Shown: one piece after another, positions 1 through 64,000 of the stretch
Position numbering within the stretch: position 1 is the first letter of the stretch
Layout: every line of letters starts with the position of its first letter
The notes under the pieces: generated by a model
Databases searched by the model: none
Told to the model about the DNA's origin: nothing
Seen by the model: only the letters and a program-made list of their open reading frames with translations
Translations under genes and position numbers: made by a program
Assembly (NCBI GenBank): GCA_964435195.1
Contig: CAYSYT010000003.1
Span: forward strand, 554 to 64,553
DNA length: 64,000 nt
Direction: 5' to 3'
Origin: an uncultured Christensenella sp.
Lineage (GTDB): Bacteria; Bacillota; Clostridia; Christensenellales; Borkfalkiaceae

Positions 1-14
1 ATAACACCACCCCG

Positions 15-929
15 TCAGTTTATATTCAAAAGTTTCAAAATAAGAGCCATTCTCATAAGCCTTCCGTTTTTAACTTGTTCGAAATAACACGCTCTCGGGT
101 CGTCGTCCACGTCAACGGAAATTTCGTTTACTCTCGGCAACGGATGTAATATTATCATATCTTTTTTAGCGTTTGAAAGTTTTGCAAGATTAAGTATATA
201 ACTGTCTTTAAGCCTTATATAGTCGTCTTCGTTGAAAAATCTTTCCTGCTGAACCCTCGTCATATACAAAACGTCTAACGAAGGCATTGCGTCTTCAAGA
301 CTTCTCGTTTCCGTATAAGACATACCGTATTTGTCGAGAACGTCCTTTTTAACGTAATCGGGAAGTTTCAATTCATCGGGCGATATCAAAACGAATTTTA
401 CGCCTTTATATCTCGACATTGCTTGTATAAGAGAGTGAACGGTTCTACCGAACTTCAAATCTCCGCACAAACCTATGGTTAAATTATCGAACGTACCGAA
501 CTTCCTTTTAATCGTCAATAAATCGGCAAGCGTTTGCGTGGGGTGGTTATGACCGCCGTCACCCGCGTTTATTATAGGAACTTCCGAACGGAAAGTAGCA
601 ACCAAAGGCGCGCCTTCCTTGGGGTGACGCATTGCTATTATGTCGGAATAATTACTTACTACCCTAATCGTGTCCGAAACGCTTTCGCCTTTACTTGCGG
701 AAGAAGCGTTTGCCGAAGAAAACCCCAAAACGCTTCCGCCCAAAGACAACATTGCCGATTCGAACGACAATCTCGTTCTCGTAGAAGGTTCGAAAAACAA
801 CGTCGCGAGTTTTTTATATTTGCACTTTTCCCTATAATCGTCGGGGTGCGCAAGTATATCTTCCGCCGTAGATATAAGTTCGTCGATTTCCTCAACCGTC
901 AAATCGAGAATAGACAACAAATGCTTCAT
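15..929 (-). CDS. pyrB: aspartate carbamoyltransferase catalytic subunit
   Basis: 304-aa ORF with the carbamoyl-phosphate motif [13 protein letters not shown] plus HPTQ and HPLPR motifs. It abuts the pyrE stop. Confidence 0.95.
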
Positions 930-930
930 A

Positions 931-1575
931 TCAATTCTCCTTTATCCAACTTTCGTCAGACGGATTATCTCTGAATTTTTTAAGTCTTGCGACGTCTTTT
1001 TCTTGTATATAGCCCGTTTCGGCGGCAACCTCTATTACCGTATCGAAATCGGTAAGACTTACGTTTTTAACGTTCGCCTCTTTTAGTCTTTCTAATCCTT
1101 TTTTCATTCCGTAGGTATAGATGCTTACTATACCGAGAACTTCCGCGCCCGCTTCTCTTAACGCGTCGACTACGTCGATACAGCTGCCGCCCGTAGAAAT
1201 AAGGTCTTCTATAACCACTACCTTTTGACCTTTTTCCAGCCTACCCTCTATACGGTTGTTTCTTCCGTGGTCCTTACTGCTTCCGCGTACGTAACCCATA
1301 GGTATACCTAAAATATGTCCTGCGATGGCCGCGTGCGCTATTCCCGCAGTACTCGTACCGAAAAGCGCTTCCGCTTGCGGGTATTCTTTTTTAACGGTGT
1401 CGGCGATGGCTTGTTCTACCGTATTTCTTTCTTCTACCGAAGTAAGTATAAGCCTGTTATCGCAATATATAGGGCTTTTTATTCCGCTCGCCCAAGTAAA
1501 AGGTTCGTCGGGACGTAAAAACACCGCTTTGATTTTCAATAAACATTCCGCTACTTTTTTTGCCGTTTCGTTCAT
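931..1575 (-). CDS. pyrE: orotate phosphoribosyltransferase
   Basis: 214 aa with the PRPP-binding loop [13 protein letters not shown]. It sits in the pyr operon. Confidence 0.93.
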
Positions 1576-1586
1576 AATATTTCTCC

Positions 1587-2285
1587 TTAACCTAAAAATT
1601 CTTTAACGCATCTTCTGTACGCTTCAACGGGATTTTGCGCACCCGTTATAGAGCGCCCGACTACTATGTAATCGGAGCCGAGTTCTTTTGCCTTCGCAGG
1701 CGTGGTAACTCTTTTTTGGTCGCCTACACTGTCGCCTTCCAAACGAACGCCTGGCGTTATAGTTAAAAATTTATTTCCGCACGCGCCGTGTACTTTACCT
1801 GCTTCCAATGGCGAACATACTACGCCGTCGAGTCCTGCCTTTTTAGCGTTAAGCGCGTAACTCATAACAACTTCGTCTATCGGTTTATCTATCAAAAGTT
1901 CATCCGTCATAAGTTCTTGACTTGTAGAAGTAAGTTGCGTTACGGCTATCAATAACGGTCTGCTTCCGTCTGCGCGGGTAAGACCTTCGAGTGCATACTT
2001 CATCATAACCGAGCCGCCGCCCGCGTGCAAATTCACCATATCAACGTTAAGGTTCGAAAGCACCGCCATGGATTTTTTTACCGTGTTAGGGATATCGTGA
2101 AGTTTCAAATCGAGAAAAATTTTATGTCCTCTTTCCTTAATTTCCCTTATGATATCCGCGCCCGTGGCGTAAAAAAGTTCCATACCTACTTTAAGATAAG
2201 GTTTCTCTTCGGTAAACTTATCGAGAAAACTCATAAGTTGTTCTTTTTCGTTAAAATCGCAAGCGATAATTACGTCTTTATTCAT
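1587..2285 (-). CDS. pyrF: orotidine 5'-phosphate decarboxylase
   Basis: Contains the MNKDVIIACDF and DLKLHDIPNTV motifs. I moved the start to the ATG at 2285, which overlaps the pyrD stop as ATGA. The ORF-track N-terminal extension runs inside pyrD. Confidence 0.9.
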   Translation of the reverse strand: MNKDVIIACDFNEKEQLMSFLDKFTEEKPYLKVGMELFYATGADIIREIKERGHKIFLDLKLHDIPNTVKKSMAVLSNLNVDMVNLHAGGGSVMMKYALEGLTRADGSRPLLIAVTQLTSTSQELMTDELLIDKPIDEVVMSYALNAKKAGLDGVVCSPLEAGKVHGACGNKFLTITPGVRLEGDSVGDQKRVTTPAKAKELGSDYIVVGRSITGAQNPVEAYRRCVKEFLG

Positions 2286-3196
2286 TCGTGCGCTCCTCCT
2301 ATAATGTCTTTTAATTTGTTTATTCGATATTTTTCCATCGTTTGACTTAAATTTTCGATAATTTCTTTGCAAGCGTACGGATTTACGAGGTTTTCCGCAC
2401 CTACCTGAACTGCCGTTGCGCCCGCAAGCATAAGTTCTATCACGTCTTCGGCGGAAGCAACCCCGCCCATTCCTATAATCGGAAGTTTAACGGCTTCGTA
2501 TACCTGATAAACCATTCTTACGGCGACGGGAAATATTGCTCTGCCCGAAAAACCGCCTGCTTTATTTGCTATTACGGGGCGTTTGCGCTTTAAATCTATT
2601 CTCATACCGAGTAGGGTATTTATCAAACTGATTCCGTCAGCGCCGCCCGCCTCTACGCCACGCGCGATTTCGGTAATATCGGTTACGTTCGGCGAAAGTT
2701 TAACGTATACGGGTTTTTTACTGACAGACTTTACCGCCTTCGTAACTTTTTCCGCGCTTGCAGCAGACGTTCCGAAACTCATTCCTCCGTTATGCACGTT
2801 GGGACAACTTATATTTACTTCCAAAATAGAAACTTGCGGTACTGCCGAAAGTTTTTCCGCACATTCAATATATTCGTCTACCGAAAATCCGCTAATGTTC
2901 GCTATAATCGGTTTTCTATAAACTTCAAGAAGTTTAGGTATTTCTGTTTTAACCACTTGGTCTACGCCGGGGTTTTGCAACCCGACCGAATTTATAAGCC
3001 CTTCGGTACATTCTGCTATTCTCGGTGTCGGATTACCGAAACGCGGTTCTCTCGTAGTTCCTTTAATACTTATTCCGCCGAGAACGTTTATATCGTAAAT
3101 ATCGGCAAATTCGTAACCGAATCCGAAAGTACCGCTTGCGGGAATTACGGGATTATCGAGTTCGACTCCGCTTAAAGAAACTTTCGTGTCTACCAT
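2282..3196 (-). CDS. pyrD: dihydroorotate dehydrogenase (class 1B) catalytic subunit
   Basis: 304 aa; PyrD family motifs NISCPNV and GGVASAEDV. It overlaps the pyrK stop. Confidence 0.93.
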   Translation of the reverse strand: MVDTKVSLSGVELDNPVIPASGTFGFGYEFADIYDINVLGGISIKGTTREPRFGNPTPRIAECTEGLINSVGLQNPGVDQVVKTEIPKLLEVYRKPIIANISGFSVDEYIECAEKLSAVPQVSILEVNISCPNVHNGGMSFGTSAASAEKVTKAVKSVSKKPVYVKLSPNVTDITEIARGVEAGGADGISLINTLLGMRIDLKRKRPVIANKAGGFSGRAIFPVAVRMVYQVYEAVKLPIIGMGGVASAEDVIELMLAGATAVQVGAENLVNPYACKEIIENLSQTMEKYRINKLKDIIGGAHE

Positions 3197-3924
3197 ATTA
3201 TTTCCTCCTTAACGAGAACGGGACCGTCTTTACAAATACGTTTGTTGCCGTATTTGGTTTTACACGAACACCCCATACACGCGCCGAACCCGCAACCCAT
3301 TCTTTCTTCAAAAGAATATTCGCCGCTCGTAAAACTTTTTGCGTAAACGGCTTTAAGCATGGGTTCGGGGCCGCAACAATAGGTATACGTGTATTCGCCG
3401 ACGGTATCGAAAGCGTCCGTAACGAACCCTTTCGTTCCGCGACTTCCGTCCACGGTCGTTACCGTTACGGGCACGCCGAGAGCGGAAAACTCCTTCTCGT
3501 AAAAAACTTCGCTATCGGTATTAAAGCCTAAAATTACCCAAGGCTTTTTTCCCTGACCTATAAGTTTTTTGCAAAGATTGTATAACGGAGGAACACCTAC
3601 GCCGCCGCCTATCAACAGCGGTCTGTCGCCCGATTTTTCGGTATCGTAGCCGTTGCCGAGTCCTGTTAAAACGTCGAGTTTTTTACCCTCTGAGTAACCC
3701 GACATAATTTCCGTACCTTTACCGACCATTTTATAAATAATCGTAAGCGTTTGCGAGGTATAATCGCACACCGATATCGGACGGCGTAAAAACAGCCCGT
3801 CGATACGAACGTTAACGAATTGTCCGGCAGCCGTTATTCCGCTCAAATCACCGGTAAGCGTCATTTTATAAACGGATTTTGCAATACGAGTATTTTCTTT
3901 TACGGTTAATACTACCTGTTTCAA
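3190..3924 (-). CDS. pyrK: dihydroorotate dehydrogenase electron-transfer subunit
   Basis: 244 aa; ferredoxin-reductase-like fold with the C-terminal 2Fe-2S cysteine cluster CGFGACMGCSC. Confidence 0.9.
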   Translation of the reverse strand: MKQVVLTVKENTRIAKSVYKMTLTGDLSGITAAGQFVNVRIDGLFLRRPISVCDYTSQTLTIIYKMVGKGTEIMSGYSEGKKLDVLTGLGNGYDTEKSGDRPLLIGGGVGVPPLYNLCKKLIGQGKKPWVILGFNTDSEVFYEKEFSALGVPVTVTTVDGSRGTKGFVTDAFDTVGEYTYTYCCGPEPMLKAVYAKSFTSGEYSFEERMGCGFGACMGCSCKTKYGNKRICKDGPVLVKEEIIW

Positions 3925-3937
3925 ATCGTATCTCCTT

Positions 3938-6900
3938 TTAAGCGTCGATAGTCGATATGCAGAGCGTGGTTTCTTCGAGTACGTCGAGTAAAACTCTTAC
4001 CGTATCGAGTGAAGTAAACATGGTAACGTTGCTTTCGGTAGCGACTTTTCTTATAACGTAGCCGTCGCTCATTTGGTCGGACGCGCCGACGTTACTGGTA
4101 TTTATTACGTAAGCGATATAACCTTGACGTATAGCGTCTTGAATTTCTTCGCTGCCGTCACTTATTTTCCCTACCTGATGCGTACGTATGCCGTTACTCT
4201 TTAAGAAGTTAGCCGTACCTTTGGTCGCAACGATATTAAACCCGAGGTTGTAAAATCTGCGCATAAGCGGTAACGCTTCTTCTTTATCTTTATCGGCAAT
4301 AGTTACGAATACCGTTCCGTAGTTTTGCAAATGCATACCCGACGCCTGCAAAGCCTTATAAAGAGCGCGGTTAAGTTTATCGTCGTAGCCTATCGCCTCG
4401 CCGGTAGATTTCATTTCGGGCGACAAATAAGCGTCTATACCCCTTATTTTATTGAAAGAGAATACCGGAACTTTAACGTACCATCTCTTCTTTTCTTCGG
4501 GGTAGATATCGAAAATGCCTTGTTCTTTAAGGCTCTTGCCCATAATGACTTCGGTGGCGATATCAGCCAAACTGTAGCCCGTCGCCTTGGAAAGGAAGGG
4601 AACGGTTCTCGAAGAACGGGGGTTTACTTCTATTATATATACTTTTTCGTTTTTATCAACTATAAATTGGATATTGTAAAGACCGACGATACCTATACCC
4701 AATCCGAGTTTTTTTGCGTACTGCAATATCGTGCCTTTCACCTTGTCCGATATGCTGAACGTCGGGTAAACGCTGATACTGTCGCCCGAATGTATACCCG
4801 TTCTTTCGACGAGTTCCATTATACCGGGAACGAAAACGTCTCTGCCGTCGCAGATAGCGTCCACTTCGACTTCTTTACCGATAATGTATTTGTCTACCAA
4901 AACGGGCTTGTCTTCGTCTACTTCAACGGCTGTTTTTAAGTAATGGCGTAAACCTTCTTCGTCGGCGACGATTTGCATTGCCCTGCCGCCCAAAACGAAA
5001 CTCGGCCTTACGAGTACGGGGTAACCTATTTTAGCCGCCGCCTTTACGCCGTCTTCTATTTTGGTAACGGCACAGCCGTCGGGTTGCGGAATATCGAGTT
5101 TCTTCAATATAGCGTTGAATAAATCTCTGTTTTCGGCTTTATCTATGGCTTCGCAGTCCGTACCGACGATTTTTACTCCGCGTTTATGCAAAGGTTCTGC
5201 AAGGTTTATAGCCGTCTGCCCGCCGAGGGAAGCGATAACGCCTTCGGGATTTTCAAATTCTACGATATTCATAACGTCTTCCGTGGTAAGCGGTTCGAAA
5301 TAAAGTTTATCGCTCGTGGTGTAATCGGTCGAAACGGTTTCGGGATTGTTATTTATTATAATGGATTCGTAACCGCATTTTCTTATCGTGTTAACGGCGT
5401 GTACGGTCGAATAGTCGAACTCTACGCCCTGACCGATACGAATAGGTCCTGCGCCCAAAACGACGGCTTTTTTCTTTTTCGTCAAAATCGAATCGTTTTT
5501 GCCCGTATAGGAAGAATAAAAATACGGTATATACGCGCCGCTGTGGAGAGTATCGACCATTCTGAAAGCAGGCTTAATATTTTCGTCCTTTCTCTTTTGA
5601 TAAATTTCGATTTCTTTTTTATTCCACAACTTTGCGACGTATTTATCGGAAAATCCCATTATTTTCGCTTGTTTTAATACTTCTAACGAATCAACGTTGT
5701 TTTTAATCGTCTTTTCCATATCGACGATTTTTTTGAAGGATTCGAGGAAGAGCGGAGTTATCATAGTAAGTTTATAAAGTTCGTCTATACCGATTCCGCG
5801 GCGAATGAGTTCCGCAACCGCGAAAACGTTATCCGATTTGAATTCTTTAAGATATTCTTTAATTTCCGTATCGGTCATACCGTCGAATTTTGCAAGATGC
5901 AAGTGGCAAACTCCGATTTCGAGAGAACGAACGGATTTAAGCATACATTCTTCGAGCGACGAACCTATGCCCATTACTTCGCCCGTAGCCTTCATTTGCG
6001 TGCCTAACGTATTCGGTACGGAAGCGAATTTATCAAACGGGAATCGCGGAAATTTTGCGACTATATAATCGAGGCTCGGTTCGTGAATCGCGGTAGTTCC
6101 CGCAACTTCGATTTCGTCGAGTGTCATTCCGACGGCGATTTTCGCCGTTACCCTTGCTATCGGGTATCCGCTCGCCTTGGAAGCAAGCGCAGACGAACGG
6201 GAAACACGGGGGTTAACCTCTATAAGATAATATTCGCTGCTGTTGGGGTTAAGAGCGAACTGAACGTTACAACCGCCCTCGATTTTAAGTTCCCTTATAA
6301 TTTTTATCGCGCTGTCGTTAAGCATTTTAAGGTCGTGGTCGTTAAGCGAAAGTATAGGCGCAACGACTATCGAATCGCCCGTGTGTACGCCTACGGGGTC
6401 AACGTTTTCCATTCCGCAAATGGTTATCGCGTTATCGGCAGAGTCGCGCATAACTTCGAATTCTATTTCTTTATAGCCCTTTACGCTCTTTTCGACGAGT
6501 ATTTGATGAACGGGAGATAATTTGAACCCGTTGGTTGCTATTTCGATAAGTTCGTCGTCGTTATAAGCGAATCCGCCGCCGGTTCCGCCGAGCGTGAACG
6601 CGGGACGCAAAACGACCGGGTAACCTATATCGTGCGCGGCTTTCAAAGCCTCGTCCATATTATACGTAATTTCGGAAGGAATGGTCGGTTCGCCTATGGA
6701 CTGACACATTTCTTTGAAAAGTTCTCTGTCCTCCGCCCTTTCTATACTGTCGCTGTTCGTTCCGAGCAAAGCAACGCGACATTCTTTAAGAACGCCTTTC
6801 TTTTCGAGCTGTATAGCAAGGTTAAGCCCCGTCTGACCGCCTATACCGGGGACGATGGCGTCGGGGCGTTCGTAACGGAGAATTTTTGCAATATATTCGA

Positions 6901-7111
6901 GCGTTAAAGGTTCCATATAAACTTTATCCGCTATTGCGGTATCGGTCATTATGGTCGCGGGGTTAGAGTTGCAAAGTATAACCTCGTATCCTTCCTCTTT
7001 AAGAGCGAGGCAGGCTTGCGTTCCCGCATAATCGAATTCCGCCGCCTGACCGATGACGATAGGACCCGAACCGATTATGAGAACCTTTTTGATGTCTTTT
7101 CTTTTTGCCAT
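3938..7111 (-). CDS. carB: carbamoyl-phosphate synthase large subunit
   Basis: 1057 aa with duplicated ATP-grasp halves and a C-terminal MGS-like domain. The CarB N-terminus is typical (VLIIGSGPIVIGQAAEFDYAGTQA). Confidence 0.96.
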   Translation of the reverse strand: MAKRKDIKKVLIIGSGPIVIGQAAEFDYAGTQACLALKEEGYEVILCNSNPATIMTDTAIADKVYMEPLTLEYIAKILRYERPDAIVPGIGGQTGLNLAIQLEKKGVLKECRVALLGTNSDSIERAEDRELFKEMCQSIGEPTIPSEITYNMDEALKAAHDIGYPVVLRPAFTLGGTGGGFAYNDDELIEIATNGFKLSPVHQILVEKSVKGYKEIEFEVMRDSADNAITICGMENVDPVGVHTGDSIVVAPILSLNDHDLKMLNDSAIKIIRELKIEGGCNVQFALNPNSSEYYLIEVNPRVSRSSALASKASGYPIARVTAKIAVGMTLDEIEVAGTTAIHEPSLDYIVAKFPRFPFDKFASVPNTLGTQMKATGEVMGIGSSLEECMLKSVRSLEIGVCHLHLAKFDGMTDTEIKEYLKEFKSDNVFAVAELIRRGIGIDELYKLTMITPLFLESFKKIVDMEKTIKNNVDSLEVLKQAKIMGFSDKYVAKLWNKKEIEIYQKRKDENIKPAFRMVDTLHSGAYIPYFYSSYTGKNDSILTKKKKAVVLGAGPIRIGQGVEFDYSTVHAVNTIRKCGYESIIINNNPETVSTDYTTSDKLYFEPLTTEDVMNIVEFENPEGVIASLGGQTAINLAEPLHKRGVKIVGTDCEAIDKAENRDLFNAILKKLDIPQPDGCAVTKIEDGVKAAAKIGYPVLVRPSFVLGGRAMQIVADEEGLRHYLKTAVEVDEDKPVLVDKYIIGKEVEVDAICDGRDVFVPGIMELVERTGIHSGDSISVYPTFSISDKVKGTILQYAKKLGLGIGIVGLYNIQFIVDKNEKVYIIEVNPRSSRTVPFLSKATGYSLADIATEVIMGKSLKEQGIFDIYPEEKKRWYVKVPVFSFNKIRGIDAYLSPEMKSTGEAIGYDDKLNRALYKALQASGMHLQNYGTVFVTIADKDKEEALPLMRRFYNLGFNIVATKGTANFLKSNGIRTHQVGKISDGSEEIQDAIRQGYIAYVINTSNVGASDQMSDGYVIRKVATESNVTMFTSLDTVRVLLDVLEETTLCISTIDA

Positions 7112-7132
7112 ATTTTTTTCCTCCTGAAAGTA

Positions 7133-8380
7133 TTAACCTAATTTATTATAAACGGGTTTACCGTTGTATACCGTTAAAAGGTTTTCGCCGAAGACCTTCG
7201 TTCCGTCGAACGGCGTCGCTCTGCCTTTCGACAAAAAATCTTCGGAATCTATAACGTATTCTTTTTTTAAGTTCCATACCGAAAAACCGACGTCGGTTTT
7301 AATACCGAAACGTTTCCGCGGATTAACGCACATAATTTCCACCAACTTTTCAAGCGTGATAATCCCCGTTTTTACCAAATACGTGTAAGCAACCGAAAAA
7401 GCGGTTTCCAACCCGACGACCCCGAATACGCTGCCGTTTAATCCCTTGTTTTTTTCTTCTCGGGAATGTGGCGCGTGGTCGGTGGCAAGCATATCCACCG
7501 TGCCGTCGAGAACGCCTTCTATAAGCGCAACCCTGTCTTCCTCTCCGCGCAACGGCGGATTCATCTTAAAACGCCCTTCCTCGCACAAATCGGCGTCGGT
7601 TAAGGTTAAGTAATGCGGCGCGGTTTCGCAGGTGACGTTAACGCCTTCGCGCTTTGCTTTTCTAATCGCCGCTACCGTTTCTTTTGCGGAAACGTGGCAA
7701 ACGTGATAGGCACAACCCGTTTTTTTAACGAGTTCGATATCCCTGACGACGGGCAACCATTCGCTTTCCGAACAAATGCCCTTATGTCCGTGCTTTTCGG
7801 CATACTTGCCGTCGTGTATATAACCGCCGTTAACCAAACCTTCGTCCTCGCAATGCGCGACTATAACTTTGTTAAGACGCTTTGCCTCAACCATTGCTTT
7901 TTCCATAAGAGCGCCGCTCTGCACTCCTTTGCCGTCGTCGGAAAACGCAACGACGTCCTTTGCCATTTCTTCCAAATCAGAAAGTTTTTCACCCTTCTGA
8001 CCGACGGTTATAGAGCCGTAAGGCAAAACGGCGATAGAAGCGTCGCGCCCGATTATATCCGTTTGAACTTTCAAGTTTTCGGCGGTATCGGGAACGGGTT
8101 TTAAGTTAGGCATAGTGCAAACCGCGGTAAAACCGCCGCGAGCGGCAGCCGCACAACCCGTTTTTACCGTTTCTTTATAAGAAAAACCCGGTTCTCTGAA
8201 ATGCACGTGCACGTCACAAAAACCGGGGAGAATAACCATATTCGAAAAATCGAAAACTTCACCTTTAAAATCAAACGGCGTTCCGTCGGAAAGGGAAAGT
8301 TTTCCGTCTGAGAAAACGACGTTTGACTTAATAAACTTACCGTCGGAATAAAGCGTTGAGTTTTTGAATAAAGCTTTCAT
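7133..8380 (-). CDS. pyrC: dihydroorotase
   Basis: 415 aa amidohydrolase with the HVHFREPG metal motif. First gene of the pyr operon. Confidence 0.93.
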   Translation of the reverse strand: MKALFKNSTLYSDGKFIKSNVVFSDGKLSLSDGTPFDFKGEVFDFSNMVILPGFCDVHVHFREPGFSYKETVKTGCAAAARGGFTAVCTMPNLKPVPDTAENLKVQTDIIGRDASIAVLPYGSITVGQKGEKLSDLEEMAKDVVAFSDDGKGVQSGALMEKAMVEAKRLNKVIVAHCEDEGLVNGGYIHDGKYAEKHGHKGICSESEWLPVVRDIELVKKTGCAYHVCHVSAKETVAAIRKAKREGVNVTCETAPHYLTLTDADLCEEGRFKMNPPLRGEEDRVALIEGVLDGTVDMLATDHAPHSREEKNKGLNGSVFGVVGLETAFSVAYTYLVKTGIITLEKLVEIMCVNPRKRFGIKTDVGFSVWNLKKEYVIDSEDFLSKGRATPFDGTKVFGENLLTVYNGKPVYNKLG

Positions 8381-8392
8381 AAAACCTTCCTT

Positions 8393-8421
8393 AATAAAAA
8401 AACCTTGCTTTCGGCAAGGTT
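8393..8421 (-). terminator. attenuator terminator in the pyr leader
   Basis: The minus-strand RNA reads aaccttgc-cgaaa-gcaaggtt followed by UUUUUUAUU. It lies immediately upstream of the pyrC start. Confidence 0.6.
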
Positions 8422-8470
8422 AAATTTCAACTGTACGCGCACGGATACCCCGCCCGCACCTAAAATTAAA

Positions 8471-8549
8471 AACCTTGTCGACCTCTCTGTGTCGATTTAA
8501 AGATTCATCGTGTATTAGGATAACATTTAAAATCTTTAAAGTCAAGGTT
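8471..8549 (-). promoter_or_regulatory. PyrR-binding-loop-like element and alternative pairing segments of the pyr attenuator
   Basis: The minus-strand hairpin ucgac-ACAGAGAG-gucga (8478-8496) resembles the PyrR consensus core CAGAGAGG. The segment caaggtt (8477-8471) can pair either with the upstream aaccttg (8549-8543) or with the 5' arm of the terminator. Confidence 0.5.
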
Positions 8550-8583
8550 TTTTACTAAATCGTTTTAAATTTTACTTTTCACG

Positions 8584-9498
8584 TTACAGCACTTTCGAAA
8601 GAAAATCTTTAAGACGCTCGTCTTTGGGGTTTTCGAAAAACTCTTTCGGAGTATTTTCTTCTTTTATAACGCCTTCGTCGATAAATAAAACTTTGGAAGC
8701 GACTTCTTTCGCAAATCCCATTTCGTGCGTAACGACTACCATAGTCATTCCGTCGTCTGCGAGTTTTTTCATCAATTCCAAAACTTCGCCGACCATTTCG
8801 GGGTCGAGCGCACTGGTAGGTTCGTCGAACAAAATAACTTCGGGGTCCATTGCCAAAGCGCGTATTATAGCGATACGTTGCTTTTGTCCGCCCGAAAGCG
8901 TTGACGGGTAAACGTTCGCTTTGTCTTCTAAGCCTATCCTTTTTAAGAGTTCCAAAGCCCTTTTTTCGGCTTCTTCTTTCGTCTTTATTTTAAGTTCTAC
9001 GGGCGCAAGCGTAAGATTGCCCATTACGGTCAAATTATTAAACAAATTGAAGTGTTGAAAAACCATACCGACTTTTCTTCGCAATTCGTTTTCGCCTATA
9101 CCGTAATTTTTAACGAATTCTTTTACCGCATCGGAAAACTCTCTTCCCTCGTGTTTGGTAAGCAGTTTTTTGTCGATAATTTCTTTAACGATAGCATCCG
9201 AACCGGCTTGTAATTCTTCCGTTTTGTCGTTTACACCGCAAAGATTTTTATACGTTTTAGATTTTTTTATAATATCATCGTGTAAATAAGGGTCAACGGA
9301 GGTAATGAGTTTGTCTTTAAACCAAATTTCGCCGTGCGTAGGAGATTCCAACAAATTCATACAACGGAGAAAGGTAGATTTACCGCTGCCCGAAGGCCCG
9401 ATAATAGCAACTTTTTCACCCTTTTCGATTGTACACGAAACGCCTTTAAGGACTTCTACCGAACCGAAATTTTTATGAACGTTTTTAGCGCTTATCAC
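8584..9498 (-). CDS. polar amino-acid ABC transporter ATP-binding protein (GlnQ-like, with an internal insertion)
   Basis: Walker [10 protein letters not shown], signature LSGGQKQR, Walker [12 protein letters not shown]. At 304 aa it is longer than the usual ~240 aa. Confidence 0.9.
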
Positions 9499-10201
9499 TT
9501 GCCCTCAACCTCCTTTCGATAAGTTTAATGATAAAGGTAAGAAAATATACTATTGCAAGATAAAAGAGCGCTGCCACAAACATCGGTGCAAGAAAATTTG
9601 CAAGCTCGTTACCGCTGCCTATTATTTTAGCAACCAAAGTTAAATCGTAAAGCCCACCAACCATAGAAACGATGGAAGTTTCTTTAACGAGCGCGATAAT
9701 TTCGTTACCGATAGACGGTATAACGTTCTTTATTGCTTGCGGAATTATAATTTTAGTCATAGTTTTAGAATACGTAAGCCCTAACGCTCGTCCCGCTTCC
9801 GTTTGCCCTATATCAACTGATAATATTCCTGCTCTAATCGATTCGGAAACATATGCTCCGGAGTTTATACCAAAAGCAAGAATTGCTACGATTTCCATAG
9901 GAAAGCCCCTTATAGCAAATACAACGAAAGCCATAATAAATAATTGCAACGCCATAGGCGTTCCCCTGAACACCGTAGTATATACGTCGCAGATAACGTT
10001 AAGTACACGCATAACGGGATTCTTTGACGGAACTATTTTTACTATAGCAACGAGCGTTCCTAAAATTACGCCGATGATACTTGCGCCTATCGAAATTAAG
10101 ATAGTACACCAAAGACCTTTAAATATCATCGACATATATTCGCTACTCGAAAAAATTTTAACGAGATTCTCAAAAAACCCTGCGCTTAAATTATAAAACA
10201 T
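9485..10201 (-). CDS. amino-acid ABC transporter permease (His/Glu/Gln/Arg family)
   Basis: 238 aa multi-TM protein with the conserved EAA-type loop [23 protein letters not shown]. Confidence 0.9.
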
Positions 10202-10213
10202 ATTTTTCCTTTT

Positions 10214-10242
10214 TCAAAAAAGAAACCGCCTAACGCGGTTTC
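10214..10242 (-). terminator. intra-operon hairpin plus U-run between the binding-protein and permease genes
   Basis: The minus-strand RNA reads agaaaccgc-guua-gcgguuucu followed by UUUUUG. Confidence 0.5.
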
Positions 10243-10257
10243 TTCCTTGTTTTTTTA

Positions 10258-11064
10258 TTAGTCAGAAAGACCGAGGTGTTGTGAAACGAGAGCGTTAATA
10301 CCGTCTGAACCAAGTTCCGTAAGAACTTCGTTTATAGCGTTAAGCAATTCGGTATTTCCTTTTGTAACGCAAATAGCATATTGTTCTTCGGTTGCGGTAT
10401 CTACATCGTAATAAAGAGCGTAACATACGTAACCGCTGTTGCTATTGCAAATATATTCTGCGGGAAGTTTATCAACGATAACTATATCTATTTGATTTGC
10501 ACCTATCGCGTCTACTGCAAGTTGGGCATTATCATAAGGTGTAACAGAACCCTTAGTATCTTTAAGTTCTCCTTTTTCGATTTCGTCCGAAGCATAAATA
10601 TGCCCCGTCGTATCGCGTTGCACACCGATTTTTTTATTCATAAGGTCAGACCAGAAAACGCAAGTCGTTCCGTCTGTCGCACTCTTCGTTACGATTGAAT
10701 CGGTTGCTTTTACTATTACGTACTGTACGGAAGTATAATAAGGATTCGAGAATGCTACTTTTTCAGAACGTGCTTCGGTAATAGTAATACCCGCCGCACC
10801 GCAATCATACTTTTTACCGCTTGATACGTTATCTATAATAACGTCAAAATCGGTATTTTCAAAAACGACTTTCTTGTCGAGTTTTTTGCCGACTTTGTTC
10901 ATAATATCAACGTCAACACCTACGATTTCAGAACCTTTATAATATTCAAACGGTGCGAAAAACGCGTTAGTATCAACGTAAATAGCATCGTTACCGCAAG
11001 CGGTAAACCCTACGCAAGCAACACACATAAGCATTGCAAGAATTAAAGTGATAATCTTTTTCAT
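10258..11064 (-). CDS. amino-acid ABC transporter substrate-binding lipoprotein
   Basis: The MKKIITLILAMLMCVACVGFTACG signal has a lipobox, followed by an SBP_bac_3-like body. The start is set at ATG 11064, preceded by a GGAG RBS. Confidence 0.88.
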   Translation of the reverse strand: MKKIITLILAMLMCVACVGFTACGNDAIYVDTNAFFAPFEYYKGSEIVGVDVDIMNKVGKKLDKKVVFENTDFDVIIDNVSSGKKYDCGAAGITITEARSEKVAFSNPYYTSVQYVIVKATDSIVTKSATDGTTCVFWSDLMNKKIGVQRDTTGHIYASDEIEKGELKDTKGSVTPYDNAQLAVDAIGANQIDIVIVDKLPAEYICNSNSGYVCYALYYDVDTATEEQYAICVTKGNTELLNAINEVLTELGSDGINALVSQHLGLSD

Positions 11065-11158
11065 GTTTTTCTCCTTCTTGTAAGGGGTTATCTCATTTGC
11101 CAAGGCAAATGAGAAGGGTATACCCTTAAAATTTTTTTCTTTTTTTTAATTTACCGTT

Positions 11159-11187
11159 ATTATAGTACCTTAATGTTTTTTTGTCAA
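11159..11187 (-). promoter_or_regulatory. sigma-A type promoter for the ABC transporter operon
   Basis: The minus strand reads TTGACA, a 17-nt spacer, then TATAAT, so both hexamers are consensus. Confidence 0.6.
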
Positions 11188-11257
11188 ACGAATTTTCACC
11201 GCTTTCAAGTTTTTATTCAATTTTCTTATAAAATATGAATAATTTTATGAATAAAAG

Positions 11258-11287
11258 TAAAAAATCGCCCGTATAGGGCGATTTTTT
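11258..11287 (-). terminator. intrinsic terminator after the ferritin-like gene
   Basis: Hairpin atcgccc-guau-agggcgau flanked by A and T runs, so it looks bidirectional. Confidence 0.6.
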
Positions 11288-12535
11288 TCACACACCTTTC
11301 TTTCGTCCGAGTTCGGTGTTGTCGCTTTTTCTGTTTTGCAAAATTTTTTCGGGGTTCGGTTTGTCTTCGTAACGGTAATCTTCGCCGTGTTTTTTTATAT
11401 AACTCTCTATAACGTTATGCGACGCAACCTGACCTATACTTGAATTTACCTGACGTTGATATTTGAAAAAATCCGAGCCGTCGGGAATATCGTCAATCGG
11501 TAAAGTTATTTCTTTACAACCCGTTAAACGAACGCTTTTCATCACGCCGCGAACGTATTCTTTATTGCTTTTTAATTTCAACAACGACGGAAATTCCGCG
11601 CCGCCGACGAACAGTTGTTCCCATTCTCTACCCTCGTATTTATAAAGCATTTCCGCGGCTATTTTCAAATGCGTCAATTCTTCTTCGAAATGAGAAAACC
11701 AAATTTTTTTAATTTGCGGATGAGTTTCGTCCATATAACACGAATAATACAGATAACATTCGGTGTATTCGTGCATAACCCAACTTTCAAACCAAGAACT
11801 CGAAGGGTCCGTAAGCGAACCGTAACCCGTAACGTGCTGTTCTTCTATCATTGCGATTTCGTTATACAATTTTCTGCCCGCGTCCGAATGATAAAATCCG
11901 CCCACGTTCATATAAAAATTCATCGTTTGTTGCTCCGCCGCCGTTATTATCGCCGTATGCAGTCTGGTAAGCAAACCGTCTTGCCAACAATTTATATATC
12001 TGCGAACGTCGTCGTCGGGGTGGCGGTGTTCGGAAACAGTCGGTCTTCCGGGCATAATTTCCGTATATCCTCCGACCAACCTTTCGGCGTGAATTCCTTG
12101 TTCCGCATCTAAAAGGTCGGCGTATCTGTACAAATGGTCGAAATCTTCCAAAAGCGCAAAATCGAGTTGAGCCTTAACGAAAAGATTTTTTTCTTTTTGC
12201 GCCATTTCGGCGGTAAGGTCTACGGCAAGTTGTTCGTAACCTATGGTAGTTTCCAAAATAGTTTCGTCAATAGGTTTTAACGCCGATATGCGTTTTTGTT
12301 GCTGTTGTTCCTGCCGCCTTACTCCCGCAATTACTCTGCGCACGTCGTTATTCAAGCAATGACGGTTAAATTGATGCAAGAACCAGTTTGACTCGAATTC
12401 CGTGCCGTTCATAAGAATAACGCGCGTTTTCGTATACGGACTTGCAGTATTCTTATCGTAGGCTTGCGGACTCAACGCTTGCCAGTTTGCATAGGTAATT
12501 TTACCGCTAACGGGTAACTCTTGAAATGGATTCAT
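11288..12535 (-). CDS. tandem ferritin-like / di-iron-carboxylate-like domain protein, function unknown
   Basis: ExxH-type motifs (IEEQHV, EEELTHL) and long helical segments. The start is set at MNPFQ (ATG 12535), preceded by an AAGGAG RBS. Confidence 0.55.
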   Translation of the reverse strand: MNPFQELPVSGKITYANWQALSPQAYDKNTASPYTKTRVILMNGTEFESNWFLHQFNRHCLNNDVRRVIAGVRRQEQQQQKRISALKPIDETILETTIGYEQLAVDLTAEMAQKEKNLFVKAQLDFALLEDFDHLYRYADLLDAEQGIHAERLVGGYTEIMPGRPTVSEHRHPDDDVRRYINCWQDGLLTRLHTAIITAAEQQTMNFYMNVGGFYHSDAGRKLYNEIAMIEEQHVTGYGSLTDPSSSWFESWVMHEYTECYLYYSCYMDETHPQIKKIWFSHFEEELTHLKIAAEMLYKYEGREWEQLFVGGAEFPSLLKLKSNKEYVRGVMKSVRLTGCKEITLPIDDIPDGSDFFKYQRQVNSSIGQVASHNVIESYIKKHGEDYRYEDKPNPEKILQNRKSDNTELGRKKGV

Positions 12536-12589
12536 ATAATTCTCCTTTACTTTTTTCAAGTATTATTCCCGTTCGCAATTTTTTAATAC

Positions 12590-12618
12590 GAAAAAATCCG
12601 CCTTTTAAAAAGCGGATT
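12590..12618 (-). terminator. intrinsic terminator after the VanZ-like gene
   Basis: The minus-strand RNA reads aauccgc-loop-gcggauu followed by UUUUCG. Confidence 0.5.
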
Positions 12619-12649
12619 GATAAAATTATAAGTCGTACGCACGAAACAG

Positions 12650-13201
12650 TTAAGTCCGTCCGTTATAAGTATCGTTAAAATTTTGTTCTTCCAAGTCCTC
12701 TCGTATAAGCATCGGTGTGTTCTTTTTTCTTCTCCGTTTTATCAAAAACAAGACGAAAGCCGAAACGAGCACCGCAAAAGTAAACCCCGAAAAATCTATG
12801 GCAACGTCTGTTAAAGAAGCTACCCTATCCGAAAAAGATTGTATAAATTCGTCGATTAACGCCACCGTCAGCCCCACGCAAAGCATTTCGGGAATTCTGC
12901 CAAAACGGTAACGGGAAATTAAAACGTATAATACGAAAACTTCTACCCCCAAAACGGCGAACTCCGTACCGTGCGCCATCTTGCGAAACACGAACGGCGT
13001 TATAACCGTTTTTATACTGTCTTTACCCGATTCCCCAACAACGCCGCCCACGACTTCCATCGTAGAATCGTAAACGGTATCCGATTCTTTCTTAGATAGG
13101 CTTCCGTTAAGTAACGAATTAGTCCAAATAAAACCGAGCGTCAAAAAAATCAATATACATACCGTGATAATTCCCGCTTTGCGTTTTTTTGATATTTCCA
13201 T
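12650..13201 (-). CDS. VanZ-like family membrane protein
   Basis: 183 aa with 4 TM segments and the VanZ-like motif KMAHGTEFAVLG...LIDEFIQSFS. Confidence 0.7.
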   Translation of the reverse strand: MEISKKRKAGIITVCILIFLTLGFIWTNSLLNGSLSKKESDTVYDSTMEVVGGVVGESGKDSIKTVITPFVFRKMAHGTEFAVLGVEVFVLYVLISRYRFGRIPEMLCVGLTVALIDEFIQSFSDRVASLTDVAIDFSGFTFAVLVSAFVLFLIKRRRKKNTPMLIREDLEEQNFNDTYNGRT

Positions 13202-13204
13202 CGT

Positions 13205-14707
13205 TTAACCTTTCCTTTTGCTTTCGGTAACTAACGTTAAAATTTTTTTCGCCGTAGACTTTTTAAAATCGGATTTTTCAAACCTGACCGCCCAGTTTTG
13301 TTCCTTTACCGTCCCGGGCTCGTTTATTCTGTACTCCGTGCCCATAAACAATATATCTTGCATAGGTATTATAAACGCGTTCGCCCTGCTGAAAAATCCC
13401 AACTTGATTACAGCGCTCGCCAACGAACGGTTATCGGATATTTTTTGTTTTATTTTCTGAATAGAAAGGCTGTTATTTACCCCGTTAACCAAATTTTTAT
13501 AATCCCACTCCGACGCGTTTTCTATAAGTCCCGTAAGAGTATCGTTATCGTGCGTACCCGTATAGCAAACGCAATTTTCCCGAATATTTTGCGGTAAATA
13601 AAGATTATCGGATTCTCCGTTAAATGCAAACGAAAGTATTTTCATTCCGGGATACCCCGTATATCTCAACAATTCCCTTACGCCGTCGTCTATAATACCC
13701 AAATCCTCGGCGACTATTCTGCCGTTTCCGACGCTTTTGCGTATGGCGTCGAAAAGTTCTACGCTCGGAACTTTCACCCATTCGCCTCTCGTGGCGTCTT
13801 CGGCGTATGCCGGAATTTCATAATATCTGTCTAACCCGCGGAAATGGTCTATTCTGACGTAGTCGTACGTTTTAAGGGCGGATTTAAGTCTATTCGTCCA
13901 CCAAGAAAAACACTCTTCTTTATGCGATTGATAATCGTAAACGGGGTTGCCCCACAATTGTCCCTTTTGGCAAAAGTAATCCGGCGGAACTCCCGCGACG
14001 CAAGTCGGCGTAAGATTTTCGTCGAGTTTGTAAATGCTTGGATTTTCCCAAACGTCAACGCTGTCTTTCGCAACGTAAAGCGGCATATCGCCCATTATTT
14101 TTATACCTCTTGCGTTAGCATATTTTTTTAACGAAAACCATTGTTTTTTCGCCTGAAACTGTACGAACTGCCAAAATAAAATTTCGTATTTGTTTTCTTT
14201 TTCGAAGTTTTTTAAAACGGCTGAGTCTTTGTACTTAAATCCGTCTTCCCACTCGTAAAAAGGCTTATAATCGAATTTTTCTTTTATCGCCATAAAAAGC
14301 GAATATCCGTAAAATTCTCTGCTTTTTACAAATTTTTTAAAATCGGAATTTTCAATATCGAAACGGGAAAACGCTTTCCTCAAAACCGAATAACAGTTAA
14401 AATAAACTTTACCGTAATCTATATAACCGCCGCCGTTCGTTTCGACGGGTAAATCCGATTCGGTAACCAACTTTTCTTTTTTTAATAAATCGAACCCTAT
14501 AAAAAAAGGATTATACGATTTCGAAGCAACCGAAGAATACGGAGAATTACCGTAACCCGTTTGAACGAGCGGTAAAATCTGCCATATTTTACACCCCGAT
14601 TCCGCCAAAAAATCAACAAAATCATAACTTTCTTTTCCAAATCCGCCGATTCCGTACCTGTTCGGCAACGAAAAAATCGGCATAAGCACACCGCAACACC
14701 TTTTCAT
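13205..14707 (-). CDS. malQ: 4-alpha-glucanotransferase (amylomaltase, GH77)
   Basis: 500 aa. The N-terminus GVLMPIFSLPNRYGIGGFG...WQILPL and the body are typical of MalQ. Confidence 0.92.
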   Translation of the reverse strand: MKRCCGVLMPIFSLPNRYGIGGFGKESYDFVDFLAESGCKIWQILPLVQTGYGNSPYSSVASKSYNPFFIGFDLLKKEKLVTESDLPVETNGGGYIDYGKVYFNCYSVLRKAFSRFDIENSDFKKFVKSREFYGYSLFMAIKEKFDYKPFYEWEDGFKYKDSAVLKNFEKENKYEILFWQFVQFQAKKQWFSLKKYANARGIKIMGDMPLYVAKDSVDVWENPSIYKLDENLTPTCVAGVPPDYFCQKGQLWGNPVYDYQSHKEECFSWWTNRLKSALKTYDYVRIDHFRGLDRYYEIPAYAEDATRGEWVKVPSVELFDAIRKSVGNGRIVAEDLGIIDDGVRELLRYTGYPGMKILSFAFNGESDNLYLPQNIRENCVCYTGTHDNDTLTGLIENASEWDYKNLVNGVNNSLSIQKIKQKISDNRSLASAVIKLGFFSRANAFIIPMQDILFMGTEYRINEPGTVKEQNWAVRFEKSDFKKSTAKKILTLVTESKRKG

Positions 14708-14728
14708 TTGACTATAAATTCTTCCCTT

Positions 14729-15568
14729 TTAGTTATTTGTCGACGTTTCAGAATCGAATTCCTCCGCAAAATAAGTTTTTTCCAAACTTTCGGTAGGTAT
14801 TTTTAAGCATACCGCCGTCATATAAATCGCAACGACGATGCCGAGTAACGCAGTTATGACGACGGTAACGAAATCCCATTGATTCCCGACCGCCACGTAA
14901 GAAAGCGCAAGCCCCCCTACATCGTATACGGAGTGAAGCGTAGCCGCCACGAATAAATTTTTCGTTGCCGCCGTAGATATCGCGCACATCGCGCCTATCA
15001 AAAACGAATAGCCGACTTGCAACGCGGTCGCGCCAATCCCCGCGCCGGCAAAAACGTTTATCAAATGCGATGCGCCGAAAACGGCGGACGACAGCGCGAC
15101 AGCCCAAAACACCCCGTATTTACCTTTTTTAACTACTCGGTAACACAACGGAAAAACAAGCCCTCGAAAAACGAATTCTTCGTAAAATCCGACCGACGCG
15201 CAAAAAATAACGTAAAGCACGAGTTGAACGGCATCCGCTTGAAAAGTAACGTTTCCGTAACACACGCCGATTATCGGAAAATTGTTTACGGCAACGGCAA
15301 GCGACGGAACGACGACGAGCAAAGCCAAACCAGACGGCTTGGTTTTCAACGCTTTTTCAAAACCGTATTTAAATATAAAATAAGCAGCGATAACGGTCAA
15401 AACCGCTCTGACCGTTATTCCCGAAACGAGTTTAGCCGTCAACGTATCGTCGATAAACAATCCGAAAAGTTTATCTAACGGCAACGATGCGCCCCCGACG
15501 GCAAACAGCGTAATAATAATTATATGTGATATAGGCGTTTTAACGGCATCCTTGCGTAATGCGTTCAT
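14729..15568 (-). CDS. CPBP family intramembrane glutamic endopeptidase
   Basis: Multi-TM protein with the EEFVFRG motif and a downstream His motif. The start ATG at 15568 overlaps the stop of the upstream SDR gene (ATGA). Confidence 0.8.
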   Translation of the reverse strand: MNALRKDAVKTPISHIIIITLFAVGGASLPLDKLFGLFIDDTLTAKLVSGITVRAVLTVIAAYFIFKYGFEKALKTKPSGLALLVVVPSLAVAVNNFPIIGVCYGNVTFQADAVQLVLYVIFCASVGFYEEFVFRGLVFPLCYRVVKKGKYGVFWAVALSSAVFGASHLINVFAGAGIGATALQVGYSFLIGAMCAISTAATKNLFVAATLHSVYDVGGLALSYVAVGNQWDFVTVVITALLGIVVAIYMTAVCLKIPTESLEKTYFAEEFDSETSTNN

Positions 15569-16302
15569 AGAATAAAACCGCCGTCGCAAGTTATCGACTG
15601 TCCCGTAATAAAATCCGCTTTTTCGCAAGACAAAAAATAAATCAGTTCGGCAATTTCTCTCGGCGCACCGAGTCTGCCGAGCGGCGTCGCGTCGAAAACT
15701 GCGGCAAATTCGCTTTCGGATAACCTTGCATTCATTTTAGTATCTATTACCCCGGGACAAACGCAGTTTACGTTTATATTCGACGGTGCGACCTCTTTCG
15801 CAAGGGCTTTCGTAAAACCTATAATAGCGGATTTTACGGTAGAATACGCCACTTCCATACTTGCACCGACAACACCCCAAACGGAAGAAACGTTTACGAT
15901 TTTGCCTTTTTTGCGTTCTATCATTTTATCCAAGCACAACCGCGACAGTTTTACTGCGGATTTTAAATTTACGTTTATTTGGTCTTCCCATTCGCCGTCG
16001 GTAGTTTCGGTAAAAAGTTTATAAAGTCCGACGCCCGCGTTGTTTACGAGTACGTCTACGTGCCCGAAATTTTTTATCACGTCGGAAAACAAATTTTCAA
16101 CGCCGTTTTCCGAACGGAAATCGCTTTTTACCGCAAAAAAATAATCGGACTTTCCCGTTTCCGAAAGACTTTTTTCGAGTTCTCTTATACCCGCCGTATC
16201 GTTATTGAATTGTCCTGCGACGAAATAACCGTTTTCGATAAAAATTTTTACCGTTTCTTTTCCGATACCACCGCTTGCGCCGGTAATCAAAGCCGTTTTC
16301 AA
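15565..16302 (-). CDS. SDR family oxidoreductase (FabG-like)
   Basis: TGASGGIGK cofactor motif and the catalytic YSTVK (YxxxK). The likely start is TTG at 16302, 8 nt after a GGAG. The ORF track extends the ORF to 16335. Confidence 0.82.
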   Translation of the reverse strand: MKTALITGASGGIGKETVKIFIENGYFVAGQFNNDTAGIRELEKSLSETGKSDYFFAVKSDFRSENGVENLFSDVIKNFGHVDVLVNNAGVGLYKLFTETTDGEWEDQINVNLKSAVKLSRLCLDKMIERKKGKIVNVSSVWGVVGASMEVAYSTVKSAIIGFTKALAKEVAPSNINVNCVCPGVIDTKMNARLSESEFAAVFDATPLGRLGAPREIAELIYFLSCEKADFITGQSITCDGGFIL

Positions 16303-16366
16303 AATATTTTCTCCGTTACAATAAGACACCCGCAAGAAAAATTGCGGGCATCAGTACGTTTATATT

Positions 16367-16927
16367 TTAGCCTTTTACACGTTCCATATATTCGCCGGTT
16401 CTGGTATCTACCCTGATAAGTTCACCTTCTTCGACGAACATAGGCACTTGAATTCTCGTACCCGTTTCGAGAACGGCTTCCTTGGTAGCGTTGGTCGCGG
16501 TATTGCCTTTTACCGAGGGGTCAGCCTGCGTTACGCGCAAAACCACGAAGTTTTCGCATTCGACCGAGAACGCGACGCCTTTGTACGACCTTACGATAAC
16601 GGGGTCGTTTTCTTTAATATACTTCAAAGCGTCTTCGACTTGGTCGTAGTTCAGCGGAACGAGGTTGTATTCTTGGTCCATAAAATAATACAATTCGCCG
16701 TCGTTGTAAGAATACGTCATATTCTTGTTTTCAATGGTAGCCTCCTGAACCTTTTCGGTGGGGTTCCAAGTTTTTTCCAAAACCGCACCGGTTACTACGT
16801 TTTTCATCTTCGTTCTTACGAACGCCGCGCCCTTACCGGGTTTTACGTGTTGAAAATCAACGATGGTATAAATACCGCTTTCGTATTCGAACGTTACGCC
16901 TTTTCTAAAATCGCCTGCTGATATCAT
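16367..16927 (-). CDS. efp: elongation factor P
   Basis: 186 aa with the conserved [15 protein letters not shown] loop. Confidence 0.96.
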
Positions 16928-16962
16928 TGTGTTTTTCTCCTTGATAATGTTTTTTATTTTTA

Positions 16963-18018
16963 TTAAATGCCTAAAACGACAAGTTCTTTCGAATCGGTAA
17001 ACAATCTTTGAGTTTCTCCGTTTTTAATCACGGCGGTATCTTCGATTCTGACACCGAATTCGCCGTCAAAATATACGCCGGGTTCAACGGTAAAAACGGT
17101 GTTCTCGGTTAGCGTGCCCTCTCTTTTATCGGAAAGTATCGGAGATTCGTGAATTTCGAGCCCTAAACCGTGCCCCAAAGAATGTGTAAAATATTCTGCA
17201 AAACCGTAATCTTTTAATACGCCGACGGCATAGCCGAACGCTTGCTTTAACGTAGTATCGGTTTTTATGTTCTCTTCCGCAAATTCGTTTGCTTTAAGCA
17301 CTGCGGAATACGCTTTTATAAATTTTTCGTCGGGATTGCCGAAAAAAAACGTTCTCGTAATATCCGAACAATATCCGTTTACCGTACAACCCGCGTCAAT
17401 CAAAACAGCCATTCCGTAATCCAAAACGGTATTACCCGTTTCGTGATGAGGTACGGCGGAATTTTTACCGAAAGCCACAATCGTATCGAAAGCAATACCT
17501 TCGCCGCCGAACTCGACGAACAAATCTTCCAACTTGCTTTTTATTTGAAGTTCGGTAACACCCTTTACGATATAACGTTTAATTTCCGAAAAGGCTTTTT
17601 GCGTTATTCTGCAAGCCTTCTCTATAAATAAAAGTTCTTCTTGCGTTTTAACGCTACGTACCGCGCGCAAACGTTCCGTGCCGTCAGAAAATTTAACTCT
17701 TAACTTTTTGTATTCGTCGTATTCCGTAAGAGTGGTATGTTCGTAATCCAAGAAAATACGTTTTATTTTCAATCTTTTAACTTCTTCCGCTATCGATTGA
17801 AGCCCTTTATAACACACGACCGAAACGCCCGTCCCCGCCAACTTTTCCTTTACGGCGTAAAAATATCTCGAATCCGCAAAATAAACCGTGGCGTCGGAAG
17901 TCAGCAATACCGTACCTTCCGCAACGTCTACACCCGAAAAGTAACGCCTGTAATATCTGTCGGTCAACAAAAAGCCGCTGTTTTTATTTTTTACGAGTTC
18001 AGCATTTTTGAAATTCAT
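16963..18018 (-). CDS. M24 family Xaa-Pro aminopeptidase
   Basis: 351 aa; creatinase-like N-domain plus a pita-bread domain with [13 protein letters not shown]. Confidence 0.88.
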
Positions 18019-18052
18019 ACGAATAATATTTTACCAAAAAAACGCAAGCAAG

Positions 18053-18898
18053 TCAATTATTACGATATATTTGTTGCATTTTTACGGCGTCATCGTCCTG
18101 CGTGCCCGCAGACTCGCATATAATTACGGGTTCTAACCTCAATTTTTTCAACGCACTCGCAAGCGGTTGGAATTCCGGCCCGTAAACCGTATCTTCAAAA
18201 GTAAGATGTCTGACCTCTCCTTTTGCGGAATATTCTATCTTTGAAAAATGAACGTGGAAATGCTTCATTTTTTCAAAACCGAGGTTATCAATCATATAAT
18301 TTAATCTATCCGAATAATCTTTTTCGGTTTTTAAGCTTCCGCACTCTCTTGCGTTAACGTGCCCGAAATCTACGGTAGGAATATAAATTTCGTCTATTTT
18401 GCAAAATTCGGTTATTTCCTCTACCGTCCCTATCTGTCCTGCCTTACCCATGGTTTCGGGACAAAATAAAACGTCTTCTAAATTTTGCTCGTAAATTTTA
18501 TCGCGAAGAATTTTCAACCGTTCCGTCGTTAGCGCAACTGCGTCTTCTCTTCTCGCTTTACCTTGGCTGGCAGAATGAAAAACAACCCGATTACCGCCCA
18601 TTAAACGCACTTTTTTAGCAGATTGAATTATATATTCGTAAGATTTTTCGGCATTAGCGTCTTCCGGATTCGCAAAATTAACGTAATAAGGTGCGTGAAC
18701 GCTTATTTCAACGCCTGCCTTTTTGAATGACTCACCGATAGACAAAGCCTTTTCGTCGCTTAAATTAACGCCCCTGCCAAACGAATACTCGAAACAATCG
18801 AGTCCCTTTTCCTTTACCCACGTTGCGGAATCCTCGCTTGCCGTAAAACCCGCTTCACGGAAAGCAACGGAGTTTCCGCTCGGTCCGAATTTAATCAT
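18053..18898 (-). CDS. xylose-isomerase-like TIM-barrel protein (endonuclease IV-like family)
   Basis: 281 aa; AP_endonuc_2-like pattern (FGPSGNS..., HAPYYVNFA, HFH..S). Confidence 0.6.
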   Translation of the reverse strand: MIKFGPSGNSVAFREAGFTASEDSATWVKEKGLDCFEYSFGRGVNLSDEKALSIGESFKKAGVEISVHAPYYVNFANPEDANAEKSYEYIIQSAKKVRLMGGNRVVFHSASQGKARREDAVALTTERLKILRDKIYEQNLEDVLFCPETMGKAGQIGTVEEITEFCKIDEIYIPTVDFGHVNARECGSLKTEKDYSDRLNYMIDNLGFEKMKHFHVHFSKIEYSAKGEVRHLTFEDTVYGPEFQPLASALKKLRLEPVIICESAGTQDDDAVKMQQIYRNN

Positions 18899-19778
18899 AA
18901 ATACCGCTCCTTATTTCTTCCAAATCAGATTTTAATCTGCCAACCAAATCGTCGGCGCAATCGAATTTTTTTATTCCGCGCATATACGCGCTGAAAAACA
19001 CCGTAAGCCGCTTGCCGTATAAAGTACCGCTGAAATCAACGATATGCGCTTCTATAAGTTTATCGTCAAGACCGAAAGTCGGACGAGCGCCGTAATTTAT
19101 AATCGCACGGTATTTTTTTTTGCCTATAAAAACCTCGCCCGCATACACACCGTCTTTCAACTGCTTTTTTTCCATGCCTATTTTTATATTTACCGTAGGA
19201 AAACCCAACTTTCTGCCGACTTTTCTGTCTTCGAAAACCGTTCCCGTAACAGAATATTTTCTGCCTAAAAGTTCGTTTGCCGAAACCACGTCCCCGTCCG
19301 TCAACAGTTTTTTTATTTTAGTGGTGGAAATTTTTTCACCGCCGAACGTAACGTCTTTACAAACGGTAACGTCCTGCCCGTGCGATTTTGCGTATTCCCG
19401 CAAAAACCGAACGTCTCCTTCTCCGAATTTACCGAAAGTATAATCGTCCCCGCACGCGTAAGCGGTTATATCGTAAACGGAGTTTATATAATCCAAAAAT
19501 TCCGTTTTGGTCAATGAAAGGAAATCTTCCGACACAGGCGCGAACAGAATTTCTTCCACGCCGAGTTCTTTTAATATAATCCGCCTTTCTTCCGAGTCGT
19601 ATACGACGGTATCGCAAAACCCGAGCGCACGCTTCAAATTTTCAGCAAAAGAAAAAACCGCCAAAGACGACCCCGTCGTCAACGCCTTTTCTTTCGCCGC
19701 GCCTATTACCGCGCGATGACCTTTATGCACGCTGTCGAAAAACCCGAGCGCAATTACGACCTTTTTTTTATCTGACAT
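18891..19778 (-). CDS. ribF: bifunctional riboflavin kinase / FMN adenylyltransferase
   Basis: 295 aa; N-terminus ALGFFDSVHKGH and a C-terminal riboflavin-kinase domain (PTVNI). Confidence 0.92.
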   Translation of the reverse strand: MSDKKKVVIALGFFDSVHKGHRAVIGAAKEKALTTGSSLAVFSFAENLKRALGFCDTVVYDSEERRIILKELGVEEILFAPVSEDFLSLTKTEFLDYINSVYDITAYACGDDYTFGKFGEGDVRFLREYAKSHGQDVTVCKDVTFGGEKISTTKIKKLLTDGDVVSANELLGRKYSVTGTVFEDRKVGRKLGFPTVNIKIGMEKKQLKDGVYAGEVFIGKKKYRAIINYGARPTFGLDDKLIEAHIVDFSGTLYGKRLTVFFSAYMRGIKKFDCADDLVGRLKSDLEEIRSGIYD

Positions 19779-20622
19779 AGGTTACGATTTTCAAAACTCC
19801 CCGTTTAGCCTCTCCTATTCCCCAAAACTCGTCTTCGTTGTATACCCTATATACTCCGTCCGCATAACCGTAATTTTCGAATACTCCGTTTAGAATTTTA
19901 ACGGCGCGGTCGTTAGGCAAAATCAATTTTTCGTACCTCACGACTTCGTCGGCGGGAATAAGATATTTTTCGGGGTTTTCGCACGATTTGAATTCTTCGA
20001 CGCTTATACCGTTGCCGATGTTAAAAACACCGCTTGCGGTCCGTTGTAATTTACTCATTACGCCAAGCGAAGAAACCGCATAGGCTATATCTCTCGCAAG
20101 GGAACGGATATAAGTACCGCCCTTGCAATCTACCTTAAAGGCGAAAGCGTTGTCCGACGTTTGCCCTAACAATTCTATATTGAGAACGGTAACCGTGCGT
20201 GCTTCGAGAACGAAATCCACACCCTTGCGCGCAAGCTGATATCCTCTTTTACCGTCCACGCATTTTGCCGAATATTTCGGCGGTATCTGTTTTATATCTC
20301 CTATAAAATCTTTCAACACCGCTTTTATCTCGTCCGCCTTAGGAATATACGAAGTAACCGCCTCGGTTTTCCCCGTAGCGTCCAAAGTATCGGTCGTATA
20401 ACCGAACGTAAATTCCGCCAAATAAGTTTTTTCTTTATCGAGAAGATACTGAAAAAGTCTTGACGCTTTACCTATACCGACAGGCAAAACGCCCGAAGCC
20501 ATAGGGTCGAGCGTTCCCATATGCCCGCAGGGCATATTAAATTTTTTTTTGACCGCTCCGACGGCATAAGCGGAACTCATACCCTCGGGTTTTAGCAAAT
20601 TTATAAAGCCTTTCATTTTCAA
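19768..20622 (-). CDS. truB: tRNA pseudouridine(55) synthase
   Basis: 284 aa; GTLDPMASG catalytic Asp motif. Confidence 0.93.
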   Translation of the reverse strand: MKMKGFINLLKPEGMSSAYAVGAVKKKFNMPCGHMGTLDPMASGVLPVGIGKASRLFQYLLDKEKTYLAEFTFGYTTDTLDATGKTEAVTSYIPKADEIKAVLKDFIGDIKQIPPKYSAKCVDGKRGYQLARKGVDFVLEARTVTVLNIELLGQTSDNAFAFKVDCKGGTYIRSLARDIAYAVSSLGVMSKLQRTASGVFNIGNGISVEEFKSCENPEKYLIPADEVVRYEKLILPNDRAVKILNGVFENYGYADGVYRVYNEDEFWGIGEAKRGVLKIVTYVR

Positions 20623-21593
20623 TCCGTTAAATGCTGACTTACCGCGTATCTTATTTTATCTACCGCTTCTTCATATTCACAACAAAGCCTGCACCCGCTT
20701 GCGCGAATATGCCCTCCGCCGCCGAATAATTCGGCAACGGCGTTTACGTCAATCGTTTTGGAGCGGAAACTTATCTTGAACTTGTTTTTTTCCGCCTCCA
20801 TTAAACAAACGCCTACCTCGACGGCGTCGATTCCCATTACGAAATCTATAAAACCTTCCGTTTCTTCTCTAAGCGTGCCCGTCCGTTCGAAATCTTCTTT
20901 TTTGACCGTTATAACCGCAAGCCTATCGTCGCAAAAATACCGTATTTTTGACATGACGTCGCCGAAAAGTTTCGCTCTGTTTTTCGACTGTCTGCTAAAA
21001 TTGTTATATACTATTACGTTTAACCTCGCGCCCTTTTCAACGAGAGCCGAGGCGTTGTTTAACGTTTCCGCCGTAACGTTGTCGTGCTTAAAATTCCCCG
21101 TATCCGTAACGATGCCCGTAAGCAACAATTGAGCGATATTTTCGGTAACGTTAACGCCCAAAACGTTTATAAGTTCAAAAATATTTTCCGCGTTAGACGC
21201 CCTGTCGATTACACAAACGTTTTTCGCAAAACGCGTGTTCGAAACGTGGTGGTCGATACAGTAGGTGTTTTTATGTTGCATAAACTCCGATTCGTAACGA
21301 CCGAGTCTGTTTCCCGTTGCAACGTCAACGGCGACGAAAGCGGAATAACCGTCGGTTAAATTTCCGTTAAACGATATTTCTCCGTTAAAATAATCGAATT
21401 TTTTAGGAACGACCCCGTCACAAAAAACGTCGGTTTTAATGTTCAACGATTTTAGCGCGAGTTTTAACGCAAACGCCGAACCGATTGCGTCGCCGTCCGG
21501 ATAAATATGGCAAAAAATCGCCACCGATTTTTCTTTTTTTAATTTTGCGGCAAAATCTTTTACGGTTGCCATACTATTTTTCACCTTTTTCAA
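20619..21593 (-). CDS. nrnA: DHH/DHHA1 phosphoesterase (NrnA-type oligoribonuclease / pAp phosphatase)
   Basis: 324 aa; DGDAIGS, IDHHVSN and GGGGHIRASG motifs. Conserved position between rbfA and truB. Confidence 0.85.
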   Translation of the reverse strand: MKKVKNSMATVKDFAAKLKKEKSVAIFCHIYPDGDAIGSAFALKLALKSLNIKTDVFCDGVVPKKFDYFNGEISFNGNLTDGYSAFVAVDVATGNRLGRYESEFMQHKNTYCIDHHVSNTRFAKNVCVIDRASNAENIFELINVLGVNVTENIAQLLLTGIVTDTGNFKHDNVTAETLNNASALVEKGARLNVIVYNNFSRQSKNRAKLFGDVMSKIRYFCDDRLAVITVKKEDFERTGTLREETEGFIDFVMGIDAVEVGVCLMEAEKNKFKISFRSKTIDVNAVAELFGGGGHIRASGCRLCCEYEEAVDKIRYAVSQHLTD

Positions 21594-21936
21594 TTTCGAG
21601 AAAAAGTTTATTCATTTTATCGCCGTATTCCATAGAATCGTCTAAAAAGAACTGTAATTCCGGCACCGTTCTCGTACGCACCGATTTAGAAAGTTCGTAC
21701 CGTATTTTTTTAGCGTCTCCTTTTATAGCGTCGAACGTGATTTTACGTTTTTCCGACGACCCCGAAAATACGCTTACGTAAACTTTTGCATACGATAAAT
21801 CTCTCGAAGTATCGACGTGAACGATGCTGAACATTTCGGTTATAAAAGGATTTTTAAGTTTTCTGCTTATAATTTCATAAATTTCTTTTCGAAATTCAGC
21901 GTTAAGTTTATCCGTTCTGTTTACTCTGCCGTTCAT
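21574..21936 (-). CDS. rbfA: ribosome-binding factor A
   Basis: 120 aa; RbfA family, located after infB. Confidence 0.92.
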   Translation of the reverse strand: MNGRVNRTDKLNAEFRKEIYEIISRKLKNPFITEMFSIVHVDTSRDLSYAKVYVSVFSGSSEKRKITFDAIKGDAKKIRYELSKSVRTRTVPELQFFLDDSMEYGDKMNKLFLEIEKGEK

Positions 21937-21958
21937 AAAATAAAACCCTGTGCCGTAA

Positions 21959-24598
21959 TCAATTTTTAGTTTCTTCTATCAAATAACATTCGATAAAGTC
22001 GCCGACTTTAATATCGTTAAATCTTTCGATGGAAATACCGCATTCATAGCTTTGCGCGACTTCTTTTACGTCGTCTTTAAAGCGTTTAAGTTGCAAAACG
22101 TTGCCTTCGGTAATCATAACGTCGTCGCGATAAATACGAAGTTTGCCGTTGCGTACGATTTTACCGTCCGTTACGTAACAACCTGCAACCTGACCGACGC
22201 CGGAAATCTTAAACACTTCGCGAACTTCGGCTTTGCCGAGATATACTTCGGTAAATTTAGGTGCAAGCATACCTTTAAGCGCGTTTTGAACGTCTTCGAT
22301 AGCTTCGTAAATAACTCTGTAAAGTTTAACGTCTACGCCGCTTTTTTCCGCAATCTGTTTTGCGTTGGAATCGGGGCGTACGTTAAAGCCTATAATAATA
22401 GCCTTTGAAGATTCCGCAAGCATAATATCCGATTCTTTAATCGCGCCTGCCGCCGCGTGAATAACGCTAACTTTGACTTCTTCGTTAGAGAGTTTTTCCA
22501 ACGACTGTTTAACCGCTTCTACCGAACCCTGAACGTCCGCTTTAACGATAATATTAAGCGTTTTCATATCGCCTTCGGCAATCTTATTGAATACGTCGTC
22601 AAGCGTAACCATTTGCGACGCTTTAAGCATATTTTCTCTTTCTCTGTTCTTTCTTTCTTCCGCAACGAGTTTGGTCAACTTTTCGTGTTCTACCGCGTAA
22701 AGAATATCGCCCGCGTTAGGAACTTCGTCAAGGCCCATAATCGATACCGGCGTAGAAGGTCCTGCGGAGGTAACCTTTCTGCCCTTATCGTCGTTCATTG
22801 CTCTTATTTTACCCGTTACCGTTCCGACGACGACGCTGTCCGAAACTTTCAACGTGCCGTTTTGAACGAGAATAGTTGCGACGGGTCCTTTACCTTGGTC
22901 GAGTTTTGCTTCGATGACGACGCCCTTCGCCTTTCTGTTCGGGTTTGCTTTCAAATCTTTTATTTCTGCGAGAAGATTTACGTTTTCCAAAAGATTTTCC
23001 ATACCATCTCCGGTTTTCGCCGAAACGGGACAAACGATAACGTCTCCGCCCCATTCTTCGGGAAGCAATCCGTGTTCGGTAAGTTGCGTTTTAATTCTTT
23101 CGGTATTCGCTTCAGGTTTATCTATTTTATTCATTGCGACGATAATGGGAACGTCTGCCGCTTTCGCGTGGTTTATCGCTTCTACCGTTTGAGGCATTAT
23201 TCCGTCGTCGGCAGCGACGACCAAAATCGCTATATCCGTCGCCTGCGCGCCTCTCGCTCGCATAGCCGTAAACGCTGCGTGTCCGGGCGTATCGAGGAAG
23301 GTTATAACCTTTCCGCCGACGGAAACCTGATAAGCGCCTATATGTTGAGTAATACCGCCCGCCTCACCCGCGGTAACGTTGGTTTTTCTGATTCTGTCAA
23401 GTAACGAAGTTTTACCGTGGTCAACGTGTCCCATAACGGTAACTACGGGCGGACGACGAACGAGATTTGCTTGGTCGTCGACTTCGTTATCGAAACCTTC
23501 GCTCAAAACGTCTTCTGCGGTCTTATCGAGTTTAAGCTCCAATTCTACGCCTATATCCGCTGCGATAAACGCCGCCGTATCGAAATCGATGGAATCGTTA
23601 ATAGTTTTCATTATGCCTTCTTTAAAAAGGCGTTTGGTTATTTCCGCCGCGGTTATACCGATTTTTTCGGACAAAACTTTAAGCGGAATCATTTCGGTAG
23701 TCATTACCGCTTTTTCGATTTTAATAGCGGTATTTTCGGCTTTCTTTTCCTTTTTAACCGGACGGAATTTACGGTAACCGGTTTTATTTTCGTCGAAATC
23801 GTCTATATCGACTTGATTTTTAATAAGCGACCGTTTATTTACCGTGCGTTTTTCGTCGTAAGATTTTTCGTTCGTCTGTTTCTTTTTACCGAAACTTCTC
23901 TTATCGGCGGTAGGAACGATAGGCGGAGCAACGTACGTTTCGCGCGGTTTTTTCGCGCCGCCCGAAGAACCGTTGCCGCTACCCTTGTTAAACTGCGGTT
24001 TATCGGTACGGGTCTTGTTAAACCCGTTCTTATCTCTATTATAACCCTCTTTGTTGTAGCCCTCTTTCGCGCCCGTTCTCTGCGGACGGTCGTGAGATAT
24101 AGGTCCTTCCCTGCGAACTATAAACGAAGGTCTCGGCGCTTCTTTAACGACGTATTCTTTTCTTTCGGGCTCGACGGGTTTAACAGAAGGCTGCTGCGTT
24201 TCCGTCTTTTCGGATTTAACGGGTTCGTCAACCTTTTCGGAATTATTTTTTTCCTTCGGCTCTTCCGTTTTCGGAACGCCGTCTACCGACCGGCTCGACG
24301 TATCTTCCGCAACATTTACCACGGTTTTTTCTTCTACATCGGGAATTTTTTCGATTTTTTCCTCAACGGGTTCGGGCACGGGTGCGAAATCGGGTTCTGC
24401 AACCGGTACTGTTTTTATTTCAGAATCTTCTTTCTTTTCGTTAAAAAGCCTCGATTTTTCTTCAAGACGGTTTTTTACCGATTTAATACCCGAAACGTAT
24501 TCGTTTGCAGATTCTTTCAAACCTTCCAACTTGCCGCTTTCATAGAGGTCTCTTATTTTTTTCAAACTTTCGTTACGAATTTCTTTTTTATCAGCCAT
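21959..24598 (-). CDS. infB: translation initiation factor IF-2
   Basis: G-domain motifs [17 protein letters not shown] and NKID, with a low-complexity N-terminal region. The start is set at MADKK (ATG 24598) after a GGAG RBS. Confidence 0.96.
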
Positions 24599-24608
24599 TA
24601 AATTTCTC

Positions 24609-24923
24609 CTATCCTCTCTCGATAAAATCATTTTCCGCATTGTCGACTATTGCCGACGCAAGCCCTTTATCGGATATAGCCATAACTTTTGAATTCTCTC
24701 TGTGAGTAAATTCTTCTAATTTTCTGCCGTTGCTTTGCAATAGCGTGCAACCGAAACGTTTTGCTAATTTTTCGGCGTCTTTAAAAGTGTTTTCGCTTGC
24801 CGTTTCGCAAACGAGCACCAAATACGCTTTTTTAAGCGTAGCCACCGCGTTTAAGCCTATTTTATACTTTCCCGTACGCATTGCGAACCCTACGAAGGTT
24901 TCGGCTTTAGTTCTCTTTTCCAA
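24609..24923 (-). CDS. ylxQ: L7Ae-family RNA-binding protein YlxQ
   Basis: 104 aa; L7Ae/L30e-like, in the conserved nusA-infB position. Confidence 0.8.
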
Positions 24924-25173
24924 GGAAATCCGCCTCCAACGCCTCGTAAACGGCGTCGGGAACGTTACACTCGAAAGCGCGGTTTAACAATTTTTGTTTT
25001 TTTAATTTTGTCAAACACTCTTTATCCGTGCAGATATACGCGCCGCGTCCGTTTTGCTTACCCGTTACGTCGAGTTTAATTTCGTCTCCGAATTTTACTA
25101 TTCGCATCAGCTCGCGTTTGGGTTTAGAAGTTCTACACGCTATGCACGTACGCATAGGTACTTTTTTTTCCAT
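24907..25173 (-). CDS. ylxR: YlxR (DUF448) family RNA-binding protein
   Basis: 88 aa; PMRTCIACR motif. Located immediately after nusA. Confidence 0.85.
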   Translation of the reverse strand: MEKKVPMRTCIACRTSKPKRELMRIVKFGDEIKLDVTGKQNGRGAYICTDKECLTKLKKQKLLNRAFECNVPDAVYEALEADFLGKEN

Positions 25174-25193
25174 AATTCTCCTACCGAATAAAA

Positions 25194-26279
25194 TTATTCT
25201 TCGCTCGGCAATTCGTCCGAAATCACGCCTTCCTCATTCAAAGCGGCGCTTTCGCTTTTAACGTCTATCTTCCAACCGGTAAGACGTACTGCGAGCCTTG
25301 CGTTTTGACCGCTCCTTCCGATAGCAAGCGAAAGTTTATCGTCGGGAACGATAACCCTTGCGTTGTTTTCGCCTTCCAATTGAATAACTTTAATTACGCG
25401 TGCGGGCGAAAGCGCTTTCGCGATAAATTCAAGCGGGTCTTCGCTCCACGGAATTATATCTATCTTTTCTCCGCCGAGTTCGGCGACGATTGCGTTAACG
25501 CGCGCGCCCTTGTTACCTACGCATGCACCGAGAGCGTCGACCGCGGGGTCTTCGCTGTAAATAGCGATTTTCGTTCTCTGCCCGGGTTCTCTCGCAATGC
25601 CTTTAATAACGACTACACCCTGTCTGATTTCGGGTACTTCGTTTTCGAAAAGACGTTTAACCAAACCGTTTGCCGTTCTCGAAACGACTATTTGAGCGGC
25701 TTTGCCGGTATTCTTTACTCTCTTAACGTAAACGTTAAGTTTTTGATTAAGTTCGTATTTTTCACCGGGGACTTGGTCGTTGGGAAGCAACACGCCTTCT
25801 ATTTGATTTCCGCCGATTTCGACGTAAACGTTTCCGTCTTCTATGCGGCGTATGGTACAAGTCATAAGTTCGCCTTCTTTGTCTTCGAACTCGTTAACGG
25901 TGTTTTCGCGTTCTATTTCGCGAAGTTTTTGCATAACGACCTGTTTAGCCGTTTGCGCCGCTATTCTGCCGAAATCCTTGGTCGAAATTTCGTTTGCTAT
26001 AACGTCGCCGGCCTTGTATTTTTTACCGTTAACGCAAGCGTCTTCCACCGAAATTTCCTTATCGGGGTCGACGACCTCGTCAACGACGTTTTTCACACTG
26101 AAAATTCTGATACCTTTTTTTTCGGGCGAAAGCCTTACTTCTATACCGCTAACGTCTCCCGTGTGCTTTTTATACGCAATTGCAAGCGCGTCTTCCAAAG
26201 CGGAAATAAATTCCTCGCGGGAAATACCTTTTTCTCTTTCCAAAGCGTCAAGTGCCAAAAAGAAATCTTGATTTTGCAT
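25194..26279 (-). CDS. nusA: transcription termination/antitermination factor NusA
   Basis: 361 aa; N-terminal domain, S1 domain and two KH domains (GACVGNKGARV, AIGRSGQNARLA). Confidence 0.96.
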   Translation of the reverse strand: MQNQDFFLALDALEREKGISREEFISALEDALAIAYKKHTGDVSGIEVRLSPEKKGIRIFSVKNVVDEVVDPDKEISVEDACVNGKKYKAGDVIANEISTKDFGRIAAQTAKQVVMQKLREIERENTVNEFEDKEGELMTCTIRRIEDGNVYVEIGGNQIEGVLLPNDQVPGEKYELNQKLNVYVKRVKNTGKAAQIVVSRTANGLVKRLFENEVPEIRQGVVVIKGIAREPGQRTKIAIYSEDPAVDALGACVGNKGARVNAIVAELGGEKIDIIPWSEDPLEFIAKALSPARVIKVIQLEGENNARVIVPDDKLSLAIGRSGQNARLAVRLTGWKIDVKSESAALNEEGVISDELPSEE

Positions 26280-26337
26280 TATTTTTCTCCTCGTTAAACA
26301 AACGTTTTTATTTAATACGTTTTTAATTACATCCTAT

Positions 26338-26802
26338 TTATTCGAAGTCTATATACTCGTTCATTTTCACCACGTTTTTAAGTTCTATGGTAAAAGTGGT
26401 TTTGTCGTCGACCTTCAAAGTCACCGTTTTGCCGTCGTAAGCGGTTAAAATACCGTCGTAAAACTTTTTGCCCCTTACGGAAGAATAAAGTTTAACTTCT
26501 ACCCTTTCCCCTATATGCGACAAAAAATCTTTTTCCGTCTTGAAAGGACGGTCTATACCCAAACTCGAAACGTTAAGCGTATACGGTTGACCGAAAGTCG
26601 GGTCAAACTCGTCAAGCGGGTCGCTTATCGCGTTATGCAGCAAAGTGCAAGTATCCAAATCAACGCCGCCGTCTTTGTCTATAAAAATCGTAAGCGCGGG
26701 ATTTTTACCTTGCTTAAATTCCACTTCCGCCACCGTTATACCCAAATTATTCGCTATCGCGGAAACGAATTCGGTTATTTCTTCGTTAGATTTTACCTTC
26801 AT
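26338..26802 (-). CDS. rimP: ribosome maturation factor RimP
   Basis: 154 aa; RimP family, first gene of the nusA-infB operon. Confidence 0.92.
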   Translation of the reverse strand: MKVKSNEEITEFVSAIANNLGITVAEVEFKQGKNPALTIFIDKDGGVDLDTCTLLHNAISDPLDEFDPTFGQPYTLNVSSLGIDRPFKTEKDFLSHIGERVEVKLYSSVRGKKFYDGILTAYDGKTVTLKVDDKTTFTIELKNVVKMNEYIDFE

Positions 26803-26823
26803 AGTCCTTCCTCATAAAAAGAT

Positions 26824-26847
26824 ATGAGAACGGAAAACCGTTCTCAT
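26824..26847 (-). terminator. leader hairpin plus U-run upstream of rimP (candidate attenuator)
   Basis: Perfect 10-bp stem atgagaacgg/ccgttctcat with a 4-nt loop, followed on the minus strand by AUCUUUUUAU. It lies between the predicted promoter and the rimP RBS. Confidence 0.45.
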
Positions 26848-26876
26848 AAGTCAAGTGCATCGTAGTAACTATTATT

Positions 26877-26905
26877 ATATTAACATATTTAAGAGGCAAA
26901 AGCAA
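26877..26905 (-). promoter_or_regulatory. candidate promoter of the rimP-nusA-infB operon
   Basis: The minus strand reads TTGCTT, a 17-nt spacer, then TAATAT. Confidence 0.45.
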
Positions 26906-26931
26906 GCGTTTTTAAAAAATATCCGAGGATT

Positions 26932-28461
26932 TCAGCCTTTTTTATTTTTTAAAATCATCAATTCTATAAACGCCTCCGCCGTTGCGTATGCGTCCGATAA
27001 CGCGCGATGATGATGAAAGGCTATGCCGAAGTGCTCCGCCACGGTATGTAAATCGTGCTTTTTCAAAAACGGCAAGTTGGCTCTTGCAAGTTCAACGGTA
27101 TCGATTATTTTGTTTTTCAACTCATATTCTTCCGCTCCTGCGAATCGTTTTATAAACTTGGTATCGAACTCGGCGTTATGCGCGACGATAATCGTACCTT
27201 CGATAAACTTCATAAAATCGGGAATAACGGAACTTATTTTAGGCGCGTCTTTTACCAACTCTTCGGTTATGCCCGTTAACTTTACGATTTCGTCCGTTAT
27301 AGGGTAATCCGGTTTTACGAGAGTGGTAAACTGTTCGGCTATTTTACCGTTTTTAATTTTCACCGCGCCTATTTCCGTTATGCCGTTATTCATAACGTCG
27401 AGTCCCGTAGTTTCCAAATCGAACACTACGTAATCGCAAGCGGTCAATTCTTCCGGCAATTCACTCTGCTCGTCGAAAACGCTCGCTATCTTAACCGTCG
27501 ATGCGGGCGAAGGAAATATCAGTCTGTATTCTTTCGGAGCGGTCTTTTTGAATTTGTCTTTCTTTACGAAGTCGTCGGGAAAAGTACAACGGTTTATCTT
27601 GCTAAACGTAAACGACCGTTTGCCGTTGTATTCGCCTATATTCCCGCGCGCGATAATCGCATCGCCGACCTGTAACTCTTTTATTTTTTGATAGGTATTC
27701 TTTTTTGAAAAATAAACTCCGCTCGTTCTTGCAGTGGTATCGTCCAAATGAATTATAAAAAAAGGTTTGCCGTTTTTGGTTTCTCTCTCGGCTATATCGG
27801 TTATCTTGCCGCAAACGACGACGTCGCCCGAAACGGCGTCCTCTAAATAAAGCGCCGTATCGCCTATGGAATAATCGTCTATAATCAAAGGGTTCTTAAC
27901 CTTTATCGTACGGTGTTCGATTTTTTGAAGTTCGCCTTCGTAAACGTCGTCGGATAAAAGGCTAACCGTTTCTTCCGCTTCTTTTATTTCCGTGCTTCCC
28001 GCAAAGTCCGAACAAAAAGTTCTCGCAAGAAAATCGTTCAACTTTGCCATAACGCCGTTTCTGTTCACGTATTCCACGCCGTCCGCCGTAAGACGCAACA
28101 CGTATTTAACAATATTTCCGTAAACGGAAGATATAACGTCGGTCGTTTTTAAAAAAATCGAAATAGACGGGTAATTTTTGTTTAAGTAATTATAAATTTC
28201 GTTATTTATCAACTGGTCGTTAGTAACTATTTTAACGACGGAAATTTCCACGCATCTGAAAACTGGCGCGGTTATTTTTTCGGCCTCGGCGAGAATTTTC
28301 GATTTCAAATCCTCGTTTACCGTTGCGTCGCATATAAAATTGTATTTCAACGACTTCGATTCACGGAATACTTCTACCGACGAAAGCCTTATGTTTTTAA
28401 GTCTGTCGTCGAGTCGTCGTACGTCGTTTATAAATTCTTCCGCCGTTTTTACCGTATACAT
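26932..28461 (-). CDS. PolC-like N-terminal/OB-fold/3'-5' exonuclease protein lacking the PHP and polymerase domains
   Basis: 509 aa. The C-terminal DEDDh exonuclease carries the motifs FDLETTGL, AHNAEFD and HRALSDA. It is preceded by a PolC-type OB fold (VVVCGKITDIAERETKNGKPFF...) and a PolC-like N-domain. The gene occupies the polC position upstream of rimP. Confidence 0.75.
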   Translation of the reverse strand: MYTVKTAEEFINDVRRLDDRLKNIRLSSVEVFRESKSLKYNFICDATVNEDLKSKILAEAEKITAPVFRCVEISVVKIVTNDQLINNEIYNYLNKNYPSISIFLKTTDVISSVYGNIVKYVLRLTADGVEYVNRNGVMAKLNDFLARTFCSDFAGSTEIKEAEETVSLLSDDVYEGELQKIEHRTIKVKNPLIIDDYSIGDTALYLEDAVSGDVVVCGKITDIAERETKNGKPFFIIHLDDTTARTSGVYFSKKNTYQKIKELQVGDAIIARGNIGEYNGKRSFTFSKINRCTFPDDFVKKDKFKKTAPKEYRLIFPSPASTVKIASVFDEQSELPEELTACDYVVFDLETTGLDVMNNGITEIGAVKIKNGKIAEQFTTLVKPDYPITDEIVKLTGITEELVKDAPKISSVIPDFMKFIEGTIIVAHNAEFDTKFIKRFAGAEEYELKNKIIDTVELARANLPFLKKHDLHTVAEHFGIAFHHHRALSDAYATAEAFIELMILKNKKG

Positions 28462-29489
28462 TGGTCAATCTCCTTGAAAAATTCCCGTTCAACGTCTTCT
28501 TTTTTAACCTTTCTTACGATTTTGCCTTTAACGAATATCGCGCAGCAATCTTTACCGCCCGCGATTCCCAAATCTGCGTCCGCCGCCTCGCCCGGACCGT
28601 TAACCACGCATCCCATAACCGCTATCTTAATCGGTTTTTTAACTCCCGAAAGATACCGTTCGACTTTTGACGCAAATTCCATACAGTTCCATTCACACCT
28701 GCCGCAAGTCGGACAGGCTATAATTTCCGCGCCTTCTTTTTTCAAACCGAGCGCGGAAAGAATGGCTTTACCCGCAACTATTTCCCTGACGGGCGGCGCG
28801 GAAAGACTTACACGCAGAGTATCGCCTATACCTTTGAGCAAAAGCGAACCTATACCTATACTGTTTTTCACGATACCGTTGTATTCCGTACCCGCTTCGG
28901 TAACCCCCAAATGTAGAGGATAATCGGTTTTTGCCGCTATGTATTCGTAGGCTTTTACGGTAAGCGGAACGGAAGAAGCTTTAACGGAAACGACGATGTT
29001 GTCTATGCCGTATTTTTCTAAAACGGCAACGCTTTTCAACGCGCTTTCGGCGAGAGAAATCTCGTTCTTTCCGTATTTTTCCAAAAATTCTTTTTCGACG
29101 CTTCCCGTATTAGAACCGACGCGAACGCATATTCCCGCTTCTTTAACCGCTTCCGCAACCCGTCTTATTTTATCTTCCGACCCGATGTTTCCGGGATTTA
29201 TTCTAACTTTATCCGCGCCGCCCTTTATAGACGCCAACGCAAGTTTATAGTCAAAATGAATATCTGCCACTATCGGCATTTTAGTATGTTTTTTTACCGT
29301 TGCGATAGAAAAAGCGTCTTCCTCGTCTAAAACCGAATATCTTAAAATATCGCAGCCCGCGTTTTCCAACTCTACCGCTTCTTTGACCGCTTCCGCCGTG
29401 TTTTTCAAACGGCAAGTAGACATAGACTGCAATTTAACGGATTCTCCGCCGCCGATAAAAATATTTCCTACTCTGACCCGTTTACTCAT
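28449..29489 (-). CDS. ispG: 4-hydroxy-3-methylbut-2-en-1-yl diphosphate synthase
   Basis: 346 aa; GcpE family with the C-terminal Fe-S cysteines CPTCGRC. Confidence 0.95.
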   Translation of the reverse strand: MSKRVRVGNIFIGGGESVKLQSMSTCRLKNTAEAVKEAVELENAGCDILRYSVLDEEDAFSIATVKKHTKMPIVADIHFDYKLALASIKGGADKVRINPGNIGSEDKIRRVAEAVKEAGICVRVGSNTGSVEKEFLEKYGKNEISLAESALKSVAVLEKYGIDNIVVSVKASSVPLTVKAYEYIAAKTDYPLHLGVTEAGTEYNGIVKNSIGIGSLLLKGIGDTLRVSLSAPPVREIVAGKAILSALGLKKEGAEIIACPTCGRCEWNCMEFASKVERYLSGVKKPIKIAVMGCVVNGPGEAADADLGIAGGKDCCAIFVKGKIVRKVKKEDVEREFFKEIDQCIR

Positions 29490-29514
29490 TCAACGCCACC
29501 GTTATTTTTTTAAT

Positions 29515-29543
29515 ATTTTACCACATATTTTTATTTTAGTAAA
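29515..29543 (-). promoter_or_regulatory. candidate promoter for ispG
   Basis: The minus strand reads TTTACT, a 17-nt spacer ending in TGg, then TAAAAT (extended -10). Confidence 0.4.
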
Positions 29544-29559
29544 GAATTTAATAAATTTT

Positions 29560-30459
29560 TTACCCGTTAAGCGCTCGCGTTTGATATAAATACACTATCT
29601 GCTGATAATAATCTTCGAGATAAAGCATCAATCTGTTTTCGTTAAGTATATCGTTATAAGCCGTTTTCGGCGACAAAGTATCGTAAAAACCGCAAACGCA
29701 ATCAAGCACGTCGTTATAATAACCGAGTTCCACCAATTCGTCTTTTGAAAGATTTTCGCTTCTGATACTTAAAAATTTCAATTCCAACGAAGCCTGCGCC
29801 TGTTTTACGGCGTTTCTGTATTTAAGTTCTTTTTCCTCTAAATTATTGTTGTATTTTATTATTTCGTTAGCACGGTCTTCGGCTTTTTCCTTCAATTCCA
29901 AATATTCAGATTGAATTTTCTGTTCTTTTATATCTTCGAAAATTTTTGCGGTTTCGTTTAACTTTTCCGTCAGTGCCGCTATTTCTTCCGTTAATACTTT
30001 TTTCTCCCGTCCGTAGTCAGCGTTAAGGTCGGCAATCTCTTTTGCGCGCGTTTTTTCTATCTCGGCTACTTTAACGAAATAAGCGTCGCTTTTTTCCTCC
30101 TGCCCGTTTACCGCGGCAACGTTAACCGAAACGATTGCGGCGCGGTATTTCTCTTCGACTTCGGAAACGGCAAGCTTTTCCGCGCTCTCCACGGCAATCA
30201 ATTTTGCTTGCAGTTCTTCGACGCTTTTTTTAATTTCGTCGGCATATTCGAGTTCGTTTTTTACGAGTTCGGCGTAAACGTTAAAACCCGCTCTTTCTTT
30301 CAATTCCGTTTCCGTCGGCATTTGTAATTCGAGCCGCGTCAAAGAAAGATTTTCCAAGGTTACGCCCTCGTAATACGTTCTTTTTATTCTGTAATACATA
30401 AAAATATCCGATAAAACGTCGAACATTTGCGTTTTAGTTACGGGGATGTCGAAATCCAT
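29560..30459 (-). CDS. hypothetical coiled-coil protein
   Basis: 299-aa ORF with a long E/K-rich heptad-like central region. It follows the 409-aa ORF after a 12-nt gap and an RBS. Confidence 0.6.
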   Translation of the reverse strand: MDFDIPVTKTQMFDVLSDIFMYYRIKRTYYEGVTLENLSLTRLELQMPTETELKERAGFNVYAELVKNELEYADEIKKSVEELQAKLIAVESAEKLAVSEVEEKYRAAIVSVNVAAVNGQEEKSDAYFVKVAEIEKTRAKEIADLNADYGREKKVLTEEIAALTEKLNETAKIFEDIKEQKIQSEYLELKEKAEDRANEIIKYNNNLEEKELKYRNAVKQAQASLELKFLSIRSENLSKDELVELGYYNDVLDCVCGFYDTLSPKTAYNDILNENRLMLYLEDYYQQIVYLYQTRALNG

Positions 30460-30471
30460 ATTTTCCTCCTT

Positions 30472-31701
30472 TTATACTCTTAAAGTATAAATAATTTTTT
30501 TAACTTTTTTCGCGTCGCCGCGCCCTTTTATCGCAACGGTAAAATATTCCGACCGCAAGTTCGGGTAAACTTTGCCCGAACGTGGAATTACGTACGTTTT
30601 TTTAATGCGCTCGGCGGTTATTTCCAACTCTACGGACACTTCGGATTTTACTTCTACCGAATACAAAACCTTATCTCCGTCAAAATTAAAATCCGTTTCT
30701 TTCTTGAAAACCTTCCATTCTCCGAAACCGTTCGATATTTTTTTGAATTCTCTTGTTTTTTTATCGAACGACACACCCGACGCAAAAATTTCAATACCTT
30801 CCGAGTTCAAAAAACTTTCTTCTTTTAAGGCAGTGTCGTAAACGTACAAAAACCGTCCGCCGAAAATTTTCATCGGCAAGGCGTAAACGCCGTTAACGAC
30901 ACACGACCCGCCGTCTATCGTAAAATCGCGCTCTTGCAAATTGCAATCGACGGCGGAAATTTTTTCGTTGAAAAATAGATACAACCGACCGTTTCCGACC
31001 AAATATACGCAATCCCCTGCAACGGCAATACTTCTTCCGTCCGACTTAAATGCAAATTTTAACGTATGTTTAAGCGTGACGTCGGTATCTGAATTACCTA
31101 CCGTAACTTTCAACACGCCGTATTCGGCAAAAACGTATAAGTTACCGCCGACTACGGTAAGTTTAAGCAATTTGCCGTAAGAAGAATTTACTATCAAATA
31201 CGTATCGGTTACGCAATCCGCCGTAGGCGAAGTTCCGCCTTGCCGCGAATTGAAATAAATTTTATTTTCTTTAACGGCAAACGCTCTGCCCTTATAACGA
31301 ACGTACCCGTCGGAACATAACGTACTAAAAACGCAAACGTTTCCCCCTAACAAAGTAACCGTCGAATTTTCTCGGTTAACAATCGCCGTTACCGTTTTCC
31401 CTTTTTTTACCGCCGTAAAAACCTGCGGCGCAACGCCGTACCTTTCAAATGAAATTTTAGAAACGCCGTTTTCTCCGCACTCGTATAAATAACCGTCGTC
31501 GCAAAAAATCAATTTACGCCCGTCGACTTCGTAAACTTCAACGGGATTATAACCGCTCGGAATAAAAACGTTCTCTCCCGAAAACGTTACGCCCTTGCCA
31601 CTTTCCGTTATTCCTTCGCAATAATCCACGTTATTCAAAAGCGAACAGGCTGTTTTTTTCCGATTGGAAGAAACTTCCGCCGCGCTTTTTATAAACCTCA
31701 T
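30472..31701 (-). CDS. hypothetical protein with beta-propeller-like repeats
   Basis: 409-aa ORF with repeated G-x-x-hydrophobic-Y-hydrophobic-F/V blades (GNLYVFAEYG, GRLYLFFN, GRFLYVYD). Its start overlaps the upstream ORF's stop (ATGA). Confidence 0.6.
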   Translation of the reverse strand: MRFIKSAAEVSSNRKKTACSLLNNVDYCEGITESGKGVTFSGENVFIPSGYNPVEVYEVDGRKLIFCDDGYLYECGENGVSKISFERYGVAPQVFTAVKKGKTVTAIVNRENSTVTLLGGNVCVFSTLCSDGYVRYKGRAFAVKENKIYFNSRQGGTSPTADCVTDTYLIVNSSYGKLLKLTVVGGNLYVFAEYGVLKVTVGNSDTDVTLKHTLKFAFKSDGRSIAVAGDCVYLVGNGRLYLFFNEKISAVDCNLQERDFTIDGGSCVVNGVYALPMKIFGGRFLYVYDTALKEESFLNSEGIEIFASGVSFDKKTREFKKISNGFGEWKVFKKETDFNFDGDKVLYSVEVKSEVSVELEITAERIKKTYVIPRSGKVYPNLRSEYFTVAIKGRGDAKKVKKIIYTLRV

Positions 31702-32252
31702 ACAAAACTCCTTTCTTTAATCTTTATATTCTTCGGCGAACAAATTTCCGCTATTCCGTCGGTATATTTTTTATGAAAAATCACGGCGTCGTCAAACGCT
31801 CTCTCCGTCAAACAGTATTCCGCGCACGTACCGTATGCGATAACGCGCGTCGGTACGGAAGTTTCGGAATATCCGACGGTATCGTCCGTTCCGTAATTGC
31901 AAGGCACGTATTCGTATTCTACCGTAACGCAAGGTTCTTTAACCGATAAATATTCGGTATGTTTTTCAAAACGCACATCCTTTCCGTTTAAGCCCGTAAC
32001 ACGGCGTATTTTACGCAAAACCTCCTTAAATTCGGAATAATAAATTCTGCCGTTTTTCGTATTAACGGTTTCGCATATCACCATAGGCACGTACGTACAA
32101 GCAAGTTCGTTAAGCACTACGTTCGCGCAACGGGTCATAACGTTTACCTGATAAAGCGTTTGAGTATCGCCGTCGCCCGTTTGTAAATAATCGACGACGT
32201 TTTCTCTACCTAAAAGAATAGCCGTTAATCTAATAATATTCTTAATCGTCAT
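31698..32252 (-). CDS. hypothetical protein (possibly phage-derived)
   Basis: The start is set at MTIKN (ATG 32252) after an AAGGAG RBS. I recognised no family. Confidence 0.55.
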   Translation of the reverse strand: MTIKNIIRLTAILLGRENVVDYLQTGDGDTQTLYQVNVMTRCANVVLNELACTYVPMVICETVNTKNGRIYYSEFKEVLRKIRRVTGLNGKDVRFEKHTEYLSVKEPCVTVEYEYVPCNYGTDDTVGYSETSVPTRVIAYGTCAEYCLTERAFDDAVIFHKKYTDGIAEICSPKNIKIKERSFV

Positions 32253-32271
32253 AAAACTCTCCTTTTTAAAT

Positions 32272-32306
32272 ATGCCGAGCCAAAAGGCTCGGCATAACTT
32301 TTTTTT
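32272..32306. terminator. 10-bp GC-rich hairpin with A/T runs on both sides
   Basis: Stem atgccgagcc, loop aaaa, stem ggctcggcat. The T-run follows on the plus strand and an A-run precedes on the minus strand. Confidence 0.4.
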
Positions 32307-32442
32307 ACGAAAACACAAAAATTCTAACTATTATTTTATTCCGCTTATCATACCTTGACCGATAGGTCTTGCGCAAATAAGGTCGGCGTATTTTACGAGC
32401 GTTGCCGTATAAACGGGTTTCCCCGCGACTTGTCTTAATATC

Positions 32443-33306
32443 TTACCGTCTTCGCCTTCCAACCAACGGTTCTATCACGTGCGCGTTTTCGTCGAATTCC
32501 GAATAAACCAACCCCGTACTGCTTTTAAACCTGCCGTAGCGCCTGCTTTCTATTTGGTCGGCGGATAAACTTTTAGTAAGATTTTCCGTTTCGACGGCAT
32601 CGAGAAAGGGATTGTCCGCCCATTCCATAAATTCGCACCAAACGTCGGGCGAATTCGAAAGGTTAAGAAAGATTTTTTCGTAAATAAACGTCAAGCCTTT
32701 TAAAGGCGTCATCGTTCCGAAAATATCACCTTTCCTGTCTAAAATTCTCATACGGCACTCGTCGTAGATATCTTCCGGCGGTTCTTCGTCGAACCATACG
32801 AAATCGAGCGAACTCCCCTGAAACTTTTCTCTGCCTTGGTCACAAGACTTAAACCCTATAACCGAAATACCGCCGAAAACGTTTTTAACTCTTATTTGGT
32901 CGATAACGCCTCTTCTCGGGCACTCTTTTTTGCCGGACAGCATAGTTACGTCTTCAATCCATTCGGGATTAAGATAATCCAAAATCTTGTTTTGAGCGAC
33001 GTCCCTTTGAACCTGCGTCGACAACGAAACCACCCACCCGAAAACGTTTGCTTTGTTTTTTCTGTAAGGATGAATTCCCCTCGCCATATAAACCGTTTCG
33101 ACTGCCCCGCATTCCGTTTTACCGCTTCTGTTTCCGCCGAAAACCCACCTGTTCTTTTTGTCGCATTTGTGAAACTCCAACTGCTTCAAATGAATTTTAT
33201 CGCCGACGTTATATTTTAATAAGCGATTATTCTTTTCGCGGCGCGCCTGTTCTTTTTCTATTTCTTTAATTTTCATTATCACTTCACGCATATTTGACAA
33301 ACTCAC
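32443..33306 (-). pseudogene. phage terminase large subunit, N-terminal ATPase domain only (truncated)
   Basis: Walker A GGNRSGKT and Walker B LDFVWFDE. The ORF ends after 287 aa with an unrelated RRRR tail. There is no nuclease domain, and no terS or portal gene is adjacent. Confidence 0.7.
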
Positions 33307-33390
33307 CTTTTTTACGATATTTTTTTCGTGTTCGCACTACGAACGAAAGTGTATAATCTTTTTTACCGTTTAACGGAATTAGGTGCGATT

Positions 33391-34122
33391 ATGAAAAAAT
33401 TTATTATTATAACAATCGTTTTCTTGTTTTTACCTTTTCTAACGCCTTCGGTATACGTCAAAGCCGAAACGGTTTTCGAATACGGAAGAATAATTACCCA
33501 AGACACCCCTTTCTACTCCGATGCCGACGGCGTAAACCTTTTGTTTTATCTGCCGTATACCTATTACGTAAAAATCGCCGAGAAAGGCGAAATATTATCT
33601 CACGTGGAAATGTACGGCGAAAACGGAATACCGTTAATCGACGGCTACGTACCGACCGAAAAATTGTTTTTCGACGGGCTGAAAGTTAAAAATCCGTATC
33701 CTTCGGTAACGCTCGATACTCTCGACACGTCCGTACTTTACCGCGATAGGAACTTTTCTTCTCCCGTTTGCTATATTTTTTCGCAAAGAACCCTTAATTA
33801 CGTAGGCCGCATTACCGACGCAAACGGCAATTTTTACTATTACGTATCTTACAATAACCGCCTCGGTTACGTTAGCGAAGACGCGGTTGCTCCGTTTACT
33901 TTGCCCGACCACCCCAACGAACTCACCTTTATTCCGTCGCAAGAACCCGAACAACCGGACGAAACGGCTTCCGATACGACTGCCGACGATTTTTTCAGTC
34001 TTAAAGTTTCGATAGTCGTTTGCCTTGCGTTTGCGGGATTGACAGCCCTGTTCATCGTCCTCAAAAAGAAAGATAAACGTTCGGTTGCGATAAGTTATTA
34101 CGACGAAAACGATTACGAATAA
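33391..34122 (+). CDS. secreted SH3b-like repeat protein with a C-terminal membrane anchor
   Basis: Signal peptide MKKFIIITIVFLFLPFL...VKAE, two SH3b-like segments, a P/E/D linker, and a TM helix followed by KKKDKR. The start is set at ATG 33391. Confidence 0.6.
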   Translation: MKKFIIITIVFLFLPFLTPSVYVKAETVFEYGRIITQDTPFYSDADGVNLLFYLPYTYYVKIAEKGEILSHVEMYGENGIPLIDGYVPTEKLFFDGLKVKNPYPSVTLDTLDTSVLYRDRNFSSPVCYIFSQRTLNYVGRITDANGNFYYYVSYNNRLGYVSEDAVAPFTLPDHPNELTFIPSQEPEQPDETASDTTADDFFSLKVSIVVCLAFAGLTALFIVLKKKDKRSVAISYYDENDYE

Positions 34123-34626
34123 TTAAACGGCTGCTTTAATTTTTTTAACTTTCGGTTTACTCTTTTCTACGTACGCTCTCCCGTTTTTTCTGCATAGAAT
34201 TTCGTATTCTTTTACCCTGCGCAGCAACTCCGCGAAAAATTCCATTCGTAAAAATTCTTTTTCGAATCTTTGGTCGTTTATTCCGAATTTTTCCAACCTG
34301 TCGGCACATTTTTCGGCAATCTTGATTTGCCTTCTAAAATACGCCCTGCGCGAAGTATCTATTAAACGGTACTCGTCTTTCGGTTTAGACTTAACGTATT
34401 TGTAATCCAAACATTCCGCGTCGTACGGGTCAAGTCTTTCCAAAATTTTATCGACTGCGTTTTTGGTTTCTATAAGCAAGTCTTTTTGAGCGGTAAACTC
34501 CACTATCTTCGCACATTGAAAATATGCATAAGAGGTATCCGTCATAGAAGATAATGCTTTTTTCTCGACCAGTTCTCTATCTGCCCGATAACGGCGTCTA
34601 AACTCGAATAAGAATATAAAATACAT
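34123..34626 (-). CDS. hypothetical protein, possible ArpU/RinA-like phage late-gene regulator
   Basis: 167-aa ORF. The segment LIDTSRRAYFRRQIKIAEKCADRL resembles the sigma region-4 / ArpU-type HTH. This family call is weak. Confidence 0.35.
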   Translation of the reverse strand: MYFIFLFEFRRRYRADRELVEKKALSSMTDTSYAYFQCAKIVEFTAQKDLLIETKNAVDKILERLDPYDAECLDYKYVKSKPKDEYRLIDTSRRAYFRRQIKIAEKCADRLEKFGINDQRFEKEFLRMEFFAELLRRVKEYEILCRKNGRAYVEKSKPKVKKIKAAV

Positions 34627-34700
34627 TTTGCATATAAAACATTCATAAACTTTCTCCCGATAAATTATTTAATACGTTCGTTTCGCCTGCAAGCGCCCAT

Positions 34701-34730
34701 ATTATATGCGTCGAAAATTCGCGAAGTCAA
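34701..34730 (-). promoter_or_regulatory. candidate promoter reading toward the 34626 gene
   Basis: The minus strand reads TTGACT, an 18-nt spacer, then TATAAT. Confidence 0.45.
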
Positions 34731-34790
34731 TACTATATGACCGTAAATACAACTAAAAAAATTTATACTTTTTTTATTGTCGGTCGACCA

Positions 34791-34818
34791 TTGACTTTTA
34801 ATTTTTTAGTTGTAAAAT
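34791..34818 (+). promoter_or_regulatory. candidate promoter reading rightward
   Basis: TTGACT, a 16-nt spacer, then TAAAAT. Confidence 0.45.
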
Positions 34819-34828
34819 ATCAAATTTC

Positions 34829-34842
34829 CGAACATATGTTCG
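34829..34842. promoter_or_regulatory. LexA (SOS / Cheo) box
   Basis: Perfect 14-bp palindrome CGAACATATGTTCG, matching the idealised Gram-positive LexA consensus CGAAC-N4-GTTCG. It starts 10 nt downstream of the -10 hexamer. Confidence 0.7.
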
Positions 34843-34987
34843 TTTTTAAGATATCGCACAAAGTTGACAATATATGTCATATTTGAAAAAATAAAAGTAA
34901 AAAAAGAAAGTGCGTTAAGCACTTCTGTTTAAAATATTTTAAAAAAAGATTATTTTATTATATACAAAAATCTTTTTATATGATAAA

Positions 34988-37558
34988 ATGAACGGTATGA
35001 AAAGTTTTAAAATAAAAAAGCAATCTTTTATATTAACATTCGTGTTTTTTCTCGTTTTATCCGTAATTGCCTTCGGTTTTTCCGTAAAAACCGCAAATGC
35101 GGAAGTATCGGTTGCCTTAAATCTTTATCAACCGAATACCGTTATGGAATATAAGGAACTTTCCTCTCCCGACGATGCTTGTTACAGAAACGGAAAAATA
35201 GCCGTTATCGACAACAATAAACTTTTAGTCTATAAAAACGGAGCATATTCCGAACAACAATTTACCTCGTTAAAGCAGGTAAAGTTTTTCGACGACGATT
35301 ATCTTATCGTTTCGGATAATCAAGGTACGCCTAAATATTATAAAATCGCAATCGACGATTTAACTCAAAAAGAAGACCTTAACATCGGCGGCAACGATTT
35401 CGACCTTAACGGCGATTATCTGGTTTCGTCGTATGGTACGAGTATTTGGCTTTACGAACGCTCAAGCCTAACGTCGGGTCAAGATTACGGTAATAAAATT
35501 GACACAAACACACCCGTTTGCATAAACGGAGACGGTAAAATTTTCTTCGTTAGTGGCGGCAAACTTTTGTATTCTACCGTTAACGATATGTCTACAGAAA
35601 TTCACGTATCCGATAAAAGTCCGTCTTGTATTTTAGCCGATGCAGACTACGTATACTATTCGGTCGAGAATAAAATCTATAAAAAATCGCTAAACGGCAA
35701 TAACGAAACCGAACTTGAAATCAATACGACCGTATACGATAAAAGCAAAAATCCGTACACCAAATACGATTTAGGCAAACTTTTCTCCGTTACGGCAATG
35801 TCTTTTAAAAGCGGCAATTTACTCGTAACCGATAAAAGGTTAAACGCCGTTCAAGAATTTGAAATCGACCACGAAAAAAATCAACTGATTTTTACGGGTT
35901 TTGCGGTAGCAAAAGGCAAAACCGCGTTTAACAGAATAGGTTCATCGAACAAAGCGATAGACAGAAAAGGAAACACCGTTGCCGTATTAGACGATAAAAA
36001 ATTAACTATTATTACCGATACCGAAAACGGTAAAGAATACCGCAACGTTATTGCGTCTAAAACGGGCATTGCGCCACGCTATATCGCGCTCGGCGACGCC
36101 ACCTTTTTGCTGGCGGAAAATTCCAACTGTTTCAAAATTTTCGATTTAAAAACTCAAACGGTAAAAATAAGCGGAAATTTCGGAGCGGACATAACCGACG
36201 TATATTTTAACGACGGTAAATATTACTTTTTAATCAAATCGGGCAGCAACACGTCGGTATATTCTCTGAATGAAAATTCCGACGACGCCACTCCCAAAGA
36301 AATTATCAACCCGGGTCCCACCACGAATACGGGAGACCCCGTATTTACCGTAGATACCGACGGAAACGTTTATATAACCGACGATTTTAACGATAAGGTT
36401 AAAAAATATTCTCTTAAAGAAAACGGTTCTTACGACGCTTCCACTACGGAAATAAATTTTTCCGTTTCGAATTTCGTCGTAGGGATAAAAGAACTTTACG
36501 TTGACCTTGCAGGTAACCTGTTTGCGCTTAAAGAAGGTAATATATACTACCGTGCCACAGACGGCTCTATCGAAATTTATACGCCTGACGTAACTACGGA
36601 AAACAAAGTTACCTCTATGTCTATGAGCTTCGATAAAGACCAAGTATACTTTATCTGCCAAAACGAGGAAACGATACTGTCTACTACTTCCCTACCCAAC
36701 CTGACGCTTGCCGATATAGAAAAAACTTCCGACTATAAAACCAAAGGCGAAAGCGCGCGAGTAGAAAATCTTAAAATATTTACGACGAATATAAACGCAC
36801 CCGTTTATTCGGTTACCGCAACCGATAACGGCTTCGATTTTATCGAACTTATAGACGGCGAAAATAAAGAATTCGCCATAATTTACGACTACACCATTCA
36901 AGGTCAAACTTTTTCCGTACTCGTCGGCGAAAACAACGGTAAAACCGTAGAAGTTATAGTAAATAAAAACAATCTTACCGAAAAGCAAAACGTTCTGTCT
37001 TCGTCAAAATTCAGCGAAGTTTTCATCGCGACGGACGTAAATATGTATTACTTGCCGATAATAACGCTAAACGACGATTACTGTCTTATCAAAAACGGCG
37101 CGCCGTTAAGACTTTCCAAAAAAACACGCGTATCGGTAGAAAAAACTTTTAATTTCTTAAACGTCGATTATTATTACGCAAGCGCGGATATAGACGGAGA
37201 AATTTATACGGGGTATATTCCCGTAAATTTCACCGTGGAAATGCTTTCGCAAGACGCTTTAAAAGAAAAATTCACCTTTGAAAAATTAAAAGCAACGCAC
37301 GTTTTTTCGGACGAAGCGTTAACTACGGCAATTTGCGAAATAACCGAAACCGCCACCGTAAAATATTACGGAACGGAGAACGGCGTCGCGCTTATCAAGT
37401 ATGAAAAATCCGACGGTACGGTCGTTATAGGCTACGTTTCCGCCGATAAACTTTTCACGCCGCCGAATACGGTAATAAGAAACGTTTTGATAACGCTGCT
37501 CGTTACCTTGTCGGTCGCAACGACTTCCGTATACTTTATATTGAGAAAGAAAAATTAA
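34988..37558 (+). CDS. large secreted beta-propeller-like protein with SH3b-like domains and a C-terminal TM anchor
   Basis: 856 aa. Signal peptide ending ANA-E, NHL/YVTN-like blades (DGNVYITD, GNLFALKEGNIYY), C-terminal SH3b-like repeats, and a TM helix followed by RKKN. Confidence 0.6.
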   Translation: MNGMKSFKIKKQSFILTFVFFLVLSVIAFGFSVKTANAEVSVALNLYQPNTVMEYKELSSPDDACYRNGKIAVIDNNKLLVYKNGAYSEQQFTSLKQVKFFDDDYLIVSDNQGTPKYYKIAIDDLTQKEDLNIGGNDFDLNGDYLVSSYGTSIWLYERSSLTSGQDYGNKIDTNTPVCINGDGKIFFVSGGKLLYSTVNDMSTEIHVSDKSPSCILADADYVYYSVENKIYKKSLNGNNETELEINTTVYDKSKNPYTKYDLGKLFSVTAMSFKSGNLLVTDKRLNAVQEFEIDHEKNQLIFTGFAVAKGKTAFNRIGSSNKAIDRKGNTVAVLDDKKLTIITDTENGKEYRNVIASKTGIAPRYIALGDATFLLAENSNCFKIFDLKTQTVKISGNFGADITDVYFNDGKYYFLIKSGSNTSVYSLNENSDDATPKEIINPGPTTNTGDPVFTVDTDGNVYITDDFNDKVKKYSLKENGSYDASTTEINFSVSNFVVGIKELYVDLAGNLFALKEGNIYYRATDGSIEIYTPDVTTENKVTSMSMSFDKDQVYFICQNEETILSTTSLPNLTLADIEKTSDYKTKGESARVENLKIFTTNINAPVYSVTATDNGFDFIELIDGENKEFAIIYDYTIQGQTFSVLVGENNGKTVEVIVNKNNLTEKQNVLSSSKFSEVFIATDVNMYYLPIITLNDDYCLIKNGAPLRLSKKTRVSVEKTFNFLNVDYYYASADIDGEIYTGYIPVNFTVEMLSQDALKEKFTFEKLKATHVFSDEALTTAICEITETATVKYYGTENGVALIKYEKSDGTVVIGYVSADKLFTPPNTVIRNVLITLLVTLSVATTSVYFILRKKN

Positions 37559-37581
37559 ATTTTATAGCGTAGGTATTTATT

Positions 37582-37875
37582 ATGTCGGTTATGAGAGATA
37601 AAAAAGGCGATAACCTTATGGTCGATTGCGATTGCGGTTGCGACGAGGGTTTAAGAATACAAGTCACCCGTTTCGAAGATAAATATTGTATATTGACGTA
37701 TACGAGCGGTACTTTTTATAAAGACCAAAATCGCACGGTATGGAACGTAATAGCCACTAAATTTAAAAAAATTTGGCGGATTCTAAGAAATAAAGATTAT
37801 TGTTATTCGGAAATAATTATGGACAAAAACGATTTTAAGGAATTTACCGAATATCTTTCCGAATACAATTCGTAA
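37582..37875 (+). CDS. hypothetical small protein with a CDCGCDEG cysteine cluster
   Basis: 97-aa ORF 23 nt downstream of the 856-aa gene. Confidence 0.5.
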   Translation: MSVMRDKKGDNLMVDCDCGCDEGLRIQVTRFEDKYCILTYTSGTFYKDQNRTVWNVIATKFKKIWRILRNKDYCYSEIIMDKNDFKEFTEYLSEYNS

Positions 37876-37945
37876 TTAGAAAATATCTTTTTTCGGTTAT
37901 GTAAAATTCCCTAACGGATTTTACATTTAAATAATATTTACAATT

Positions 37946-37995
37946 AAAAAACGGTATACGAAAGTTTGCAATTACGCTTTTGTATACCGCTTTTT
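37946..37995. terminator. bidirectional intrinsic terminator
   Basis: 13-bp stem cggtatacgaaag/cttttgtataccg (one G-U pair), an A-run before it and a T-run after it. Confidence 0.6.
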
Positions 37996-38010
37996 ATATT
38001 AGTTTTTTTA

Positions 38011-38700
38011 TTATTCCGACACACCGTTTTCCACTACGGAATATTCCTCGTTTAGAATTTTTACCGTCAAATTCTTTTTACATTTCTTATTTAACGTAGA
38101 TATTACGATAAACCCTACTAAAACTAAAACGATAAAAATTGCCCATATACTGAAACCACAGATATTTGCAAAGCTACTCAATATATCATAATCATTACCC
38201 AAAAGTCCCTTCAAAATAAAACCAAAAACAATACTCATTATTGCCAAAGAAATACTACTGTATATAGTTTGATTTCTCATTAACTTTTTAGTTTCCTTTT
38301 CTCCGCCGCTTTTTTTAATCGCAGTATAATTTAACATAGAATATTCTTCTATATTATTTAAATTTCCGATATCAACAATTAAACTTTTAATACAGGTACA
38401 TATATAAACTAATGAATATACAACCGTAGCAAAGGGAAGGATACCAAAATCAAAAAGCAAGACACTATATCCTCCATCGCCAGCAATTATCGTTTTAGAA
38501 ATATTTAACACCTCATCAAAAAATGAAAAATTAACCTTTTCCATTAAACCATTTTCTAACGAAACGATTACCATTCTCTGACATATAGGTAAAAATACAA
38601 GCATTAAGATAAATATAATAGACAATGCGTCTAATATCAATTTATAAATACTAATTTTACCAAAATCCGACCTATACTTTAAATATTCTTTCTCTGCCAT
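38011..38700 (-). CDS. hypothetical multi-pass membrane protein (AT-rich, compositionally foreign)
   Basis: 229 aa with about 5 TM helices. It has very few CpG dinucleotides compared with its neighbours and is divergent from the XRE gene. Confidence 0.6.
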   Translation of the reverse strand: MAEKEYLKYRSDFGKISIYKLILDALSIIFILMLVFLPICQRMVIVSLENGLMEKVNFSFFDEVLNISKTIIAGDGGYSVLLFDFGILPFATVVYSLVYICTCIKSLIVDIGNLNNIEEYSMLNYTAIKKSGGEKETKKLMRNQTIYSSISLAIMSIVFGFILKGLLGNDYDILSSFANICGFSIWAIFIVLVLVGFIVISTLNKKCKKNLTVKILNEEYSVVENGVSE

Positions 38701-38777
38701 AACTTCTCCTTTGTTTATTATTGGATTTGCATACAGTATATCAGGTCTTTTGTCCTAAAAAATAATATAATTTTTAT

Positions 38778-38978
38778 ATGCCTCTTATAGAAATTATAAA
38801 ACAAATTATGATTGACAATCATCTATCGCAACAGGGGTTGGCAGATATTTTAGGCGTAAACCAAACTACCGTAAGTCAATGGCTTCTCGGCAGAAAAAAA
38901 CCCGGTTACGATAGTATACTTGCCATTTACGAGAAGTTCGGCGTTGAACCCAACCTTCTTTTCGGAATTGATAAATAA
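38778..38978 (+). CDS. XRE-family (Cro/CI-type) helix-turn-helix transcriptional regulator
   Basis: 66 aa; the HTH_3 pattern LSQQGLADILGVNQTTVSQWLLGRKKP. Confidence 0.85.
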   Translation: MPLIEIIKQIMIDNHLSQQGLADILGVNQTTVSQWLLGRKKPGYDSILAIYEKFGVEPNLLFGIDK

Positions 38979-39006
38979 ACTTTTTTGAACGAAAAAATCT
39001 TCAACT

Positions 39007-39045
39007 AAAAAAAGCAACCGTGTTTAAAAACACGGTTGCTTTTTA
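39007..39045. terminator. bidirectional intrinsic terminator
   Basis: 12-bp stem gcaaccgtgttt/aaacacggttgc flanked by an A-run and a T-run. Confidence 0.7.
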
Positions 39046-39074
39046 CATCCGTTTTAACGCCTTTCAATCACCGC

Positions 39075-39776
39075 TTAATCGGAATACGCGCTGTCCTTAC
39101 CCGTTTCGGGAACTAACCCCGCAATATTAAATTCCTCTTCAACGTCAAAGTTTTCGGCGTTTTCGTATGCGGCGAGTTTACTTATCGAAACTTCGTAAGC
39201 CGTCATAACTTTTATATCGTCGTCGGAATATCTTTTTTGATATTCTCTGCTCTGTATTCTGCCCGCCAAAGCGATTTTTTCGCCGACGGCAAGATTTTTT
39301 GCGAATCTTGCATTTCTTCCCCAAGCGATACACGGTATATAATCGGATTTATTGTAAGAGCGGTTAACCGCAATCAATATATCGGCTATTTCCCTGTTAA
39401 AAGGGGTGGTTCTGTATATAGGCGGTTTGCAAATATACCCCGATAGCACTATACTGTTAGGATTTTTCACAATCGCGGTATCTAAAAGTTCTCTGACGAA
39501 TACGGTCAACATCAATTTGCTTTTTCCGTCGACTAATTTGTTGTAACTTCTAAACTGTCCCAAAGCGTTGATAACCGACCCCACTTTAAGGTCCTTGTCG
39601 GCAATAAGCCGTTCGGAAACGGTTACGGGTAATACGTCGCCCTGTCCCGAAAGTCTGCGAACCAAAACGTTCATTTCGTAAAATCCTTCGCCGTACACTT
39701 CGTGCGAAAATTCCGCGTCGGAAAGGATTTCCCCGCTGATAAAAACCTTATTGTTTTTCTCCGTTAAATTGTTCAT
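39075..39776 (-). CDS. SSB-family protein with two OB-fold-like halves
   Basis: Pattern FSHEVYGEGFYE...LPVTVSERL, then NSIVLSGYICKPPIYRTTPFNREIADILIAVNRSYNKSDYIPCIAWGRNA...GRIQSREYQK. The start is set at ATG 39776, 8 nt after a GGAGG. Confidence 0.55.
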   Translation of the reverse strand: MNNLTEKNNKVFISGEILSDAEFSHEVYGEGFYEMNVLVRRLSGQGDVLPVTVSERLIADKDLKVGSVINALGQFRSYNKLVDGKSKLMLTVFVRELLDTAIVKNPNSIVLSGYICKPPIYRTTPFNREIADILIAVNRSYNKSDYIPCIAWGRNARFAKNLAVGEKIALAGRIQSREYQKRYSDDDIKVMTAYEVSISKLAAYENAENFDVEEEFNIAGLVPETGKDSAYSD

Positions 39777-39798
39777 ATATATTTCCTCCAAAGATTTT

Positions 39799-40566
39799 CT
39801 AAACGTTGCTCATCTGCGTGCCGTCTGCCGAAATACGGTAATCGCCTCTATAAATAAGTTCGCCTATCGGCACAAAAACGTAGCCTTCGTTTTTAAGCGT
39901 TGCGATAATATTCGGCAATGCTTCGGCAGTATGCAGTCCGTTATTATGAAACAGCACTATCGACCCGTTTTTAACACGACCGAGCACTCTGTTTTCAATT
40001 TCTTTCGCGCTTAAATTTTTCCAATCCAAACTGTCTACGTCCCATTGAATACTATACAAACCGAGTTCGGACGCCGTGTCTATAAGATTATCGTTATATT
40101 CCCCGTACGGCGGACGAAAAACTTCAACCTTTTTGCCCGTAATGTTCGTTATTGCCTGCGAAGAAGTCGTAAGTTCTTTTACAACCGCCTCTTTGGAAAG
40201 TTTGTTCATATGCGGGTGGGTTGCCGAATGAGTACCTATTTCGTGTCCGTTCGCATCTATTTTTTTAACGAATTCGGGATATTTTTCCGTCCAAAACTCA
40301 ACCATAAAAAAGGTACATTTCACGTCTTCTTTTTTCATTACGTCTAAAAGAGCGTCCGTATAATCCGTTCCCCAAGCGCAATCGAAAGAAATAGCGACCT
40401 TTTTTTCTTCCGTTTTAACACAGTAAATAGGCAATTTTCGGAGCGTTTCCCCGTAAAATACCTGATACGCGCCCGTAACGTCCAACGACAAAAACAAAAC
40501 CGCCGCCGAAAGAAAAACGCATAACGCCGTAATCAATTTTTTCTTGCTTAAAACGACAAAATTCAT
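39799..40566 (-). CDS. polysaccharide deacetylase (PdaB-like, NodB homology domain)
   Basis: N-terminal TM anchor, then FDCAWG...TFFMV...GHEIGTHSATHPHM. The start is set at ATG 40566. Confidence 0.85.
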   Translation of the reverse strand: MNFVVLSKKKLITALCVFLSAAVLFLSLDVTGAYQVFYGETLRKLPIYCVKTEEKKVAISFDCAWGTDYTDALLDVMKKEDVKCTFFMVEFWTEKYPEFVKKIDANGHEIGTHSATHPHMNKLSKEAVVKELTTSSQAITNITGKKVEVFRPPYGEYNDNLIDTASELGLYSIQWDVDSLDWKNLSAKEIENRVLGRVKNGSIVLFHNNGLHTAEALPNIIATLKNEGYVFVPIGELIYRGDYRISADGTQMSNV

Positions 40567-40667
40567 TATAACTTCTTCCGCCTTGATTATTTTGTAATTT
40601 TTTATCGAATTTTGAGAATAACGGTCGAACGGCGTTTTTAACCCCCGCATAAAACCTGTCGATAATA

Positions 40668-40696
40668 AATCTATGCGACGACACTTACGGTTATGA
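40668..40696 (-). promoter_or_regulatory. candidate sigma-E-type sporulation promoter
   Basis: The minus strand reads TCATAAC, a 14-nt spacer, then CATAGATT. For comparison, the B. subtilis sigma-E consensus is kmATATT, 14 nt, CATACAnT. Confidence 0.3.
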
Positions 40697-40704
40697 AAAA
40701 ATAA

Positions 40705-40734
40705 ATAAAAAAAAACCACGGCTTGCCGCGGTTT
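40705..40734 (-). terminator. intrinsic terminator after the 403-aa gene
   Basis: The minus-strand RNA reads aaaccgcgg-caag-ccgugguuu (one mismatch) followed by a U9 run. Confidence 0.55.
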
Positions 40735-40755
40735 TAAAACTTGTTATATTTTGAA

Positions 40756-41967
40756 TTATTGAATATCGTGCCAAACGTTTGCCGCAAACGACTTTTCGTA
40801 AGAAAGCCGTTTTTTCGCCGAAGCGTCACGTCCGTTTTGCGCGTCGTTTAAGGTATAATAATTAAACGTAAGGTCGTCGCCTACAAACTTCAAACTGTTC
40901 TTTTGCAACACGTAAATACACTTATCGCAATCGAGTTTACCGAAACTGTCCTTCATATGGTCTTTCAGGTAAGTAAGATATTCTAATCGTGTCAAATCGG
41001 AAACGACAACGGTAAAATAAAATTGAGGTTTGCCTCCCTCGTATAAATTCTGTCCCAAACCTAAAAATTTTATATTAATATTTTTGGTTTTTAGCCATTC
41101 TTCGTTAAACTTGGTGCGTTTTAATAAACCGTTTTTTATGCAACCTTCGAATAAATACTTTTCGTCTATTATTCCGTTTTCCGGAATTTCGAGTTTTACC
41201 GCTATCGCCGAAGTAACTTTATTTTTAGAAATAGTGGAATCCTTTTTCCTCTGTGGCAAAAGCATTTCACCGTCCGACAAAAATACGAGAGCGTTAATTC
41301 CGACGTGATTAGACATTTTAGATTTTTTCGGCAAAGATATCTCGGGGCCGTACTCGTATACGTCGCGTAAAGTCAAATCGTCCGTAAGACGGAAATCTAT
41401 GGAACGATTCGTTACCAAATGATTGTAAAAACTGCTCCTGCCGAGACGAACGACGTAACCGTCGTTTTCCTTTTCGAAATCGTCCATTCTGATAGTTTCG
41501 CTGTTAGACTTGGAACTTTGACTGTGAGCGAGAAACAGTTCTCTGTAATTGTTCATTACGAATTCGTCGGGTTCGAACCTCGATTCGGGGTTGTCTTCGA
41601 CCCTGATTTTATAACCGTTGTTAACTAACAAATGCTTATACGCAACCAAACATTTGCTCCCGTTGTAAGTAAATTCTTTCCGATTTTCTTCCCCCTTGTA
41701 AATTCTTAAAAGTTTTTCGGTGTCTTCGGTAACCTTGGTCGCGTCTTCGAGATTGCCCAAAATAACGTTGAGTATTCCGATAAAAATTTGCCCGAATAAA
41801 AAACCGATTAAAATGCTGAAAATATCGCTCATTACGTCGCTGTTAAGCACTCCGACCAAAAACAGCAAACCAAAACACAGTAACGCGCTTACAAGATATT
41901 TAACGATATGTTCGCTAACCATAAAAATATACAATTTAATCATTAAATTCTTAAAAAACTTTCTCAT
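40756..41967 (-). CDS. hypothetical protein: N-terminal 2-TM module plus a ~320-aa soluble domain of unknown function
   Basis: 403-aa ORF. Two hydrophobic helices lie within the first ~75 aa. I recognised no catalytic motif. Its start overlaps the upstream oxidoreductase stop by 4 nt. Confidence 0.6.
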   Translation of the reverse strand: MRKFFKNLMIKLYIFMVSEHIVKYLVSALLCFGLLFLVGVLNSDVMSDIFSILIGFLFGQIFIGILNVILGNLEDATKVTEDTEKLLRIYKGEENRKEFTYNGSKCLVAYKHLLVNNGYKIRVEDNPESRFEPDEFVMNNYRELFLAHSQSSKSNSETIRMDDFEKENDGYVVRLGRSSFYNHLVTNRSIDFRLTDDLTLRDVYEYGPEISLPKKSKMSNHVGINALVFLSDGEMLLPQRKKDSTISKNKVTSAIAVKLEIPENGIIDEKYLFEGCIKNGLLKRTKFNEEWLKTKNINIKFLGLGQNLYEGGKPQFYFTVVVSDLTRLEYLTYLKDHMKDSFGKLDCDKCIYVLQKNSLKFVGDDLTFNYYTLNDAQNGRDASAKKRLSYEKSFAANVWHDIQ

Positions 41968-42863
41968 AATTCATCAACCTTAAAAAGTAAAGAATGTATT
42001 CTCCTTGCGCCTTCCGTATCGGGTATACCGTTATATCGACTGAAATAATTATAATAATGTGCTTTAAGCCTCGGCATAAAGGAACAGTCTATAACCGAAC
42101 CGTCGTACGATATTTTTTGTTCGGAATTATCCAAAATCAACCGTTTACCGTCGTAATCCATATACGTTATCTTTTTATCTATACCCTTACGCCATTCGAC
42201 CTCTATCGTAACGGGAACGCCGTCGATAATCAAATCGACTTTTACGTAAATAGGCAATCCGCATTCCGCACACGGTACGGTTTGTTTGTTTATTATTTTA
42301 ACGTCCTCGAACGGAAGCCACGTTTTAAGCATGCTAATCATATTAACGCCGCTGTCTATAAGCGCGCCTTTAAGTTTCCTTTTGAGGGGCAAAATACTTT
42401 TTCCGTCCTCGCTGTACGCATCGCTTACGCTAACGTGAATTTTTTCTATTTTCTTTTTATCGAAACGACGGTTAAATTCCAAAACTTCGCTTCCGAATTG
42501 CCAATGGAACATTACTTCGAAAATTCGACCGTTTTCTTCCGCCGTCTTTTTTAAACAGTCGAAATCGGCAACCGAAAGCACGGCGGGTTTTTCGACTATA
42601 ACGTTAACGCCGTTATTTAGCGCGTACGACGCAATTTCAAAATGAGTTTCCGGAGGCGTTGCTATCAAAACGTAGTCTGATTTTATATCGGCAATCATCT
42701 TTTTATAATCGTTAAAAAAAGCGTAATCGTTAAAAATTTTTCTCGAAAGCGCCGAACTGCATACGTCCGCTACCGCCTTTAATTCAAAATAATCCGATGC
42801 GGTTATACCTTCGAGATAATTTTTGGAAATAGTGCCTAGTCCTATCAAGCAAATGGTTTTCAT
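41964..42863 (-). CDS. Gfo/Idh/MocA family NAD(P)-dependent oxidoreductase
   Basis: N-terminal Rossmann motif MKTICLIGLGTISKNY and the EKP motif (VIVEKPAV). The start is set at ATG 42863 after an AAGGAA RBS. Confidence 0.8.
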   Translation of the reverse strand: MKTICLIGLGTISKNYLEGITASDYFELKAVADVCSSALSRKIFNDYAFFNDYKKMIADIKSDYVLIATPPETHFEIASYALNNGVNVIVEKPAVLSVADFDCLKKTAEENGRIFEVMFHWQFGSEVLEFNRRFDKKKIEKIHVSVSDAYSEDGKSILPLKRKLKGALIDSGVNMISMLKTWLPFEDVKIINKQTVPCAECGLPIYVKVDLIIDGVPVTIEVEWRKGIDKKITYMDYDGKRLILDNSEQKISYDGSVIDCSFMPRLKAHYYNYFSRYNGIPDTEGARRIHSLLFKVDEL

Positions 42864-42889
42864 AATCGATTCCTTAAATTTTTGGTTAT

Positions 42890-42918
42890 ATTTTAACATA
42901 ACCTTTACGCTATGTCAA
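42890..42918 (-). promoter_or_regulatory. sigma-A type promoter of the oxidoreductase / 2-TM operon
   Basis: The minus strand reads TTGACA, a 17-nt spacer, then TAAAAT. Confidence 0.55.
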
Positions 42919-43005
42919 TTTGAAGCAAACAAAAGTTTATCGCAAAAAAATATCGCGTTCATTTTCAAATTCAAACCCGCATACTTTTTTATTTTTCTTT
43001 TAAAA

Positions 43006-43779
43006 TCAAACAGTTATTATATCGTCTTGACTTGCAATTATCCTAATCGTACCTACGTTGCCGGAAACGTCATAGCCGTTTAATTGTATTTCGTTAAGCG
43101 TTGCGCCCGTAAGTTCCGTACCGACACAGTAAAAAAACGAATCGAATTTACCGCTTTTCGTTCTTATCAATAATTGATTTTTAAAAATATCTTTATTTTG
43201 GGTAAAATAATTCCACGGCAATTCCGTTTTTTTCGACGTCGACAAAGTAATATGCGCAAAATTCTGATAAGTTTCCACAACCTCTCCCGAAGAAATTAAA
43301 AACGTCAATTTATGCAAATACGCCGATTGTTTTTCCAAATTTTCGATTCTGTTATTCGTTGCGGATAAAAATTCCGTAATTTGGTTATAATCGTCGTCTT
43401 TCGTAGGCGTTTCCGCAATAAACCCTTCCGAAACGGTAAAAGACGAAACGAAAGTGGCAAGCGTTTCTTGTTCGCAAGAAATATAAAACTGTACGCCGAC
43501 TATACCGCCGCAAGCGGTAATAACGGTAGGAATTTTAATATGCCATACGTTAAAATTAACCCCGTTTTCATCGAAAACACCGTTTAGAGAGTCATTTTCA
43601 AACTTCATAATAAACTTTTCGGTTACCGTGCCGTTCGGAATTTTAAACGCAACGTTAACGACGTTGTTTTCAGACGTCGGACAAACGAAATATAAATCGT
43701 TGGCTTTGGAGGAACCGCGCGCAATCGATTCGGGCAATACCGCCTTTGGCGTGCCGTCGGCATTAAAATAAAAAATCAT
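43006..43779 (-). CDS. hypothetical protein, possibly phage baseplate/tail (BppU-like N-terminal domain)
   Basis: 257 aa. The N-terminal beta-rich segment resembles the BppU N-domain, followed by a short coiled coil (NNRIENLEKQ). The family call is weak. Confidence 0.3.
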   Translation of the reverse strand: MIFYFNADGTPKAVLPESIARGSSKANDLYFVCPTSENNVVNVAFKIPNGTVTEKFIMKFENDSLNGVFDENGVNFNVWHIKIPTVITACGGIVGVQFYISCEQETLATFVSSFTVSEGFIAETPTKDDDYNQITEFLSATNNRIENLEKQSAYLHKLTFLISSGEVVETYQNFAHITLSTSKKTELPWNYFTQNKDIFKNQLLIRTKSGKFDSFFYCVGTELTGATLNEIQLNGYDVSGNVGTIRIIASQDDIITV

Positions 43780-43783
43780 AAAA

Positions 43784-43828
43784 AAATCTCCTTTTTTTGG
43801 GTTATTATGCCATAAAAAAAGGAGATTT
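43784..43828 (-). promoter_or_regulatory. 15-bp perfect inverted repeat that sequesters the Shine-Dalgarno of the 43779 gene (also terminator-like)
   Basis: Arms aaatctccttttttt (43784-43798) and aaaaaaaggagattt (43814-43828) with a 15-nt loop. The proximal arm contains the AGGAG located 8 nt before the ATG. Confidence 0.45.
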
Positions 43829-43861
43829 CAAGTATCGACTGACGATAAAAAACAAAAACCG

Positions 43862-44767
43862 CTAAAAATTTTCAAGCATATACTTGCCTGCTTTATAAAG
43901 CATAACGTTTTCGAGTTCCAACTGTTCTAACGGTCCGTACGGGTTAACTTCGAAACTGAATACGCCGTCAAATTCGATTTTACGTAACGCTTTTACCGTT
44001 GCTTTCCAATCGACGCAACCGAAAAACGGCGGCAAATGACGGTCCATTTCACCGAACCAATCGTTTTGCGCCCCGAAGTTATCGTGTAAATGTAAAACCT
44101 TCAACTGTTTTCCTGCTTTAAGTATAAAACTTTCGACAGATTCGCCGTTTAAAAGGTTAAGATGCCCCACGTCTAAACAACAATAAAGCACGTCGTTACC
44201 GACGGCGTTAACAATCGATAAAAGTTCGTCCGAAGTCGAACACGCCGAAGGCACGACGGCTCTCTTCGTCCAATCGTACGCATAGCAGTTTTCTAACGCA
44301 CCGCGAACACCGTACTCTTGCAGATACGGTTTGATTATTTTGAAAAATTTAACGTTTCTTTCAAAATTCGCCTCCGCAAAAGCCGAATAATCGTACGGAA
44401 CGTTTTCTTTATTTTTAGGATACGGAATATACGGATGATAAACCAAATATTTTACGTTAAGCAGTTTCGCGCGCTTTACGGCTTTTATTTGGCTTTCGAT
44501 ATATTCGGGATTAAAAAGGTCGTCGGGATTTTCCGAATTGTGTCTTATATAGGGCGCGTGCGCCTGATAAAGCGAAACGCCGTACCCTTTAATAATCTCG
44601 TTTAAGCGAGAAAAATACTTTATTTCCTCTTCTTCCGAGCCGCCGTCAAATCCGGCGTTACGCGTCAAATCGAAATCGACGAATTTAAACCCTGCCTCGG
44701 CGGTTTTTTTAACCGCCGACGGCAAATCCAAAATTTTTTCAAACACCATATTCGTTCCGAGTTCCAT
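43862..44767 (-). CDS. sugar phosphate isomerase/epimerase (xylose-isomerase-like TIM barrel)
   Basis: 301 aa; AP_endonuc_2 pattern (HAPY, YLVYHP, LEN, DVGH, HLHDN). Confidence 0.8.
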   Translation of the reverse strand: MELGTNMVFEKILDLPSAVKKTAEAGFKFVDFDLTRNAGFDGGSEEEEIKYFSRLNEIIKGYGVSLYQAHAPYIRHNSENPDDLFNPEYIESQIKAVKRAKLLNVKYLVYHPYIPYPKNKENVPYDYSAFAEANFERNVKFFKIIKPYLQEYGVRGALENCYAYDWTKRAVVPSACSTSDELLSIVNAVGNDVLYCCLDVGHLNLLNGESVESFILKAGKQLKVLHLHDNFGAQNDWFGEMDRHLPPFFGCVDWKATVKALRKIEFDGVFSFEVNPYGPLEQLELENVMLYKAGKYMLENF

Positions 44768-44788
44768 AATCGTTATCTCCTTATTTTA

Positions 44789-46389
44789 TAAAAGGGGAAA
44801 AGTTTTTCCCCTTTTATCGGTTAGTTTTATACTGTCGGTCCGCAAACGAAATCCGTTATATAGAACGTCGTTTTACCTCTGCCGCCTAATCTTATCGAAT
44901 TGTTTGAAGTTCCCTGTCCGTAATAACGTACGGTAACCCAACCCGAGCCTTCGTAACCTTCGGTAAGTTCCTCTCCGTTCATAAAGAATTTAATCGATTC
45001 GCTTTGATTTGTAATATGCGTAGTATTGTTTATATACACGTTCGTAAGTCCCGAACCGTTTTTGGGCATTATACAGAAATCTATATCTTGTAGTGCAGTG
45101 CTGTATACCTTGAATTCGAGATACTCGTAATTACCTATCGTTCCGCCGTTTCTGAGTCCTAATGCGTAATTACCGCCTGTCGAACTTGTATAATACTGCC
45201 ATACGTTGCTTCTGCCTTCGTATTCCCCCACGTAATCCAATACTACCGAACCGTCTCTCGGATTTCCGTTTACTTCAAGAAGCAAAGTGCTTGATTTTCT
45301 CTCGCCTGCGTTAAACACTATATCGTAAGCGTTGTAATAATATACGTCGAGCGTGAGCGTACCGTCGGCTAAAACCGTACCCTTATAAGCGTCCGCCTTG
45401 CCAGAGGGATATACGTTCGAATTATTTCCGCCGAACCACCTATCCGCATAACCGCGACCGTAATCGGTAACACTGCTTCCCGCTACGCCTTTTTTAACGA
45501 CCGTCTCGCGAATTGTATAAGCCGACGGGTTACTTGCCGTTCTTACGTAATGGTTTACCGTATACGTGGTATCGAAGAAGTTGTCTTCTTCCGCAAAATA
45601 CGGTATTCCGTCCGTTCCCGTCTTAAACAACTCGGTATCGAGTCCGCTAAACGCCATATCGGTATCGCTTTGTAAATAAGTAATTACGTTACCCGTATAC
45701 GTTTGCGCGTTTTCGCTTCCGAATACTCCGAGCGACAATCCGCCCATTCTCTTATCCGTACTCATCACCACGTAAACGTTTTCATACGTATTTACAAGCC
45801 CTGCTGCCGAACTTCCGTGTCCGCTTGCCGCGTTAAATCCTACCAACGCTCCGCTGTCTATCACGTTATTTGCTCTTCGAGTCGAAAAATCAACTACGAA
45901 AACACTGTTTTTCACGGTCGCGCCGTACGTCGTTCCCGCTATCATACCTACCGTATTTACGATGTTGTCGAATACGTATCCTCTTACGTAAACGTTTTCG
46001 ACCGTTCCCATAAGTTTTTTTGCAAGTATTCCGCCGCCCGTTATCGCCTCTTGATACAACACCGCATTGTAGAAGCCTACGTTCTTAACTACGCCGTCTT
46101 TACCTACCGTTCCGAACAATCCGTCGCCGTCGTAAATTCCGTTTGCTATTACGTACCCTCTTCCGTCGAACGTACCTTGGAAGCCGCGTGCGTTATCTCT
46201 GTAATACGCTTGTGCGGTCGTTAACGTATCGGGGGTTGCGCTTACTTTAGTGCTTGCCAAATCTATACTGTTACCGAGAACAAAATATCCGCCGTACGCG
46301 TCGGTATCGGCATCTCTTCCGCCCGCCAACGTTTGCAAACTTAACAATTCTTCAGCCGTGGTTATAACCTTCGTTATGAACAAGCCGTC
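44789..46389. repeat. direct repeat copy 1 (1601 nt)
   Basis: Covers the 3' 1563 nt of the 897-aa gene plus the terminator. It matched 47749-49348 at every position I compared, apart from a 1-nt T indel in the hairpin loop. Confidence 0.9.
44790..44815 (-). terminator. hairpin after the 897-aa gene (part of repeat copy 1)
   Basis: aaaagggga/tcccctttt stem. It is identical to the hairpin at 47750-47774 except for one extra T in the loop. Confidence 0.45.
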
Positions 46390-47520
46390 GGTTTCTATAA
46401 TATAGTCTTCGAATTCGATTTTAACGGTTTGATTGTCGTAAGGCTTGCCGTTTTCAAAAGCGGCGGTAACCGTACCCAAACTTAAAGTAACGTTACTTGC
46501 GACCACGCTTCCGACCTTAACCGACGGAGCGTTCGTTATTTCCGCTATTTCTTCGGCTGTAAGCCCCAAATCGTCGGCAAGAGAAAGCGTCATCGTGTTG
46601 TTTGAAAGGTCTACTTCTCCGAGAGAATTTGCTTGTTTTACGTCTTTATCGACACCGCTAACGATAACTTTACGAGCGTATTTACCCGTTTCGTCGGCGG
46701 TAACCGTATACGAAAGACCGTTTTCGAGTTGAACTTCCAACGCTTGAACGTCGTTAGTGAAACTTATTTCCAAAGTTGCGCCTTTTTTAGTAACCGTAAA
46801 ATTATCCTCAACGCTGTATTTGGAATTTTCGTTATAAACGAATTTCAAACTATCGTCAACGTCGTTAAGTCTTTTTACGATACCCGTTTTAGTTACGCTT
46901 ATCGCAGTGGTTTTTCCTACTACCTCGTTTACGCCTGCCAAAAGATTAGCGTCGTTCGTAGTATCTTCTTTATACGCTTTAAGCATAACGGTTGCGGCTG
47001 TTCTTTCGCTACCGCTTACGTTTTGAGTATAATAAGTAGTGCCGTCAACGGTTACGTAACCGCGGTAACTTATGCTTCTGTTATAACTTGCGGCAGGAAT
47101 ATCGTAAAGATAAACTACCGATTGCATAAAGTCGGTATCTTCGGTACATTCCGTCCATAAGTGAGTGGTAACGGTATCTCTTACCGTTTCGGTATTTTTT
47201 GTGAGTTCGCCGCCGCTCAAAACGTCTGTCGGAATGATTAAAGTACCCGTAGATACGCCGTCTTTAATATTGCCGTTGCCGTCTGTAAGTATTTGGTCGT
47301 ATACTTCCTTTTCCAATAAAACGAAGAATCTGATTCCTATCGGATTATTAGTTCTGACCGACGCACCGCCGTTTTTGTAATACGCCGAATCGTTAAAATC
47401 ATCTACGGAAGCGGTACGAACGTCTGCGCTTACGCCCATATAACCGAACGCAGCAAATAAACTTAATAAAAGTACGATAAATAATGTCGAAACTGAAAAT
47501 TTCTTAATCTTTGCCGTCAT
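44827..47520 (-). CDS. large secreted protein: variable N-terminal region plus a conserved GLUG/beta-helix-like and carbohydrate-binding-like C-terminal module
   Basis: 897 aa with a signal peptide. The motif GFQGTFDGRGYVIANG...GLFGTVG is typical of GLUG-type surface proteins. The C-terminal 520 aa are identical to those of the 1685-aa protein. Confidence 0.7.
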   Translation of the reverse strand: MTAKIKKFSVSTLFIVLLLSLFAAFGYMGVSADVRTASVDDFNDSAYYKNGGASVRTNNPIGIRFFVLLEKEVYDQILTDGNGNIKDGVSTGTLIIPTDVLSGGELTKNTETVRDTVTTHLWTECTEDTDFMQSVVYLYDIPAASYNRSISYRGYVTVDGTTYYTQNVSGSERTAATVMLKAYKEDTTNDANLLAGVNEVVGKTTAISVTKTGIVKRLNDVDDSLKFVYNENSKYSVEDNFTVTKKGATLEISFTNDVQALEVQLENGLSYTVTADETGKYARKVIVSGVDKDVKQANSLGEVDLSNNTMTLSLADDLGLTAEEIAEITNAPSVKVGSVVASNVTLSLGTVTAAFENGKPYDNQTVKIEFEDYIIETDGLFITKVITTAEELLSLQTLAGGRDADTDAYGGYFVLGNSIDLASTKVSATPDTLTTAQAYYRDNARGFQGTFDGRGYVIANGIYDGDGLFGTVGKDGVVKNVGFYNAVLYQEAITGGGILAKKLMGTVENVYVRGYVFDNIVNTVGMIAGTTYGATVKNSVFVVDFSTRRANNVIDSGALVGFNAASGHGSSAAGLVNTYENVYVVMSTDKRMGGLSLGVFGSENAQTYTGNVITYLQSDTDMAFSGLDTELFKTGTDGIPYFAEEDNFFDTTYTVNHYVRTASNPSAYTIRETVVKKGVAGSSVTDYGRGYADRWFGGNNSNVYPSGKADAYKGTVLADGTLTLDVYYYNAYDIVFNAGERKSSTLLLEVNGNPRDGSVVLDYVGEYEGRSNVWQYYTSSTGGNYALGLRNGGTIGNYEYLEFKVYSTALQDIDFCIMPKNGSGLTNVYINNTTHITNQSESIKFFMNGEELTEGYEGSGWVTVRYYGQGTSNNSIRLGGRGKTTFYITDFVCGPTV

Positions 47521-47666
47521 TATTCGTTACCTCCGAACCCCGTATAACCCTCGTCCCATTCGGGCGCCCATTGTGTTGCACCGTCGTTGCTTATCGTAAG
47601 AACTTCTTTCGTAACAAATTCGCTGTAATTAAGCCACGGTGTAACGTACTTGTTTTTTTCCTTCAT
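47520..47666 (-). CDS. small ORF (48 aa), translationally coupled to the 897-aa gene
   Basis: ATG at 47666 lies 7 nt after AAGGAGG. Translation: MKEKNKYVTPWLNYSEFVTKEVLTISNDGATQWAPEWDEGYTGFGGNE. Its TAA stop shares an A with the downstream ATG (TAATG). It is too short for the ORF track, whose shortest listed ORF is 60 aa. Confidence 0.5.
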   Translation of the reverse strand: MKEKNKYVTPWLNYSEFVTKEVLTISNDGATQWAPEWDEGYTGFGGNE

Positions 47667-47748
47667 AATTAACCTCCTTACTTTATCAAACCGCAAGCGG
47701 TTATTGATTTTAAAATTTCAATTAAGTCCGTAAGAAATTTAAAACCCG

Positions 47749-49348
47749 TAAAAGGGGAAAAGTTTTCCCCTTTTATCGGTTAGTTTTATACTGTCGGTCC
47801 GCAAACGAAATCCGTTATATAGAACGTCGTTTTACCTCTGCCGCCTAATCTTATCGAATTGTTTGAAGTTCCCTGTCCGTAATAACGTACGGTAACCCAA
47901 CCCGAGCCTTCGTAACCTTCGGTAAGTTCCTCTCCGTTCATAAAGAATTTAATCGATTCGCTTTGATTTGTAATATGCGTAGTATTGTTTATATACACGT
48001 TCGTAAGTCCCGAACCGTTTTTGGGCATTATACAGAAATCTATATCTTGTAGTGCAGTGCTGTATACCTTGAATTCGAGATACTCGTAATTACCTATCGT
48101 TCCGCCGTTTCTGAGTCCTAATGCGTAATTACCGCCTGTCGAACTTGTATAATACTGCCATACGTTGCTTCTGCCTTCGTATTCCCCCACGTAATCCAAT
48201 ACTACCGAACCGTCTCTCGGATTTCCGTTTACTTCAAGAAGCAAAGTGCTTGATTTTCTCTCGCCTGCGTTAAACACTATATCGTAAGCGTTGTAATAAT
48301 ATACGTCGAGCGTGAGCGTACCGTCGGCTAAAACCGTACCCTTATAAGCGTCCGCCTTGCCAGAGGGATATACGTTCGAATTATTTCCGCCGAACCACCT
48401 ATCCGCATAACCGCGACCGTAATCGGTAACACTGCTTCCCGCTACGCCTTTTTTAACGACCGTCTCGCGAATTGTATAAGCCGACGGGTTACTTGCCGTT
48501 CTTACGTAATGGTTTACCGTATACGTGGTATCGAAGAAGTTGTCTTCTTCCGCAAAATACGGTATTCCGTCCGTTCCCGTCTTAAACAACTCGGTATCGA
48601 GTCCGCTAAACGCCATATCGGTATCGCTTTGTAAATAAGTAATTACGTTACCCGTATACGTTTGCGCGTTTTCGCTTCCGAATACTCCGAGCGACAATCC
48701 GCCCATTCTCTTATCCGTACTCATCACCACGTAAACGTTTTCATACGTATTTACAAGCCCTGCTGCCGAACTTCCGTGTCCGCTTGCCGCGTTAAATCCT
48801 ACCAACGCTCCGCTGTCTATCACGTTATTTGCTCTTCGAGTCGAAAAATCAACTACGAAAACACTGTTTTTCACGGTCGCGCCGTACGTCGTTCCCGCTA
48901 TCATACCTACCGTATTTACGATGTTGTCGAATACGTATCCTCTTACGTAAACGTTTTCGACCGTTCCCATAAGTTTTTTTGCAAGTATTCCGCCGCCCGT
49001 TATCGCCTCTTGATACAACACCGCATTGTAGAAGCCTACGTTCTTAACTACGCCGTCTTTACCTACCGTTCCGAACAATCCGTCGCCGTCGTAAATTCCG
49101 TTTGCTATTACGTACCCTCTTCCGTCGAACGTACCTTGGAAGCCGCGTGCGTTATCTCTGTAATACGCTTGTGCGGTCGTTAACGTATCGGGGGTTGCGC
49201 TTACTTTAGTGCTTGCCAAATCTATACTGTTACCGAGAACAAAATATCCGCCGTACGCGTCGGTATCGGCATCTCTTCCGCCCGCCAACGTTTGCAAACT
49301 TAACAATTCTTCAGCCGTGGTTATAACCTTCGTTATGAACAAGCCGTC
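47749..49348. repeat. direct repeat copy 2 (1600 nt)
   Basis: Covers the 3' end of the 1685-aa gene plus the terminator. The offset to copy 1 is 2959 nt over most of the repeat and 2960 nt on the low-coordinate side of the 1-nt loop indel. Confidence 0.9.
47750..47774 (-). terminator. hairpin after the 1685-aa gene (part of repeat copy 2)
   Basis: Same stem as 44790-44815. Confidence 0.45.
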
Positions 49349-52300
49349 TGCGGTTATAACGAAGTTTTCAAAATAGAGAACCAACGTCTGCGTTCCGTAA
49401 GGCGTACCGTCTACGAACGTTATAACGACGTTTTCGCCGTCGAGTGCGGTTTGCAACTCAACGTTACCTATCCACGCTTGCGGTACTTTTTTAATAGTAG
49501 CCGTATCGGTTGCGTCTATTTTTAAATCTTCCGCAAACGACAACGTTAGCGTTTTAGTCAAATCGATGTCGCCGAGTGGGTCAACCGCTCTTTCCGGCAT
49601 TACGTTTTGTACTCTGACCGTTGCGGTGTACTCTTCGCCGAGTTCCGACCAAGTTACGGTAATAATCGCTATACCGGATATTCTTCCCGCTTTTACCAAC
49701 CCGTTAGCGTCTACCGATACGATATCGCTGTTAGAAGACGTCCACGTATAAGTAGGCTCGTTATAATTACTGCCGTTTACTATAAGGCTAACCGTAAGTT
49801 GCTTTTCGGAAATATCCGAAGAATCGCTAACGAATTGCGTCAAAATCAAATCTTTTTCGTTAACGCTTAAAGAAACGTTGTCTTTAACGTTAACGGTAAT
49901 CGTTTCGGTTACTTCAACGCTGCCGCTCTTATACTCTACGGTAATTGTCGTAGTACCCTTTTTAACGCCCGTTATAACGCCGTCGGCAGTTACGGTAGCA
50001 ACCGAATCCGAAGCCGATTTATAAGATATTAAAGATAAATTACCCGTTTTTCCGCCCCAACCGGTTACTACTTTTTCAATAGAAATTTCTTCGGTATCGC
50101 CGACCGTAACGTCAATATTTTTGTTTAATCCCGAGAAGTATGCGTTAAACTCCGTCTTTTTCAACTGTGCGTTAGCGATATATAAATAGCCGTCGTTGTC
50201 TTTTACGGTACTTATAAAGAACAGTCTGCTTAACGTTCCCGCCGAGAAGTCAACGAATTGAACGTGAACTTCGTACCAAGTGTTAGACGCAATGTTTAAC
50301 TGTCGCGTGCCGTCTTTATAGAATTGAATGTATTCTTGATAATCTCTGACGTTTTTGTAAGTCAAACCATTAAGTTGTTTATTTACTATTGCACCGTTTT
50401 CAAAAGTGTAAGCGCTCATATACACGTCGTTTCCGCTCGGGAAATACAAATCGAATACTAATTCCGTATAGCCTTTTTCTACCAACCATGCGTTGGAAAC
50501 ACCCATAAGTTCCGCACGTCTTTCCCAATAAGTTGAAGTATTTACCGAATTAAAGCGGTAAACGTTATCTTTGCCTTGGAACGTACCGATATTTCTTATA
50601 AACATAGAATCTTTACCGGCTGCGTCGCCTATAACTGCGTTTGCGCCGTCGGAATTGCTAACGGCAACGGAATCCTGATATCTGTAATAGAGTTTAAGCG
50701 CAGTACTTCCGTTCGTTTGTACGGTTGCGCTTGCAACGGTATCGGAAACACTCTTATCGACCGCATAACCGCTAATATTCAACGGTAGCGCTTCAATCTT
50801 TGCGCCGACGGCAGTTTTCGAAACGATTTGAGAATACTGTTCGTAACTGTCCGCTTGCGTCCTTTTCTCAACGTAATGAGTAACCGAATATTTAGCGACG
50901 AAACCGATTTCGCTGTTAAAATACGGAACTTCGCCGTCAACCGTCCTCCAAATATCCTTTGGCAATTCGGCGAAAGTAACCGCTGATTCTTCACCGAATC
51001 GAACGGCGGTTATTCCTCTGCCTTGTTCGGCGTATAAACGCTTATTAGCAGTGTTAACGTCGAATAACGCGACGGAATTTTCGTAAACCATATCCGTAAT
51101 AACGTAAACGTTTTCAAACACGCTCGTTTCGTCGGGCAAATACGGGGCTAATACCGCATTGTTCGATTTTGAGGACGAATTCAATTCTCTCGTATTTGAA
51201 TATACCAAACTGATTACGACGTTTCTGTACTTTGCGCCGACGGAAGCATAACATAACGTGCCGTTATTAGTCGTGCTGTTCGTCATAGTCGCCGTAACGG
51301 AAATATTTTCCAAAGTACCGAATATCTTTTGAGCAAACAAACCGCTGCCGTTGGAGTTGTCACTACCGAATTCCGCGTTAACCAACGATAAATTTTTAAC
51401 CGTCGCGTTTCTTCCGATAGTACCGAACAACCCGCCGTTGCCGTTAAACTTACCGTTGGAGAGAACGTATCCTCTACCGTCGAAAGTGCCTTGGAAACCC
51501 GACGTCGGTTTTCTGCTGCTAACCTTGTCCGTCGGTGCGTTTATAACCGTAGCGCCGAGGTCGATATTGTTACCGAGAACGAAATAACCGTCGTAAGCGT
51601 CGTTTTCGTCATCTCTGTTACCCGCCGCCGCGGTGATACTCGCAACGTCGGAAGCCGTTTTCAATATTTTAGTAACGAATAATCCCTCTCTCTTAAAAAT
51701 ACGGTCGGAAAGTTCTATACTTAAAGTCTGCACGCCGAAAGACAATCCGTTAGTCGGTATAACAAGACTTTCTCCGTCAACCGAACCTTCGTTGTCGGTG
51801 TTGCCGATGCCGGATTTTACTATTCCGTTATAACCTTCAATATCCAATTCTGAAAGCGCGACTCTGAAACTTCCGACGGACAAATCGACGTCGCCGAAAC
51901 TTTCGTTTAATTCCACGACCGACTTATACGTATTTACCGTAGTAGAAGCTGTACGTATTTTATCGCCGTAACTATAAGTTGCCGTTATCGCTGCGCTGCC
52001 GACTTTTGTTCCCGACGTAACTTTTCCGCTACCGTCTACGCAAGCGACGTCGCTATCCGAAGAAGACCATTCTACGCTACCGTCGACAGACTTCTCTTCG
52101 CCCTTGTCGGTTAACGTTACGTTAAGTGCCTTTTCGGCGATTTCGCCTTCGTTTATTCCGGAAGTCATAGCAAGTTTTACCGAAACCTCGTCTATGGCAA
52201 AATAAACTTTATCTTTTACGCCGACGGTAAGCGTTGCTTCTATTTCTCTTCCGTCAACGGTGGAATACGCCGTAATTATCGTTTCTCCTATACCGACGCC

Positions 52301-52816
52301 CGTTATAACGCCGTCGGTAACCGTGGCAATCGTCGTATCGTTTGATTTCCACTGTATTACGGCAAACTTATTCTCGACACCTCCTACGGTTACCGTGGCT
52401 TTTACCGAAACGTTATCGTCCTGCCAAATTTCGGTAGAGGTTTTATCGAGCGTAAGTACGGGGTAATATTGCGCGCCCTGTACCGTAACCGTACATACCG
52501 CTTCTGCGTCGCCGACTTTTGCCGTTACCGTCGCAGTACCCGACGATACAGCCGTAATTATACAATCGTATTCTTCGGTATTTAAGTCTTCCGCTACCGT
52601 AATTATTTTTACATCCGAAGATATCCACTCTACGGCGTCGGTAGAATTTTCCACGCTCGCACTGATTTTTTCAACGTTACCCGAACCTTCGATTGTAACC
52701 GAATAACTGTTCAAAGTTATTTTCGTTTTTTTGTCGTCGTTACCGCCGGAGCATCCGACGAAAACGAAACAGAAAACCATAACCATAGTTAAAACGGCAA
52801 TAATTTTATTCTTCAT
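47786..52816 (-). CDS. giant surface lipoprotein with Big_2 Ig-like repeats and two GLUG/beta-helix-like modules
   Basis: Lipobox VFVGCSGG. The start is set at ATG 52816 after an AAGGAG RBS. Architecture: about 4 Big_2-like repeats, module A, about 3 Big_2-like repeats, module B. Confidence 0.75.
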   Translation of the reverse strand: MKNKIIAVLTMVMVFCFVFVGCSGGNDDKKTKITLNSYSVTIEGSGNVEKISASVENSTDAVEWISSDVKIITVAEDLNTEEYDCIITAVSSGTATVTAKVGDAEAVCTVTVQGAQYYPVLTLDKTSTEIWQDDNVSVKATVTVGGVENKFAVIQWKSNDTTIATVTDGVITGVGIGETIITAYSTVDGREIEATLTVGVKDKVYFAIDEVSVKLAMTSGINEGEIAEKALNVTLTDKGEEKSVDGSVEWSSSDSDVACVDGSGKVTSGTKVGSAAITATYSYGDKIRTASTTVNTYKSVVELNESFGDVDLSVGSFRVALSELDIEGYNGIVKSGIGNTDNEGSVDGESLVIPTNGLSFGVQTLSIELSDRIFKREGLFVTKILKTASDVASITAAAGNRDDENDAYDGYFVLGNNIDLGATVINAPTDKVSSRKPTSGFQGTFDGRGYVLSNGKFNGNGGLFGTIGRNATVKNLSLVNAEFGSDNSNGSGLFAQKIFGTLENISVTATMTNSTTNNGTLCYASVGAKYRNVVISLVYSNTRELNSSSKSNNAVLAPYLPDETSVFENVYVITDMVYENSVALFDVNTANKRLYAEQGRGITAVRFGEESAVTFAELPKDIWRTVDGEVPYFNSEIGFVAKYSVTHYVEKRTQADSYEQYSQIVSKTAVGAKIEALPLNISGYAVDKSVSDTVASATVQTNGSTALKLYYRYQDSVAVSNSDGANAVIGDAAGKDSMFIRNIGTFQGKDNVYRFNSVNTSTYWERRAELMGVSNAWLVEKGYTELVFDLYFPSGNDVYMSAYTFENGAIVNKQLNGLTYKNVRDYQEYIQFYKDGTRQLNIASNTWYEVHVQFVDFSAGTLSRLFFISTVKDNDGYLYIANAQLKKTEFNAYFSGLNKNIDVTVGDTEEISIEKVVTGWGGKTGNLSLISYKSASDSVATVTADGVITGVKKGTTTITVEYKSGSVEVTETITVNVKDNVSLSVNEKDLILTQFVSDSSDISEKQLTVSLIVNGSNYNEPTYTWTSSNSDIVSVDANGLVKAGRISGIAIITVTWSELGEEYTATVRVQNVMPERAVDPLGDIDLTKTLTLSFAEDLKIDATDTATIKKVPQAWIGNVELQTALDGENVVITFVDGTPYGTQTLVLYFENFVITADGLFITKVITTAEELLSLQTLAGGRDADTDAYGGYFVLGNSIDLASTKVSATPDTLTTAQAYYRDNARGFQGTFDGRGYVIANGIYDGDGLFGTVGKDGVVKNVGFYNAVLYQEAITGGGILAKKLMGTVENVYVRGYVFDNIVNTVGMIAGTTYGATVKNSVFVVDFSTRRANNVIDSGALVGFNAASGHGSSAAGLVNTYENVYVVMSTDKRMGGLSLGVFGSENAQTYTGNVITYLQSDTDMAFSGLDTELFKTGTDGIPYFAEEDNFFDTTYTVNHYVRTASNPSAYTIRETVVKKGVAGSSVTDYGRGYADRWFGGNNSNVYPSGKADAYKGTVLADGTLTLDVYYYNAYDIVFNAGERKSSTLLLEVNGNPRDGSVVLDYVGEYEGRSNVWQYYTSSTGGNYALGLRNGGTIGNYEYLEFKVYSTALQDIDFCIMPKNGSGLTNVYINNTTHITNQSESIKFFMNGEELTEGYEGSGWVTVRYYGQGTSNNSIRLGGRGKTTFYITDFVCGPTV

Positions 52817-52869
52817 TTTTTTCTCCTTTATGCAACCATACAAAAAGTTAATTCATTTAACGAATAATA

Positions 52870-54720
52870 TCAGGTATCTATTTCGTCAAGACCGAAGCGC
52901 TTCATATCGTATTCGAGCGAATTTCCGTCGCCCACGTAAACGCTTGAAAAGTTATATTCTTCCGATAAAAAGCGGAAAGGAATACTGTCAAGACAAATTC
53001 TGTCGTATAAAAGCGTATATTTGGTTTGATTAACGCCTTTAAGATATTTAATGGTACTGTATGCTTCTTCGATATAACCCATCCATCCGTCGAGCATTGA
53101 TTTCGGCCAATATTCGGCTTTTTCCAATTCCGCCGTACCGCCCTGACCTCTGATTCCGTCTCTGTTAATGATATACGTCATATACGCACTGTATTCGTCA
53201 AAAAGTTTACGCATAGGCGTAGCGGCGTCTTTATAATAATTCTTAAAGAAATCGTCGTAAAGTTTATTTAAATCCGCGTCGTTATTCCACGAAAGATTTG
53301 TACGTACGTACATCTTTAAACGACTCCAATCCGTCCATTTCGCAACGTTACACCTGTCTTCTTCGAAAAGATAAAATACTCCGTTATTTTCAAGATACTT
53401 ATAATAATTTCTTAAATCGTGAAAATCGTAATACGGATGAAAATTCTGTCCTTTATAATAATAGTTGTACGACCAGAACATAAACTTATCGGTAAGCGCC
53501 TTCCATTTTTGCATTATTTCATTGTATTCTTTGTTTTTATCGTTATCGTAACTGTAATATCCCGCTGCGGCTATCGGCGCATATTGAACCAAGAGATTAT
53601 CTTCGAAAATAAGCGATTCGTCGTTTGCCACCCAGTTTCCGTTAGCGTCTTTATGCGCAGGCGCGTCCGTAGTGCTGTGATACGCAAACATATAAAGATA
53701 AATATTTCTTTCCGGACAAACTTCGTTGTTCCAAACTTTTATTCTGCGAGCACATTCGTTCATAAACAAAATCATCGCGGCGGAATCCGTGCCGTAACGG
53801 TCTTTACTTGCTTTGCAATTATCACAAGAACACCACCCGCCGTCATCCATTTGCGTAAAAGACAAAGCCGTCGCATTCGGGTTAGCCAGGAAAGCAGCCT
53901 TCATTTTTTCTACTACGTGTTCGACCAATCCGTCGAAGTCGGTAGTTAAACAAAGCTGTAAACCGTGGTTAGAAACCCACTCGGGATGAGCGGCTCTTTC
54001 AGATTCCGTCACTACCGAAAAGAAATTGTGATAATACGTGCTTCCGAAAGTCATCATGAAATCGCTTTGCATATTAGACATCATTCTTCTCGTATAAGTA
54101 GTGTTGGTCATAGATTCGCCGGTGCCCTGAATTCTCCAAACGATATCGGGGACGTCTACCACGTCTACGTCAACCAGCTTTTCGTCGGTAACGCCGCTTT
54201 GTAAAGCAATTTCGTCGGGAGCATAACATTCGTAATCGAATTGCGCAGATAAAAACCCGTATACGGAGTTAATCGTTCCGTAAATGCTTCCGCCCACCAA
54301 AAATACCGATTGTCCTACGCGTTTCATCATATAACCGGTTTCTTTAAGAGCGGTTTTGTCTACCGTAACGTTCGCGCCCGAGAGCAAAGAAGTTTCACCT
54401 ATTGAAATTACTTTCATTCCGTCCGAATAAACCATATCTTTATCGCTTTCTTGCGTAATGGTTATTCCCGTAGCCTGACGGAAGAAAAGAGAAAATTCGT
54501 TAAGAGCGTAAATCATTAAACTGTCGTCTTTTTGCTCTTCGGGGTATACGAGTTTATACTCGGTAACACTGTTTTTTACCAAGTCGTACTCGCTGCTTTG
54601 ATAAGTAGGCGTTTCTACGGCTTCCTCCTCTTCTTTATTACCGCCGCTGCAAGCAACTGCGGTAAACATCGTCAGAACCGTCAACGAAATCGCCAAAAAT
54701 CTTTTTAATAATTTCTTCAT
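52870..54720 (-). CDS. DUF4838-like lipoprotein (putative glycoside-hydrolase-like)
   Basis: 616 aa with lipobox TAVACSGG. The overall pattern, including WCSCDNC, resembles DUF4838 proteins found in polysaccharide-utilisation loci. This is a recalled resemblance, not a search result. Confidence 0.4.
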   Translation of the reverse strand: MKKLLKRFLAISLTVLTMFTAVACSGGNKEEEEAVETPTYQSSEYDLVKNSVTEYKLVYPEEQKDDSLMIYALNEFSLFFRQATGITITQESDKDMVYSDGMKVISIGETSLLSGANVTVDKTALKETGYMMKRVGQSVFLVGGSIYGTINSVYGFLSAQFDYECYAPDEIALQSGVTDEKLVDVDVVDVPDIVWRIQGTGESMTNTTYTRRMMSNMQSDFMMTFGSTYYHNFFSVVTESERAAHPEWVSNHGLQLCLTTDFDGLVEHVVEKMKAAFLANPNATALSFTQMDDGGWCSCDNCKASKDRYGTDSAAMILFMNECARRIKVWNNEVCPERNIYLYMFAYHSTTDAPAHKDANGNWVANDESLIFEDNLLVQYAPIAAAGYYSYDNDKNKEYNEIMQKWKALTDKFMFWSYNYYYKGQNFHPYYDFHDLRNYYKYLENNGVFYLFEEDRCNVAKWTDWSRLKMYVRTNLSWNNDADLNKLYDDFFKNYYKDAATPMRKLFDEYSAYMTYIINRDGIRGQGGTAELEKAEYWPKSMLDGWMGYIEEAYSTIKYLKGVNQTKYTLLYDRICLDSIPFRFLSEEYNFSSVYVGDGNSLEYDMKRFGLDEIDT

Positions 54721-54734
54721 TTTCGTTCACCCCT

Positions 54735-57701
54735 TTATGCAACTTTAATCTTAAATACTTTCAAAGCGATATTTCCCGCCTCGTCCTGAGCATAATATTT
54801 TATAGTCCATTCGCCCGCTTTATCGAACGTTAACGTTTCGGAACTACAAACGTATAATGCTCCCGTGGGGTCGTTTACGAGAATACATTTTTCAACGTCT
54901 TCCGCAGCGCTTATATTATCGGTAACGGTCATCGTCGGAAGTTTCAAACCGTCGCCGACCTTATAACTTTCTTTAATTTCGCCGTTCACCGTTATTTGCG
55001 GTATTTCCATATCCAAAACGTTAACGGTCAATCTGTAAGTTTCCGACCTGCCCGTGCAGTTGTAAACGGTATAAGTTATTCTGTAACTGCCGTATTCCGA
55101 AAGAGTGATTTCGTGCGATTCAACTCCGTTAGCGTTACCGAGCAATTTCCCGGAAGGACCCGAAACAGTTACGGTGGCGCTGACTTGCGTATCGAGAACG
55201 TCTTGTACGCTCAACGAATTAACCGTAAGCACGGAATTAAGGTCTAACTGTTCGGGGTAATCCCCGTTAACTTTGAATTGCGGTTTATGGTTAGAAACGT
55301 TAAACGTCGAAGTCAAAACCTGTCCGTTAATATTCGTCAAAGAAACTTGCGCATCGCCCGTGATATCCAACAGTTTTAAAGAAACATCGTATTCGATTGC
55401 GGAAAAAATTTCGCTTATTTTCAAGCTCAAAGAACCGCCGTCTAATATCTTGCCGTCGTTATACGAAAGTTGCAACGTTTTTCCGCCCGTAAATCCGCCG
55501 TTCTTTACCGATACTTGGGTATTTTTGCCGTTTACGTAATATACCGTGCCGCTATCGACTTTTACCAATTCTATTTTAAGTTGATTATCTTGATTATGCG
55601 CATCAGTCAACAGTATTTGCAAACGTCCGAATCGATTTTTATCGGTGTCTATTTTTATGCCGAGTTCGAAACGGTGCGTCATTAAAGATTTAATATATTT
55701 TATTTCTCCCGAATCGCCGGACTTCGTATTCGCCGTAAACGAAACGCAACCCTCTTCTTGCGATACGGTAAAATCGGAAGCGTCGAAATATTTAGAAAAT
55801 GCTAATTTTTCTTCACCGTCAACCGTTTCCGTTACTTTTATAACCTTAACGGTAAATTCATCCGTTTGGCTGCTTCCTACGGAATTTTTAGCGACGTATT
55901 TTACTTTGATATCGCCAACCGCCGTCGGAGTAAACGGATTTGACGCTTTTTGTCCGTCAACGTATAATTCCGACTGTACGTACGAATCCGTTCCGTAAAC
56001 GTATGCCGACGGCAAATCGAAATCGTAACTTTGTCCGTAAATCAAATATTCGGGGCAACTTACTTCTCCGAATACAGGTAAAGAATCGTCTACGACGGTT
56101 ACCGTATGATTAGCGCTTTCGATTCTACCCGTAACGTCGGTAACCGTATATACTAACGTATAAACGCCTTCCGACCTCGGTATAAACGTATCGGTTATCA
56201 CTTCCGTTCCGCCGTTCGGCTTGGTTGCGGTTATCGTTACCGTAAGATTGCCCGAACCTTTTGAAACGTCGTAACTCGGCAACGCGTAAGCGTAACCGAC
56301 TTTACCCTCGCCCGTCGCGGAACTTAACGAAATCGCAGGGTTTTCGGTCGTTCCCGTAGCGAAGCGTAAAACCTTTTCGCCAACGTTGCCGAATCTGTCG
56401 GTTGCCGTATAGACCAATGCGTACACGCCGTTTCTGTCGATAGAAATTTTTTCGTCTTTTATTTGCAATTCGGCTCTGCCGTTGGTATCGTATGCGTAAT
56501 ACGCCCTTACGTTTACAGTTCTTTCACCGCTGTACAAATCGAACGCTGTAGCGTCGAATACGGGGTAAGTTTTACCTTTTACCGCAAGGGGAAGATAATC
56601 TTCGGAATAGCCGGAAGTATTTACCGTTATTACGGGTGCTTCGTCGTCTACAAACTCCGATTCTTCGAGGTCGAAATCCGCTAATTTAGTTATAATAAAG
56701 TTGAAATGCGAACCCACGTAGCCCGTCGCTTCTATCGAAAGCATAACCTCGTCCGAAGTAAAGCCCGACCAAGCGTCTTGCGGTAAATATTTCGTATATT
56801 TGGGGTCGTCGAAATCGGCAATCATAAGAGTCGCCGAATAAGAAGAAATCCACAACTGTTTTTCTTCGGGTTTATAGATAATCCCTACGGGGTCTTGCCC
56901 TGTCGGGTTATAATTAGAACCTACCGTTTCCGCATTACCGTAAAAAGACGTGTATACCGCCTGTCCGAAACGGTCGTTAACGTGAATTCTGTTTATATCC
57001 GAATAATCCTGTGCGATGGGGCTTTGTCCGCAAGGCGCCGCCAAAGCGTAAGAAACCGAATATACGTACGGTGCGCCGTTAAACGCAACGCTTTGTATCT
57101 TTATCGAAAGGTAATTGCTTGAATCGTGAATATCGGTAAGCCTTATCCACATTGCGGAAGCGTCTCTCGTACCCTTCGTTTGCGGGGTTAAGTTAAAATT
57201 CAAAAAACTTTTCCCGTCGAATTGTTTAAGGTCGATAACCTTGTTTACGTTAAAAGTTTCGCTTTCCGCAAGAGCGACGTCTAATCCGACTAAACCCGTG
57301 TTAAAATTCGAATCGTCTTTTCCGTAACGAATCGTACTGTTTTCTCCCGATACCGAATAAGCATTTTGAACAACCTTAAACGATTGAGTTTCTTTAACGA
57401 GTTGTCCGCCTATTTTGGCGCGATACTCAACCGTATATTGTCCGGGGTCCTCGAAGGTAACCTTCGAAGTTGCAACCGCCGTGCCGTCGGGATAGTACAA
57501 AATAATATCCGCGTTTGCGTTACCCGACGAATTTGAAAGAGTACGCGAAGGAATGACCAAAGTTTCGCCGACTTTGTAAGTTTCGGCAATAATCCCTTCC
57601 GTAGCCTTAGTGTTTACATTGGAAAACGCAAACAAACAAAACGAAACCGCCAAAACGAACAATAAAACGACAATTCCGCTTCTCTTCAATTTTTTCGTCA
57701 T
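54735..57701 (-). CDS. large secreted protein with multiple Ig-like (DUF5011/HYR-like) domains
   Basis: 988 aa with an N-terminal signal anchor. It has repeated G-x-Y-x-hydrophobic-x-Y-x-x-x-D/N-x-x-G segments (GVYALVYTATDRFGN, GVYTLVYTVTDVTGR, GSYRITYTVYNCTGR, GEWTIKYYAQDEAGN). Confidence 0.6.
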   Translation of the reverse strand: MTKKLKRSGIVVLLFVLAVSFCLFAFSNVNTKATEGIIAETYKVGETLVIPSRTLSNSSGNANADIILYYPDGTAVATSKVTFEDPGQYTVEYRAKIGGQLVKETQSFKVVQNAYSVSGENSTIRYGKDDSNFNTGLVGLDVALAESETFNVNKVIDLKQFDGKSFLNFNLTPQTKGTRDASAMWIRLTDIHDSSNYLSIKIQSVAFNGAPYVYSVSYALAAPCGQSPIAQDYSDINRIHVNDRFGQAVYTSFYGNAETVGSNYNPTGQDPVGIIYKPEEKQLWISSYSATLMIADFDDPKYTKYLPQDAWSGFTSDEVMLSIEATGYVGSHFNFIITKLADFDLEESEFVDDEAPVITVNTSGYSEDYLPLAVKGKTYPVFDATAFDLYSGERTVNVRAYYAYDTNGRAELQIKDEKISIDRNGVYALVYTATDRFGNVGEKVLRFATGTTENPAISLSSATGEGKVGYAYALPSYDVSKGSGNLTVTITATKPNGGTEVITDTFIPRSEGVYTLVYTVTDVTGRIESANHTVTVVDDSLPVFGEVSCPEYLIYGQSYDFDLPSAYVYGTDSYVQSELYVDGQKASNPFTPTAVGDIKVKYVAKNSVGSSQTDEFTVKVIKVTETVDGEEKLAFSKYFDASDFTVSQEEGCVSFTANTKSGDSGEIKYIKSLMTHRFELGIKIDTDKNRFGRLQILLTDAHNQDNQLKIELVKVDSGTVYYVNGKNTQVSVKNGGFTGGKTLQLSYNDGKILDGGSLSLKISEIFSAIEYDVSLKLLDITGDAQVSLTNINGQVLTSTFNVSNHKPQFKVNGDYPEQLDLNSVLTVNSLSVQDVLDTQVSATVTVSGPSGKLLGNANGVESHEITLSEYGSYRITYTVYNCTGRSETYRLTVNVLDMEIPQITVNGEIKESYKVGDGLKLPTMTVTDNISAAEDVEKCILVNDPTGALYVCSSETLTFDKAGEWTIKYYAQDEAGNIALKVFKIKVA

Positions 57702-57718
57702 TTTCTCCTTTTCCTCCT

Positions 57719-58627
57719 TTAACCTTTTATACCGCCCATAGAAACGTTGCCTATAAGACGTTTATGGAAACATAAAAATACTATAAATATCGGTACGAAA
57801 ACTATCATACAACCCGCAAGTTTATGCGGCGTACTGTTTATTACGCTCTTTCCAGAGAATGTATACTTGTACAATCCGAACGAAATAGTAGGATGATTCG
57901 GCAAATAAACGAGCGCGGTCTGGAATTCGTTCCAATAATTTATAAATTGCAACAACATAACCGTAACGAACGTAAACTTAACTAACGGCAACATTATCTG
58001 AAACAATATTCTGTAATTGCCTGCCCCGTCGATTTGAGCCGCTTCCGAATAGTCTTTCGGTACGGATTTGAACGCCGCGTGAAATACCAAAAAGTACATT
58101 CCCAAGAAGTTGAAAGATAAAAGCCACGTACCTATTATGTTGTCGTACAATCCTAAATTCATAAGCATCTGAACTTCCGAAGGAAGCGAACCTACGATAG
58201 GCAACATCATAGTAACGAGTACGGTTCCGTAAATAATCGAGCACGCTTTGTAAGAAAAACGAGCGCAAGCGTAAGCGACTATACAACACGATAACGTACG
58301 GAAAAACGAACAACCGCCTGCGTACAAAATAGTATTAAGTAACATTTCCGGTATAAATACGGGTCTGTTGTTTTTTACTCCTACGTAAAAATTCGCAATC
58401 GCCGTTTGATAATTTTCCAACGTCCACGTCGGCGGAAGCCCGAGCGAATCCATACCGTAATCGATTTTATCCTTAAACGTGTTCATTATTCCCCAGCCGA
58501 AAGACATCGCGAGAGACAAAACGTAAATTATAAGAACGACAAGACAAATAATCGTAAAAATCAAATTGACCGCGGATTTTTGTTCGCCGACTTTATTCTT
58601 TTTAGATGTTTTTAATCTTTTTGTCAT
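57719..58627 (-). CDS. carbohydrate ABC transporter permease (CUT1, LplC-like)
   Basis: 302 aa, 6 TM, with the EAA loop YSEAAQIDGAGNYRILFQIMLP. Confidence 0.88.
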   Translation of the reverse strand: MTKRLKTSKKNKVGEQKSAVNLIFTIICLVVLIIYVLSLAMSFGWGIMNTFKDKIDYGMDSLGLPPTWTLENYQTAIANFYVGVKNNRPVFIPEMLLNTILYAGGCSFFRTLSCCIVAYACARFSYKACSIIYGTVLVTMMLPIVGSLPSEVQMLMNLGLYDNIIGTWLLSFNFLGMYFLVFHAAFKSVPKDYSEAAQIDGAGNYRILFQIMLPLVKFTFVTVMLLQFINYWNEFQTALVYLPNHPTISFGLYKYTFSGKSVINSTPHKLAGCMIVFVPIFIVFLCFHKRLIGNVSMGGIKG

Positions 58628-58630
58628 ACA

Positions 58631-59554
58631 TCAATCCTCACTCGGTCCGAATTTATTAAGTACGAACCTTATACCGAAGGTAATAGGAATCGCAACTATC
58701 GTACATAAAATACCGATTGCCGACAAATACGGGTAATCGGAGAGCCTGCCGTTTTGCACGCCTTTATAAAGGTAATAACCCAATGTAATATCCGACGGGA
58801 AAACGTCTGTACCGTAGAAAGAATATAAATTCATTTGATTAGTGAATATTTGCACCACGCTAACCGTTACGAATACGACGAAAGTCGGGTAAACGAGCGG
58901 CACGACTATATGTATAAACTCTCTGACAAAAGTAGTGCCGTCTATTTTTCCCGCTTCGATAACCGAGTCCGAAATATTGTTCATCGCGCCGAGGAACATA
59001 AGTATCTGCGTTCCGAACCCGACCCAAAGATTGTATATGATAATCGTAGTAAACCTCGTATCGGAGTTGGCTAAAAGTCCGTTCATTTTAATTCCCAAAA
59101 TATTTGCAAAACCCGGAAGTCCTTTTTCTACGAACTGACGGTAAACGGCAACCATAACTATACTCGATACTATCGAAGGCATAAACAACATTACCTTAAA
59201 AAATCCGTGTCCCGGCATTTTTTTGAAAATATAATAGGAAAAAATCATTCCCAAAACTATGCCTACGCAAACGTTTACGACCCACGATATAAGCGAATTT
59301 TTAATTGCGGTGGTAAAAGTCGTGGTAGTAGAAAATTCAGTGAAAAATTTACTGAAATTTTTAAACCATACAAACGTCGTCTCGCTTGTTATAACGTCGT
59401 ATTCCTTTAAGGACAACAAAATAGAATTAAAGTTAACGCAAATATAAAACAAAAAAAACTGTGTAAGCGGTAATACTACCAACGAAATAAAGAAAAGCAA
59501 ATCCTTTCTTTTTTGTTTTTGCATTCCGCCCTTTTTACCCATAACCGTTTCCAT
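58631..59554 (-). CDS. carbohydrate ABC transporter permease (CUT1, LplB-like)
   Basis: 307 aa, 6 TM, with the EAA loop VIEAGKIDGTTFVREFIHIVVP. The exact start is uncertain. Confidence 0.88.
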   Translation of the reverse strand: METVMGKKGGMQKQKRKDLLFFISLVVLPLTQFFLFYICVNFNSILLSLKEYDVITSETTFVWFKNFSKFFTEFSTTTTFTTAIKNSLISWVVNVCVGIVLGMIFSYYIFKKMPGHGFFKVMLFMPSIVSSIVMVAVYRQFVEKGLPGFANILGIKMNGLLANSDTRFTTIIIYNLWVGFGTQILMFLGAMNNISDSVIEAGKIDGTTFVREFIHIVVPLVYPTFVVFVTVSVVQIFTNQMNLYSFYGTDVFPSDITLGYYLYKGVQNGRLSDYPYLSAIGILCTIVAIPITFGIRFVLNKFGPSED

Positions 59555-59559
59555 AATTA

Positions 59560-61278
59560 CTATTTAATACCGTTCCACCAACTTGCCGTCTTTGAAGAAA
59601 CTATTCCTTCATAATAGTTTTTTGCCGTAACACTCGAATTGTCGTTGAAAGTCGACGACGGAACGTTATAAGTAGTTCCGTTTATGGTAGTTGTCCAAAT
59701 ACCGTTTGAAAGCGGATTAAACATAGAATAATTTTTTATCGCCGTCACGTTCGAGGAATACGGAGTAACTATATCGGAATTTTTATAATTTTCGTAAACG
59801 CTTCTGCCGAAGTTAGACATCGAACCGAGTTCTGCGTCGGTAAGCGTAAAATCGTACGGACGAATAAGACTCGTTATCTCGGTGAACGACGCAAGAGCAG
59901 AGCGTGTGTGAATGTATTTAACAAAAGTTTCCGCGACCTTTTCTTTATTTGCGGCAATTTTTCCGTTAATGAATAACGCCGAGTTGTAAGCGTCGCAAGT
60001 TACGGCTTTCTGACCTATTTGCTCGTCCGTGGGATGCGGGAAAGGTAAGAACGCAAAATTACGATTTTCTTTTTTAGCGCTTGTTCCGTATTTCTTTTCA
60101 AGCCTGTTAAAATAGTCGGTCGCTTCGTTTTCCCAATGGCAACCTTCAACCAACATAGCCGTACGTTTTCCGCTTTGAGTATCGAAAGCGCCGTTGAGGA
60201 ATTCGAGATGCGCATCGCCTTGCTCGTAACTGCCGAAACAGTAATTAGAATCGTAATAATTTGTATTTTTAACAAGTTGTTCTACAAAAGAAAGCGCGTA
60301 ATATCTTCCCGCCTGACGTTGCAATTCGTAACCGTTATCGGTAGTAATCGTCGTTGCGGAATCCATGACGGGATTTCCGCCTGCGTCGAATTCTTTAATA
60401 AGATTCGTTGCGATTCCGTCGTAAGTATAGTTCAAACGCATTTGTTCCGCGCCTTCGTTGTTTGCCCACAAGCAATATAACATTCTGTACATATAAAACT
60501 GATATTGCCCCGCCCAAACTATCGGCGTAATTGCACGTTGAGTAGCCATTTCGTTGCAAAGAGCGAAAAATTGTTCGTAAGTTGCGGGCAACCCGTCGTC
60601 ATAAGTACCCTTTTTGCCGTCCGGACCTGCGGATAGCGTACCGTTACTACCCGTGAACACGTAATTAGAACCGTTCTTTTTTGCGGGACATTCATCGTTT
60701 TCCGTCGCTTTCGTAACGTCGCCCGCGAAATATAAACCTTCTTCCGTCCACACGTCGACGTCGTACACTATACCCGTATAGTTGACGTTAAACGGCAGAG
60801 CGTAATAATGCCCGTCTTTTTTGAAATAATCGATATATTGCGAAGACATTTTTCCTTCAATCGTTTGACCTGCCTCTCCTACGTCGGTCATATCCGCTTG
60901 AACGACGTCCTTAATATCGTGCATATGCCCTGCGTTAGCGACGGTATAATAATCTACGTCTTCCGTAAAAATAACTTCGGTTTCGACACCCGGCATATAA
61001 GAAAGCAAATTGTTTCCTCCGGGAGCGTCCGTGCTGGTAGTAACTTGTACGCCCAACTTACCTTCTTCGAACGAAGTGTTTGCAAACTCTTTTTCGAAGT
61101 CGAGTGCCCATTGCTTAAGCCAATCCGAGCCGTAACCCGACGGAACGACCGAAACGGAAAGTTGAGTTTTGGTATCGTCTATCGGACGATTGTCATCCGA
61201 ACCGCAACCGCCGAGTAAAGGCGTTGCAAACAGTAGCGCCATTATAACGCTTAAAAACTTAAATGATTTTTTCTTCAT
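59560..61278 (-). CDS. extracellular solute-binding lipoprotein (large LplA-type sugar-binding protein)
   Basis: 572 aa with lipobox LLGGCGSD. Its position is upstream of the two CUT1 permeases. Confidence 0.8.
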   Translation of the reverse strand: MKKKSFKFLSVIMALLFATPLLGGCGSDDNRPIDDTKTQLSVSVVPSGYGSDWLKQWALDFEKEFANTSFEEGKLGVQVTTSTDAPGGNNLLSYMPGVETEVIFTEDVDYYTVANAGHMHDIKDVVQADMTDVGEAGQTIEGKMSSQYIDYFKKDGHYYALPFNVNYTGIVYDVDVWTEEGLYFAGDVTKATENDECPAKKNGSNYVFTGSNGTLSAGPDGKKGTYDDGLPATYEQFFALCNEMATQRAITPIVWAGQYQFYMYRMLYCLWANNEGAEQMRLNYTYDGIATNLIKEFDAGGNPVMDSATTITTDNGYELQRQAGRYYALSFVEQLVKNTNYYDSNYCFGSYEQGDAHLEFLNGAFDTQSGKRTAMLVEGCHWENEATDYFNRLEKKYGTSAKKENRNFAFLPFPHPTDEQIGQKAVTCDAYNSALFINGKIAANKEKVAETFVKYIHTRSALASFTEITSLIRPYDFTLTDAELGSMSNFGRSVYENYKNSDIVTPYSSNVTAIKNYSMFNPLSNGIWTTTINGTTYNVPSSTFNDNSSVTAKNYYEGIVSSKTASWWNGIK

Positions 61279-61292
61279 AAATTATCCTCCTT

Positions 61293-62300
61293 TTATATAA
61301 GCGACACGAATCTGTCGATTTGTTCTTCCGTCGTTAAATAAGTAGTTGCCAATCTTACTACGCGTTGTTCTTCGTTCCAGTAATGCAAATCGTAAACCTT
61401 CGTAATTTTTTCGTAAGTTTCGTCGTCGAAAATAGCAAATACCATATTCGATTGAACGGGGTAAGCTGTTTTAATGCCCTTTTCCGCGAGTTTTTCGCCA
61501 AGCGATTTTGCCGCGTTGTTTGAAAGAATCGAATTTTTAATCCAAAGTTCGCTTTCGAGTATAGCCGCCATCTGCACGCTCAAAAACTTTGATTTAGACA
61601 TGTGTTGAAGCGATTGTTTTTGAGAATATTTAAGATAATTTGCAAATTCTCTCCTACGGAAAACAATCATTTCTCCCATCATTGCGCCGACCTTCGTTCC
61701 TCCGAACGAAAACGCGTCGACGCCGGTTTTTTCAATCATATCCGTAAGATTAGTACCGAGTGCCACAACGCCGTTACCGAGACGCGCGCCGTCCATATAA
61801 ACGTACATATTTTTCGAATGAGCGTAGTCGCACAACGCCTTAATTTCGGCGTTGGAATAAACCGTGCCGAATTCCGTCGGCTGCGTAATCGCGATAACCT
61901 TCGGGTTGTATTTATAGTTTTTTACGCTACGCAAAAGTTTATCGACTAACTCGGTAGTGAGTTTCCCGTCGGGACTTTCTATCGCAAGAATTTTATTTCC
62001 CAAATTAAATTCGAGCGCACCCGCTTCGTAAGTGTTTAAATGCGTTTGTTTTGCGCATAAAACCGTAGACCATCTGTCAAGCATAGCTTTCATTGCCATA
62101 ACGTTAGCCGCAGTTCCGTTAATTGCAAACGTCGTATAAATCTCGTCAGAAAAATAACGTTGCATAAGAGCGGTAGCCTTTTTCGCATAACTCTCTTCAC
62201 CGTATCCGCCGTCAATCGGTTCATCGTTAATTTTCGCGATAGCGTCCAGCAAATCCGGGTGAATATTTATCCATACTTCGCCTCTGAAATCTTTGAGCAT
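61293..62300 (-). CDS. threonine aldolase / beta-eliminating lyase family PLP enzyme
   Basis: 335 aa with the pattern INGTAANVMA...ITQPTEFGTVY...DGARL...SFGGTKVG (putative PLP lysine). Confidence 0.75.
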   Translation of the reverse strand: MLKDFRGEVWINIHPDLLDAIAKINDEPIDGGYGEESYAKKATALMQRYFSDEIYTTFAINGTAANVMAMKAMLDRWSTVLCAKQTHLNTYEAGALEFNLGNKILAIESPDGKLTTELVDKLLRSVKNYKYNPKVIAITQPTEFGTVYSNAEIKALCDYAHSKNMYVYMDGARLGNGVVALGTNLTDMIEKTGVDAFSFGGTKVGAMMGEMIVFRRREFANYLKYSQKQSLQHMSKSKFLSVQMAAILESELWIKNSILSNNAAKSLGEKLAEKGIKTAYPVQSNMVFAIFDDETYEKITKVYDLHYWNEEQRVVRLATTYLTTEEQIDRFVSLI

Positions 62301-62326
62301 ATTCTACCCCTTTTGTTTTTTATTAA

Positions 62327-62355
62327 ATTTTAAGTCCGTTGAACGAATTAGTCAA
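62327..62355 (-). promoter_or_regulatory. sigma-A type promoter of the leftward carbohydrate operon
   Basis: The minus strand reads TTGACT, a 17-nt spacer, then TAAAAT. Confidence 0.5.
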
Positions 62356-62378
62356 TACCCTTTTCGATTTGCGATTAA

Positions 62379-62428
62379 AACGCTCAAAAGTTGCTCGTTA
62401 ACGCTCAAATAAACGATCAAAGCGAGCA
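62379..62428. promoter_or_regulatory. candidate DeoR operator repeats
   Basis: AACGCTCAAA at 62379 and 62400, and AACGATCAAA at 62412. The last two are bracketed by the inverted repeat TGCTCG/CGAGCA (62392-62397 and 62422-62427). Confidence 0.35.
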
Positions 62429-62467
62429 TTACTGTGTTTTTTGGCTGAAAGTATTTTAAAAAAACAG

Positions 62468-62497
62468 TTGACATTATTTCTTCCGTGTGTTTATAAT
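62468..62497 (+). promoter_or_regulatory. sigma-A type promoter of the DeoR regulator gene
   Basis: TTGACA, an 18-nt spacer, then TATAAT. It lies inside the ORF-track N-terminal extension of the DeoR ORF. Confidence 0.5.
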
Positions 62498-62522
62498 TAG
62501 AAAAACGAAAGGAAATTTAACG

Positions 62523-63275
62523 ATGTCGTTAACTCACTACGAACAAAGTCTTTTAGATTTACTGTCTTCTAATACCGAAGTATCGGTTACGACGATAGCA
62601 AAACGGTTATTTGTAAGCAAACCGACCGCAAGGCGTTATCTCGCCGCGCTCGCCGAAAAAGGTTTGGTAATAAGAACTCACGGCGGCGCTATCTTAAACA
62701 ATATGTCGGAAAACAAAAACGTTCCGCTCTATTTACGGCTGTCTAAAATGAAAGCCGATAAGGTTACGATTGCCCAAAAGGCGGTAAAACTCATTCAAGA
62801 CGGCAACGTTATTTTTTTGGATTCTTCGAGTACGGCTTTTCATATGCTCCCGTATTTGGAAAATTTCAGAAATCTTTTAATACTTACCAACAGTTTGAAA
62901 ACCGCCATAACTCTTACCGAAATGGGTATTCAAACGGTATTAACGGGCGGTAAAGTAGATTCTTCCAACTTTGCCTGCAACTCTCACGAAACCCTCGAAG
63001 CCATAAAAAAAGTAAATGCGGATTATTTCTTTTTTTCCTGCGATGCGTTATCCGACGACGGTAAACTTACCGACAATTCTCAAACGGAAAGTTTCGTAAG
63101 ACAGGAATTTATGAAATACGCCAAAACCAACGTCCTGCTTATCGACAGTAGCAAACTTCATAAAAAATGTTGGTATAACCTTTGTTCTCTCGATAACGTA
63201 GACGAATGTTTTTGCAACGTAGACCTACCCGATAAGTTGACTTCTATGCTAAAAAAAGACACCCCCCCCCGTTAA
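62523..63275 (+). CDS. DeoR/GlpR family transcriptional regulator
   Basis: N-terminal DeoR HTH (VSVTTIAKRLFVSKPTARRYLAALAEKGLVIRTHGGA) and a C-terminal DeoR-C sensor domain. The start is set at ATG 62523. Confidence 0.88.
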   Translation: MSLTHYEQSLLDLLSSNTEVSVTTIAKRLFVSKPTARRYLAALAEKGLVIRTHGGAILNNMSENKNVPLYLRLSKMKADKVTIAQKAVKLIQDGNVIFLDSSSTAFHMLPYLENFRNLLILTNSLKTAITLTEMGIQTVLTGGKVDSSNFACNSHETLEAIKKVNADYFFFSCDALSDDGKLTDNSQTESFVRQEFMKYAKTNVLLIDSSKLHKKCWYNLCSLDNVDECFCNVDLPDKLTSMLKKDTPPR

Positions 63276-63441
63276 ACAAATCGGTAAACCGTTTATTTAA
63301 ACGGAAACGGCGCAATCTCGCAAACAAACGGTATGTTTTGAGCGAAACGCGCCGTATTTTTTTTCATTTTTTGGTCATAACGCTCAATACCGTTTTAACG
63401 GCTTGCAAGTATAATCATCCGAGGCTATAATATTTAACGTT

Positions 63442-64000
63442 ATGAAAAAACAAACGTTATTACAAGAAACAAAGCGGTATTTATTTATGGTTATCGGCTG
63501 CATATCTTACGCGCTCAGCGTAAGAACTTTTTTAATCCCGTGCGAAATAGTCGGAGGCGGGGTTAGCGGAGCGGCATCGCTTATCCATATACTTACGGGT
63601 TTACCCGCAGGCGTATTTATCATTGCGATAAATCTGCCGATACTCGTTATGGGGTTCAGACTAATGGGTTATAAATTTATTATCCGTTGTCTTATAACCA
63701 CGGTAGTCCTCGGCTTGTTTACCGATATTTTTGCGTTCGTTCCGAAAATTACCGATAACCCATTACTTGCGGCTATGTACGGCGGAATTTTACAAGGCAC
63801 CGGAATAGGTTTATTCATTAAATTCGAAGTATCAAGCGGCGGAACGGAATTGCTCGGACGCGTAATACAGCATAAAATCAAAATCGGAAGCATTGCGACG
63901 TACGTGGCTCTTTTAGACGCCTTGGTCGTCATAATCGCGGCAGTCGTTATGAAAAATCCCGAAAACGTTCTGTATGCTCTTATATTGATTTTTATAAGCG
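63442..64000 (+). CDS. YitT family membrane protein (partial, runs off the window)
   Basis: An open frame runs from ATG 63442 to the window end: MKKQTLLQETKRYLFMVIGCISYALSVRTFLIPCEIVGGGVSGAASLI... This is a typical YitT/DUF2179 N-terminus. It is absent from the ORF track because there is no stop in the window. Confidence 0.75.
   Translation, partial: MKKQTLLQETKRYLFMVIGCISYALSVRTFLIPCEIVGGGVSGAASLIHILTGLPAGVFIIAINLPILVMGFRLMGYKFIIRCLITTVVLGLFTDIFAFVPKITDNPLLAAMYGGILQGTGIGLFIKFEVSSGGTELLGRVIQHKIKIGSIATYVALLDALVVIIAAVVMKNPENVLYALILIFIS

What the first reader, a model, noticed from the sequence alone, without database searches (positions are those of the whole stretch)
26932..28461. A PolC fragment at the canonical polC locus: N-domain, OB fold and proofreading exonuclease, but no PHP or polymerase core
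**Context:** in Bacillota, polC (about 1400 aa) normally sits directly upstream of rimP-nusA, often after ispG.

**What is here instead**
- That slot holds a 509-aa ORF that overlaps ispG by 13 nt.
- It contains a PolC-like N-terminal domain.
- It has the PolC OB fold. Compare VVVCGKITDIAERETKNGKPFFIIHLDDTT... with the B. subtilis [30 protein letters not shown]...
- It has an intact DEDDh exonuclease (FDLETTGL, AHNAEFD, HHHRALSDA).
- In PolC the exonuclease is inserted inside the PHP domain. Here the PHP halves and the whole polymerase, beta-binding and HhH part are absent, and the ORF ends cleanly.

**Possible explanations**
- A full polC exists elsewhere and this is a domesticated paralogue acting as a stand-alone proofreader.
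- The replicase is split.
- The lineage has reorganised its replicative polymerase.
Basis: partly seen in the sequence, partly recalled or inferred. Interest (0 to 1): 0.7.

Follow-up and report, generated by a model that had tools for sequence, protein, structure and literature searches.

The report
Polymerase-less PolC remnant: stand-alone proofreader
In a large group of uncultured gut Clostridia, the slot that normally holds the main replicative polymerase gene polC holds a conserved 510-residue protein that keeps PolC's N-terminal, DNA-binding and proofreading parts, lacks any polymerase, and carries a new sliding-clamp-type motif, so it is probably a free-standing proofreader.

Summary
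ORF 26932..28461 (-) encodes 509 aa made of a PolC-type N-terminal domain, a PolC-type OB fold and an intact DEDDh exonuclease. It has no PHP, polymerase core or HhH. It sits between ispG and rimP-nusA, where 57 metagenomic Clostridia carry a 1400-1630 aa polC.

It is not an assembly artefact or a pseudogene. The same 500-550 aa architecture occurs in more than 130 clusters at 50% identity, always in that slot. The carriers are uncultured Christensenellales, including Candidatus Borkfalkia. dN/dS is 0.02-0.16 in every domain and the catalytic residues are invariant.

New here: 113/128 family members have a clamp-binding-type pentapeptide (Qxx[LM]F) in the OB-Exo linker. 0/51 PolCs have it there, while 31/33 full-length PolCs carry it at the C-terminus that this protein has lost. 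In the window's own subclade the motif is degenerate (IASVF).

Best reading: a clamp-tethered, trans-acting proofreader for the DnaE-type polymerase, a natural counterpart of polymerase-dead PolC.

Unresolved: whether these genomes also hold a full PolC elsewhere. I could not scan whole genomes.

I found no description of this family in the papers searched.

The parts
26932..28461 (-). Whole gene: 509-aa PolC-derived N-domain, OB fold and exonuclease protein with no polymerase
   Evidence: ORF. Family of 500-550 aa proteins. AlphaFold2 model with mean pLDDT 94.4. Best Foldseek match is PolC 9qpc, 384 columns, E 2e-19.
27967..28461 (-). N-terminal domain, residues 1-165: two tandem alpha/beta (KH-like) subdomains homologous to the PolC N-terminal domain
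   Evidence: hhalign against a 48-sequence PolC N-terminal profile gives probability 96.1%, P 3.6e-9, with a reversed control at 0.3%. PF14480 is the Pfam family hit most often by members (3 of 46, best E 1.2e-3). The fold is a tandem alpha-beta repeat like BON domains, secretion-ring domains and NusA KH repeats. dN/dS 0.03-0.12.
27877..27966 (-). Poorly conserved connector between the N-domain and the OB fold, residues 166-195. Only about residues 165-180 have low model confidence.
   Evidence: pLDDT is below 50 at residues 165-173, and the 10-residue block means are 55-56 for residues 161-180 (94 for 181-190). This segment has the lowest column conservation, 0.21.
27583..27876 (-). OB fold, residues 196-293, of the PolC type
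   Evidence: Pfam PF01336 at residues 214-286. The profile matches the Geobacillus PolC 3f2b OB fold at 4e-8 and 9qpc. dN/dS 0.03-0.16.
27433..27582 (-). Conserved 50-residue OB-Exo linker, residues 294-343, which takes the place of the PolC PHP N-terminal half
   Evidence: PolC 346-439 has no counterpart. Y312 is near-invariant, P317 is invariant, and Q325 and F329 are near-invariant across the family.
27511..27528 (-). Y-x-x-[VI]-x-P motif (YRLIFP, residues 312-317)
   Evidence: Y in 130/132 and P in 132/132 family representatives. Translation checked. Role unknown.
27475..27489 (-). Clamp-binding-type pentapeptide position, residues 325-329. Here it reads IASVF; the family consensus is Q-x-[NSD]-[LMF]-F.
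   Evidence: 116/132 aligned members match Q..[LMFIV][FLYW] (QVDLF, QTNLF, QTSLF, QADMF, QVSLF and others). The motif lies before ExoI in 113/128 family members and in 0/51 PolCs, while 31/33 PolCs carry it in their last 15 aa. In the window's subclade Q is replaced by I or V. Mean pLDDT dips to 79 in residues 321-330.
26935..27432 (-). DEDDh 3'-5' exonuclease domain, residues 344-509, ending the protein
   Evidence: PF00929 E 2.7e-38. TIGR00573 dnaq scores 119.7 bits against a cut-off of 71.5. Best PDB match is the T. maritima PolC exonuclease 2p1j, 9.7e-35. Catalytic D348, E350, D433, H485 and D490 are invariant. dN/dS 0.015-0.08.
28449..29489 (-). ispG (gcpE), the upstream gene, overlapping the start of the PolC remnant by 13 nt
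   Evidence: Pfam GcpE in the orthologous loci. The same 13-nt overlap is seen in most related loci.
26823..26848 (-). 11-bp hairpin followed by a T run, between the remnant's stop codon and the rimP start
   Evidence: Consensus scan and sequence. Either the end of the ispG-remnant transcription unit or a leader terminator of the rimP-nusA operon. Not tested.
21959..26802 (-). Downstream rimP-nusA-ylxR-L7Ae-infB block, which defines the canonical polC locus
   Evidence: ORFs. Synteny in about 65 species. Pfam labels in orthologous loci.

Best explanation
**What it is**
- This gene is the positional descendant of polC in a large, old, uncultured clade of gut and rumen Clostridia (NCBI order Christensenellales, including Candidatus Borkfalkia).
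- Two clean in-frame losses removed the N-terminal half of PHP and everything after the exonuclease: the rest of PHP, the palm, thumb and fingers, HhH, and the C-terminal clamp-binding motif.
- What remains is the N-terminal domain, the OB fold and an active DEDDh exonuclease. They are joined by a new conserved linker that, in most of the family, carries a clamp-binding-type Qxx[LM]F pentapeptide.

**How it most likely works**
- It acts as a free-standing 3'-5' proofreading subunit of the replisome.
- It is held at primer ends by the beta clamp through the linker motif, and possibly held to the DnaE-type polymerase through the N-terminal domain.
- The OB fold binds DNA near the primer end, and the exonuclease removes misincorporated nucleotides made by DnaE in trans.
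- In function it resembles E. coli epsilon. It is also a natural version of the polymerase-dead PolC that still proofreads DnaE in B. subtilis.
- I lean (about 55:45) to PolC polymerase having been lost in this clade, which would leave DnaE1 as the only replicative polymerase.

**Shown**
- Architecture, homology of all three domains to PolC, locus, breadth of the family, purifying selection, intact catalytic residues, and the position-specific motif.

**Inferred**
- Exonuclease activity on DNA, clamp binding, partnership with DnaE, and absence of PolC elsewhere.
For: **Homology and locus**
- All three domains match PolC collinearly.
- The gene sits in the polC slot in every locus of the family in which flanking genes could be read: 68 GTDB species, further MAGs, and the most divergent members. 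Orders seen are dxr-rseP-ispG-X-rimP-nusA and rpsB-tsf-pyrH-frr-uppS-cdsA-dxr-rseP-ispG-X.
- Other Clostridia have a 1400-1630 aa polC in that slot.

**Selection**
- dN/dS is 0.02-0.16 in the N-domain, OB fold, linker and exonuclease alike.
- Conservation equals that of its housekeeping neighbours: median identity 65.5%, against IspG 69% and RimP 68.7%.
- The DEDDh residues are invariant in 132 representatives.

**Clamp-type motif**
- It lies in the 45 aa before ExoI in 113/128 family members and 0/51 PolCs.
- It lies in the last 15 aa of 31/33 PolCs and 0/128 family members.
- The variants are textbook clamp-binding pentapeptides such as QADMF and QVSLF (compare the motif column in Timinskas 2013 Table S1).

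**Precedents**
- The PolC exonuclease proofreads DnaE errors in trans in a DnaE-PolC-template complex, and a polymerase-deficient PolC still does so (PMC5627055).
- The PolC N-terminal domain is related to tau domain V (reference 18 of PMC3919608). That tau domain V is the alpha-binding part of tau is my own knowledge.
- Firmicutes with only DnaE1 exist, including one in the class Tissierellia (PMC12926913 supplement; PMC3919608).

**No polymerase nearby**
- No polymerase core was found in the 64-kb window or in 1.4 Mb of related DNA.
Against: - No whole genome of the clade could be scanned, so a PolC elsewhere is not excluded.
- The window shows the strong gene-strand bias (48/52 ORFs, 92% of coding bases on the G-rich strand) and GC skew (0.12) that are typical of PolC-containing genomes (PMC3814617 abstract).
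- Clostridial DnaE1 usually has its own active PHP proofreader (PMC12926913), so an extra proofreader is not obviously needed.
- In the window's own subclade the motif has lost its Q (IASVF or VKSVF), so clamp binding is least certain for this very protein.
- Clamp binding, the DnaE contact and the DNA substrate are all untested.
- The exonuclease-domain tree supports a single origin only weakly (bootstrap 9/30).
Confidence: 0.55

Rival explanations
1. A complete PolC, or an exonuclease-less PolC, is encoded elsewhere in these genomes. An old duplication left two copies, and the copy at the ancestral locus lost its polymerase. It survives as an accessory or sub-functionalised proofreading module beside a working PolC + DnaE1 replisome.
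For: - Strong gene-strand bias and GC skew in the window, features linked with PolC + DnaE genomes (PMC3814617).
- PolC variants with the architecture NTD-OB-PHP-Pol3-HhH, lacking the exonuclease, exist only in Clostridia and Negativicutes, for example Acidaminococcus. They would be the complementary half.
- One Clostridium genome with two PolCs is on record.
- The cultured Christensenella minuta is in the 2026 survey but is not among its nine Firmicutes with only DnaE1.
Against: - Every locus of the family has the short gene in the polC slot, and none has a polymerase within 10 kb.
- Among the 150 best representatives from 1.84 billion proteins, no long protein carries a module close to this one. 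The only long PolC hit is a generic PolC with two exonuclease domains. A recent paralogue of a resident PolC is therefore excluded.
- The family has its own clamp-type motif, as expected of an independent clamp client.
- The exonuclease-less PolCs keep their own N-domain and OB fold, so they are not a simple complement.
Confidence: 0.35
2. The remnant has left replication altogether. It works as a general DNA-repair or RNA-processing 3'-5' exonuclease, as NCBI's automatic name "3'-5' exoribonuclease" implies. Its place next to rimP-nusA-infB is only inherited.
For: - NCBI names several members "3'-5' exoribonuclease" or "exonuclease domain-containing protein".
- DEDDh domains also serve RNA (RNase T and ERI1 appear among the PDB matches).
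- An OB fold plus exonuclease recalls YhaM-type nucleases (weak match to 9o7t).
Against: - The closest sequence and structure relatives of the exonuclease are PolC proofreading domains (2p1j, 9qpc), then DnaQ and DinG, not RNases.
- The PolC N-domain and OB fold are kept under the same strong selection.
- The conserved clamp-type motif points to the replication fork.
- The NCBI name probably derives from a weak domain hit rather than a curated family (my inference). PF16473 scores 30.4 bits here, and no equivalog model reaches its cut-off.
Confidence: 0.08
3. Assembly error, frameshifted polC or decaying pseudogene.
For: The data are MAGs and metagenome assemblies only. No cultured carrier was seen.
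Against: - The identical sequence occurs in independent assemblies.
- Several hundred clusters at 90% identity were listed, all about 500-550 aa, on contigs up to 1.18 Mb.
- dN/dS is 0.02-0.16.
- Only 129 bp separate the stop codon from rimP, and there is no PHP or polymerase remnant.
Confidence: 0.01

Closest known systems
PolC-type DNA polymerase III alpha subunit (Bacillota; NF001688 / TIGR01405; structures 3f2b, 9qpc)
   Same: - Homologous N-terminal domain, OB fold and DEDDh exonuclease, in the same order.
- Same genomic slot, ispG-[gene]-rimP-nusA.
- The exonuclease is most similar to PolC proofreading domains.
   Different: - No PHP domain, no palm, thumb or fingers, no HhH, and no C-terminal clamp motif.
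- About 510 aa instead of about 1400-1630 aa.
- A new 50-residue linker replaces the PHP N-terminal half and carries a clamp-type motif.
- It cannot polymerise DNA.
E. coli DNA polymerase III epsilon subunit (DnaQ)
   Same: - Free-standing DEDDh proofreading exonuclease.
- Passes the dnaq subfamily model.
- Has a clamp-binding-type motif next to the exonuclease domain. That epsilon carries QTSMAF just after its exonuclease domain is my own knowledge.
   Different: - Independent origin: derived from PolC, not from proteobacterial dnaQ.
- Carries an extra N-terminal domain and an OB fold.
- The motif lies before the exonuclease, not after it.
- No epsilon-type C-terminal peptide for binding the alpha PHP domain.
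Polymerase-deficient PolC acting as trans-proofreader of DnaE in B. subtilis (Paschalis et al. 2017, PMC5627055)
   Same: A PolC without polymerase activity still supplies 3'-5' proofreading to DnaE within a DnaE-PolC-template complex. This is the activity proposed here.
   Different: That is an engineered point mutant of full-length PolC in a PolC + DnaE3 organism. Here the polymerase is physically gone, in nature, in a clade whose DnaE type is unknown.
Exonuclease-less PolC variants of Clostridia and Negativicutes, e.g. Acidaminococcus (Timinskas et al. 2013)
   Same: They show that the exonuclease insertion and the polymerase of PolC can be separated cleanly at domain borders in this part of the tree.
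   Different: - They are the reverse case: NTD-OB-PHP-Pol3-HhH, with the polymerase kept and the exonuclease lost.
- Co-occurrence with the present family was not tested.
PolX-like proteins of Actinobacteria that lack the polymerase domain but keep the PHP exonuclease (PMC12926913)
   Same: A polymerase gene reduced to its exonuclease-bearing part and kept as a family.
   Different: A different polymerase family (X), a different nuclease fold (PHP) and a different phylum.

Membership tests
PolC-type DNA polymerase III (NF001688 / TIGR01405) | Whole-protein score above the curated cut-off | tested here: not met
   NF001688 scores 188 bits against a cut-off of 873. TIGR01405 scores 165.5 against 1043.
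PolC-type DNA polymerase III (NF001688 / TIGR01405) | PolC N-terminal domain (two KH-like / tau-domain-V-like subdomains) | tested here: met
   hhalign probability 96.1%, P 3.6e-9, collinear, with a reversed control at 0.3%. The model shows two tandem alpha/beta subdomains.
PolC-type DNA polymerase III (NF001688 / TIGR01405) | OB fold N-terminal to the catalytic part | tested here: met
   PF01336 E 6.6e-10. Matches the 3f2b PolC OB fold at 4e-8.
PolC-type DNA polymerase III (NF001688 / TIGR01405) | PHP domain, interrupted by the exonuclease | tested here: not met
   No PHP hit at E <= 1. PolC 346-439 is unmatched. tblastn with a PHP N-terminal half finds nothing.
PolC-type DNA polymerase III (NF001688 / TIGR01405) | Pol3 core (palm, thumb, fingers) and (HhH)2 | tested here: not met
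   The protein ends 11 residues after the last Pfam exonuclease position. No PF07733, PF17657 or PF14579 hit. 129 bp to rimP.
PolC-type DNA polymerase III (NF001688 / TIGR01405) | C-terminal beta-clamp-binding motif | tested here: not met
   0/128 family members have it in the last 15 aa, against 31/33 PolCs.
PolC-type DNA polymerase III (NF001688 / TIGR01405) | Genomic position between ispG/proS and rimP-nusA | tested here: met
   PolCs sit in the same slot.
DnaQ / epsilon family DEDDh proofreading exonuclease (TIGR00573, PF00929) | Score above the curated cut-off of the dnaq subfamily-domain model | tested here: met
   TIGR00573 scores 119.7 bits against 71.5. PF00929 scores 132.5 against 24.
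DnaQ / epsilon family DEDDh proofreading exonuclease (TIGR00573, PF00929) | ExoI, ExoII and ExoIII catalytic residues D, E, D, H, D | tested here: met
   D348, E350, D433, H485 and D490 are invariant in 132 and in 55 sequences.
DnaQ / epsilon family DEDDh proofreading exonuclease (TIGR00573, PF00929) | Physical and functional association with a Pol III alpha subunit | not testable with these tools
   No complex prediction and no whole genomes were available.
DnaQ / epsilon family DEDDh proofreading exonuclease (TIGR00573, PF00929) | Clamp-binding peptide next to the exonuclease domain (as in E. coli epsilon) | tested here: inconclusive
   The family has Q..[LMFIV][FLYW] in the linker (113/128) and PolCs do not (0/51). 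The window's own protein reads IASVF. Binding was not tested.
DinG-type exonuclease-helicase | Superfamily-2 helicase domain after the exonuclease | tested here: not met
   The protein ends after the exonuclease. There are no helicase Pfam hits. The DinG models score far below their cut-offs.
3'-5' exoribonuclease (the name NCBI gives some members) | RNA substrate | not testable with these tools
   PF16473 scores only 30.4 bits. The nearest relatives are DNA proofreaders.

The most novel reading that the evidence does not exclude
A whole order-level clade of common gut Clostridia (Christensenellales outside Christensenella, including Borkfalkia) replicates its chromosome without a PolC polymerase. 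DnaE1 is the sole replicase. The former polC has been whittled down to a clamp-tethered N-domain, OB fold and exonuclease subunit, which is an independently evolved, PolC-derived equivalent of epsilon. That would be a fourth replisome make-up beside DnaE1-only with DnaQ or PHP, PolC + DnaE1 and PolC + DnaE3. It would also be a natural experiment showing which PolC parts are needed apart from polymerisation.
Probability: 0.45. Interest if true: 0.85.

Novelty: new variant of a known kind. Interest (0 to 1): 0.72.

Why it matters
- PolC is treated as the hallmark and essential replicase of Bacillota, and it is an antibiotic target. This is a large, abundant gut clade in which the polC locus encodes no polymerase at all, yet keeps PolC's non-catalytic and proofreading parts under strong selection.
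- It separates the proofreading and scaffolding roles of PolC (N-domain, OB fold, exonuclease) from DNA synthesis. It therefore gives a natural handle on the unknown function of the PolC N-terminal domain and on trans-proofreading of DnaE.
- If PolC is truly absent, the rule that Clostridia use PolC + DnaE1 has a major exception among human and animal gut bacteria. PolC-targeted inhibitors would then miss these organisms.
- If PolC is present elsewhere, this is a clear case of a replicase gene duplicate reduced to a dedicated clamp-bound proofreader.
- Surveys that require a polymerase domain or complete genomes could not see this family.

Tried and rejected
1. **Polymerase genes near the locus.** Pfam on all ORFs above about 570 aa in the window found none. 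ORFs of at least 700 aa in 68 loci are infB, carB or surface proteins. tblastn with DnaE1 N-termini and a PolC core against 1.4 Mb found hits only in an unrelated control locus.
2. **Insertions between the gene and rimP in four loci.** They hold unrelated genes, not a polymerase.
3. **Linking a PolC or DnaE to the same genomes.** The metagenome scan used only the ExoI motif. It returned canonical PolCs from other lineages, and none from the same sample as a short-form locus. The plan to match "longest_contig" values or accession ranges was dropped, because only the 120 best hits are listed and no query from this clade was available.
4. **Cultured carriers.** Three homology searches and three cluster look-ups gave only MAG names. 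The best were Candidatus Borkfalkia stercoripullorum, Borkfalkiaceae and Christensenellaceae bacterium.
5. **N-domain against solved structures.** There is no PolC N-domain hit in the PDB by sequence or by fold, probably because 9qpc models only 1213 of 1474 residues. The question was settled by profile-profile comparison instead.
6. **P0201 as a possible close PolC relative.** It is a generic PolC with two tandem exonuclease domains in a dnaE-x-polC-dnaG cluster.
7. **Phage database search.** It returned only exonuclease-domain matches.
8. **Literature.** I found no paper describing this architecture.
9. **Exonuclease-domain tree.** The family is monophyletic in the point estimate, but bootstrap support is only 9/30. 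I do not lean on it.
Full report
**1. The observation**

The ORF exists as described: 26932..28461 on the minus strand, 509 aa, ATG start, overlapping the ispG stop by 13 nt. It is followed, after 129 bp, by rimP, nusA, ylxR, an L7Ae-type gene and infB.

- Pfam finds an OB fold (residues 214-286) and an RNase_T-type DEDDh exonuclease (345-498). It finds no PHP or polymerase family, even at E <= 1.
- The best NCBIfam model is PolC, far below its cut-off (188 against 873 bits). The generic dnaq domain model is passed (119.7 against 71.5 bits).
- The nearest solved structures by sequence are the Thermotoga PolC exonuclease domain and a full PolC.

**2. Is it PolC-like over its whole length?**

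- I aligned 132 representatives (alignment A1). The profile matches PolC 9qpc in two collinear stretches: N-domain plus OB against residues 53-345, and exonuclease against 440-604. It skips PolC 346-439, the N-terminal half of PHP. It also matches the OB fold of Geobacillus PolC.
- An AlphaFold2 model is very confident (pLDDT 94.4), and its best Foldseek match is PolC, with 384 aligned columns.
- The N-domain alone gave nothing convincing against the PDB, and only scattered weak Pfam hits to the PolC N-terminus families.
- I therefore built a PolC N-domain profile from 41 full PolCs recovered from metagenomes plus 7 further PolC N-termini (six from Timinskas et al. Table S1 and P0201). hhalign gives 96.1% probability, P 3.6e-9, over 140 collinear columns. 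The reversed profile gives 0.3%.

All three parts are therefore PolC-derived, and the PHP and polymerase parts are truly absent. tblastn finds no remnant.

**3. Not an artefact, and not a lone oddity**

- The identical protein is in an NCBI contig and in two independent SRA assemblies.
- A scan of one genome per GTDB species found 68 loci at 35-84% identity. Nearly all read ispG-[gene]-rimP-nusA-ylxR-L7Ae-infB.
- An exhaustive search of 1.84 billion cluster representatives shows more than 130 clusters at 50% identity. They are 500-550 aa long, align end to end, and go down to 25% identity.
- Distant members sit in the same slot, with dxr-rseP or even rpsB-tsf-pyrH-frr-uppS-cdsA-dxr-rseP upstream, on contigs up to 1.18 Mb.
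- Conversely, 57 PolCs of 1400-1630 aa (some cut by contig ends) from other Clostridia lie exactly between ispG and rimP.
- Named carriers are Candidatus Borkfalkia stercoripullorum and "Borkfalkiaceae", "Christensenellaceae" or "Clostridia bacterium" MAGs from human, chicken, ruminant and mouse guts. That places them in the NCBI order Christensenellales. No cultured carrier turned up.
- Some carriers have neighbours (IspG, NusA) as divergent from the window's as those of PolC-bearing Clostridia are, so the clade is deep.

**4. Selection**

- Across 64 loci the protein is as conserved as its housekeeping neighbours: median identity 65.5%, against IspG 69%, RimP 68.7% and YlxR 66%.
- Nei-Gojobori dN/dS for close pairs is 0.02-0.16 in the N-domain, the OB fold, the linker and the exonuclease alike.
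- The five DEDDh residues are invariant.

Every part is in use.

**5. A new feature: a clamp-type motif in the linker**

- The 50-residue OB-Exo linker is conserved. It contains a near-invariant Y, an invariant P, and the pattern Q-x-[NSD]-[LMF]-F.
- The variants read like textbook beta-clamp pentapeptides: QVDLF, QTNLF, QTSLF, QADMF, QVSLF.
- The test is position-specific. The pattern occurs in the 45 residues before ExoI in 113/128 family members and in 0/51 PolCs. It occurs in the last 15 residues of 31/33 full-length PolCs and of 0/128 family members.
- So the clamp motif that was lost with the C-terminus appears to have been re-created next to the exonuclease.
- Model confidence dips there (mean pLDDT 79 for residues 321-330), as expected for an exposed peptide.
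- Caveat: in the window's own subclade the Q is I or V (IASVF, VKSVF).

**6. Mechanism**

Two facts from the literature frame the reading.

- In B. subtilis the PolC exonuclease corrects DnaE errors in trans within a DnaE-PolC-template complex, and a polymerase-deficient PolC still does so (PMC5627055).
- The PolC N-domain is a pair of domains related to tau domain V. Tau domain V is known to me as the alpha-binding part of tau.

A protein made of exactly these parts plus a clamp motif is best read as a free-standing, clamp-tethered proofreader serving a DnaE-type polymerase. That makes it a functional analogue of epsilon with an independent origin. The exonuclease activity, the clamp binding and the DnaE contact are all inferred.

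**7. What I could not settle**

- I could not establish whether the clade still has a PolC somewhere else.
- For loss:
  - The ancestral slot is always occupied by the short gene.
  - No close long paralogue exists among the best 150 representatives.
  - Firmicutes with only DnaE1 are known.
- For a PolC elsewhere:
  - The window has PolC-type strand bias (92% of coding bases on the G-rich strand) and GC skew (PMC3814617).
  - Exonuclease-less PolCs exist in Clostridia and Negativicutes.
  - Christensenella minuta is not listed among the genomes with only DnaE1.
- I put loss at roughly 55:45. A whole-genome HMM scan of the MAGs named above would decide it.

**8. Comparison with what is known, and novelty**

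- The protein fails PolC membership on PHP, the polymerase core, HhH, the C-terminal motif and the score cut-off.
- It passes the generic DnaQ-domain tests, but it is not an orthologue of proteobacterial epsilon.
- The two systematic surveys of C-family polymerases required a polymerase domain (Timinskas 2013) or complete genomes (2026). Neither mentions this architecture, and targeted searches found nothing.
- I rate it a new variant of a known kind. It is of real interest to replication biologists, and more so if PolC proves to be absent.

Noticed in passing
window 29560..33306 (-); intact version in L004 807..8890: A phage-type head module lies directly upstream of ispG at the same place in about 40 related species. 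It consists of a large terminase, a small-terminase-like gene, a portal, a 145-aa protein, a major head protein and three unknown genes. In the window it is gutted: the terminase is cut to 287 aa, and the portal, the 145-aa gene and the capsid gene are missing (only 125 bp between 32318 and 32443). The three unknowns (206, 409 and 299 aa) remain and evolve fast (22-38% median identity). It could be a domesticated, GTA-like element or an old prophage remnant.
   Followed up: partly
window 26823..26848 (-): An 11-bp hairpin followed by a T run lies just upstream of the rimP ribosome-binding site, with a promoter-like site before it at 26871..26899. It may be a leader terminator of the rimP-nusA operon. 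NusA autoregulation of that operon in B. subtilis is my own knowledge.
   Followed up: no
P0201; L077 8001..12896: A 1631-aa PolC carries two tandem DEDDh exonuclease domains (401-560 and 594-752) inside its PHP domain. It lies in an unusual cluster: dnaE (960 aa), a 266-aa gene, polC, dnaG. The source is a gut metagenome, ERZ27283125.
   Followed up: partly
whole window: 48 of 52 gene-like ORFs (92% of coding bases) are on the minus strand, which is the G-rich strand (GC skew of the plus strand is -0.12 throughout). This is a very strong co-orientation with replication.
   Followed up: partly
P0424 (NCBI DAX96677.1), same 90% cluster as P0335: A 596-aa member of the family is deposited as "DNA polymerase III subunit alpha [Caudoviricetes sp.]". 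A bacterial contig was probably called viral because of the neighbouring phage-type head module.
   Followed up: no
L088, L091, L092, L096 against L098-L163: Some carriers of the short gene have IspG and NusA only 40-49% identical to the window's. That is as far as, or further than, PolC-bearing Clostridia (44-52%). Either the clade is very deep, or the short form is spread more widely than one order.
   Followed up: partly
window 39075..39791 (-): A 238-aa protein has an SSB domain only at residues 112-195, preceded by an unassigned N-terminal extension of about 110 residues.
   Followed up: no
window 44827..57701 (-): A run of very large proteins (897, 1685, 616 and 988 aa) has only Ig-like (Big_2) or DUF4838 hits. 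They are probably cell-surface proteins.
   Followed up: no

Follow-up and report, generated by a model that had tools for sequence, protein, structure and literature searches.

A conserved consensus LexA-type box beside a phage-type regulator gene in the Christensenellales: probable operator of an inherited GTA-like element, broken in this genome

A perfect LexA-type box was found in an intergenic region of a 64,000-nucleotide stretch of DNA from an uncultured Christensenella species (the window). The box is probably a real SOS operator, serving a small phage-type activator that accompanies an inherited GTA-like capsid set, and this set is broken in the genome at hand. The features of the locus, in window coordinates, are the following.

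29560-32318, minus strand: last three of the eight module genes (206, 409 and 299 aa), all open, assigned by order and sizes as in relatives (186, ~415 and 300 aa) rather than by alignment
32337-33306, minus strand: TerL, cut short to residues 1 to ~281 and running into the final ~45 codons of the major capsid gene (32337-32471), the scar of a ~4-kb deletion
33328-34122, plus strand: gene of a small membrane protein, conserved genus-wide and convergent to the regulator gene
34123-34646, minus strand: Ltr/ArpU-like regulator gene, ~174 aa, frameshifted by a 1-nt deletion near 34575/34576
34701-34742, minus strand: TTGACT-18-TATAAT (34730-34701; 11 of 12 consensus matches), the regulator's proximal promoter, preceded by the element GGTCATAT (34742-34735)
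34791-34818, plus strand: P_R, rightward sigma-A-type promoter TTGACT-16-TAAAAT; 10 of 12 consensus matches
34829-34842, no strand: predicted LexA (SOS) operator CGAACATATGTTCG, from the exact motif and its conservation
34843-34870, minus strand: weak remnant of a leftward promoter, TTGTCA-16-TAAAAA (score 5.7), abutting the box and aimed at the regulator
34864-34886, no strand: repeat TTGACA-N6-TGTCATATT to the right of the box, 20-35 nt from it in both architectures described below
34907-34925: lineage-specific hairpin, terminator-like on the minus strand only, from folding and comparison with relatives
34961-34989, plus strand: proximal promoter of the 856-aa gene with an extended -10 (TGaTAAAAT) and a predicted leaderless mRNA; relatives have TGnTAAAAT, 6-8 nt and ATG
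34997-37558, plus strand: membrane-anchored envelope protein gene, always to the right of the box and genus-restricted (24 of 24 genomes within the genus; 0 of 16 other families)

The box, its promoters and its conservation

The sequence CGAACATATGTTCG at 34829-34842 is a perfect 14-bp palindrome that fits CGAAC-N4-GTTCG exactly and has an A/T-rich spacer, in agreement with an earlier note on this DNA that described it as the idealised SOS operator. The exact motif CGAAC-W4-GTTCG occurs once in the window and in none of 100 dinucleotide-preserving shuffles. Versions with one mismatch are not enriched in the window (6 observed against 5.1 expected), so the weight of the statistics lies with the perfect site only. 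The whole 1.93-Mb assembly holds seven exact CGAAC-N4-GTTCG sites, five of which have G+C-containing spacers and lie in apparently coding stretches; the two with A/T spacers, namely the window's box and a site at C4:40429, are identical.

The promoter P_R, claimed in the same note as TTGACT-16-TAAAAT 10 nt before the box, was reproduced at its coordinates (-35 TTGACT at 34791-34796, -10 TAAAAT at 34813-34818). Its predicted start near 34825 would place the box at about +4 to +17. The 10-nt gap between -10 and box falls within the 8-11 nt found in 11 of the 12 loci that share the window's architecture (A-type), these 11 having an equivalent of P_R, and the 12 A-type loci form one branch of the regulator tree. 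Firmicute-type LexA operators (Cheo boxes) overlap or directly follow a promoter, and the site does so here. The repressing position attributed to the box is thus borne out, in that a LexA-type operator at this place would be able to block the rightward promoter. By sequence and position the palindrome is best read as a LexA-type operator, at which LexA would bind and through which transcription would become inducible by DNA damage.

At the other 19 loci of the genus (B-type) no rightward promoter precedes the box. A strong form of the leftward promoter (TTGTCA or TTGACA-16-TATAAT, 7-8 nt from the box) is present in about 9 of the 18 B-type loci that were scored, and equivalents occur in other families. 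The promoter that precedes the box in the window's clade faces away from the regulator, and this was counted against the main reading. The divergent TTGACT-18-TATAAT promoter of the minus strand, also claimed earlier, was found as described. Of the 31 regulator promoters, 12 have the composite TGWCATAW-N3-8-TTGA, as do 6 of the 12 rightward promoters of A-type loci and 4 of the 6 promoters of TerL; shuffles have it in ~0.1-0.25% of cases, and the pattern had been defined on these same related sequences. An assembly-wide scan for TGWCATAW with a -35 gave three promoter-like sites before unrelated genes, so the element by itself defines no regulon.

A LexA-type box lies in the same intergenic region in all 31 genus loci examined, as CGAACATTTGTTCG in 23 of them. 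Among same-genus genomes the flanking proteins are only 30-45% identical, yet all those examined retain the regulator, the box and the envelope gene on either side. Outside the genus, a box is found at most 250 nt from the regulator in 13 of 28 loci and 7 of 10 families (background for a box within 250 nt: 3% in shuffles and 1.9% in flanking windows); with the window's own family included, the pairing of box and regulator extends to at least eight families. In the other families the -10 sits 7-13 nt upstream of the box and is aimed at the regulator, or the box lies between -35 and -10. About half of the regulator loci outside the genus carry no recognisable box, and this too was counted against the main reading.

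The downstream gene, the hairpin and the host LexA

The 856-aa open reading frame to the right of the box had been described as a membrane-anchored beta-propeller/SH3b gene beginning at 34988. The reading frame is real, but the SH3b assignment was not confirmed by Pfam, which gave only a weak NHL match below threshold (E = 0.005). The extended -10 (TGaTAAAAT, ending at 34985) is conserved, and in relatives an ATG comes 6-8 nt after it, which makes ATG 34997 the likely true start, on a leaderless mRNA. Neither the 856-aa protein nor the 264-aa product of the small membrane protein gene gave a match above threshold in Pfam, PHROG or NCBIfam.

It is conceivable, though unlikely, that the box makes the 856-aa envelope protein an SOS function in its own right, such as a damage-induced wall or division factor, unconnected to the phage-derived module. 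Gram-positive SOS regulons include wall-binding membrane proteins, for example YneA, and the conserved promoter before the box in the window's clade aims at this gene. However, the box is far older than the gene, which is confined to the genus whereas the pair of box and regulator spans all the families counted above. Furthermore, the 19 B-type loci lack a rightward promoter before the box, a conserved promoter of the gene's own lies close to it, 56-366 nt downstream, and the upstream element of the rightward promoter is common to the TerL promoter.

A short SOS-inducible RNA had also been suggested. In this reading P_R and the box would give a non-coding RNA of ~100 nt, or a small peptide, ending at the hairpin, and the three elements do lie within ~110 nt. 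The 124-nt stretch also folds better than shuffles (z = -4.3), a difference that is due in large part to two palindromic operators. The hairpin, reported earlier together with a T-rich stretch at 34906-34935, is real (-8.7 kcal/mol for the plus and -7.9 kcal/mol for the minus strand), but the T-run on the plus strand is weak (TCTGTTTAAA) and it is the minus-strand tail CTTTTTTTAC that is terminator-like. No terminator-like hairpin occurs at that place in any of the 11 other loci of the same architecture. An Rfam scan of 34500-35100 returned one meaningless miRNA match only, no conserved small ORF was seen, and the distance from box to gene ranges from 56 to 366 nt, with little conserved beyond the TGACA/TGTCATATT repeat. 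An RNA or peptide of this kind is therefore improbable. The hairpin was also considered as the terminator of an upstream gene in a sister strain and rejected as such; an IS30-type insertion lies beyond the hairpin there.

The assembly encodes LexA (TIGR00498, 190.6 bits against a cut-off of 111), with a single LexA match. The gene's own promoter, which is leaderless, carries CGAACAAATGTTTG over its -35, one mismatch from the box motif and in the position for autoregulation; the lexA promoters of four relatives have AAACAWWTGTTTGAC, a weaker AAAC/GTTT variant. In relatives, the motif also lies over the promoter of a radical-SAM DNA-repair gene pair (TIGR03916/TIGR03915). One-mismatch boxes in relatives had been considered as markers of lexA, an assignment that was rejected, as they are located at this repair pair. 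The motif would be expected at the classical SOS genes (recA, uvrAB, translesion polymerase). In the assembly, no box within three mismatches was found upstream of uvrB or of the IMS-family (Y-family) polymerase gene, nor any box in the 400 nt preceding recA, which is in an operon after cinA. The LexA regulon is thus unusual, and of the promoters at which the motif had been expected (lexA, recA and uvr), lexA has it with one mismatch, whereas recA and uvrB do not. In five relatives with genomes of 1.2-1.6 Mb, the box of this locus is either the sole perfect one, one of a pair of perfect ones, or the sole near-perfect one.

A different repressor of the same specificity, for instance an element-encoded S24-type LexA paralogue, might act at the palindrome in place of the host LexA. 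One relative does have a second LexA-like gene with a perfect box before it, and the absence of the box from the classical SOS genes would fit such a repressor. There is, however, only the one LexA match in the assembly, and the motif is the Firmicute LexA consensus that is also present at lexA and at the DNA-repair gene pair, which leaves such a repressor a poor candidate.

The regulator and the capsid/packaging module

The gene to the left of the box, called ArpU-like in the earlier note, holds up as phage-type (ArpU/RinA/sigma-70 region 4-like), the similarity being remote only. It belongs to the single-copy core of the genus (57 of 61 genomes), and an intact allele, P0001, 97% identical to the frameshifted one, is available from another sample. 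Neither the window's ORF nor P0001 has a Pfam match; PHROG and NCBIfam gave nothing above threshold for the window's ORF and sub-threshold matches only for P0001, so that no Ltr, ArpU or RinA family model recognises the window protein above its threshold. Distant members of the family match phrog_36 at 1e-9 and Sigma70_r4_2, with ArpU and RinA models below cut-off, and one distant member matches DUF1492 at 22 bits (cut-off 21.5). The AlphaFold model of the regulator is all-helical (pLDDT 81), and its best counterparts among viral proteins are small phage sigma-70 region 4 or “transcriptional activator” proteins (TM 0.5-0.67, E 0.02-0.1); fold and profile searches against the PDB gave no significant match. 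From these remote similarities, the regulator appears to be late-activator-like, with a putative sigma-70 region 4-like DNA-binding part.

Outside the genus, the regulator usually heads a module that continues with TerL, a TerS-like gene, portal, scaffold, major capsid and three more genes (annotated as terminase, portal (1e-43), major head protein (5e-56), scaffold-like and three unknowns). Where regulator and capsid gene are on the same contig, the regulator is co-oriented and at most 9 kb upstream in 36 of 41 genomes of the order. The position directly upstream of a terminase/morphogenesis operon, typical of Ltr proteins, is thus seen in the order but not in most genomes of the window's genus, where the regulator is 40-60 kb from the module or adjoins it with one gene between. 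Among 151 genomes, regulator and capsid gene occur together in 53, the regulator alone in 4, the capsid gene alone in 13 and neither in 81; a Fisher test on this co-occurrence overstates it, since the counts come from related genomes. Given the linkage and co-occurrence of regulator and capsid gene, the box is best read as the SOS operator of the late-activator-like regulator of a GTA-like element.

TerL is a single-copy core gene in all 61 genomes of the genus (70-81% identity) and the capsid gene is found in 41 of the 96 genera of the order (37-60% identity), homologues overall being known from 35-41 of the 96. Such vertical inheritance and conservation across species is characteristic of GTAs, as is the presence of structural and packaging genes without genes for replication, integration or lysogeny. 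Of the gene classes considered (integrase, replication and lysogeny), none was seen next to the module, which has housekeeping genes around it. Judged by its gene content, the module resembles the head/packaging section of a GTA-like particle, which it would help to produce.

In the assembly, the ~4-kb deletion has taken the C-terminal half of TerL, the TerS-like gene, portal, scaffold and most of the capsid gene, and the stretch following the TerL truncation is the tail of the capsid gene. The 206-aa product beyond it has a weak match to a head-tail adaptor. This ORF was considered as the displaced C-terminal half of TerL and rejected, as a relative's full-length TerL matches the assembly over residues 1-276 only. 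With the regulator frameshifted and the head genes deleted, the operator survives in this assembly while the particle system that it served cannot work.

Such decay, together with the phage origin of the genes, is what might be expected if a prophage had degraded recently and left its induction switch behind, a reading offered in the earlier note; box, ArpU-like gene and terminase fragment would then be debris of one integrated phage without a present host role. This view can hardly be maintained, since the regulator (57/61), box (31/31), single-copy TerL (61/61) and envelope genes are kept through the genus, homologues extend over the order, the module lies among housekeeping genes with none for integration, replication or lysogeny, and the decay is specific to this assembly, an intact allele existing elsewhere. 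That the palindrome is a functionless product of chance is practically negligible as an explanation: one-mismatch versions occur at chance frequency, but the exact site appeared in no shuffle, and a box has been kept at all 31 orthologous genus loci examined despite diverged non-coding surroundings.

Proposed circuit, known systems and implications

In the ancestral wiring that we propose for the GTA-like element, a sigma-A promoter would read through the box into the regulator gene. LexA on the box would block this promoter, and upon DNA damage RecA-stimulated cleavage of LexA would allow the regulator to be made. The regulator would then act at two promoters, its own proximal one and that of TerL, each of which has TGWCATAW just upstream of a TTGACT -35. 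In the window's clade, an insert of ~85-90 bp appears to have come in between the box and the regulator's proximal promoter, bringing a strong rightward promoter with its predicted start just before the box. LexA would then gate transcription toward the 856-aa gene, which would keep its own leaderless proximal promoter, and the old leftward promoter would have decayed. The idea that the insert is a copied TerL promoter region was dropped, as local alignments exceeded shuffles in few pairs only, and just the short shared element was kept. As a tentative extension, somewhat less likely than not, the path from LexA through an Ltr-like activator with positive feedback to the TerL operon could be the master switch of an undescribed GTA-like particle. 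This particle system would be inherited across many families of gut Christensenellales and would underlie genetically the GTA-like packaging of DNA in virus-like particles of human faeces. The LexA-gated, activator-type promoter would have been copied before the envelope gene in one clade, so that a surface protein of the host was recruited to the particle programme.

Parts of this circuit have parallels in known systems. SigN (ZpdN) of the Bacillus subtilis plasmid pBS32 was shown by experiment to have a LexA-repressed strong sigma-A promoter and a SigN-dependent promoter (Burton et al. 2019, PMC6751061). The likeness would be that of a small regulator of a phage-like element, derepressed by damage and then reinforced by positive feedback, with the box-bearing distal promoter and the TGWCATAW proximal promoter as the predicted counterparts here. 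SigN is, however, a full sigma factor that is plasmid-borne and leads to cell death (PMC6751061), whereas the present regulator is of ~175 aa, remotely region 4-like, chromosomal, vertically inherited and linked to a capsid/packaging module. The Ltr superfamily (RinA, ArpU, LtrA (Sigma70_r4), LtrB (DUF1492) and LtrC) comprises late activators of Gram-positive phages, in which the ltr gene is under a CI repressor and not directly under LexA as proposed here (Quiles-Puchalt et al. 2013, PMC3753634). Ltr proteins are small helical activators encoded directly upstream of terS/terL, a position that the regulator shares in most families, and they bind short repeats by the late promoter, for which TGWCATAW, 3-8 nt before TTGA at the TerL and regulator promoters, is a candidate counterpart. 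The window protein differs in being below threshold in every family model and in that the regulator has moved away from the module in the genus.

PBSX of Bacillus subtilis (with Xpf) and RcGTA of Rhodobacter capsulatus (with GafA) are host-kept particles that depend on the damage response via a dedicated activator, and in both LexA acts indirectly or at other genes. Here, in contrast, the consensus LexA box is directly on the promoter of the activator, and no long-tail gene is among the annotated genes of the module. Host LexA boxes on a key promoter, with no repressor of its own at that step, are known from GIL01 of Bacillus thuringiensis (Fornelos et al. 2015, PMC4551915). The present element would resemble it as a phage-derived element relying on predicted host LexA boxes, but GIL01 is an autonomously replicating temperate phage that needs the co-factor gp7, whereas the element here is chromosomal and non-autonomous. 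The FpGTA of Faecalibacterium is a near-ubiquitous compact operon of TerS, TerL, portal, scaffold, major capsid and several hypotheticals (Borodovich et al. 2026, PMC12946183). The module described here has a similarly compact gene content and also belongs to a gut Clostridia lineage, the comparison being one of that published description with a module known from its genes.

The same study newly reports GTA-like packaging as common in the human gut, including packaging of whole genomes in Christensenellaceae MAGs, and notes GTAs as SOS-inducible; it presents neither a Christensenellaceae gene cluster, nor any regulation in that family, nor a regulator or promoter of FpGTA (PMC12946183). The locus offers a testable control point, with one consensus LexA box at the promoter of a small, dedicated activator that accompanies a capsid/packaging module. 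For the window's own genome the meaning is more modest, the operator being intact and the system behind it broken. More generally, the finding points to a minimal SOS regulon, where in genomes of 1.1-1.9 Mb a domesticated phage regulator, and not a repair gene, has the best LexA site. If the proposed circuit is true, the prediction would be that gene exchange in a gut lineage that is heritable and associated with health is set off by drugs that damage DNA and by genotoxins from the diet, and the regulator and its promoters would be handles with which to switch on the particles in culture or in a surrogate host.

The box and its conservation within the genus

The region between a small Ltr/ArpU-like gene (the regulator) and an 856-aa envelope protein gene to its right contains the following features.

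34123-34646, minus strand: regulator gene (~174 aa), starting at ATG 34646 (MNVLYAK...), not at the 34626 ATG of a 167-aa ORF
34730-34701, minus strand: divergent promoter TTGACT-18-TATAAT
34791-34818, plus strand: rightward promoter TTGACT-16-TAAAAT
34829-34842: LexA-type box, CGAACATATGTTCG, beginning 10 nt past the end of the rightward promoter
34907-34925: hairpin
34961-34997, plus strand: promoter and probable start of the 856-aa gene

The perfect palindrome reads exactly as the earlier note claimed, and both promoters lie where it had placed them. The hairpin that it saw in the leader is a real structure, but scores as a terminator on the minus strand only, not on the plus strand. Exact CGAAC-W4-GTTCG occurs once in the 64 kb and in 0/100 shuffles, and one-mismatch boxes are at chance frequency in the window (6 observed vs 5.1 expected).

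The regulator gene is found in 57 of 61 genomes of the genus (31/31 of those of high quality), with a LexA-type box upstream at all 30 fetched loci, spelled CGAACATTTGTTCG in 23 of 31 genus loci when the window is counted in. All 24 same-genus genomes have the 856-aa gene (27-41% identity) and 16 other families lack it; its orthologues are preceded by a perfect box at 10 of 11 fetched loci. The opposite flank, with its 264-aa membrane protein gene, is conserved as well. In a genome-wide comparison of five relatives of 1.2-1.6 Mb, the box of the regulator locus is the sole perfect box in two (G006 and G055), one of two perfect boxes in two others (G021 and G041), and the sole near-perfect box in the fifth (G001). 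The leftover prophage switch considered in the earlier note is thereby excluded as a recent remnant, since box, regulator and flanking genes are kept genus-wide, and retention across orthologous loci likewise excludes a chance palindrome. Conservation of this kind indicates that the box is a genuine SOS operator maintained by selection.

The regulator as partner of the box

The 856-aa gene has a conserved promoter of its own, in which an extended -10 (TGnTAAAAT) is followed after 6-8 nt by the ATG (window 34961-34997 and orthologues), and no Shine-Dalgarno sequence precedes the gene in the window or at orthologous loci. Because the -10 ends so close to the ATG, the mRNA is probably leaderless, and the true start is probably 34997; the ORF that the earlier note began at 34988 exists, but the conserved -10-to-ATG spacing makes that start the less likely one. 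Between the box and this gene there is neither a conserved terminator nor a conserved small ORF, and an Rfam scan of the region gave no match. At the equivalent locus of a near-identical strain (L128), an IS30-family transposase gene is inserted near the equivalent of window 34943, past the hairpin but ahead of the 856-aa gene's promoter.

Searching a library of 1.84 billion proteins with a regulator-family profile retrieved 724 clusters at 50% identity; within the order, single-copy homologues were found in 35 of the 96 genera. Outside the genus, a box (GAAC-W4-GTTC, ≤1 mismatch, ≤250 nt upstream) precedes the regulator at 13 of 28 loci, in 7 of 10 families, against control rates of 3% in shuffles and 1.9% in flanking windows. 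The order on the regulator's sense strand is promoter, 7-13 nt, box, ribosome-binding site; in one family the box is positioned between -35 and -10. Since the box precedes the regulator beyond the genus, where the 856-aa gene is absent, its old and general partner is the regulator gene and not the envelope gene, which is confined to the genus.

The description of this gene as ArpU-like holds in part: the window's own protein has no family-model match, but distant members of its family match ArpU/RinA as well as ECF-sigma models below cut-off. Such members also match phrog_36 (1e-9), DUF1492 and Sigma70_r4_2. The AlphaFold model of the regulator is all helical (pLDDT 81) and has no PDB counterpart; it resembles small phage sigma-70 region 4 / transcriptional activator proteins (TM 0.5-0.67, E 0.02-0.1).

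Regulator loci of the genus fall into two promoter architectures, with the box 172-227 nt from the regulator's ATG in type A (12 loci, window included) and about 90-100 nt from it in type B (19 loci). One branch of the regulator protein tree separates the types (support 87/86). Type A has 85-90 bp of extra DNA relative to type B, carrying a canonical rightward promoter; at 11 of 12 loci the gap from the end of its -10 to the box is 8-11 nt. No rightward promoter of this kind stands in front of the box in type B. At most type-A loci the extra DNA also holds a pair of TTTTGWWCAAAA palindromes with a spacing of about 22 bp, degenerate in the window, which look like the operator pair of a second repressor. 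The pair sits between the two divergent promoters (window 34747-34785; L028, L030, L032, L036, L038 and L042). At about 9 of the 18 type-B loci scored, a leftward TTGTCA/TTGACA-16-TATAAT promoter, directed at the regulator, lies 7-8 nt off the other edge of the box; its counterpart in the window is reduced to TTGTCA-16-TAAAAA. Both types retain the regulator's proximal promoter (TTGACT-17/18-TATAAT) and, right of the box, a TGACA-N6-TGTCATATT repeat. These patterns point to a single origin of the rightward rewiring in the window's clade.

The phage-derived module and its state in this genome

The terminase fragment noted left of the box (32443-33306) is confirmed as the N-terminal half of TerL, a gene that all 61 genus genomes have in single copy (70-81% identity), its open frames spanning about 480-530 aa. 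In relatives, TerL is the first gene of an eight-gene block.

Genes of the eight-gene block in relatives (gene; size; match)
TerL; about 490 aa; terminase large subunit
TerS-like; 99 aa; phrog_309
Portal; about 620 aa; phrog_156, 1e-43
Scaffold-like; about 145 aa; no match
Major head protein; about 392 aa; phrog_14242, 5e-56
Last three genes; 186, about 415 and 300 aa; without annotation

Among 151 genomes of the order, 53 carry both regulator and capsid gene, 4 the regulator only, 13 the capsid gene only and 81 neither (nominal Fisher p 2e-23, an overstatement because the genomes are related). Where both genes are on one contig, the regulator is co-oriented with the capsid gene and ≤9 kb upstream of it in 36 of 41 cases, the same placement upstream of morphogenesis genes as that of phage late activators (PMC3753634).

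A short element, TGWCATAW, recurs 3-8 nt ahead of the TTGA -35 at several promoter classes: 12/31 regulator proximal promoters, 6/12 type-A rightward promoters, 4/6 TerL promoters and 4/28 regulator promoters of other families, against about 0.1-0.25% in shuffles. As a site for the activator it is a weak candidate: the pattern was both derived from and counted in one set of related genomes, and in a genome-wide scan it also turned up ahead of unrelated genes.

In the window's assembly (GCA_964435195.1) the regulator's reading frame is apparently broken by the loss of 1 nt near 34575/34576 (GQIE/NWSRKK at the junction vs GQIDELVEKK in relatives). An intact, 97%-identical allele from another sample has the same box, promoter and repeat; the strain that carries it is the one with the IS30-type insertion. 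A relative's full-length TerL aligns to this assembly over residues 1-276 only; the gene reads as cut after about residue 281 (32337-33306), and the 45 or so codons past this point (32337-32471) encode the C-terminus of the capsid protein. Because the N-terminal half of TerL thus runs directly into the capsid gene's end, about 4 kb appears to be missing: nowhere in the assembly were the C-terminal half of TerL, the TerS-like, portal and scaffold genes or the bulk of the capsid gene found. The last three module genes are still open in the window. Elsewhere in the window, between ispG and rimP, lies a 509-aa ORF (26932-28461) that encodes an OB-fold together with a 3'-5' exonuclease domain and looks like the N-terminal portion of PolC, not the full-length polymerase.

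The SOS regulon and the proposed circuit

The same assembly (1.93 Mb, 40.6% G+C, 124 contigs) holds seven exact CGAAC-N4-GTTCG sites. Five of these have G+C-containing spacers and lie within stretches that read as coding; the two with A/T spacers are identical, namely the window's box and a site outside the window on contig C4. This second site (C4:40429-40442, CGAACATATGTTCG) lies 13 nt past an extended -10 promoter and precedes a gene of 98-107 aa, which a 764-aa gene in the same orientation follows further downstream; integrase-like fragments adjoin the box-led genes, and it is probably a second, mobile LexA target.

The single lexA gene has the promoter CGAACAAATGTTTGACG-17-TAAAAT; 6 nt separate the -10 from the ATG, and a one-mismatch box covers the -35 of this leaderless gene; four relatives have AAACAWWTGTTTGAC at the equivalent position. 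Leaderless lexA mRNA from an extended -10 promoter is predicted at C23:24413-24540 and at loci L120-L123, and lexA is divergent from a small cysteine-rich gene, an arrangement kept in relatives. In relatives (G006:C10, G021:C6 and G055:C3; loci L125-L127) a TIGR03916 radical-SAM / TIGR03915 DNA-repair gene pair also has a near-perfect box over its promoter; a search did not find this pair in the window's assembly. Because it marks lexA and, in relatives, the repair pair, the motif reads as the SOS operator of the window's lineage. The proposal that it would mark lexA, recA and uvr promoters stood for lexA, with one mismatch, but not for recA (in an operon, behind cinA), with no box in the preceding 400 nt, nor for uvrB, which like the IMS-family (Y-family) polymerase gene has no box upstream at ≤3 mismatches. 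The SOS regulon is small, unusual and reduced.

One relative encodes a second LexA-like gene with a perfect CGAACATAAGTTCG directly upstream (G021:C11:14344-14971), which may be a mobile LexA paralogue. Three contigs of the window's assembly, C101 (4.5 kb), C82 and C108, are small and of odd composition, and C101 has seven GAACATTTGTTC-like boxes among short ORFs; they could be a host plasmid or phage, or else bin contamination.

From what the genomes show, namely a conserved operator, conserved promoters and linked genes, we propose the following circuit. LexA would repress a sigma-A promoter feeding the activator; DNA damage would lift this repression, and the activator would reinforce its own proximal promoter and switch on transcription of the TerL operon. 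The type-A clade would differ in that its box controls a newly gained rightward promoter, similar in style, that reads towards the envelope protein gene. Among tested circuits the nearest is that of SigN of pBS32, which combines a LexA-repressed promoter with an autoregulated one (PMC6751061); the present one is inferred from sequence. The closest element to the module is FpGTA, and the paper describing it reports GTA-like packaging in gut Christensenellaceae, with no gene cluster for this family and no regulator given (PMC12946183). The system resembles two known kinds, activators of phage-like elements that are gated by LexA and GTAs that depend on the SOS response, and is apparently broken in the window's own genome.

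Follow-up and report, generated by a model that had tools for sequence, protein, structure and literature searches.

The locus described here, lying in a 64,000-nucleotide window (the whole stretch of DNA that was analysed) from an uncultured gut Clostridia bacterium, is probably a sugar-chain harvesting operon and is not enzyme-less. Taken together, it probably represents a copy of a glycan capture-and-import cassette conserved among Firmicutes, in other words a Gram-positive polysaccharide utilization locus (PUL).

Gene content and conservation of the cassette

On the minus strand, the genes are ordered as PLP enzyme, binding protein, two permeases, 988-aa protein, DUF4838 lipoprotein, 1685-aa protein, 58-aa ORF, 897-aa protein and TIM barrel (Table 1). 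Every gene named in the preliminary description was recovered in its place on this strand by Pfam domain matches and the ORF list, with the DeoR gene divergent.

Table 1. Positions of genes and other sequence features in the window
Feature	Position	Strand	Evidence
Xylose-isomerase-like TIM barrel (sugar isomerase/epimerase type), cytoplasmic	43862-44767	-	AP_endonuc_2 7e-35
Terminator-like hairpin after 897-aa gene, near-identical to that after 1685-aa gene	44788-44817	-	
Perfect direct repeat, 1586 bp	44804-46389 and 47763-49348	.	Spacing 2959 bp, base-by-base comparison
897-aa exported chimeric paralogue	44827-47520	-	
58-aa ORF upstream of 897-aa gene, unique part of inserted unit	47520-47696	-	ORF list
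Terminator-like palindromic hairpin after 1685-aa gene	47748-47776	-	13-pair stem
1685-aa Big_2/GLUG lipoprotein	47786-52843	-	Big_2 7e-21, three Big_2 matches, lipobox FVGC
616-aa DUF4838 lipoprotein, candidate surface glycosidase	52870-54720	-	PF16126 3.6e-35, lipobox AVAC
988-aa exported all-beta protein	54735-57701	-	N-terminal hydrophobic helix
ABC permease 2	57719-58627	-	BPD_transp_1
ABC permease 1	58631-59554	-	BPD_transp_1
572-aa solute-binding lipoprotein, CUT1-type ABC importer	59560-61278	-	SBP_bac_8 2e-5, lipobox LLGGC
PLP enzyme, L-threonine aldolase family, cytoplasmic, first gene of operon	61293-62300	-	Beta_elim_lyase PF01212 6e-35
Operator-like motif TTGAKCGTTTWAWT, two copies	62374-62387 and 62407-62420	-	Between DeoR and PLP genes
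DeoR-family regulator, divergent from operon	62487-63275	+	HTH_DeoR 1.8e-12, DeoRC 2.5e-41

Six of these genes, encoding the binding protein, the two permeases, the ~1000-aa protein, the DUF4838 protein and the Big_2 protein, form a core that was present in 19 MAG loci of other uncultured Firmicutes. Seven core loci were found via the 988-aa protein (L011-L016 and L023), and all 12 Firmicute loci found via DUF4838 carried the core as well. In this 1.9-Mb genome it occurs four times, namely in the window and in three paralogous loci, each of the latter being headed by a binding-protein paralogue. Such recurrence supports the earlier proposal of a Gram-positive polysaccharide-utilization-type locus.

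The other copies in this genome adjoin GH95, GH2, GH78 and GH29-like genes, and sister cassettes overall are flanked by GH95, GH2, GH29-like, GH78, GH39 and GH4 genes, KDG kinase and KDPG aldolase. Gene annotation of the present locus revealed no cytoplasmic glycosidase, sugar kinase or classical GH neighbour, so the downstream pathway is incomplete there. The lack of an ATPase gene, remarked on previously, was borne out, and the only MalK-type gene in the whole genome is situated outside the locus on contig C46. Compared with the orthologous locus L033, the surface proteins showed 37-55% identity versus 70-74% for cytoplasmic and membrane proteins, including 70% and 73% for the two permeases and 74% for the PLP enzyme; the TIM-barrel gene was 52% identical to its L033 neighbour.

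The DUF4838 lipoprotein and the GLUG modules

The preliminary description recognised no glycoside hydrolase, a statement that is now outdated. Pfam annotation identified a glycosidase-family domain, PF16126, in the 616-aa lipoprotein (score 122 bits, cut-off 26.6). CAZy GH163 (BT1035) and GH185 (Sp_0475) have DUF4838 as their catalytic domain, and both use a His/Asp/Tyr-containing site (PMC10570127). Seven residues, H231, D292, N321, Y347, W406, W416 and Y418, were invariant in 20 diverse sequences, this copy and one from Bacteroidales included, and may comprise counterparts of the catalytic residues of BT1035 and Sp_0475. Judged from its sequence, the lipoprotein is the putative glycosidase of the locus and would be active here. 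Of 40 genomes from the genus, 27 carry the family, and a single genome can have as many as 12 copies; phylogenetic analysis placed this copy in one clade with those of L033 and L011 (100/100 support).

Besides Big_2 arrays, the 1685-aa protein, whose translation probably starts at ATG 52816, contains two modules (about aa 315-847 and aa 1029-1685), in each of which a GLUG-type beta-helix leads into a beta-grasp and then a CBM4-like beta-sandwich. The earlier GLUG-like label proved correct, since the module profile matched PDB 3n6z, a 'putative immunoglobulin A1 protease' (E 3.3e-15). This match spans the whole module and the GFxGxFDGxG motif is common to both; as differences from 3n6z and the Peptidase_M26_N/GLUG beta-helix domain, no M26 metalloprotease domain was detected here by domain search, and the module precedes the beta-grasp and CBM4-like beta-sandwich among Big_2 arrays. 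Catalysis by IgA1 proteases does not take place in their M26_N/GLUG region.

Lyases and depolymerases also adopt the beta-helix fold, and the GLUG modules of the 1685-aa and 897-aa proteins might be the real depolymerases (lyase/GH28-like), with DUF4838 only trimming the products. We consider this unlikely. Foldseek neighbours in BFVD were phage 'pectate lyase superfamily' proteins (E 2e-6 to 1e-4, low TM) and those in PDB were tailspike and capsule depolymerases (E 2e-3 to 1e-2); however, no PDB fold match reached E 0.001, TM-scores were 0.1-0.27, and the sole significant sequence relative was 3n6z with its M26_N/GLUG domain family. Across 105 module copies, the polar residues D452 (97%), K/R479 (97%) and E/D391 (91%) were conserved and could form an active site, yet D452 is part of the structural turn GFxGxFDGxG, an Asn ladder is made up of N480, N509 and N538, and the conserved residues of these right-handed parallel beta-helices are mainly Gly and ladder-type Asn. 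Furthermore, proteins contain 1-4 copies of the module, and repeats of two to four suit avidity more than catalysis, and no beta-helix module was matched in the 442-aa Big_2 protein of a sister cassette on contig C11. The GLUG modules, formerly put forward as candidates for glycan processing, are therefore probably repeated binding modules rather than enzymes.

Operon structure, regulation and cytoplasmic enzymes

From the PLP gene down to the 1685-aa gene, neighbouring genes are separated by 3-26 nt. The 18 kb as a whole is probably not one operon: terminator-like hairpins follow the 1685-aa and 897-aa genes and a 265-nt gap lies upstream of the latter, and the hairpins suggest that the 897-aa and TIM-barrel genes are separate transcription units. 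The 897-aa gene, a chimeric paralogue, is strain-specific: the strain contig L023 (99% nucleotide identity), L011 and L033 all lack it. Over its N-terminal ~296 aa, the protein shares 58% identity with a 1209-aa protein encoded on contig C17, and its C-terminal ~520 aa match the end of the 1685-aa protein residue for residue. Its structure model is confident over aa 295-730.

The same divergent DeoR gene was found in L011, L023 and L033; translation probably begins at the ATG near 62523, giving 250 aa as in L023, and a promoter-like site scoring 12/12 lies at 62468-62497. Both copies of the operator-like motif are located just upstream of the promoter-like site of the operon at 62327-62355. 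No other match with 0-1 mismatch was present within the 64-kb window, and in both L011 and L033 the orthologous intergenic region carried the motif at the equivalent position. DeoR may bind these two putative operator sites.

The PLP enzyme carries the SFGGTK lysine motif and matched the L-threonine aldolases 7w0i, 5vye and 1v72 in full length (~1e-47). A first gene of this kind had been taken to hint at an amino-acid-decorated or otherwise unusual substrate. On such a reading, the cassette would import a glycopeptide or amino-acid-linked glycan and the threonine-aldolase-family enzyme would catabolise the freed beta-hydroxy amino acid. In line with this, the PLP gene is the first of the operon in the window, L023, L033 and L011 (which turned up again as L012 in another sample), ends only 14 nt ahead of the binding-protein gene, and is accessory instead of housekeeping, since of 24 other genomes in the genus one has it; an M24 Xaa-Pro-type peptidase is encoded in a sister cassette on contig C2, and glycoprotein N-glycans are the target of GH163. 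Nevertheless, the gene does not adjoin the transporter in that one other genome (G320) and is missing from other cassettes, the locus has neither a peptidase nor an amino-acid transporter, and the end-to-end similarity is to ordinary L-threonine aldolases, which makes an amino-acid-linked substrate quite improbable. The TIM-barrel gene also follows the cassette in the orthologues L011 and L023.

The 988-aa protein, the proposed route and related systems

The AlphaFold2 model of the 988-aa protein (pLDDT 90.4, 72 sequences) is a string of Ig-like/cadherin-like domains plus two larger beta-sandwiches. No enzyme fold was found in this model, and Foldseek matches in PDB were only adhesins, S-layer proteins and Ig arrays; its profile also matched the SraP adhesin (3e-10). 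Homologues fall into 115 clusters of about 1000 aa, and the protein is a constant partner of DUF4838. That the large proteins are adhesins or S-layer-like cell-envelope proteins without nutritional role, the transporter being a mere neighbour, agrees with the likeness to SraP, S-layer SbsB and EA1 and Ig arrays and with ~3500 residues in which domain searches found no enzyme domain, but is very improbable given an order kept with the ABC importer and DUF4838 in 19 foreign and four own loci at only 23-47% identity, intergenic gaps of just 3-26 nt, and classical GH genes flanking the sister cassettes. From its model, the 988-aa protein looks like a non-enzyme with a binding or scaffold role.

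For the glycan capture-and-import cassette, we propose the following order of steps. First, the DeoR-family repressor would control the operon from the PLP gene through the 1685-aa gene, probably via two TTGAKCGTTT-type sites. Second, a polymeric glycan may be held at the surface by the membrane-tethered 988-aa and lipid-anchored 1685-aa proteins, acting as non-catalytic binders or scaffolds. Third, it would be cut by the lipid-anchored DUF4838 enzyme, whose TIM barrel would be of the GH20-related type found in GH163/GH185. Fourth, the released oligosaccharide would be bound by the 572-aa lipoprotein and imported by the two permeases, powered by a MalK/MsmK-type ATPase encoded elsewhere. Finally, the TIM-barrel isomerase/epimerase and the threonine-aldolase-family enzyme might process the products in the cytoplasm. 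By analogy, an N-acetylhexosamine-containing glycan, the sole precedent, may serve as substrate.

BT1035 of Bacteroides thetaiotaomicron (GH163) is a surface endo-beta-N-acetylglucosaminidase of a complex N-glycan PUL (PMC10570127). At the domain level, the protein here is similar in its DUF4838 catalytic domain, its surface location and its glycan-utilization locus with an adjoining importer. In contrast, the host is a Firmicute, an ABC importer replaces SusC/D, a domain search showed no F5/F8 type C domain in the protein, and it is only ~22% identical to a DUF4838 protein from Bacteroidales. Sp_0475 of Streptococcus pneumoniae (GH185) is an exo 6-sulfo-beta-GlcNAcase (PMC10570127), which also has a DUF4838 domain and whose important residues H227, D309 and Y436 resemble the invariant H231, D292 and Y418 here in residue kind and approximate sequence position; Sp_0475 and its cluster lack a signal peptide and are cytoplasmic, whereas the protein here is a lipoprotein.

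Our literature search found no paper on the trio of ~1000-aa Ig/beta-sandwich protein, DUF4838 and Big_2/GLUG protein. Gram-positive PULs of Roseburia and Eubacterium rectale are defined by a degrading enzyme, a carbohydrate transporter and a regulator (PMC5320581), and the locus here likewise combines these three, with an ABC importer. Its extracellular enzyme, however, is no classical GH of multimodular build equipped with CBMs; instead, a fixed set of separate surface proteins is present, comprising the ~1000-aa Ig/beta-sandwich, DUF4838 and Big_2/GLUG proteins.

Gene content and transcription of the locus

The gene list of the preliminary description was borne out on the minus strand between 62300 and 43862, where Pfam and NCBIfam back most of the names given there. 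Intergenic gaps from the first gene, coding for a PLP enzyme, through the 1685-aa gene measure 3-26 nt, and a 13-pair hairpin lies 3' of the latter, so that these genes likely form one operon. A near-identical hairpin follows the 897-aa gene; this gene probably forms its own transcription unit, as does the TIM-barrel gene.

Features of the carbohydrate-utilization locus, its surroundings and the sister cassettes of the same genome (window positions unless a contig is named)
Feature	Position	Strand	Remarks
DeoR gene	62487-63275		divergent from operon
TTGAKCGTTTWAWT, two copies	62374-62387; 62407-62420		divergent intergenic region
Likely operon	62300-47786	-	PLP gene through 1685-aa gene
PLP enzyme	61293-62300	-	Beta_elim_lyase, 6e-35
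572-aa binding protein	59560-61278	-	lipobox LLGGC
Two permeases		-	BPD_transp_1
988-aa protein		-	only faint Ig-type Pfam/NCBIfam matches; plain signal/anchor sequence
DUF4838 lipoprotein (616 aa)	52870-54720	-	PF16126, 122.1 bits (cut-off 26.6); lipobox AVAC
1685-aa protein		-	three Big_2 matches; lipobox FVGC
Hairpin 3' of 1685-aa gene	47748-47776		13 pairs
897-aa protein		-	no Pfam match; plain signal/anchor sequence
Hairpin 3' of 897-aa gene	44788-44817		near-identical to the former
Perfect direct repeat	44804-46389; 47763-49348		1586 bp
AP_endonuc_2 TIM barrel	43862-44767	-	
257-aa ORF	43006-43779		no Pfam match
Gfo/Idh/MocA gene	41964-42899		
Gfo/Idh/MocA gene and 403-aa gene	40756-42918		pair
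Strong terminator	40712-40735		
Polysaccharide deacetylase	39799-40719		
Sister cassette, contig C2	C2:44840-56208		flank: GHL6, SDR, FAD oxidoreductase, PTE, M24 peptidase, DUF4432
Sister cassette, contig C29	C29:11279-23185		flank: GH95, GH2, GH29-like, GDSL esterase
Sister cassette, contig C11	C11:134-10514		flank: GH2, GH78

There is no ATPase gene within the locus, and the sole MalK-type (OB_MalK-bearing) ATPase of the genome is located on contig C46. Together with this ATPase, the binding protein and the two permeases qualify as a CUT1-type ABC sugar importer, and we infer that the C46 ATPase energises it. The divergent intergenic region holds TTGAKCGTTTWAWT twice, with no other near-exact match within the 64-kb window; the motif is kept at the same place in two related loci (L011 and L033), and the pair is a candidate DeoR operator. 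The polysaccharide deacetylase gene and an SSB-like gene were ruled out as members of the locus, as a strong terminator intervenes. The 257-aa ORF between the TIM-barrel and Gfo/Idh/MocA genes is kept in L023, a near-identical strain contig.

The PLP enzyme matched PF01212 with 121 bits, carries the GGTK motif with the PLP-binding lysine, and aligns end to end with L-threonine and phenylserine aldolases; PDB entries 7w0i, 5vye and 1v72 were matched at 1e-45 to 1e-47 over residues 5-333. Because NCBIfam equivalog cut-offs were not reached (LtaE, 45.5 against 312), its predicted assignment to the L-threonine aldolase family is at family level only. Its gene is an accessory one: of 24 further genomes from the genus, only G320 has it at E 1e-20 or better. 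There (L038, G320:C205:1511-2656) the next gene codes for a 381-aa lipoprotein of no known type in place of the ABC binding protein, and the transporter is not adjacent.

The large surface proteins and the predicted glycosidase

In the preliminary description, no glycoside hydrolase or polysaccharide lyase signature could be recognized. This puzzle is largely resolved by the 616-aa lipoprotein, a member of Pfam DUF4838; its PF16126 match (122 bits) reaches from position 19 to 322 of the 325-position profile. In both CAZy GH163 and GH185, DUF4838 constitutes the catalytic domain (PMC10570127). BT1035, which founded GH163, is an endo-beta-GlcNAcase of the cell surface that attacks complex N-glycans; Sp_0475, the founder of GH185, is a 6-sulfo-GlcNAcase using substrate-assisted catalysis, with Q174, H227, D309 and Y436 as important residues (PMC10570127). 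We aligned 20 DUF4838 sequences, namely the window protein, its three paralogues, 15 other Firmicute MAG proteins and one Bacteroidales MAG protein (22% identity). H231, D292, N321, Y347, P354, W406, W416 and Y418 were invariant in all 20 and make up a candidate active site. Since all of these family-invariant residues are kept, the window protein looks like an intact enzyme, and glycosidase activity is predicted. By residue type and position, H231, D292 and Y418 would be the counterparts of H227, D309 and Y436 in Sp_0475. The "missing" glycosidase is accounted for by a family only recently entered into CAZy, which is sobering for the claim as posed.

A cluster of four cysteines (C257, C297, C299 and C302; C...WCxCxxC) occurs in most cassette DUF4838 proteins as well as in the Bacteroidales one and has been lost in four lineages (L024, L025, L026 and L031), which suggests that it is probably a structural, dispensable metal site. 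A PDB profile search with eight DUF4838 proteins found no structure of the family, returning only non-significant N-domain matches to GH67 and GH84 (E 0.24-0.66). The cluster of Sp_0475 (GH185), whose sulfate-binding arginine is R633, has been described as without signal peptides (PMC10570127), whereas the window protein carries a signal peptide with a lipobox.

Querying the PDB by sequence with the 616-, 897-, 988- and 1685-aa proteins yielded no useful match. Homologues of the 988-aa protein formed 115 clusters, nearly all of approximately 1000 aa and aligning end to end; all are of metagenome or MAG origin, and those few that bear a name read "hypothetical protein [Clostridia bacterium]". 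Among 300 genomes of the class, the family was found only in the window's own genome, a count of little weight given the thin sample and a long query that was partly scored. The AlphaFold2 model (pLDDT 90.4, 72 sequences) consists of an N-terminal helix and an unbroken string of beta domains, with larger beta-sandwiches at approximately 110-345 and 630-800. Foldseek against the PDB, run on whole multi-domain chains and hence with low TM-scores, returned only Ig arrays, adhesins (SraP), S-layer proteins (SbsB, EA1) and macroglobulins, and the family profile matched SraP at 3e-10. No enzyme fold was seen in this predicted structure.

The 1685-aa protein contains two modules, at approximately 315-847 and 1029-1685, for which the earlier label "GLUG-like" proved right: a profile of 16 module copies matched PDB 3n6z ("putative immunoglobulin A1 protease") over the whole module at E 3.3e-15, two of the 16 copies matched PF05342 (Peptidase_M26_N; best E 3.7e-5), and two weakly matched PF07581 (Glug). 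The window's own copies fell below Pfam thresholds. In the model of the 897-aa protein, residues 295-730 are confidently predicted as an Ig-like domain, a parallel beta-helix and a beta-grasp; the C-terminal sandwich is of moderate confidence, with CBM4-2 as its best small match, and the N-terminal 290 residues have pLDDT below 50. Foldseek with this model found nothing in the PDB at or below 1e-3. In BFVD, its neighbours were phage "pectate lyase superfamily / parallel beta-helix" proteins (2e-6 to 1e-4, TM 0.1-0.27), which fixes the fold class only, a generic beta-helix.

An iterated search collected 105 non-redundant module copies, one to four per protein. Their conserved positions are mostly glycines, along with a GFxGxFDGxG turn containing D452, K/R479-N480 and E/D391; N509 and N538 prolong an asparagine ladder with a spacing of approximately 29 residues. 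Such repetition and ladder-type conservation lead us to favour a binding or structural role over catalysis, which is still conceivable for a beta-helix of this kind; no polysaccharide lyase or GH28-type family was matched by the modules in Pfam, NCBIfam or PDB sequence searches. The IgA1 metalloproteases of family M26 differ in carrying the catalytic zinc-protease domain: the 1685- and 897-aa proteins gave no match to Peptidase_M26_C or to a protease domain of another kind.

The 897-aa gene is a chimeric paralogue. Owing to the perfect repeat, the last ~520 residues of the 897- and 1685-aa proteins and the starts of both terminators are identical, and its N-terminal ~296 aa share 58% identity with a 1209-aa protein of the same genome (G000:C17:21163-24792, L003), which further carries CBM_4_9 and metallo-beta-lactamase domains. 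The gene for the 1209-aa protein is preceded by a further permease pair, together with one binding protein and two large proteins. The strain contig L023, from another sample (SRR33013287), matches at approximately 99% of nucleotides on both sides and is without a 2959-bp unit including the 897-aa gene; the unit is likewise missing from L011 and L033. Either the 897-aa gene goes back to a recent chimeric insertion specific to this strain, with gene conversion homogenising the copies, or the repeat was collapsed in the short-read assembly of L023.

Distribution of the cassette and its probable link to glycans

The orthologous group of this copy comprises the window, L023 (~99% nucleotide identity), L033 and L011, the last also seen in a second sample (L012). 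In all of them the PLP gene is first and the AP_endonuc_2 gene stands after the cassette, and a DeoR gene in divergent orientation was seen in four of them (the window, L023, L011 and L033). Identity to L033 falls from 74% for the PLP enzyme and 70% and 73% for the permeases to 55% for the DUF4838 protein, 53% for the binding protein, 52% for the TIM barrel, 44% for the 988-aa protein and 37% for the Big_2 protein; the fastest-evolving proteins are thus the exposed ones.

The core order of binding protein, two permeases, ~1000-aa protein, DUF4838 protein and Big_2 protein was recovered in seven loci with the 988-aa query (L011-L016 and L023, the cassette of L014 being partly degraded). The same order was found in all 12 Firmicute loci retrieved via DUF4838 and was absent from the single Bacteroidales locus; the named sources of these loci are Ca. 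Scatosoma, Ca. Borkfalkia (Christensenellales) and Christensenellaceae, the rest being MAGs from chicken and human gut and two MAGs labelled "Bacilli bacterium". Across many MAGs, the six-gene cassette is kept at 23-47% identity. The window's own genome (1.93 Mb, 124 contigs, 95% complete) holds four cassettes, on contigs C3 (that of the window), C2, C29 and C11, at 24-41% identity. In the tree, the window DUF4838 protein groups with those of L033 and L011 (support 100/100) and the paralogues are distant, which points to old paralogous cassettes.

Signal-less enzymes flank the sister cassettes, within this genome (table) and in related loci: GH78, BNR, KDPG aldolase and KDG kinase in L013, GH39 and three GFO genes in L015, and GH4 in L016. 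DUF4838 matches were present in 27 of 40 sampled genomes of the genus, reaching 12, 11 and 9 in G318, G320 and G317 (genomes of 1.5-2.3 Mb) with a maximum of 12 copies in one genome of ~1.5 Mb, and these genes are strongly expanded in the genus. Conserved order, sister cassettes flanked by glycoside hydrolases and the frequency of DUF4838 in the genus together make a role in glycan foraging very likely, the window copy being one substrate-specific variant.

The Gfo/Idh/MocA gene near the locus overlaps by 4 nt a 403-aa gene whose product has two TM helices. A promoter-like site and a strong terminator belong to this pair of genes, which is conserved in L023 too. We considered an oxidative 3-keto-glycoside route through the Gfo/Idh/MocA enzyme and the TIM barrel and kept it only as a lead, given these separate transcription signals and the coupling to a membrane-protein gene. 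GFO genes also recur beside sister cassettes (L014, L015, L016 and C11), where they may hint at an oxidative glycoside route.

Comparison with known systems

Little is known of the diet of the uncultured, Christensenellales-like gut Clostridia, whose genomes are small. Considering that DUF4838 occurs in most sampled genomes of the genus, in up to 12 copies, and that the cassette is kept across MAGs, the cassette is probably their main glycan-harvesting device. With three surface proteins and one importer, it offers a compact and defined target, and its study could reveal glycosidases of new specificity within the domain family shared by GH163 and GH185.

A Gram-positive PUL is minimally defined by a polysaccharide-degrading enzyme, a carbohydrate transporter and a transcriptional regulator (PMC5320581). 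The predicted DUF4838 enzyme, the importer and the divergent DeoR gene correspond to these three parts, in agreement with the PUL-type locus proposed at the outset. No publication describing the fixed surface trio (~1000-aa protein, DUF4838 protein and Big_2/GLUG lipoprotein) and no study of any cassette protein turned up in our literature search. Taken jointly, the ~1000-aa Ig/beta-sandwich protein and the DUF4838 and Big_2/GLUG beta-helix lipoproteins might constitute an undescribed surface machine assembled on the ABC binding protein, with variable GLUG and beta-sandwich modules setting specificity, which would be the main foraging device of this whole uncultured gut Clostridia group and, in its PLP-headed subtype, could take an amino-acid-linked glycan as cargo. 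We hold this joint reading, in which the trio is the Gram-positive functional counterpart of the SusD/SGBP/surface-enzyme complex of Bacteroidota, only tentatively and regard it as rather unlikely in full; the cassette could nevertheless serve as a test of whether Gram-positive bacteria build Sus-like surface complexes.
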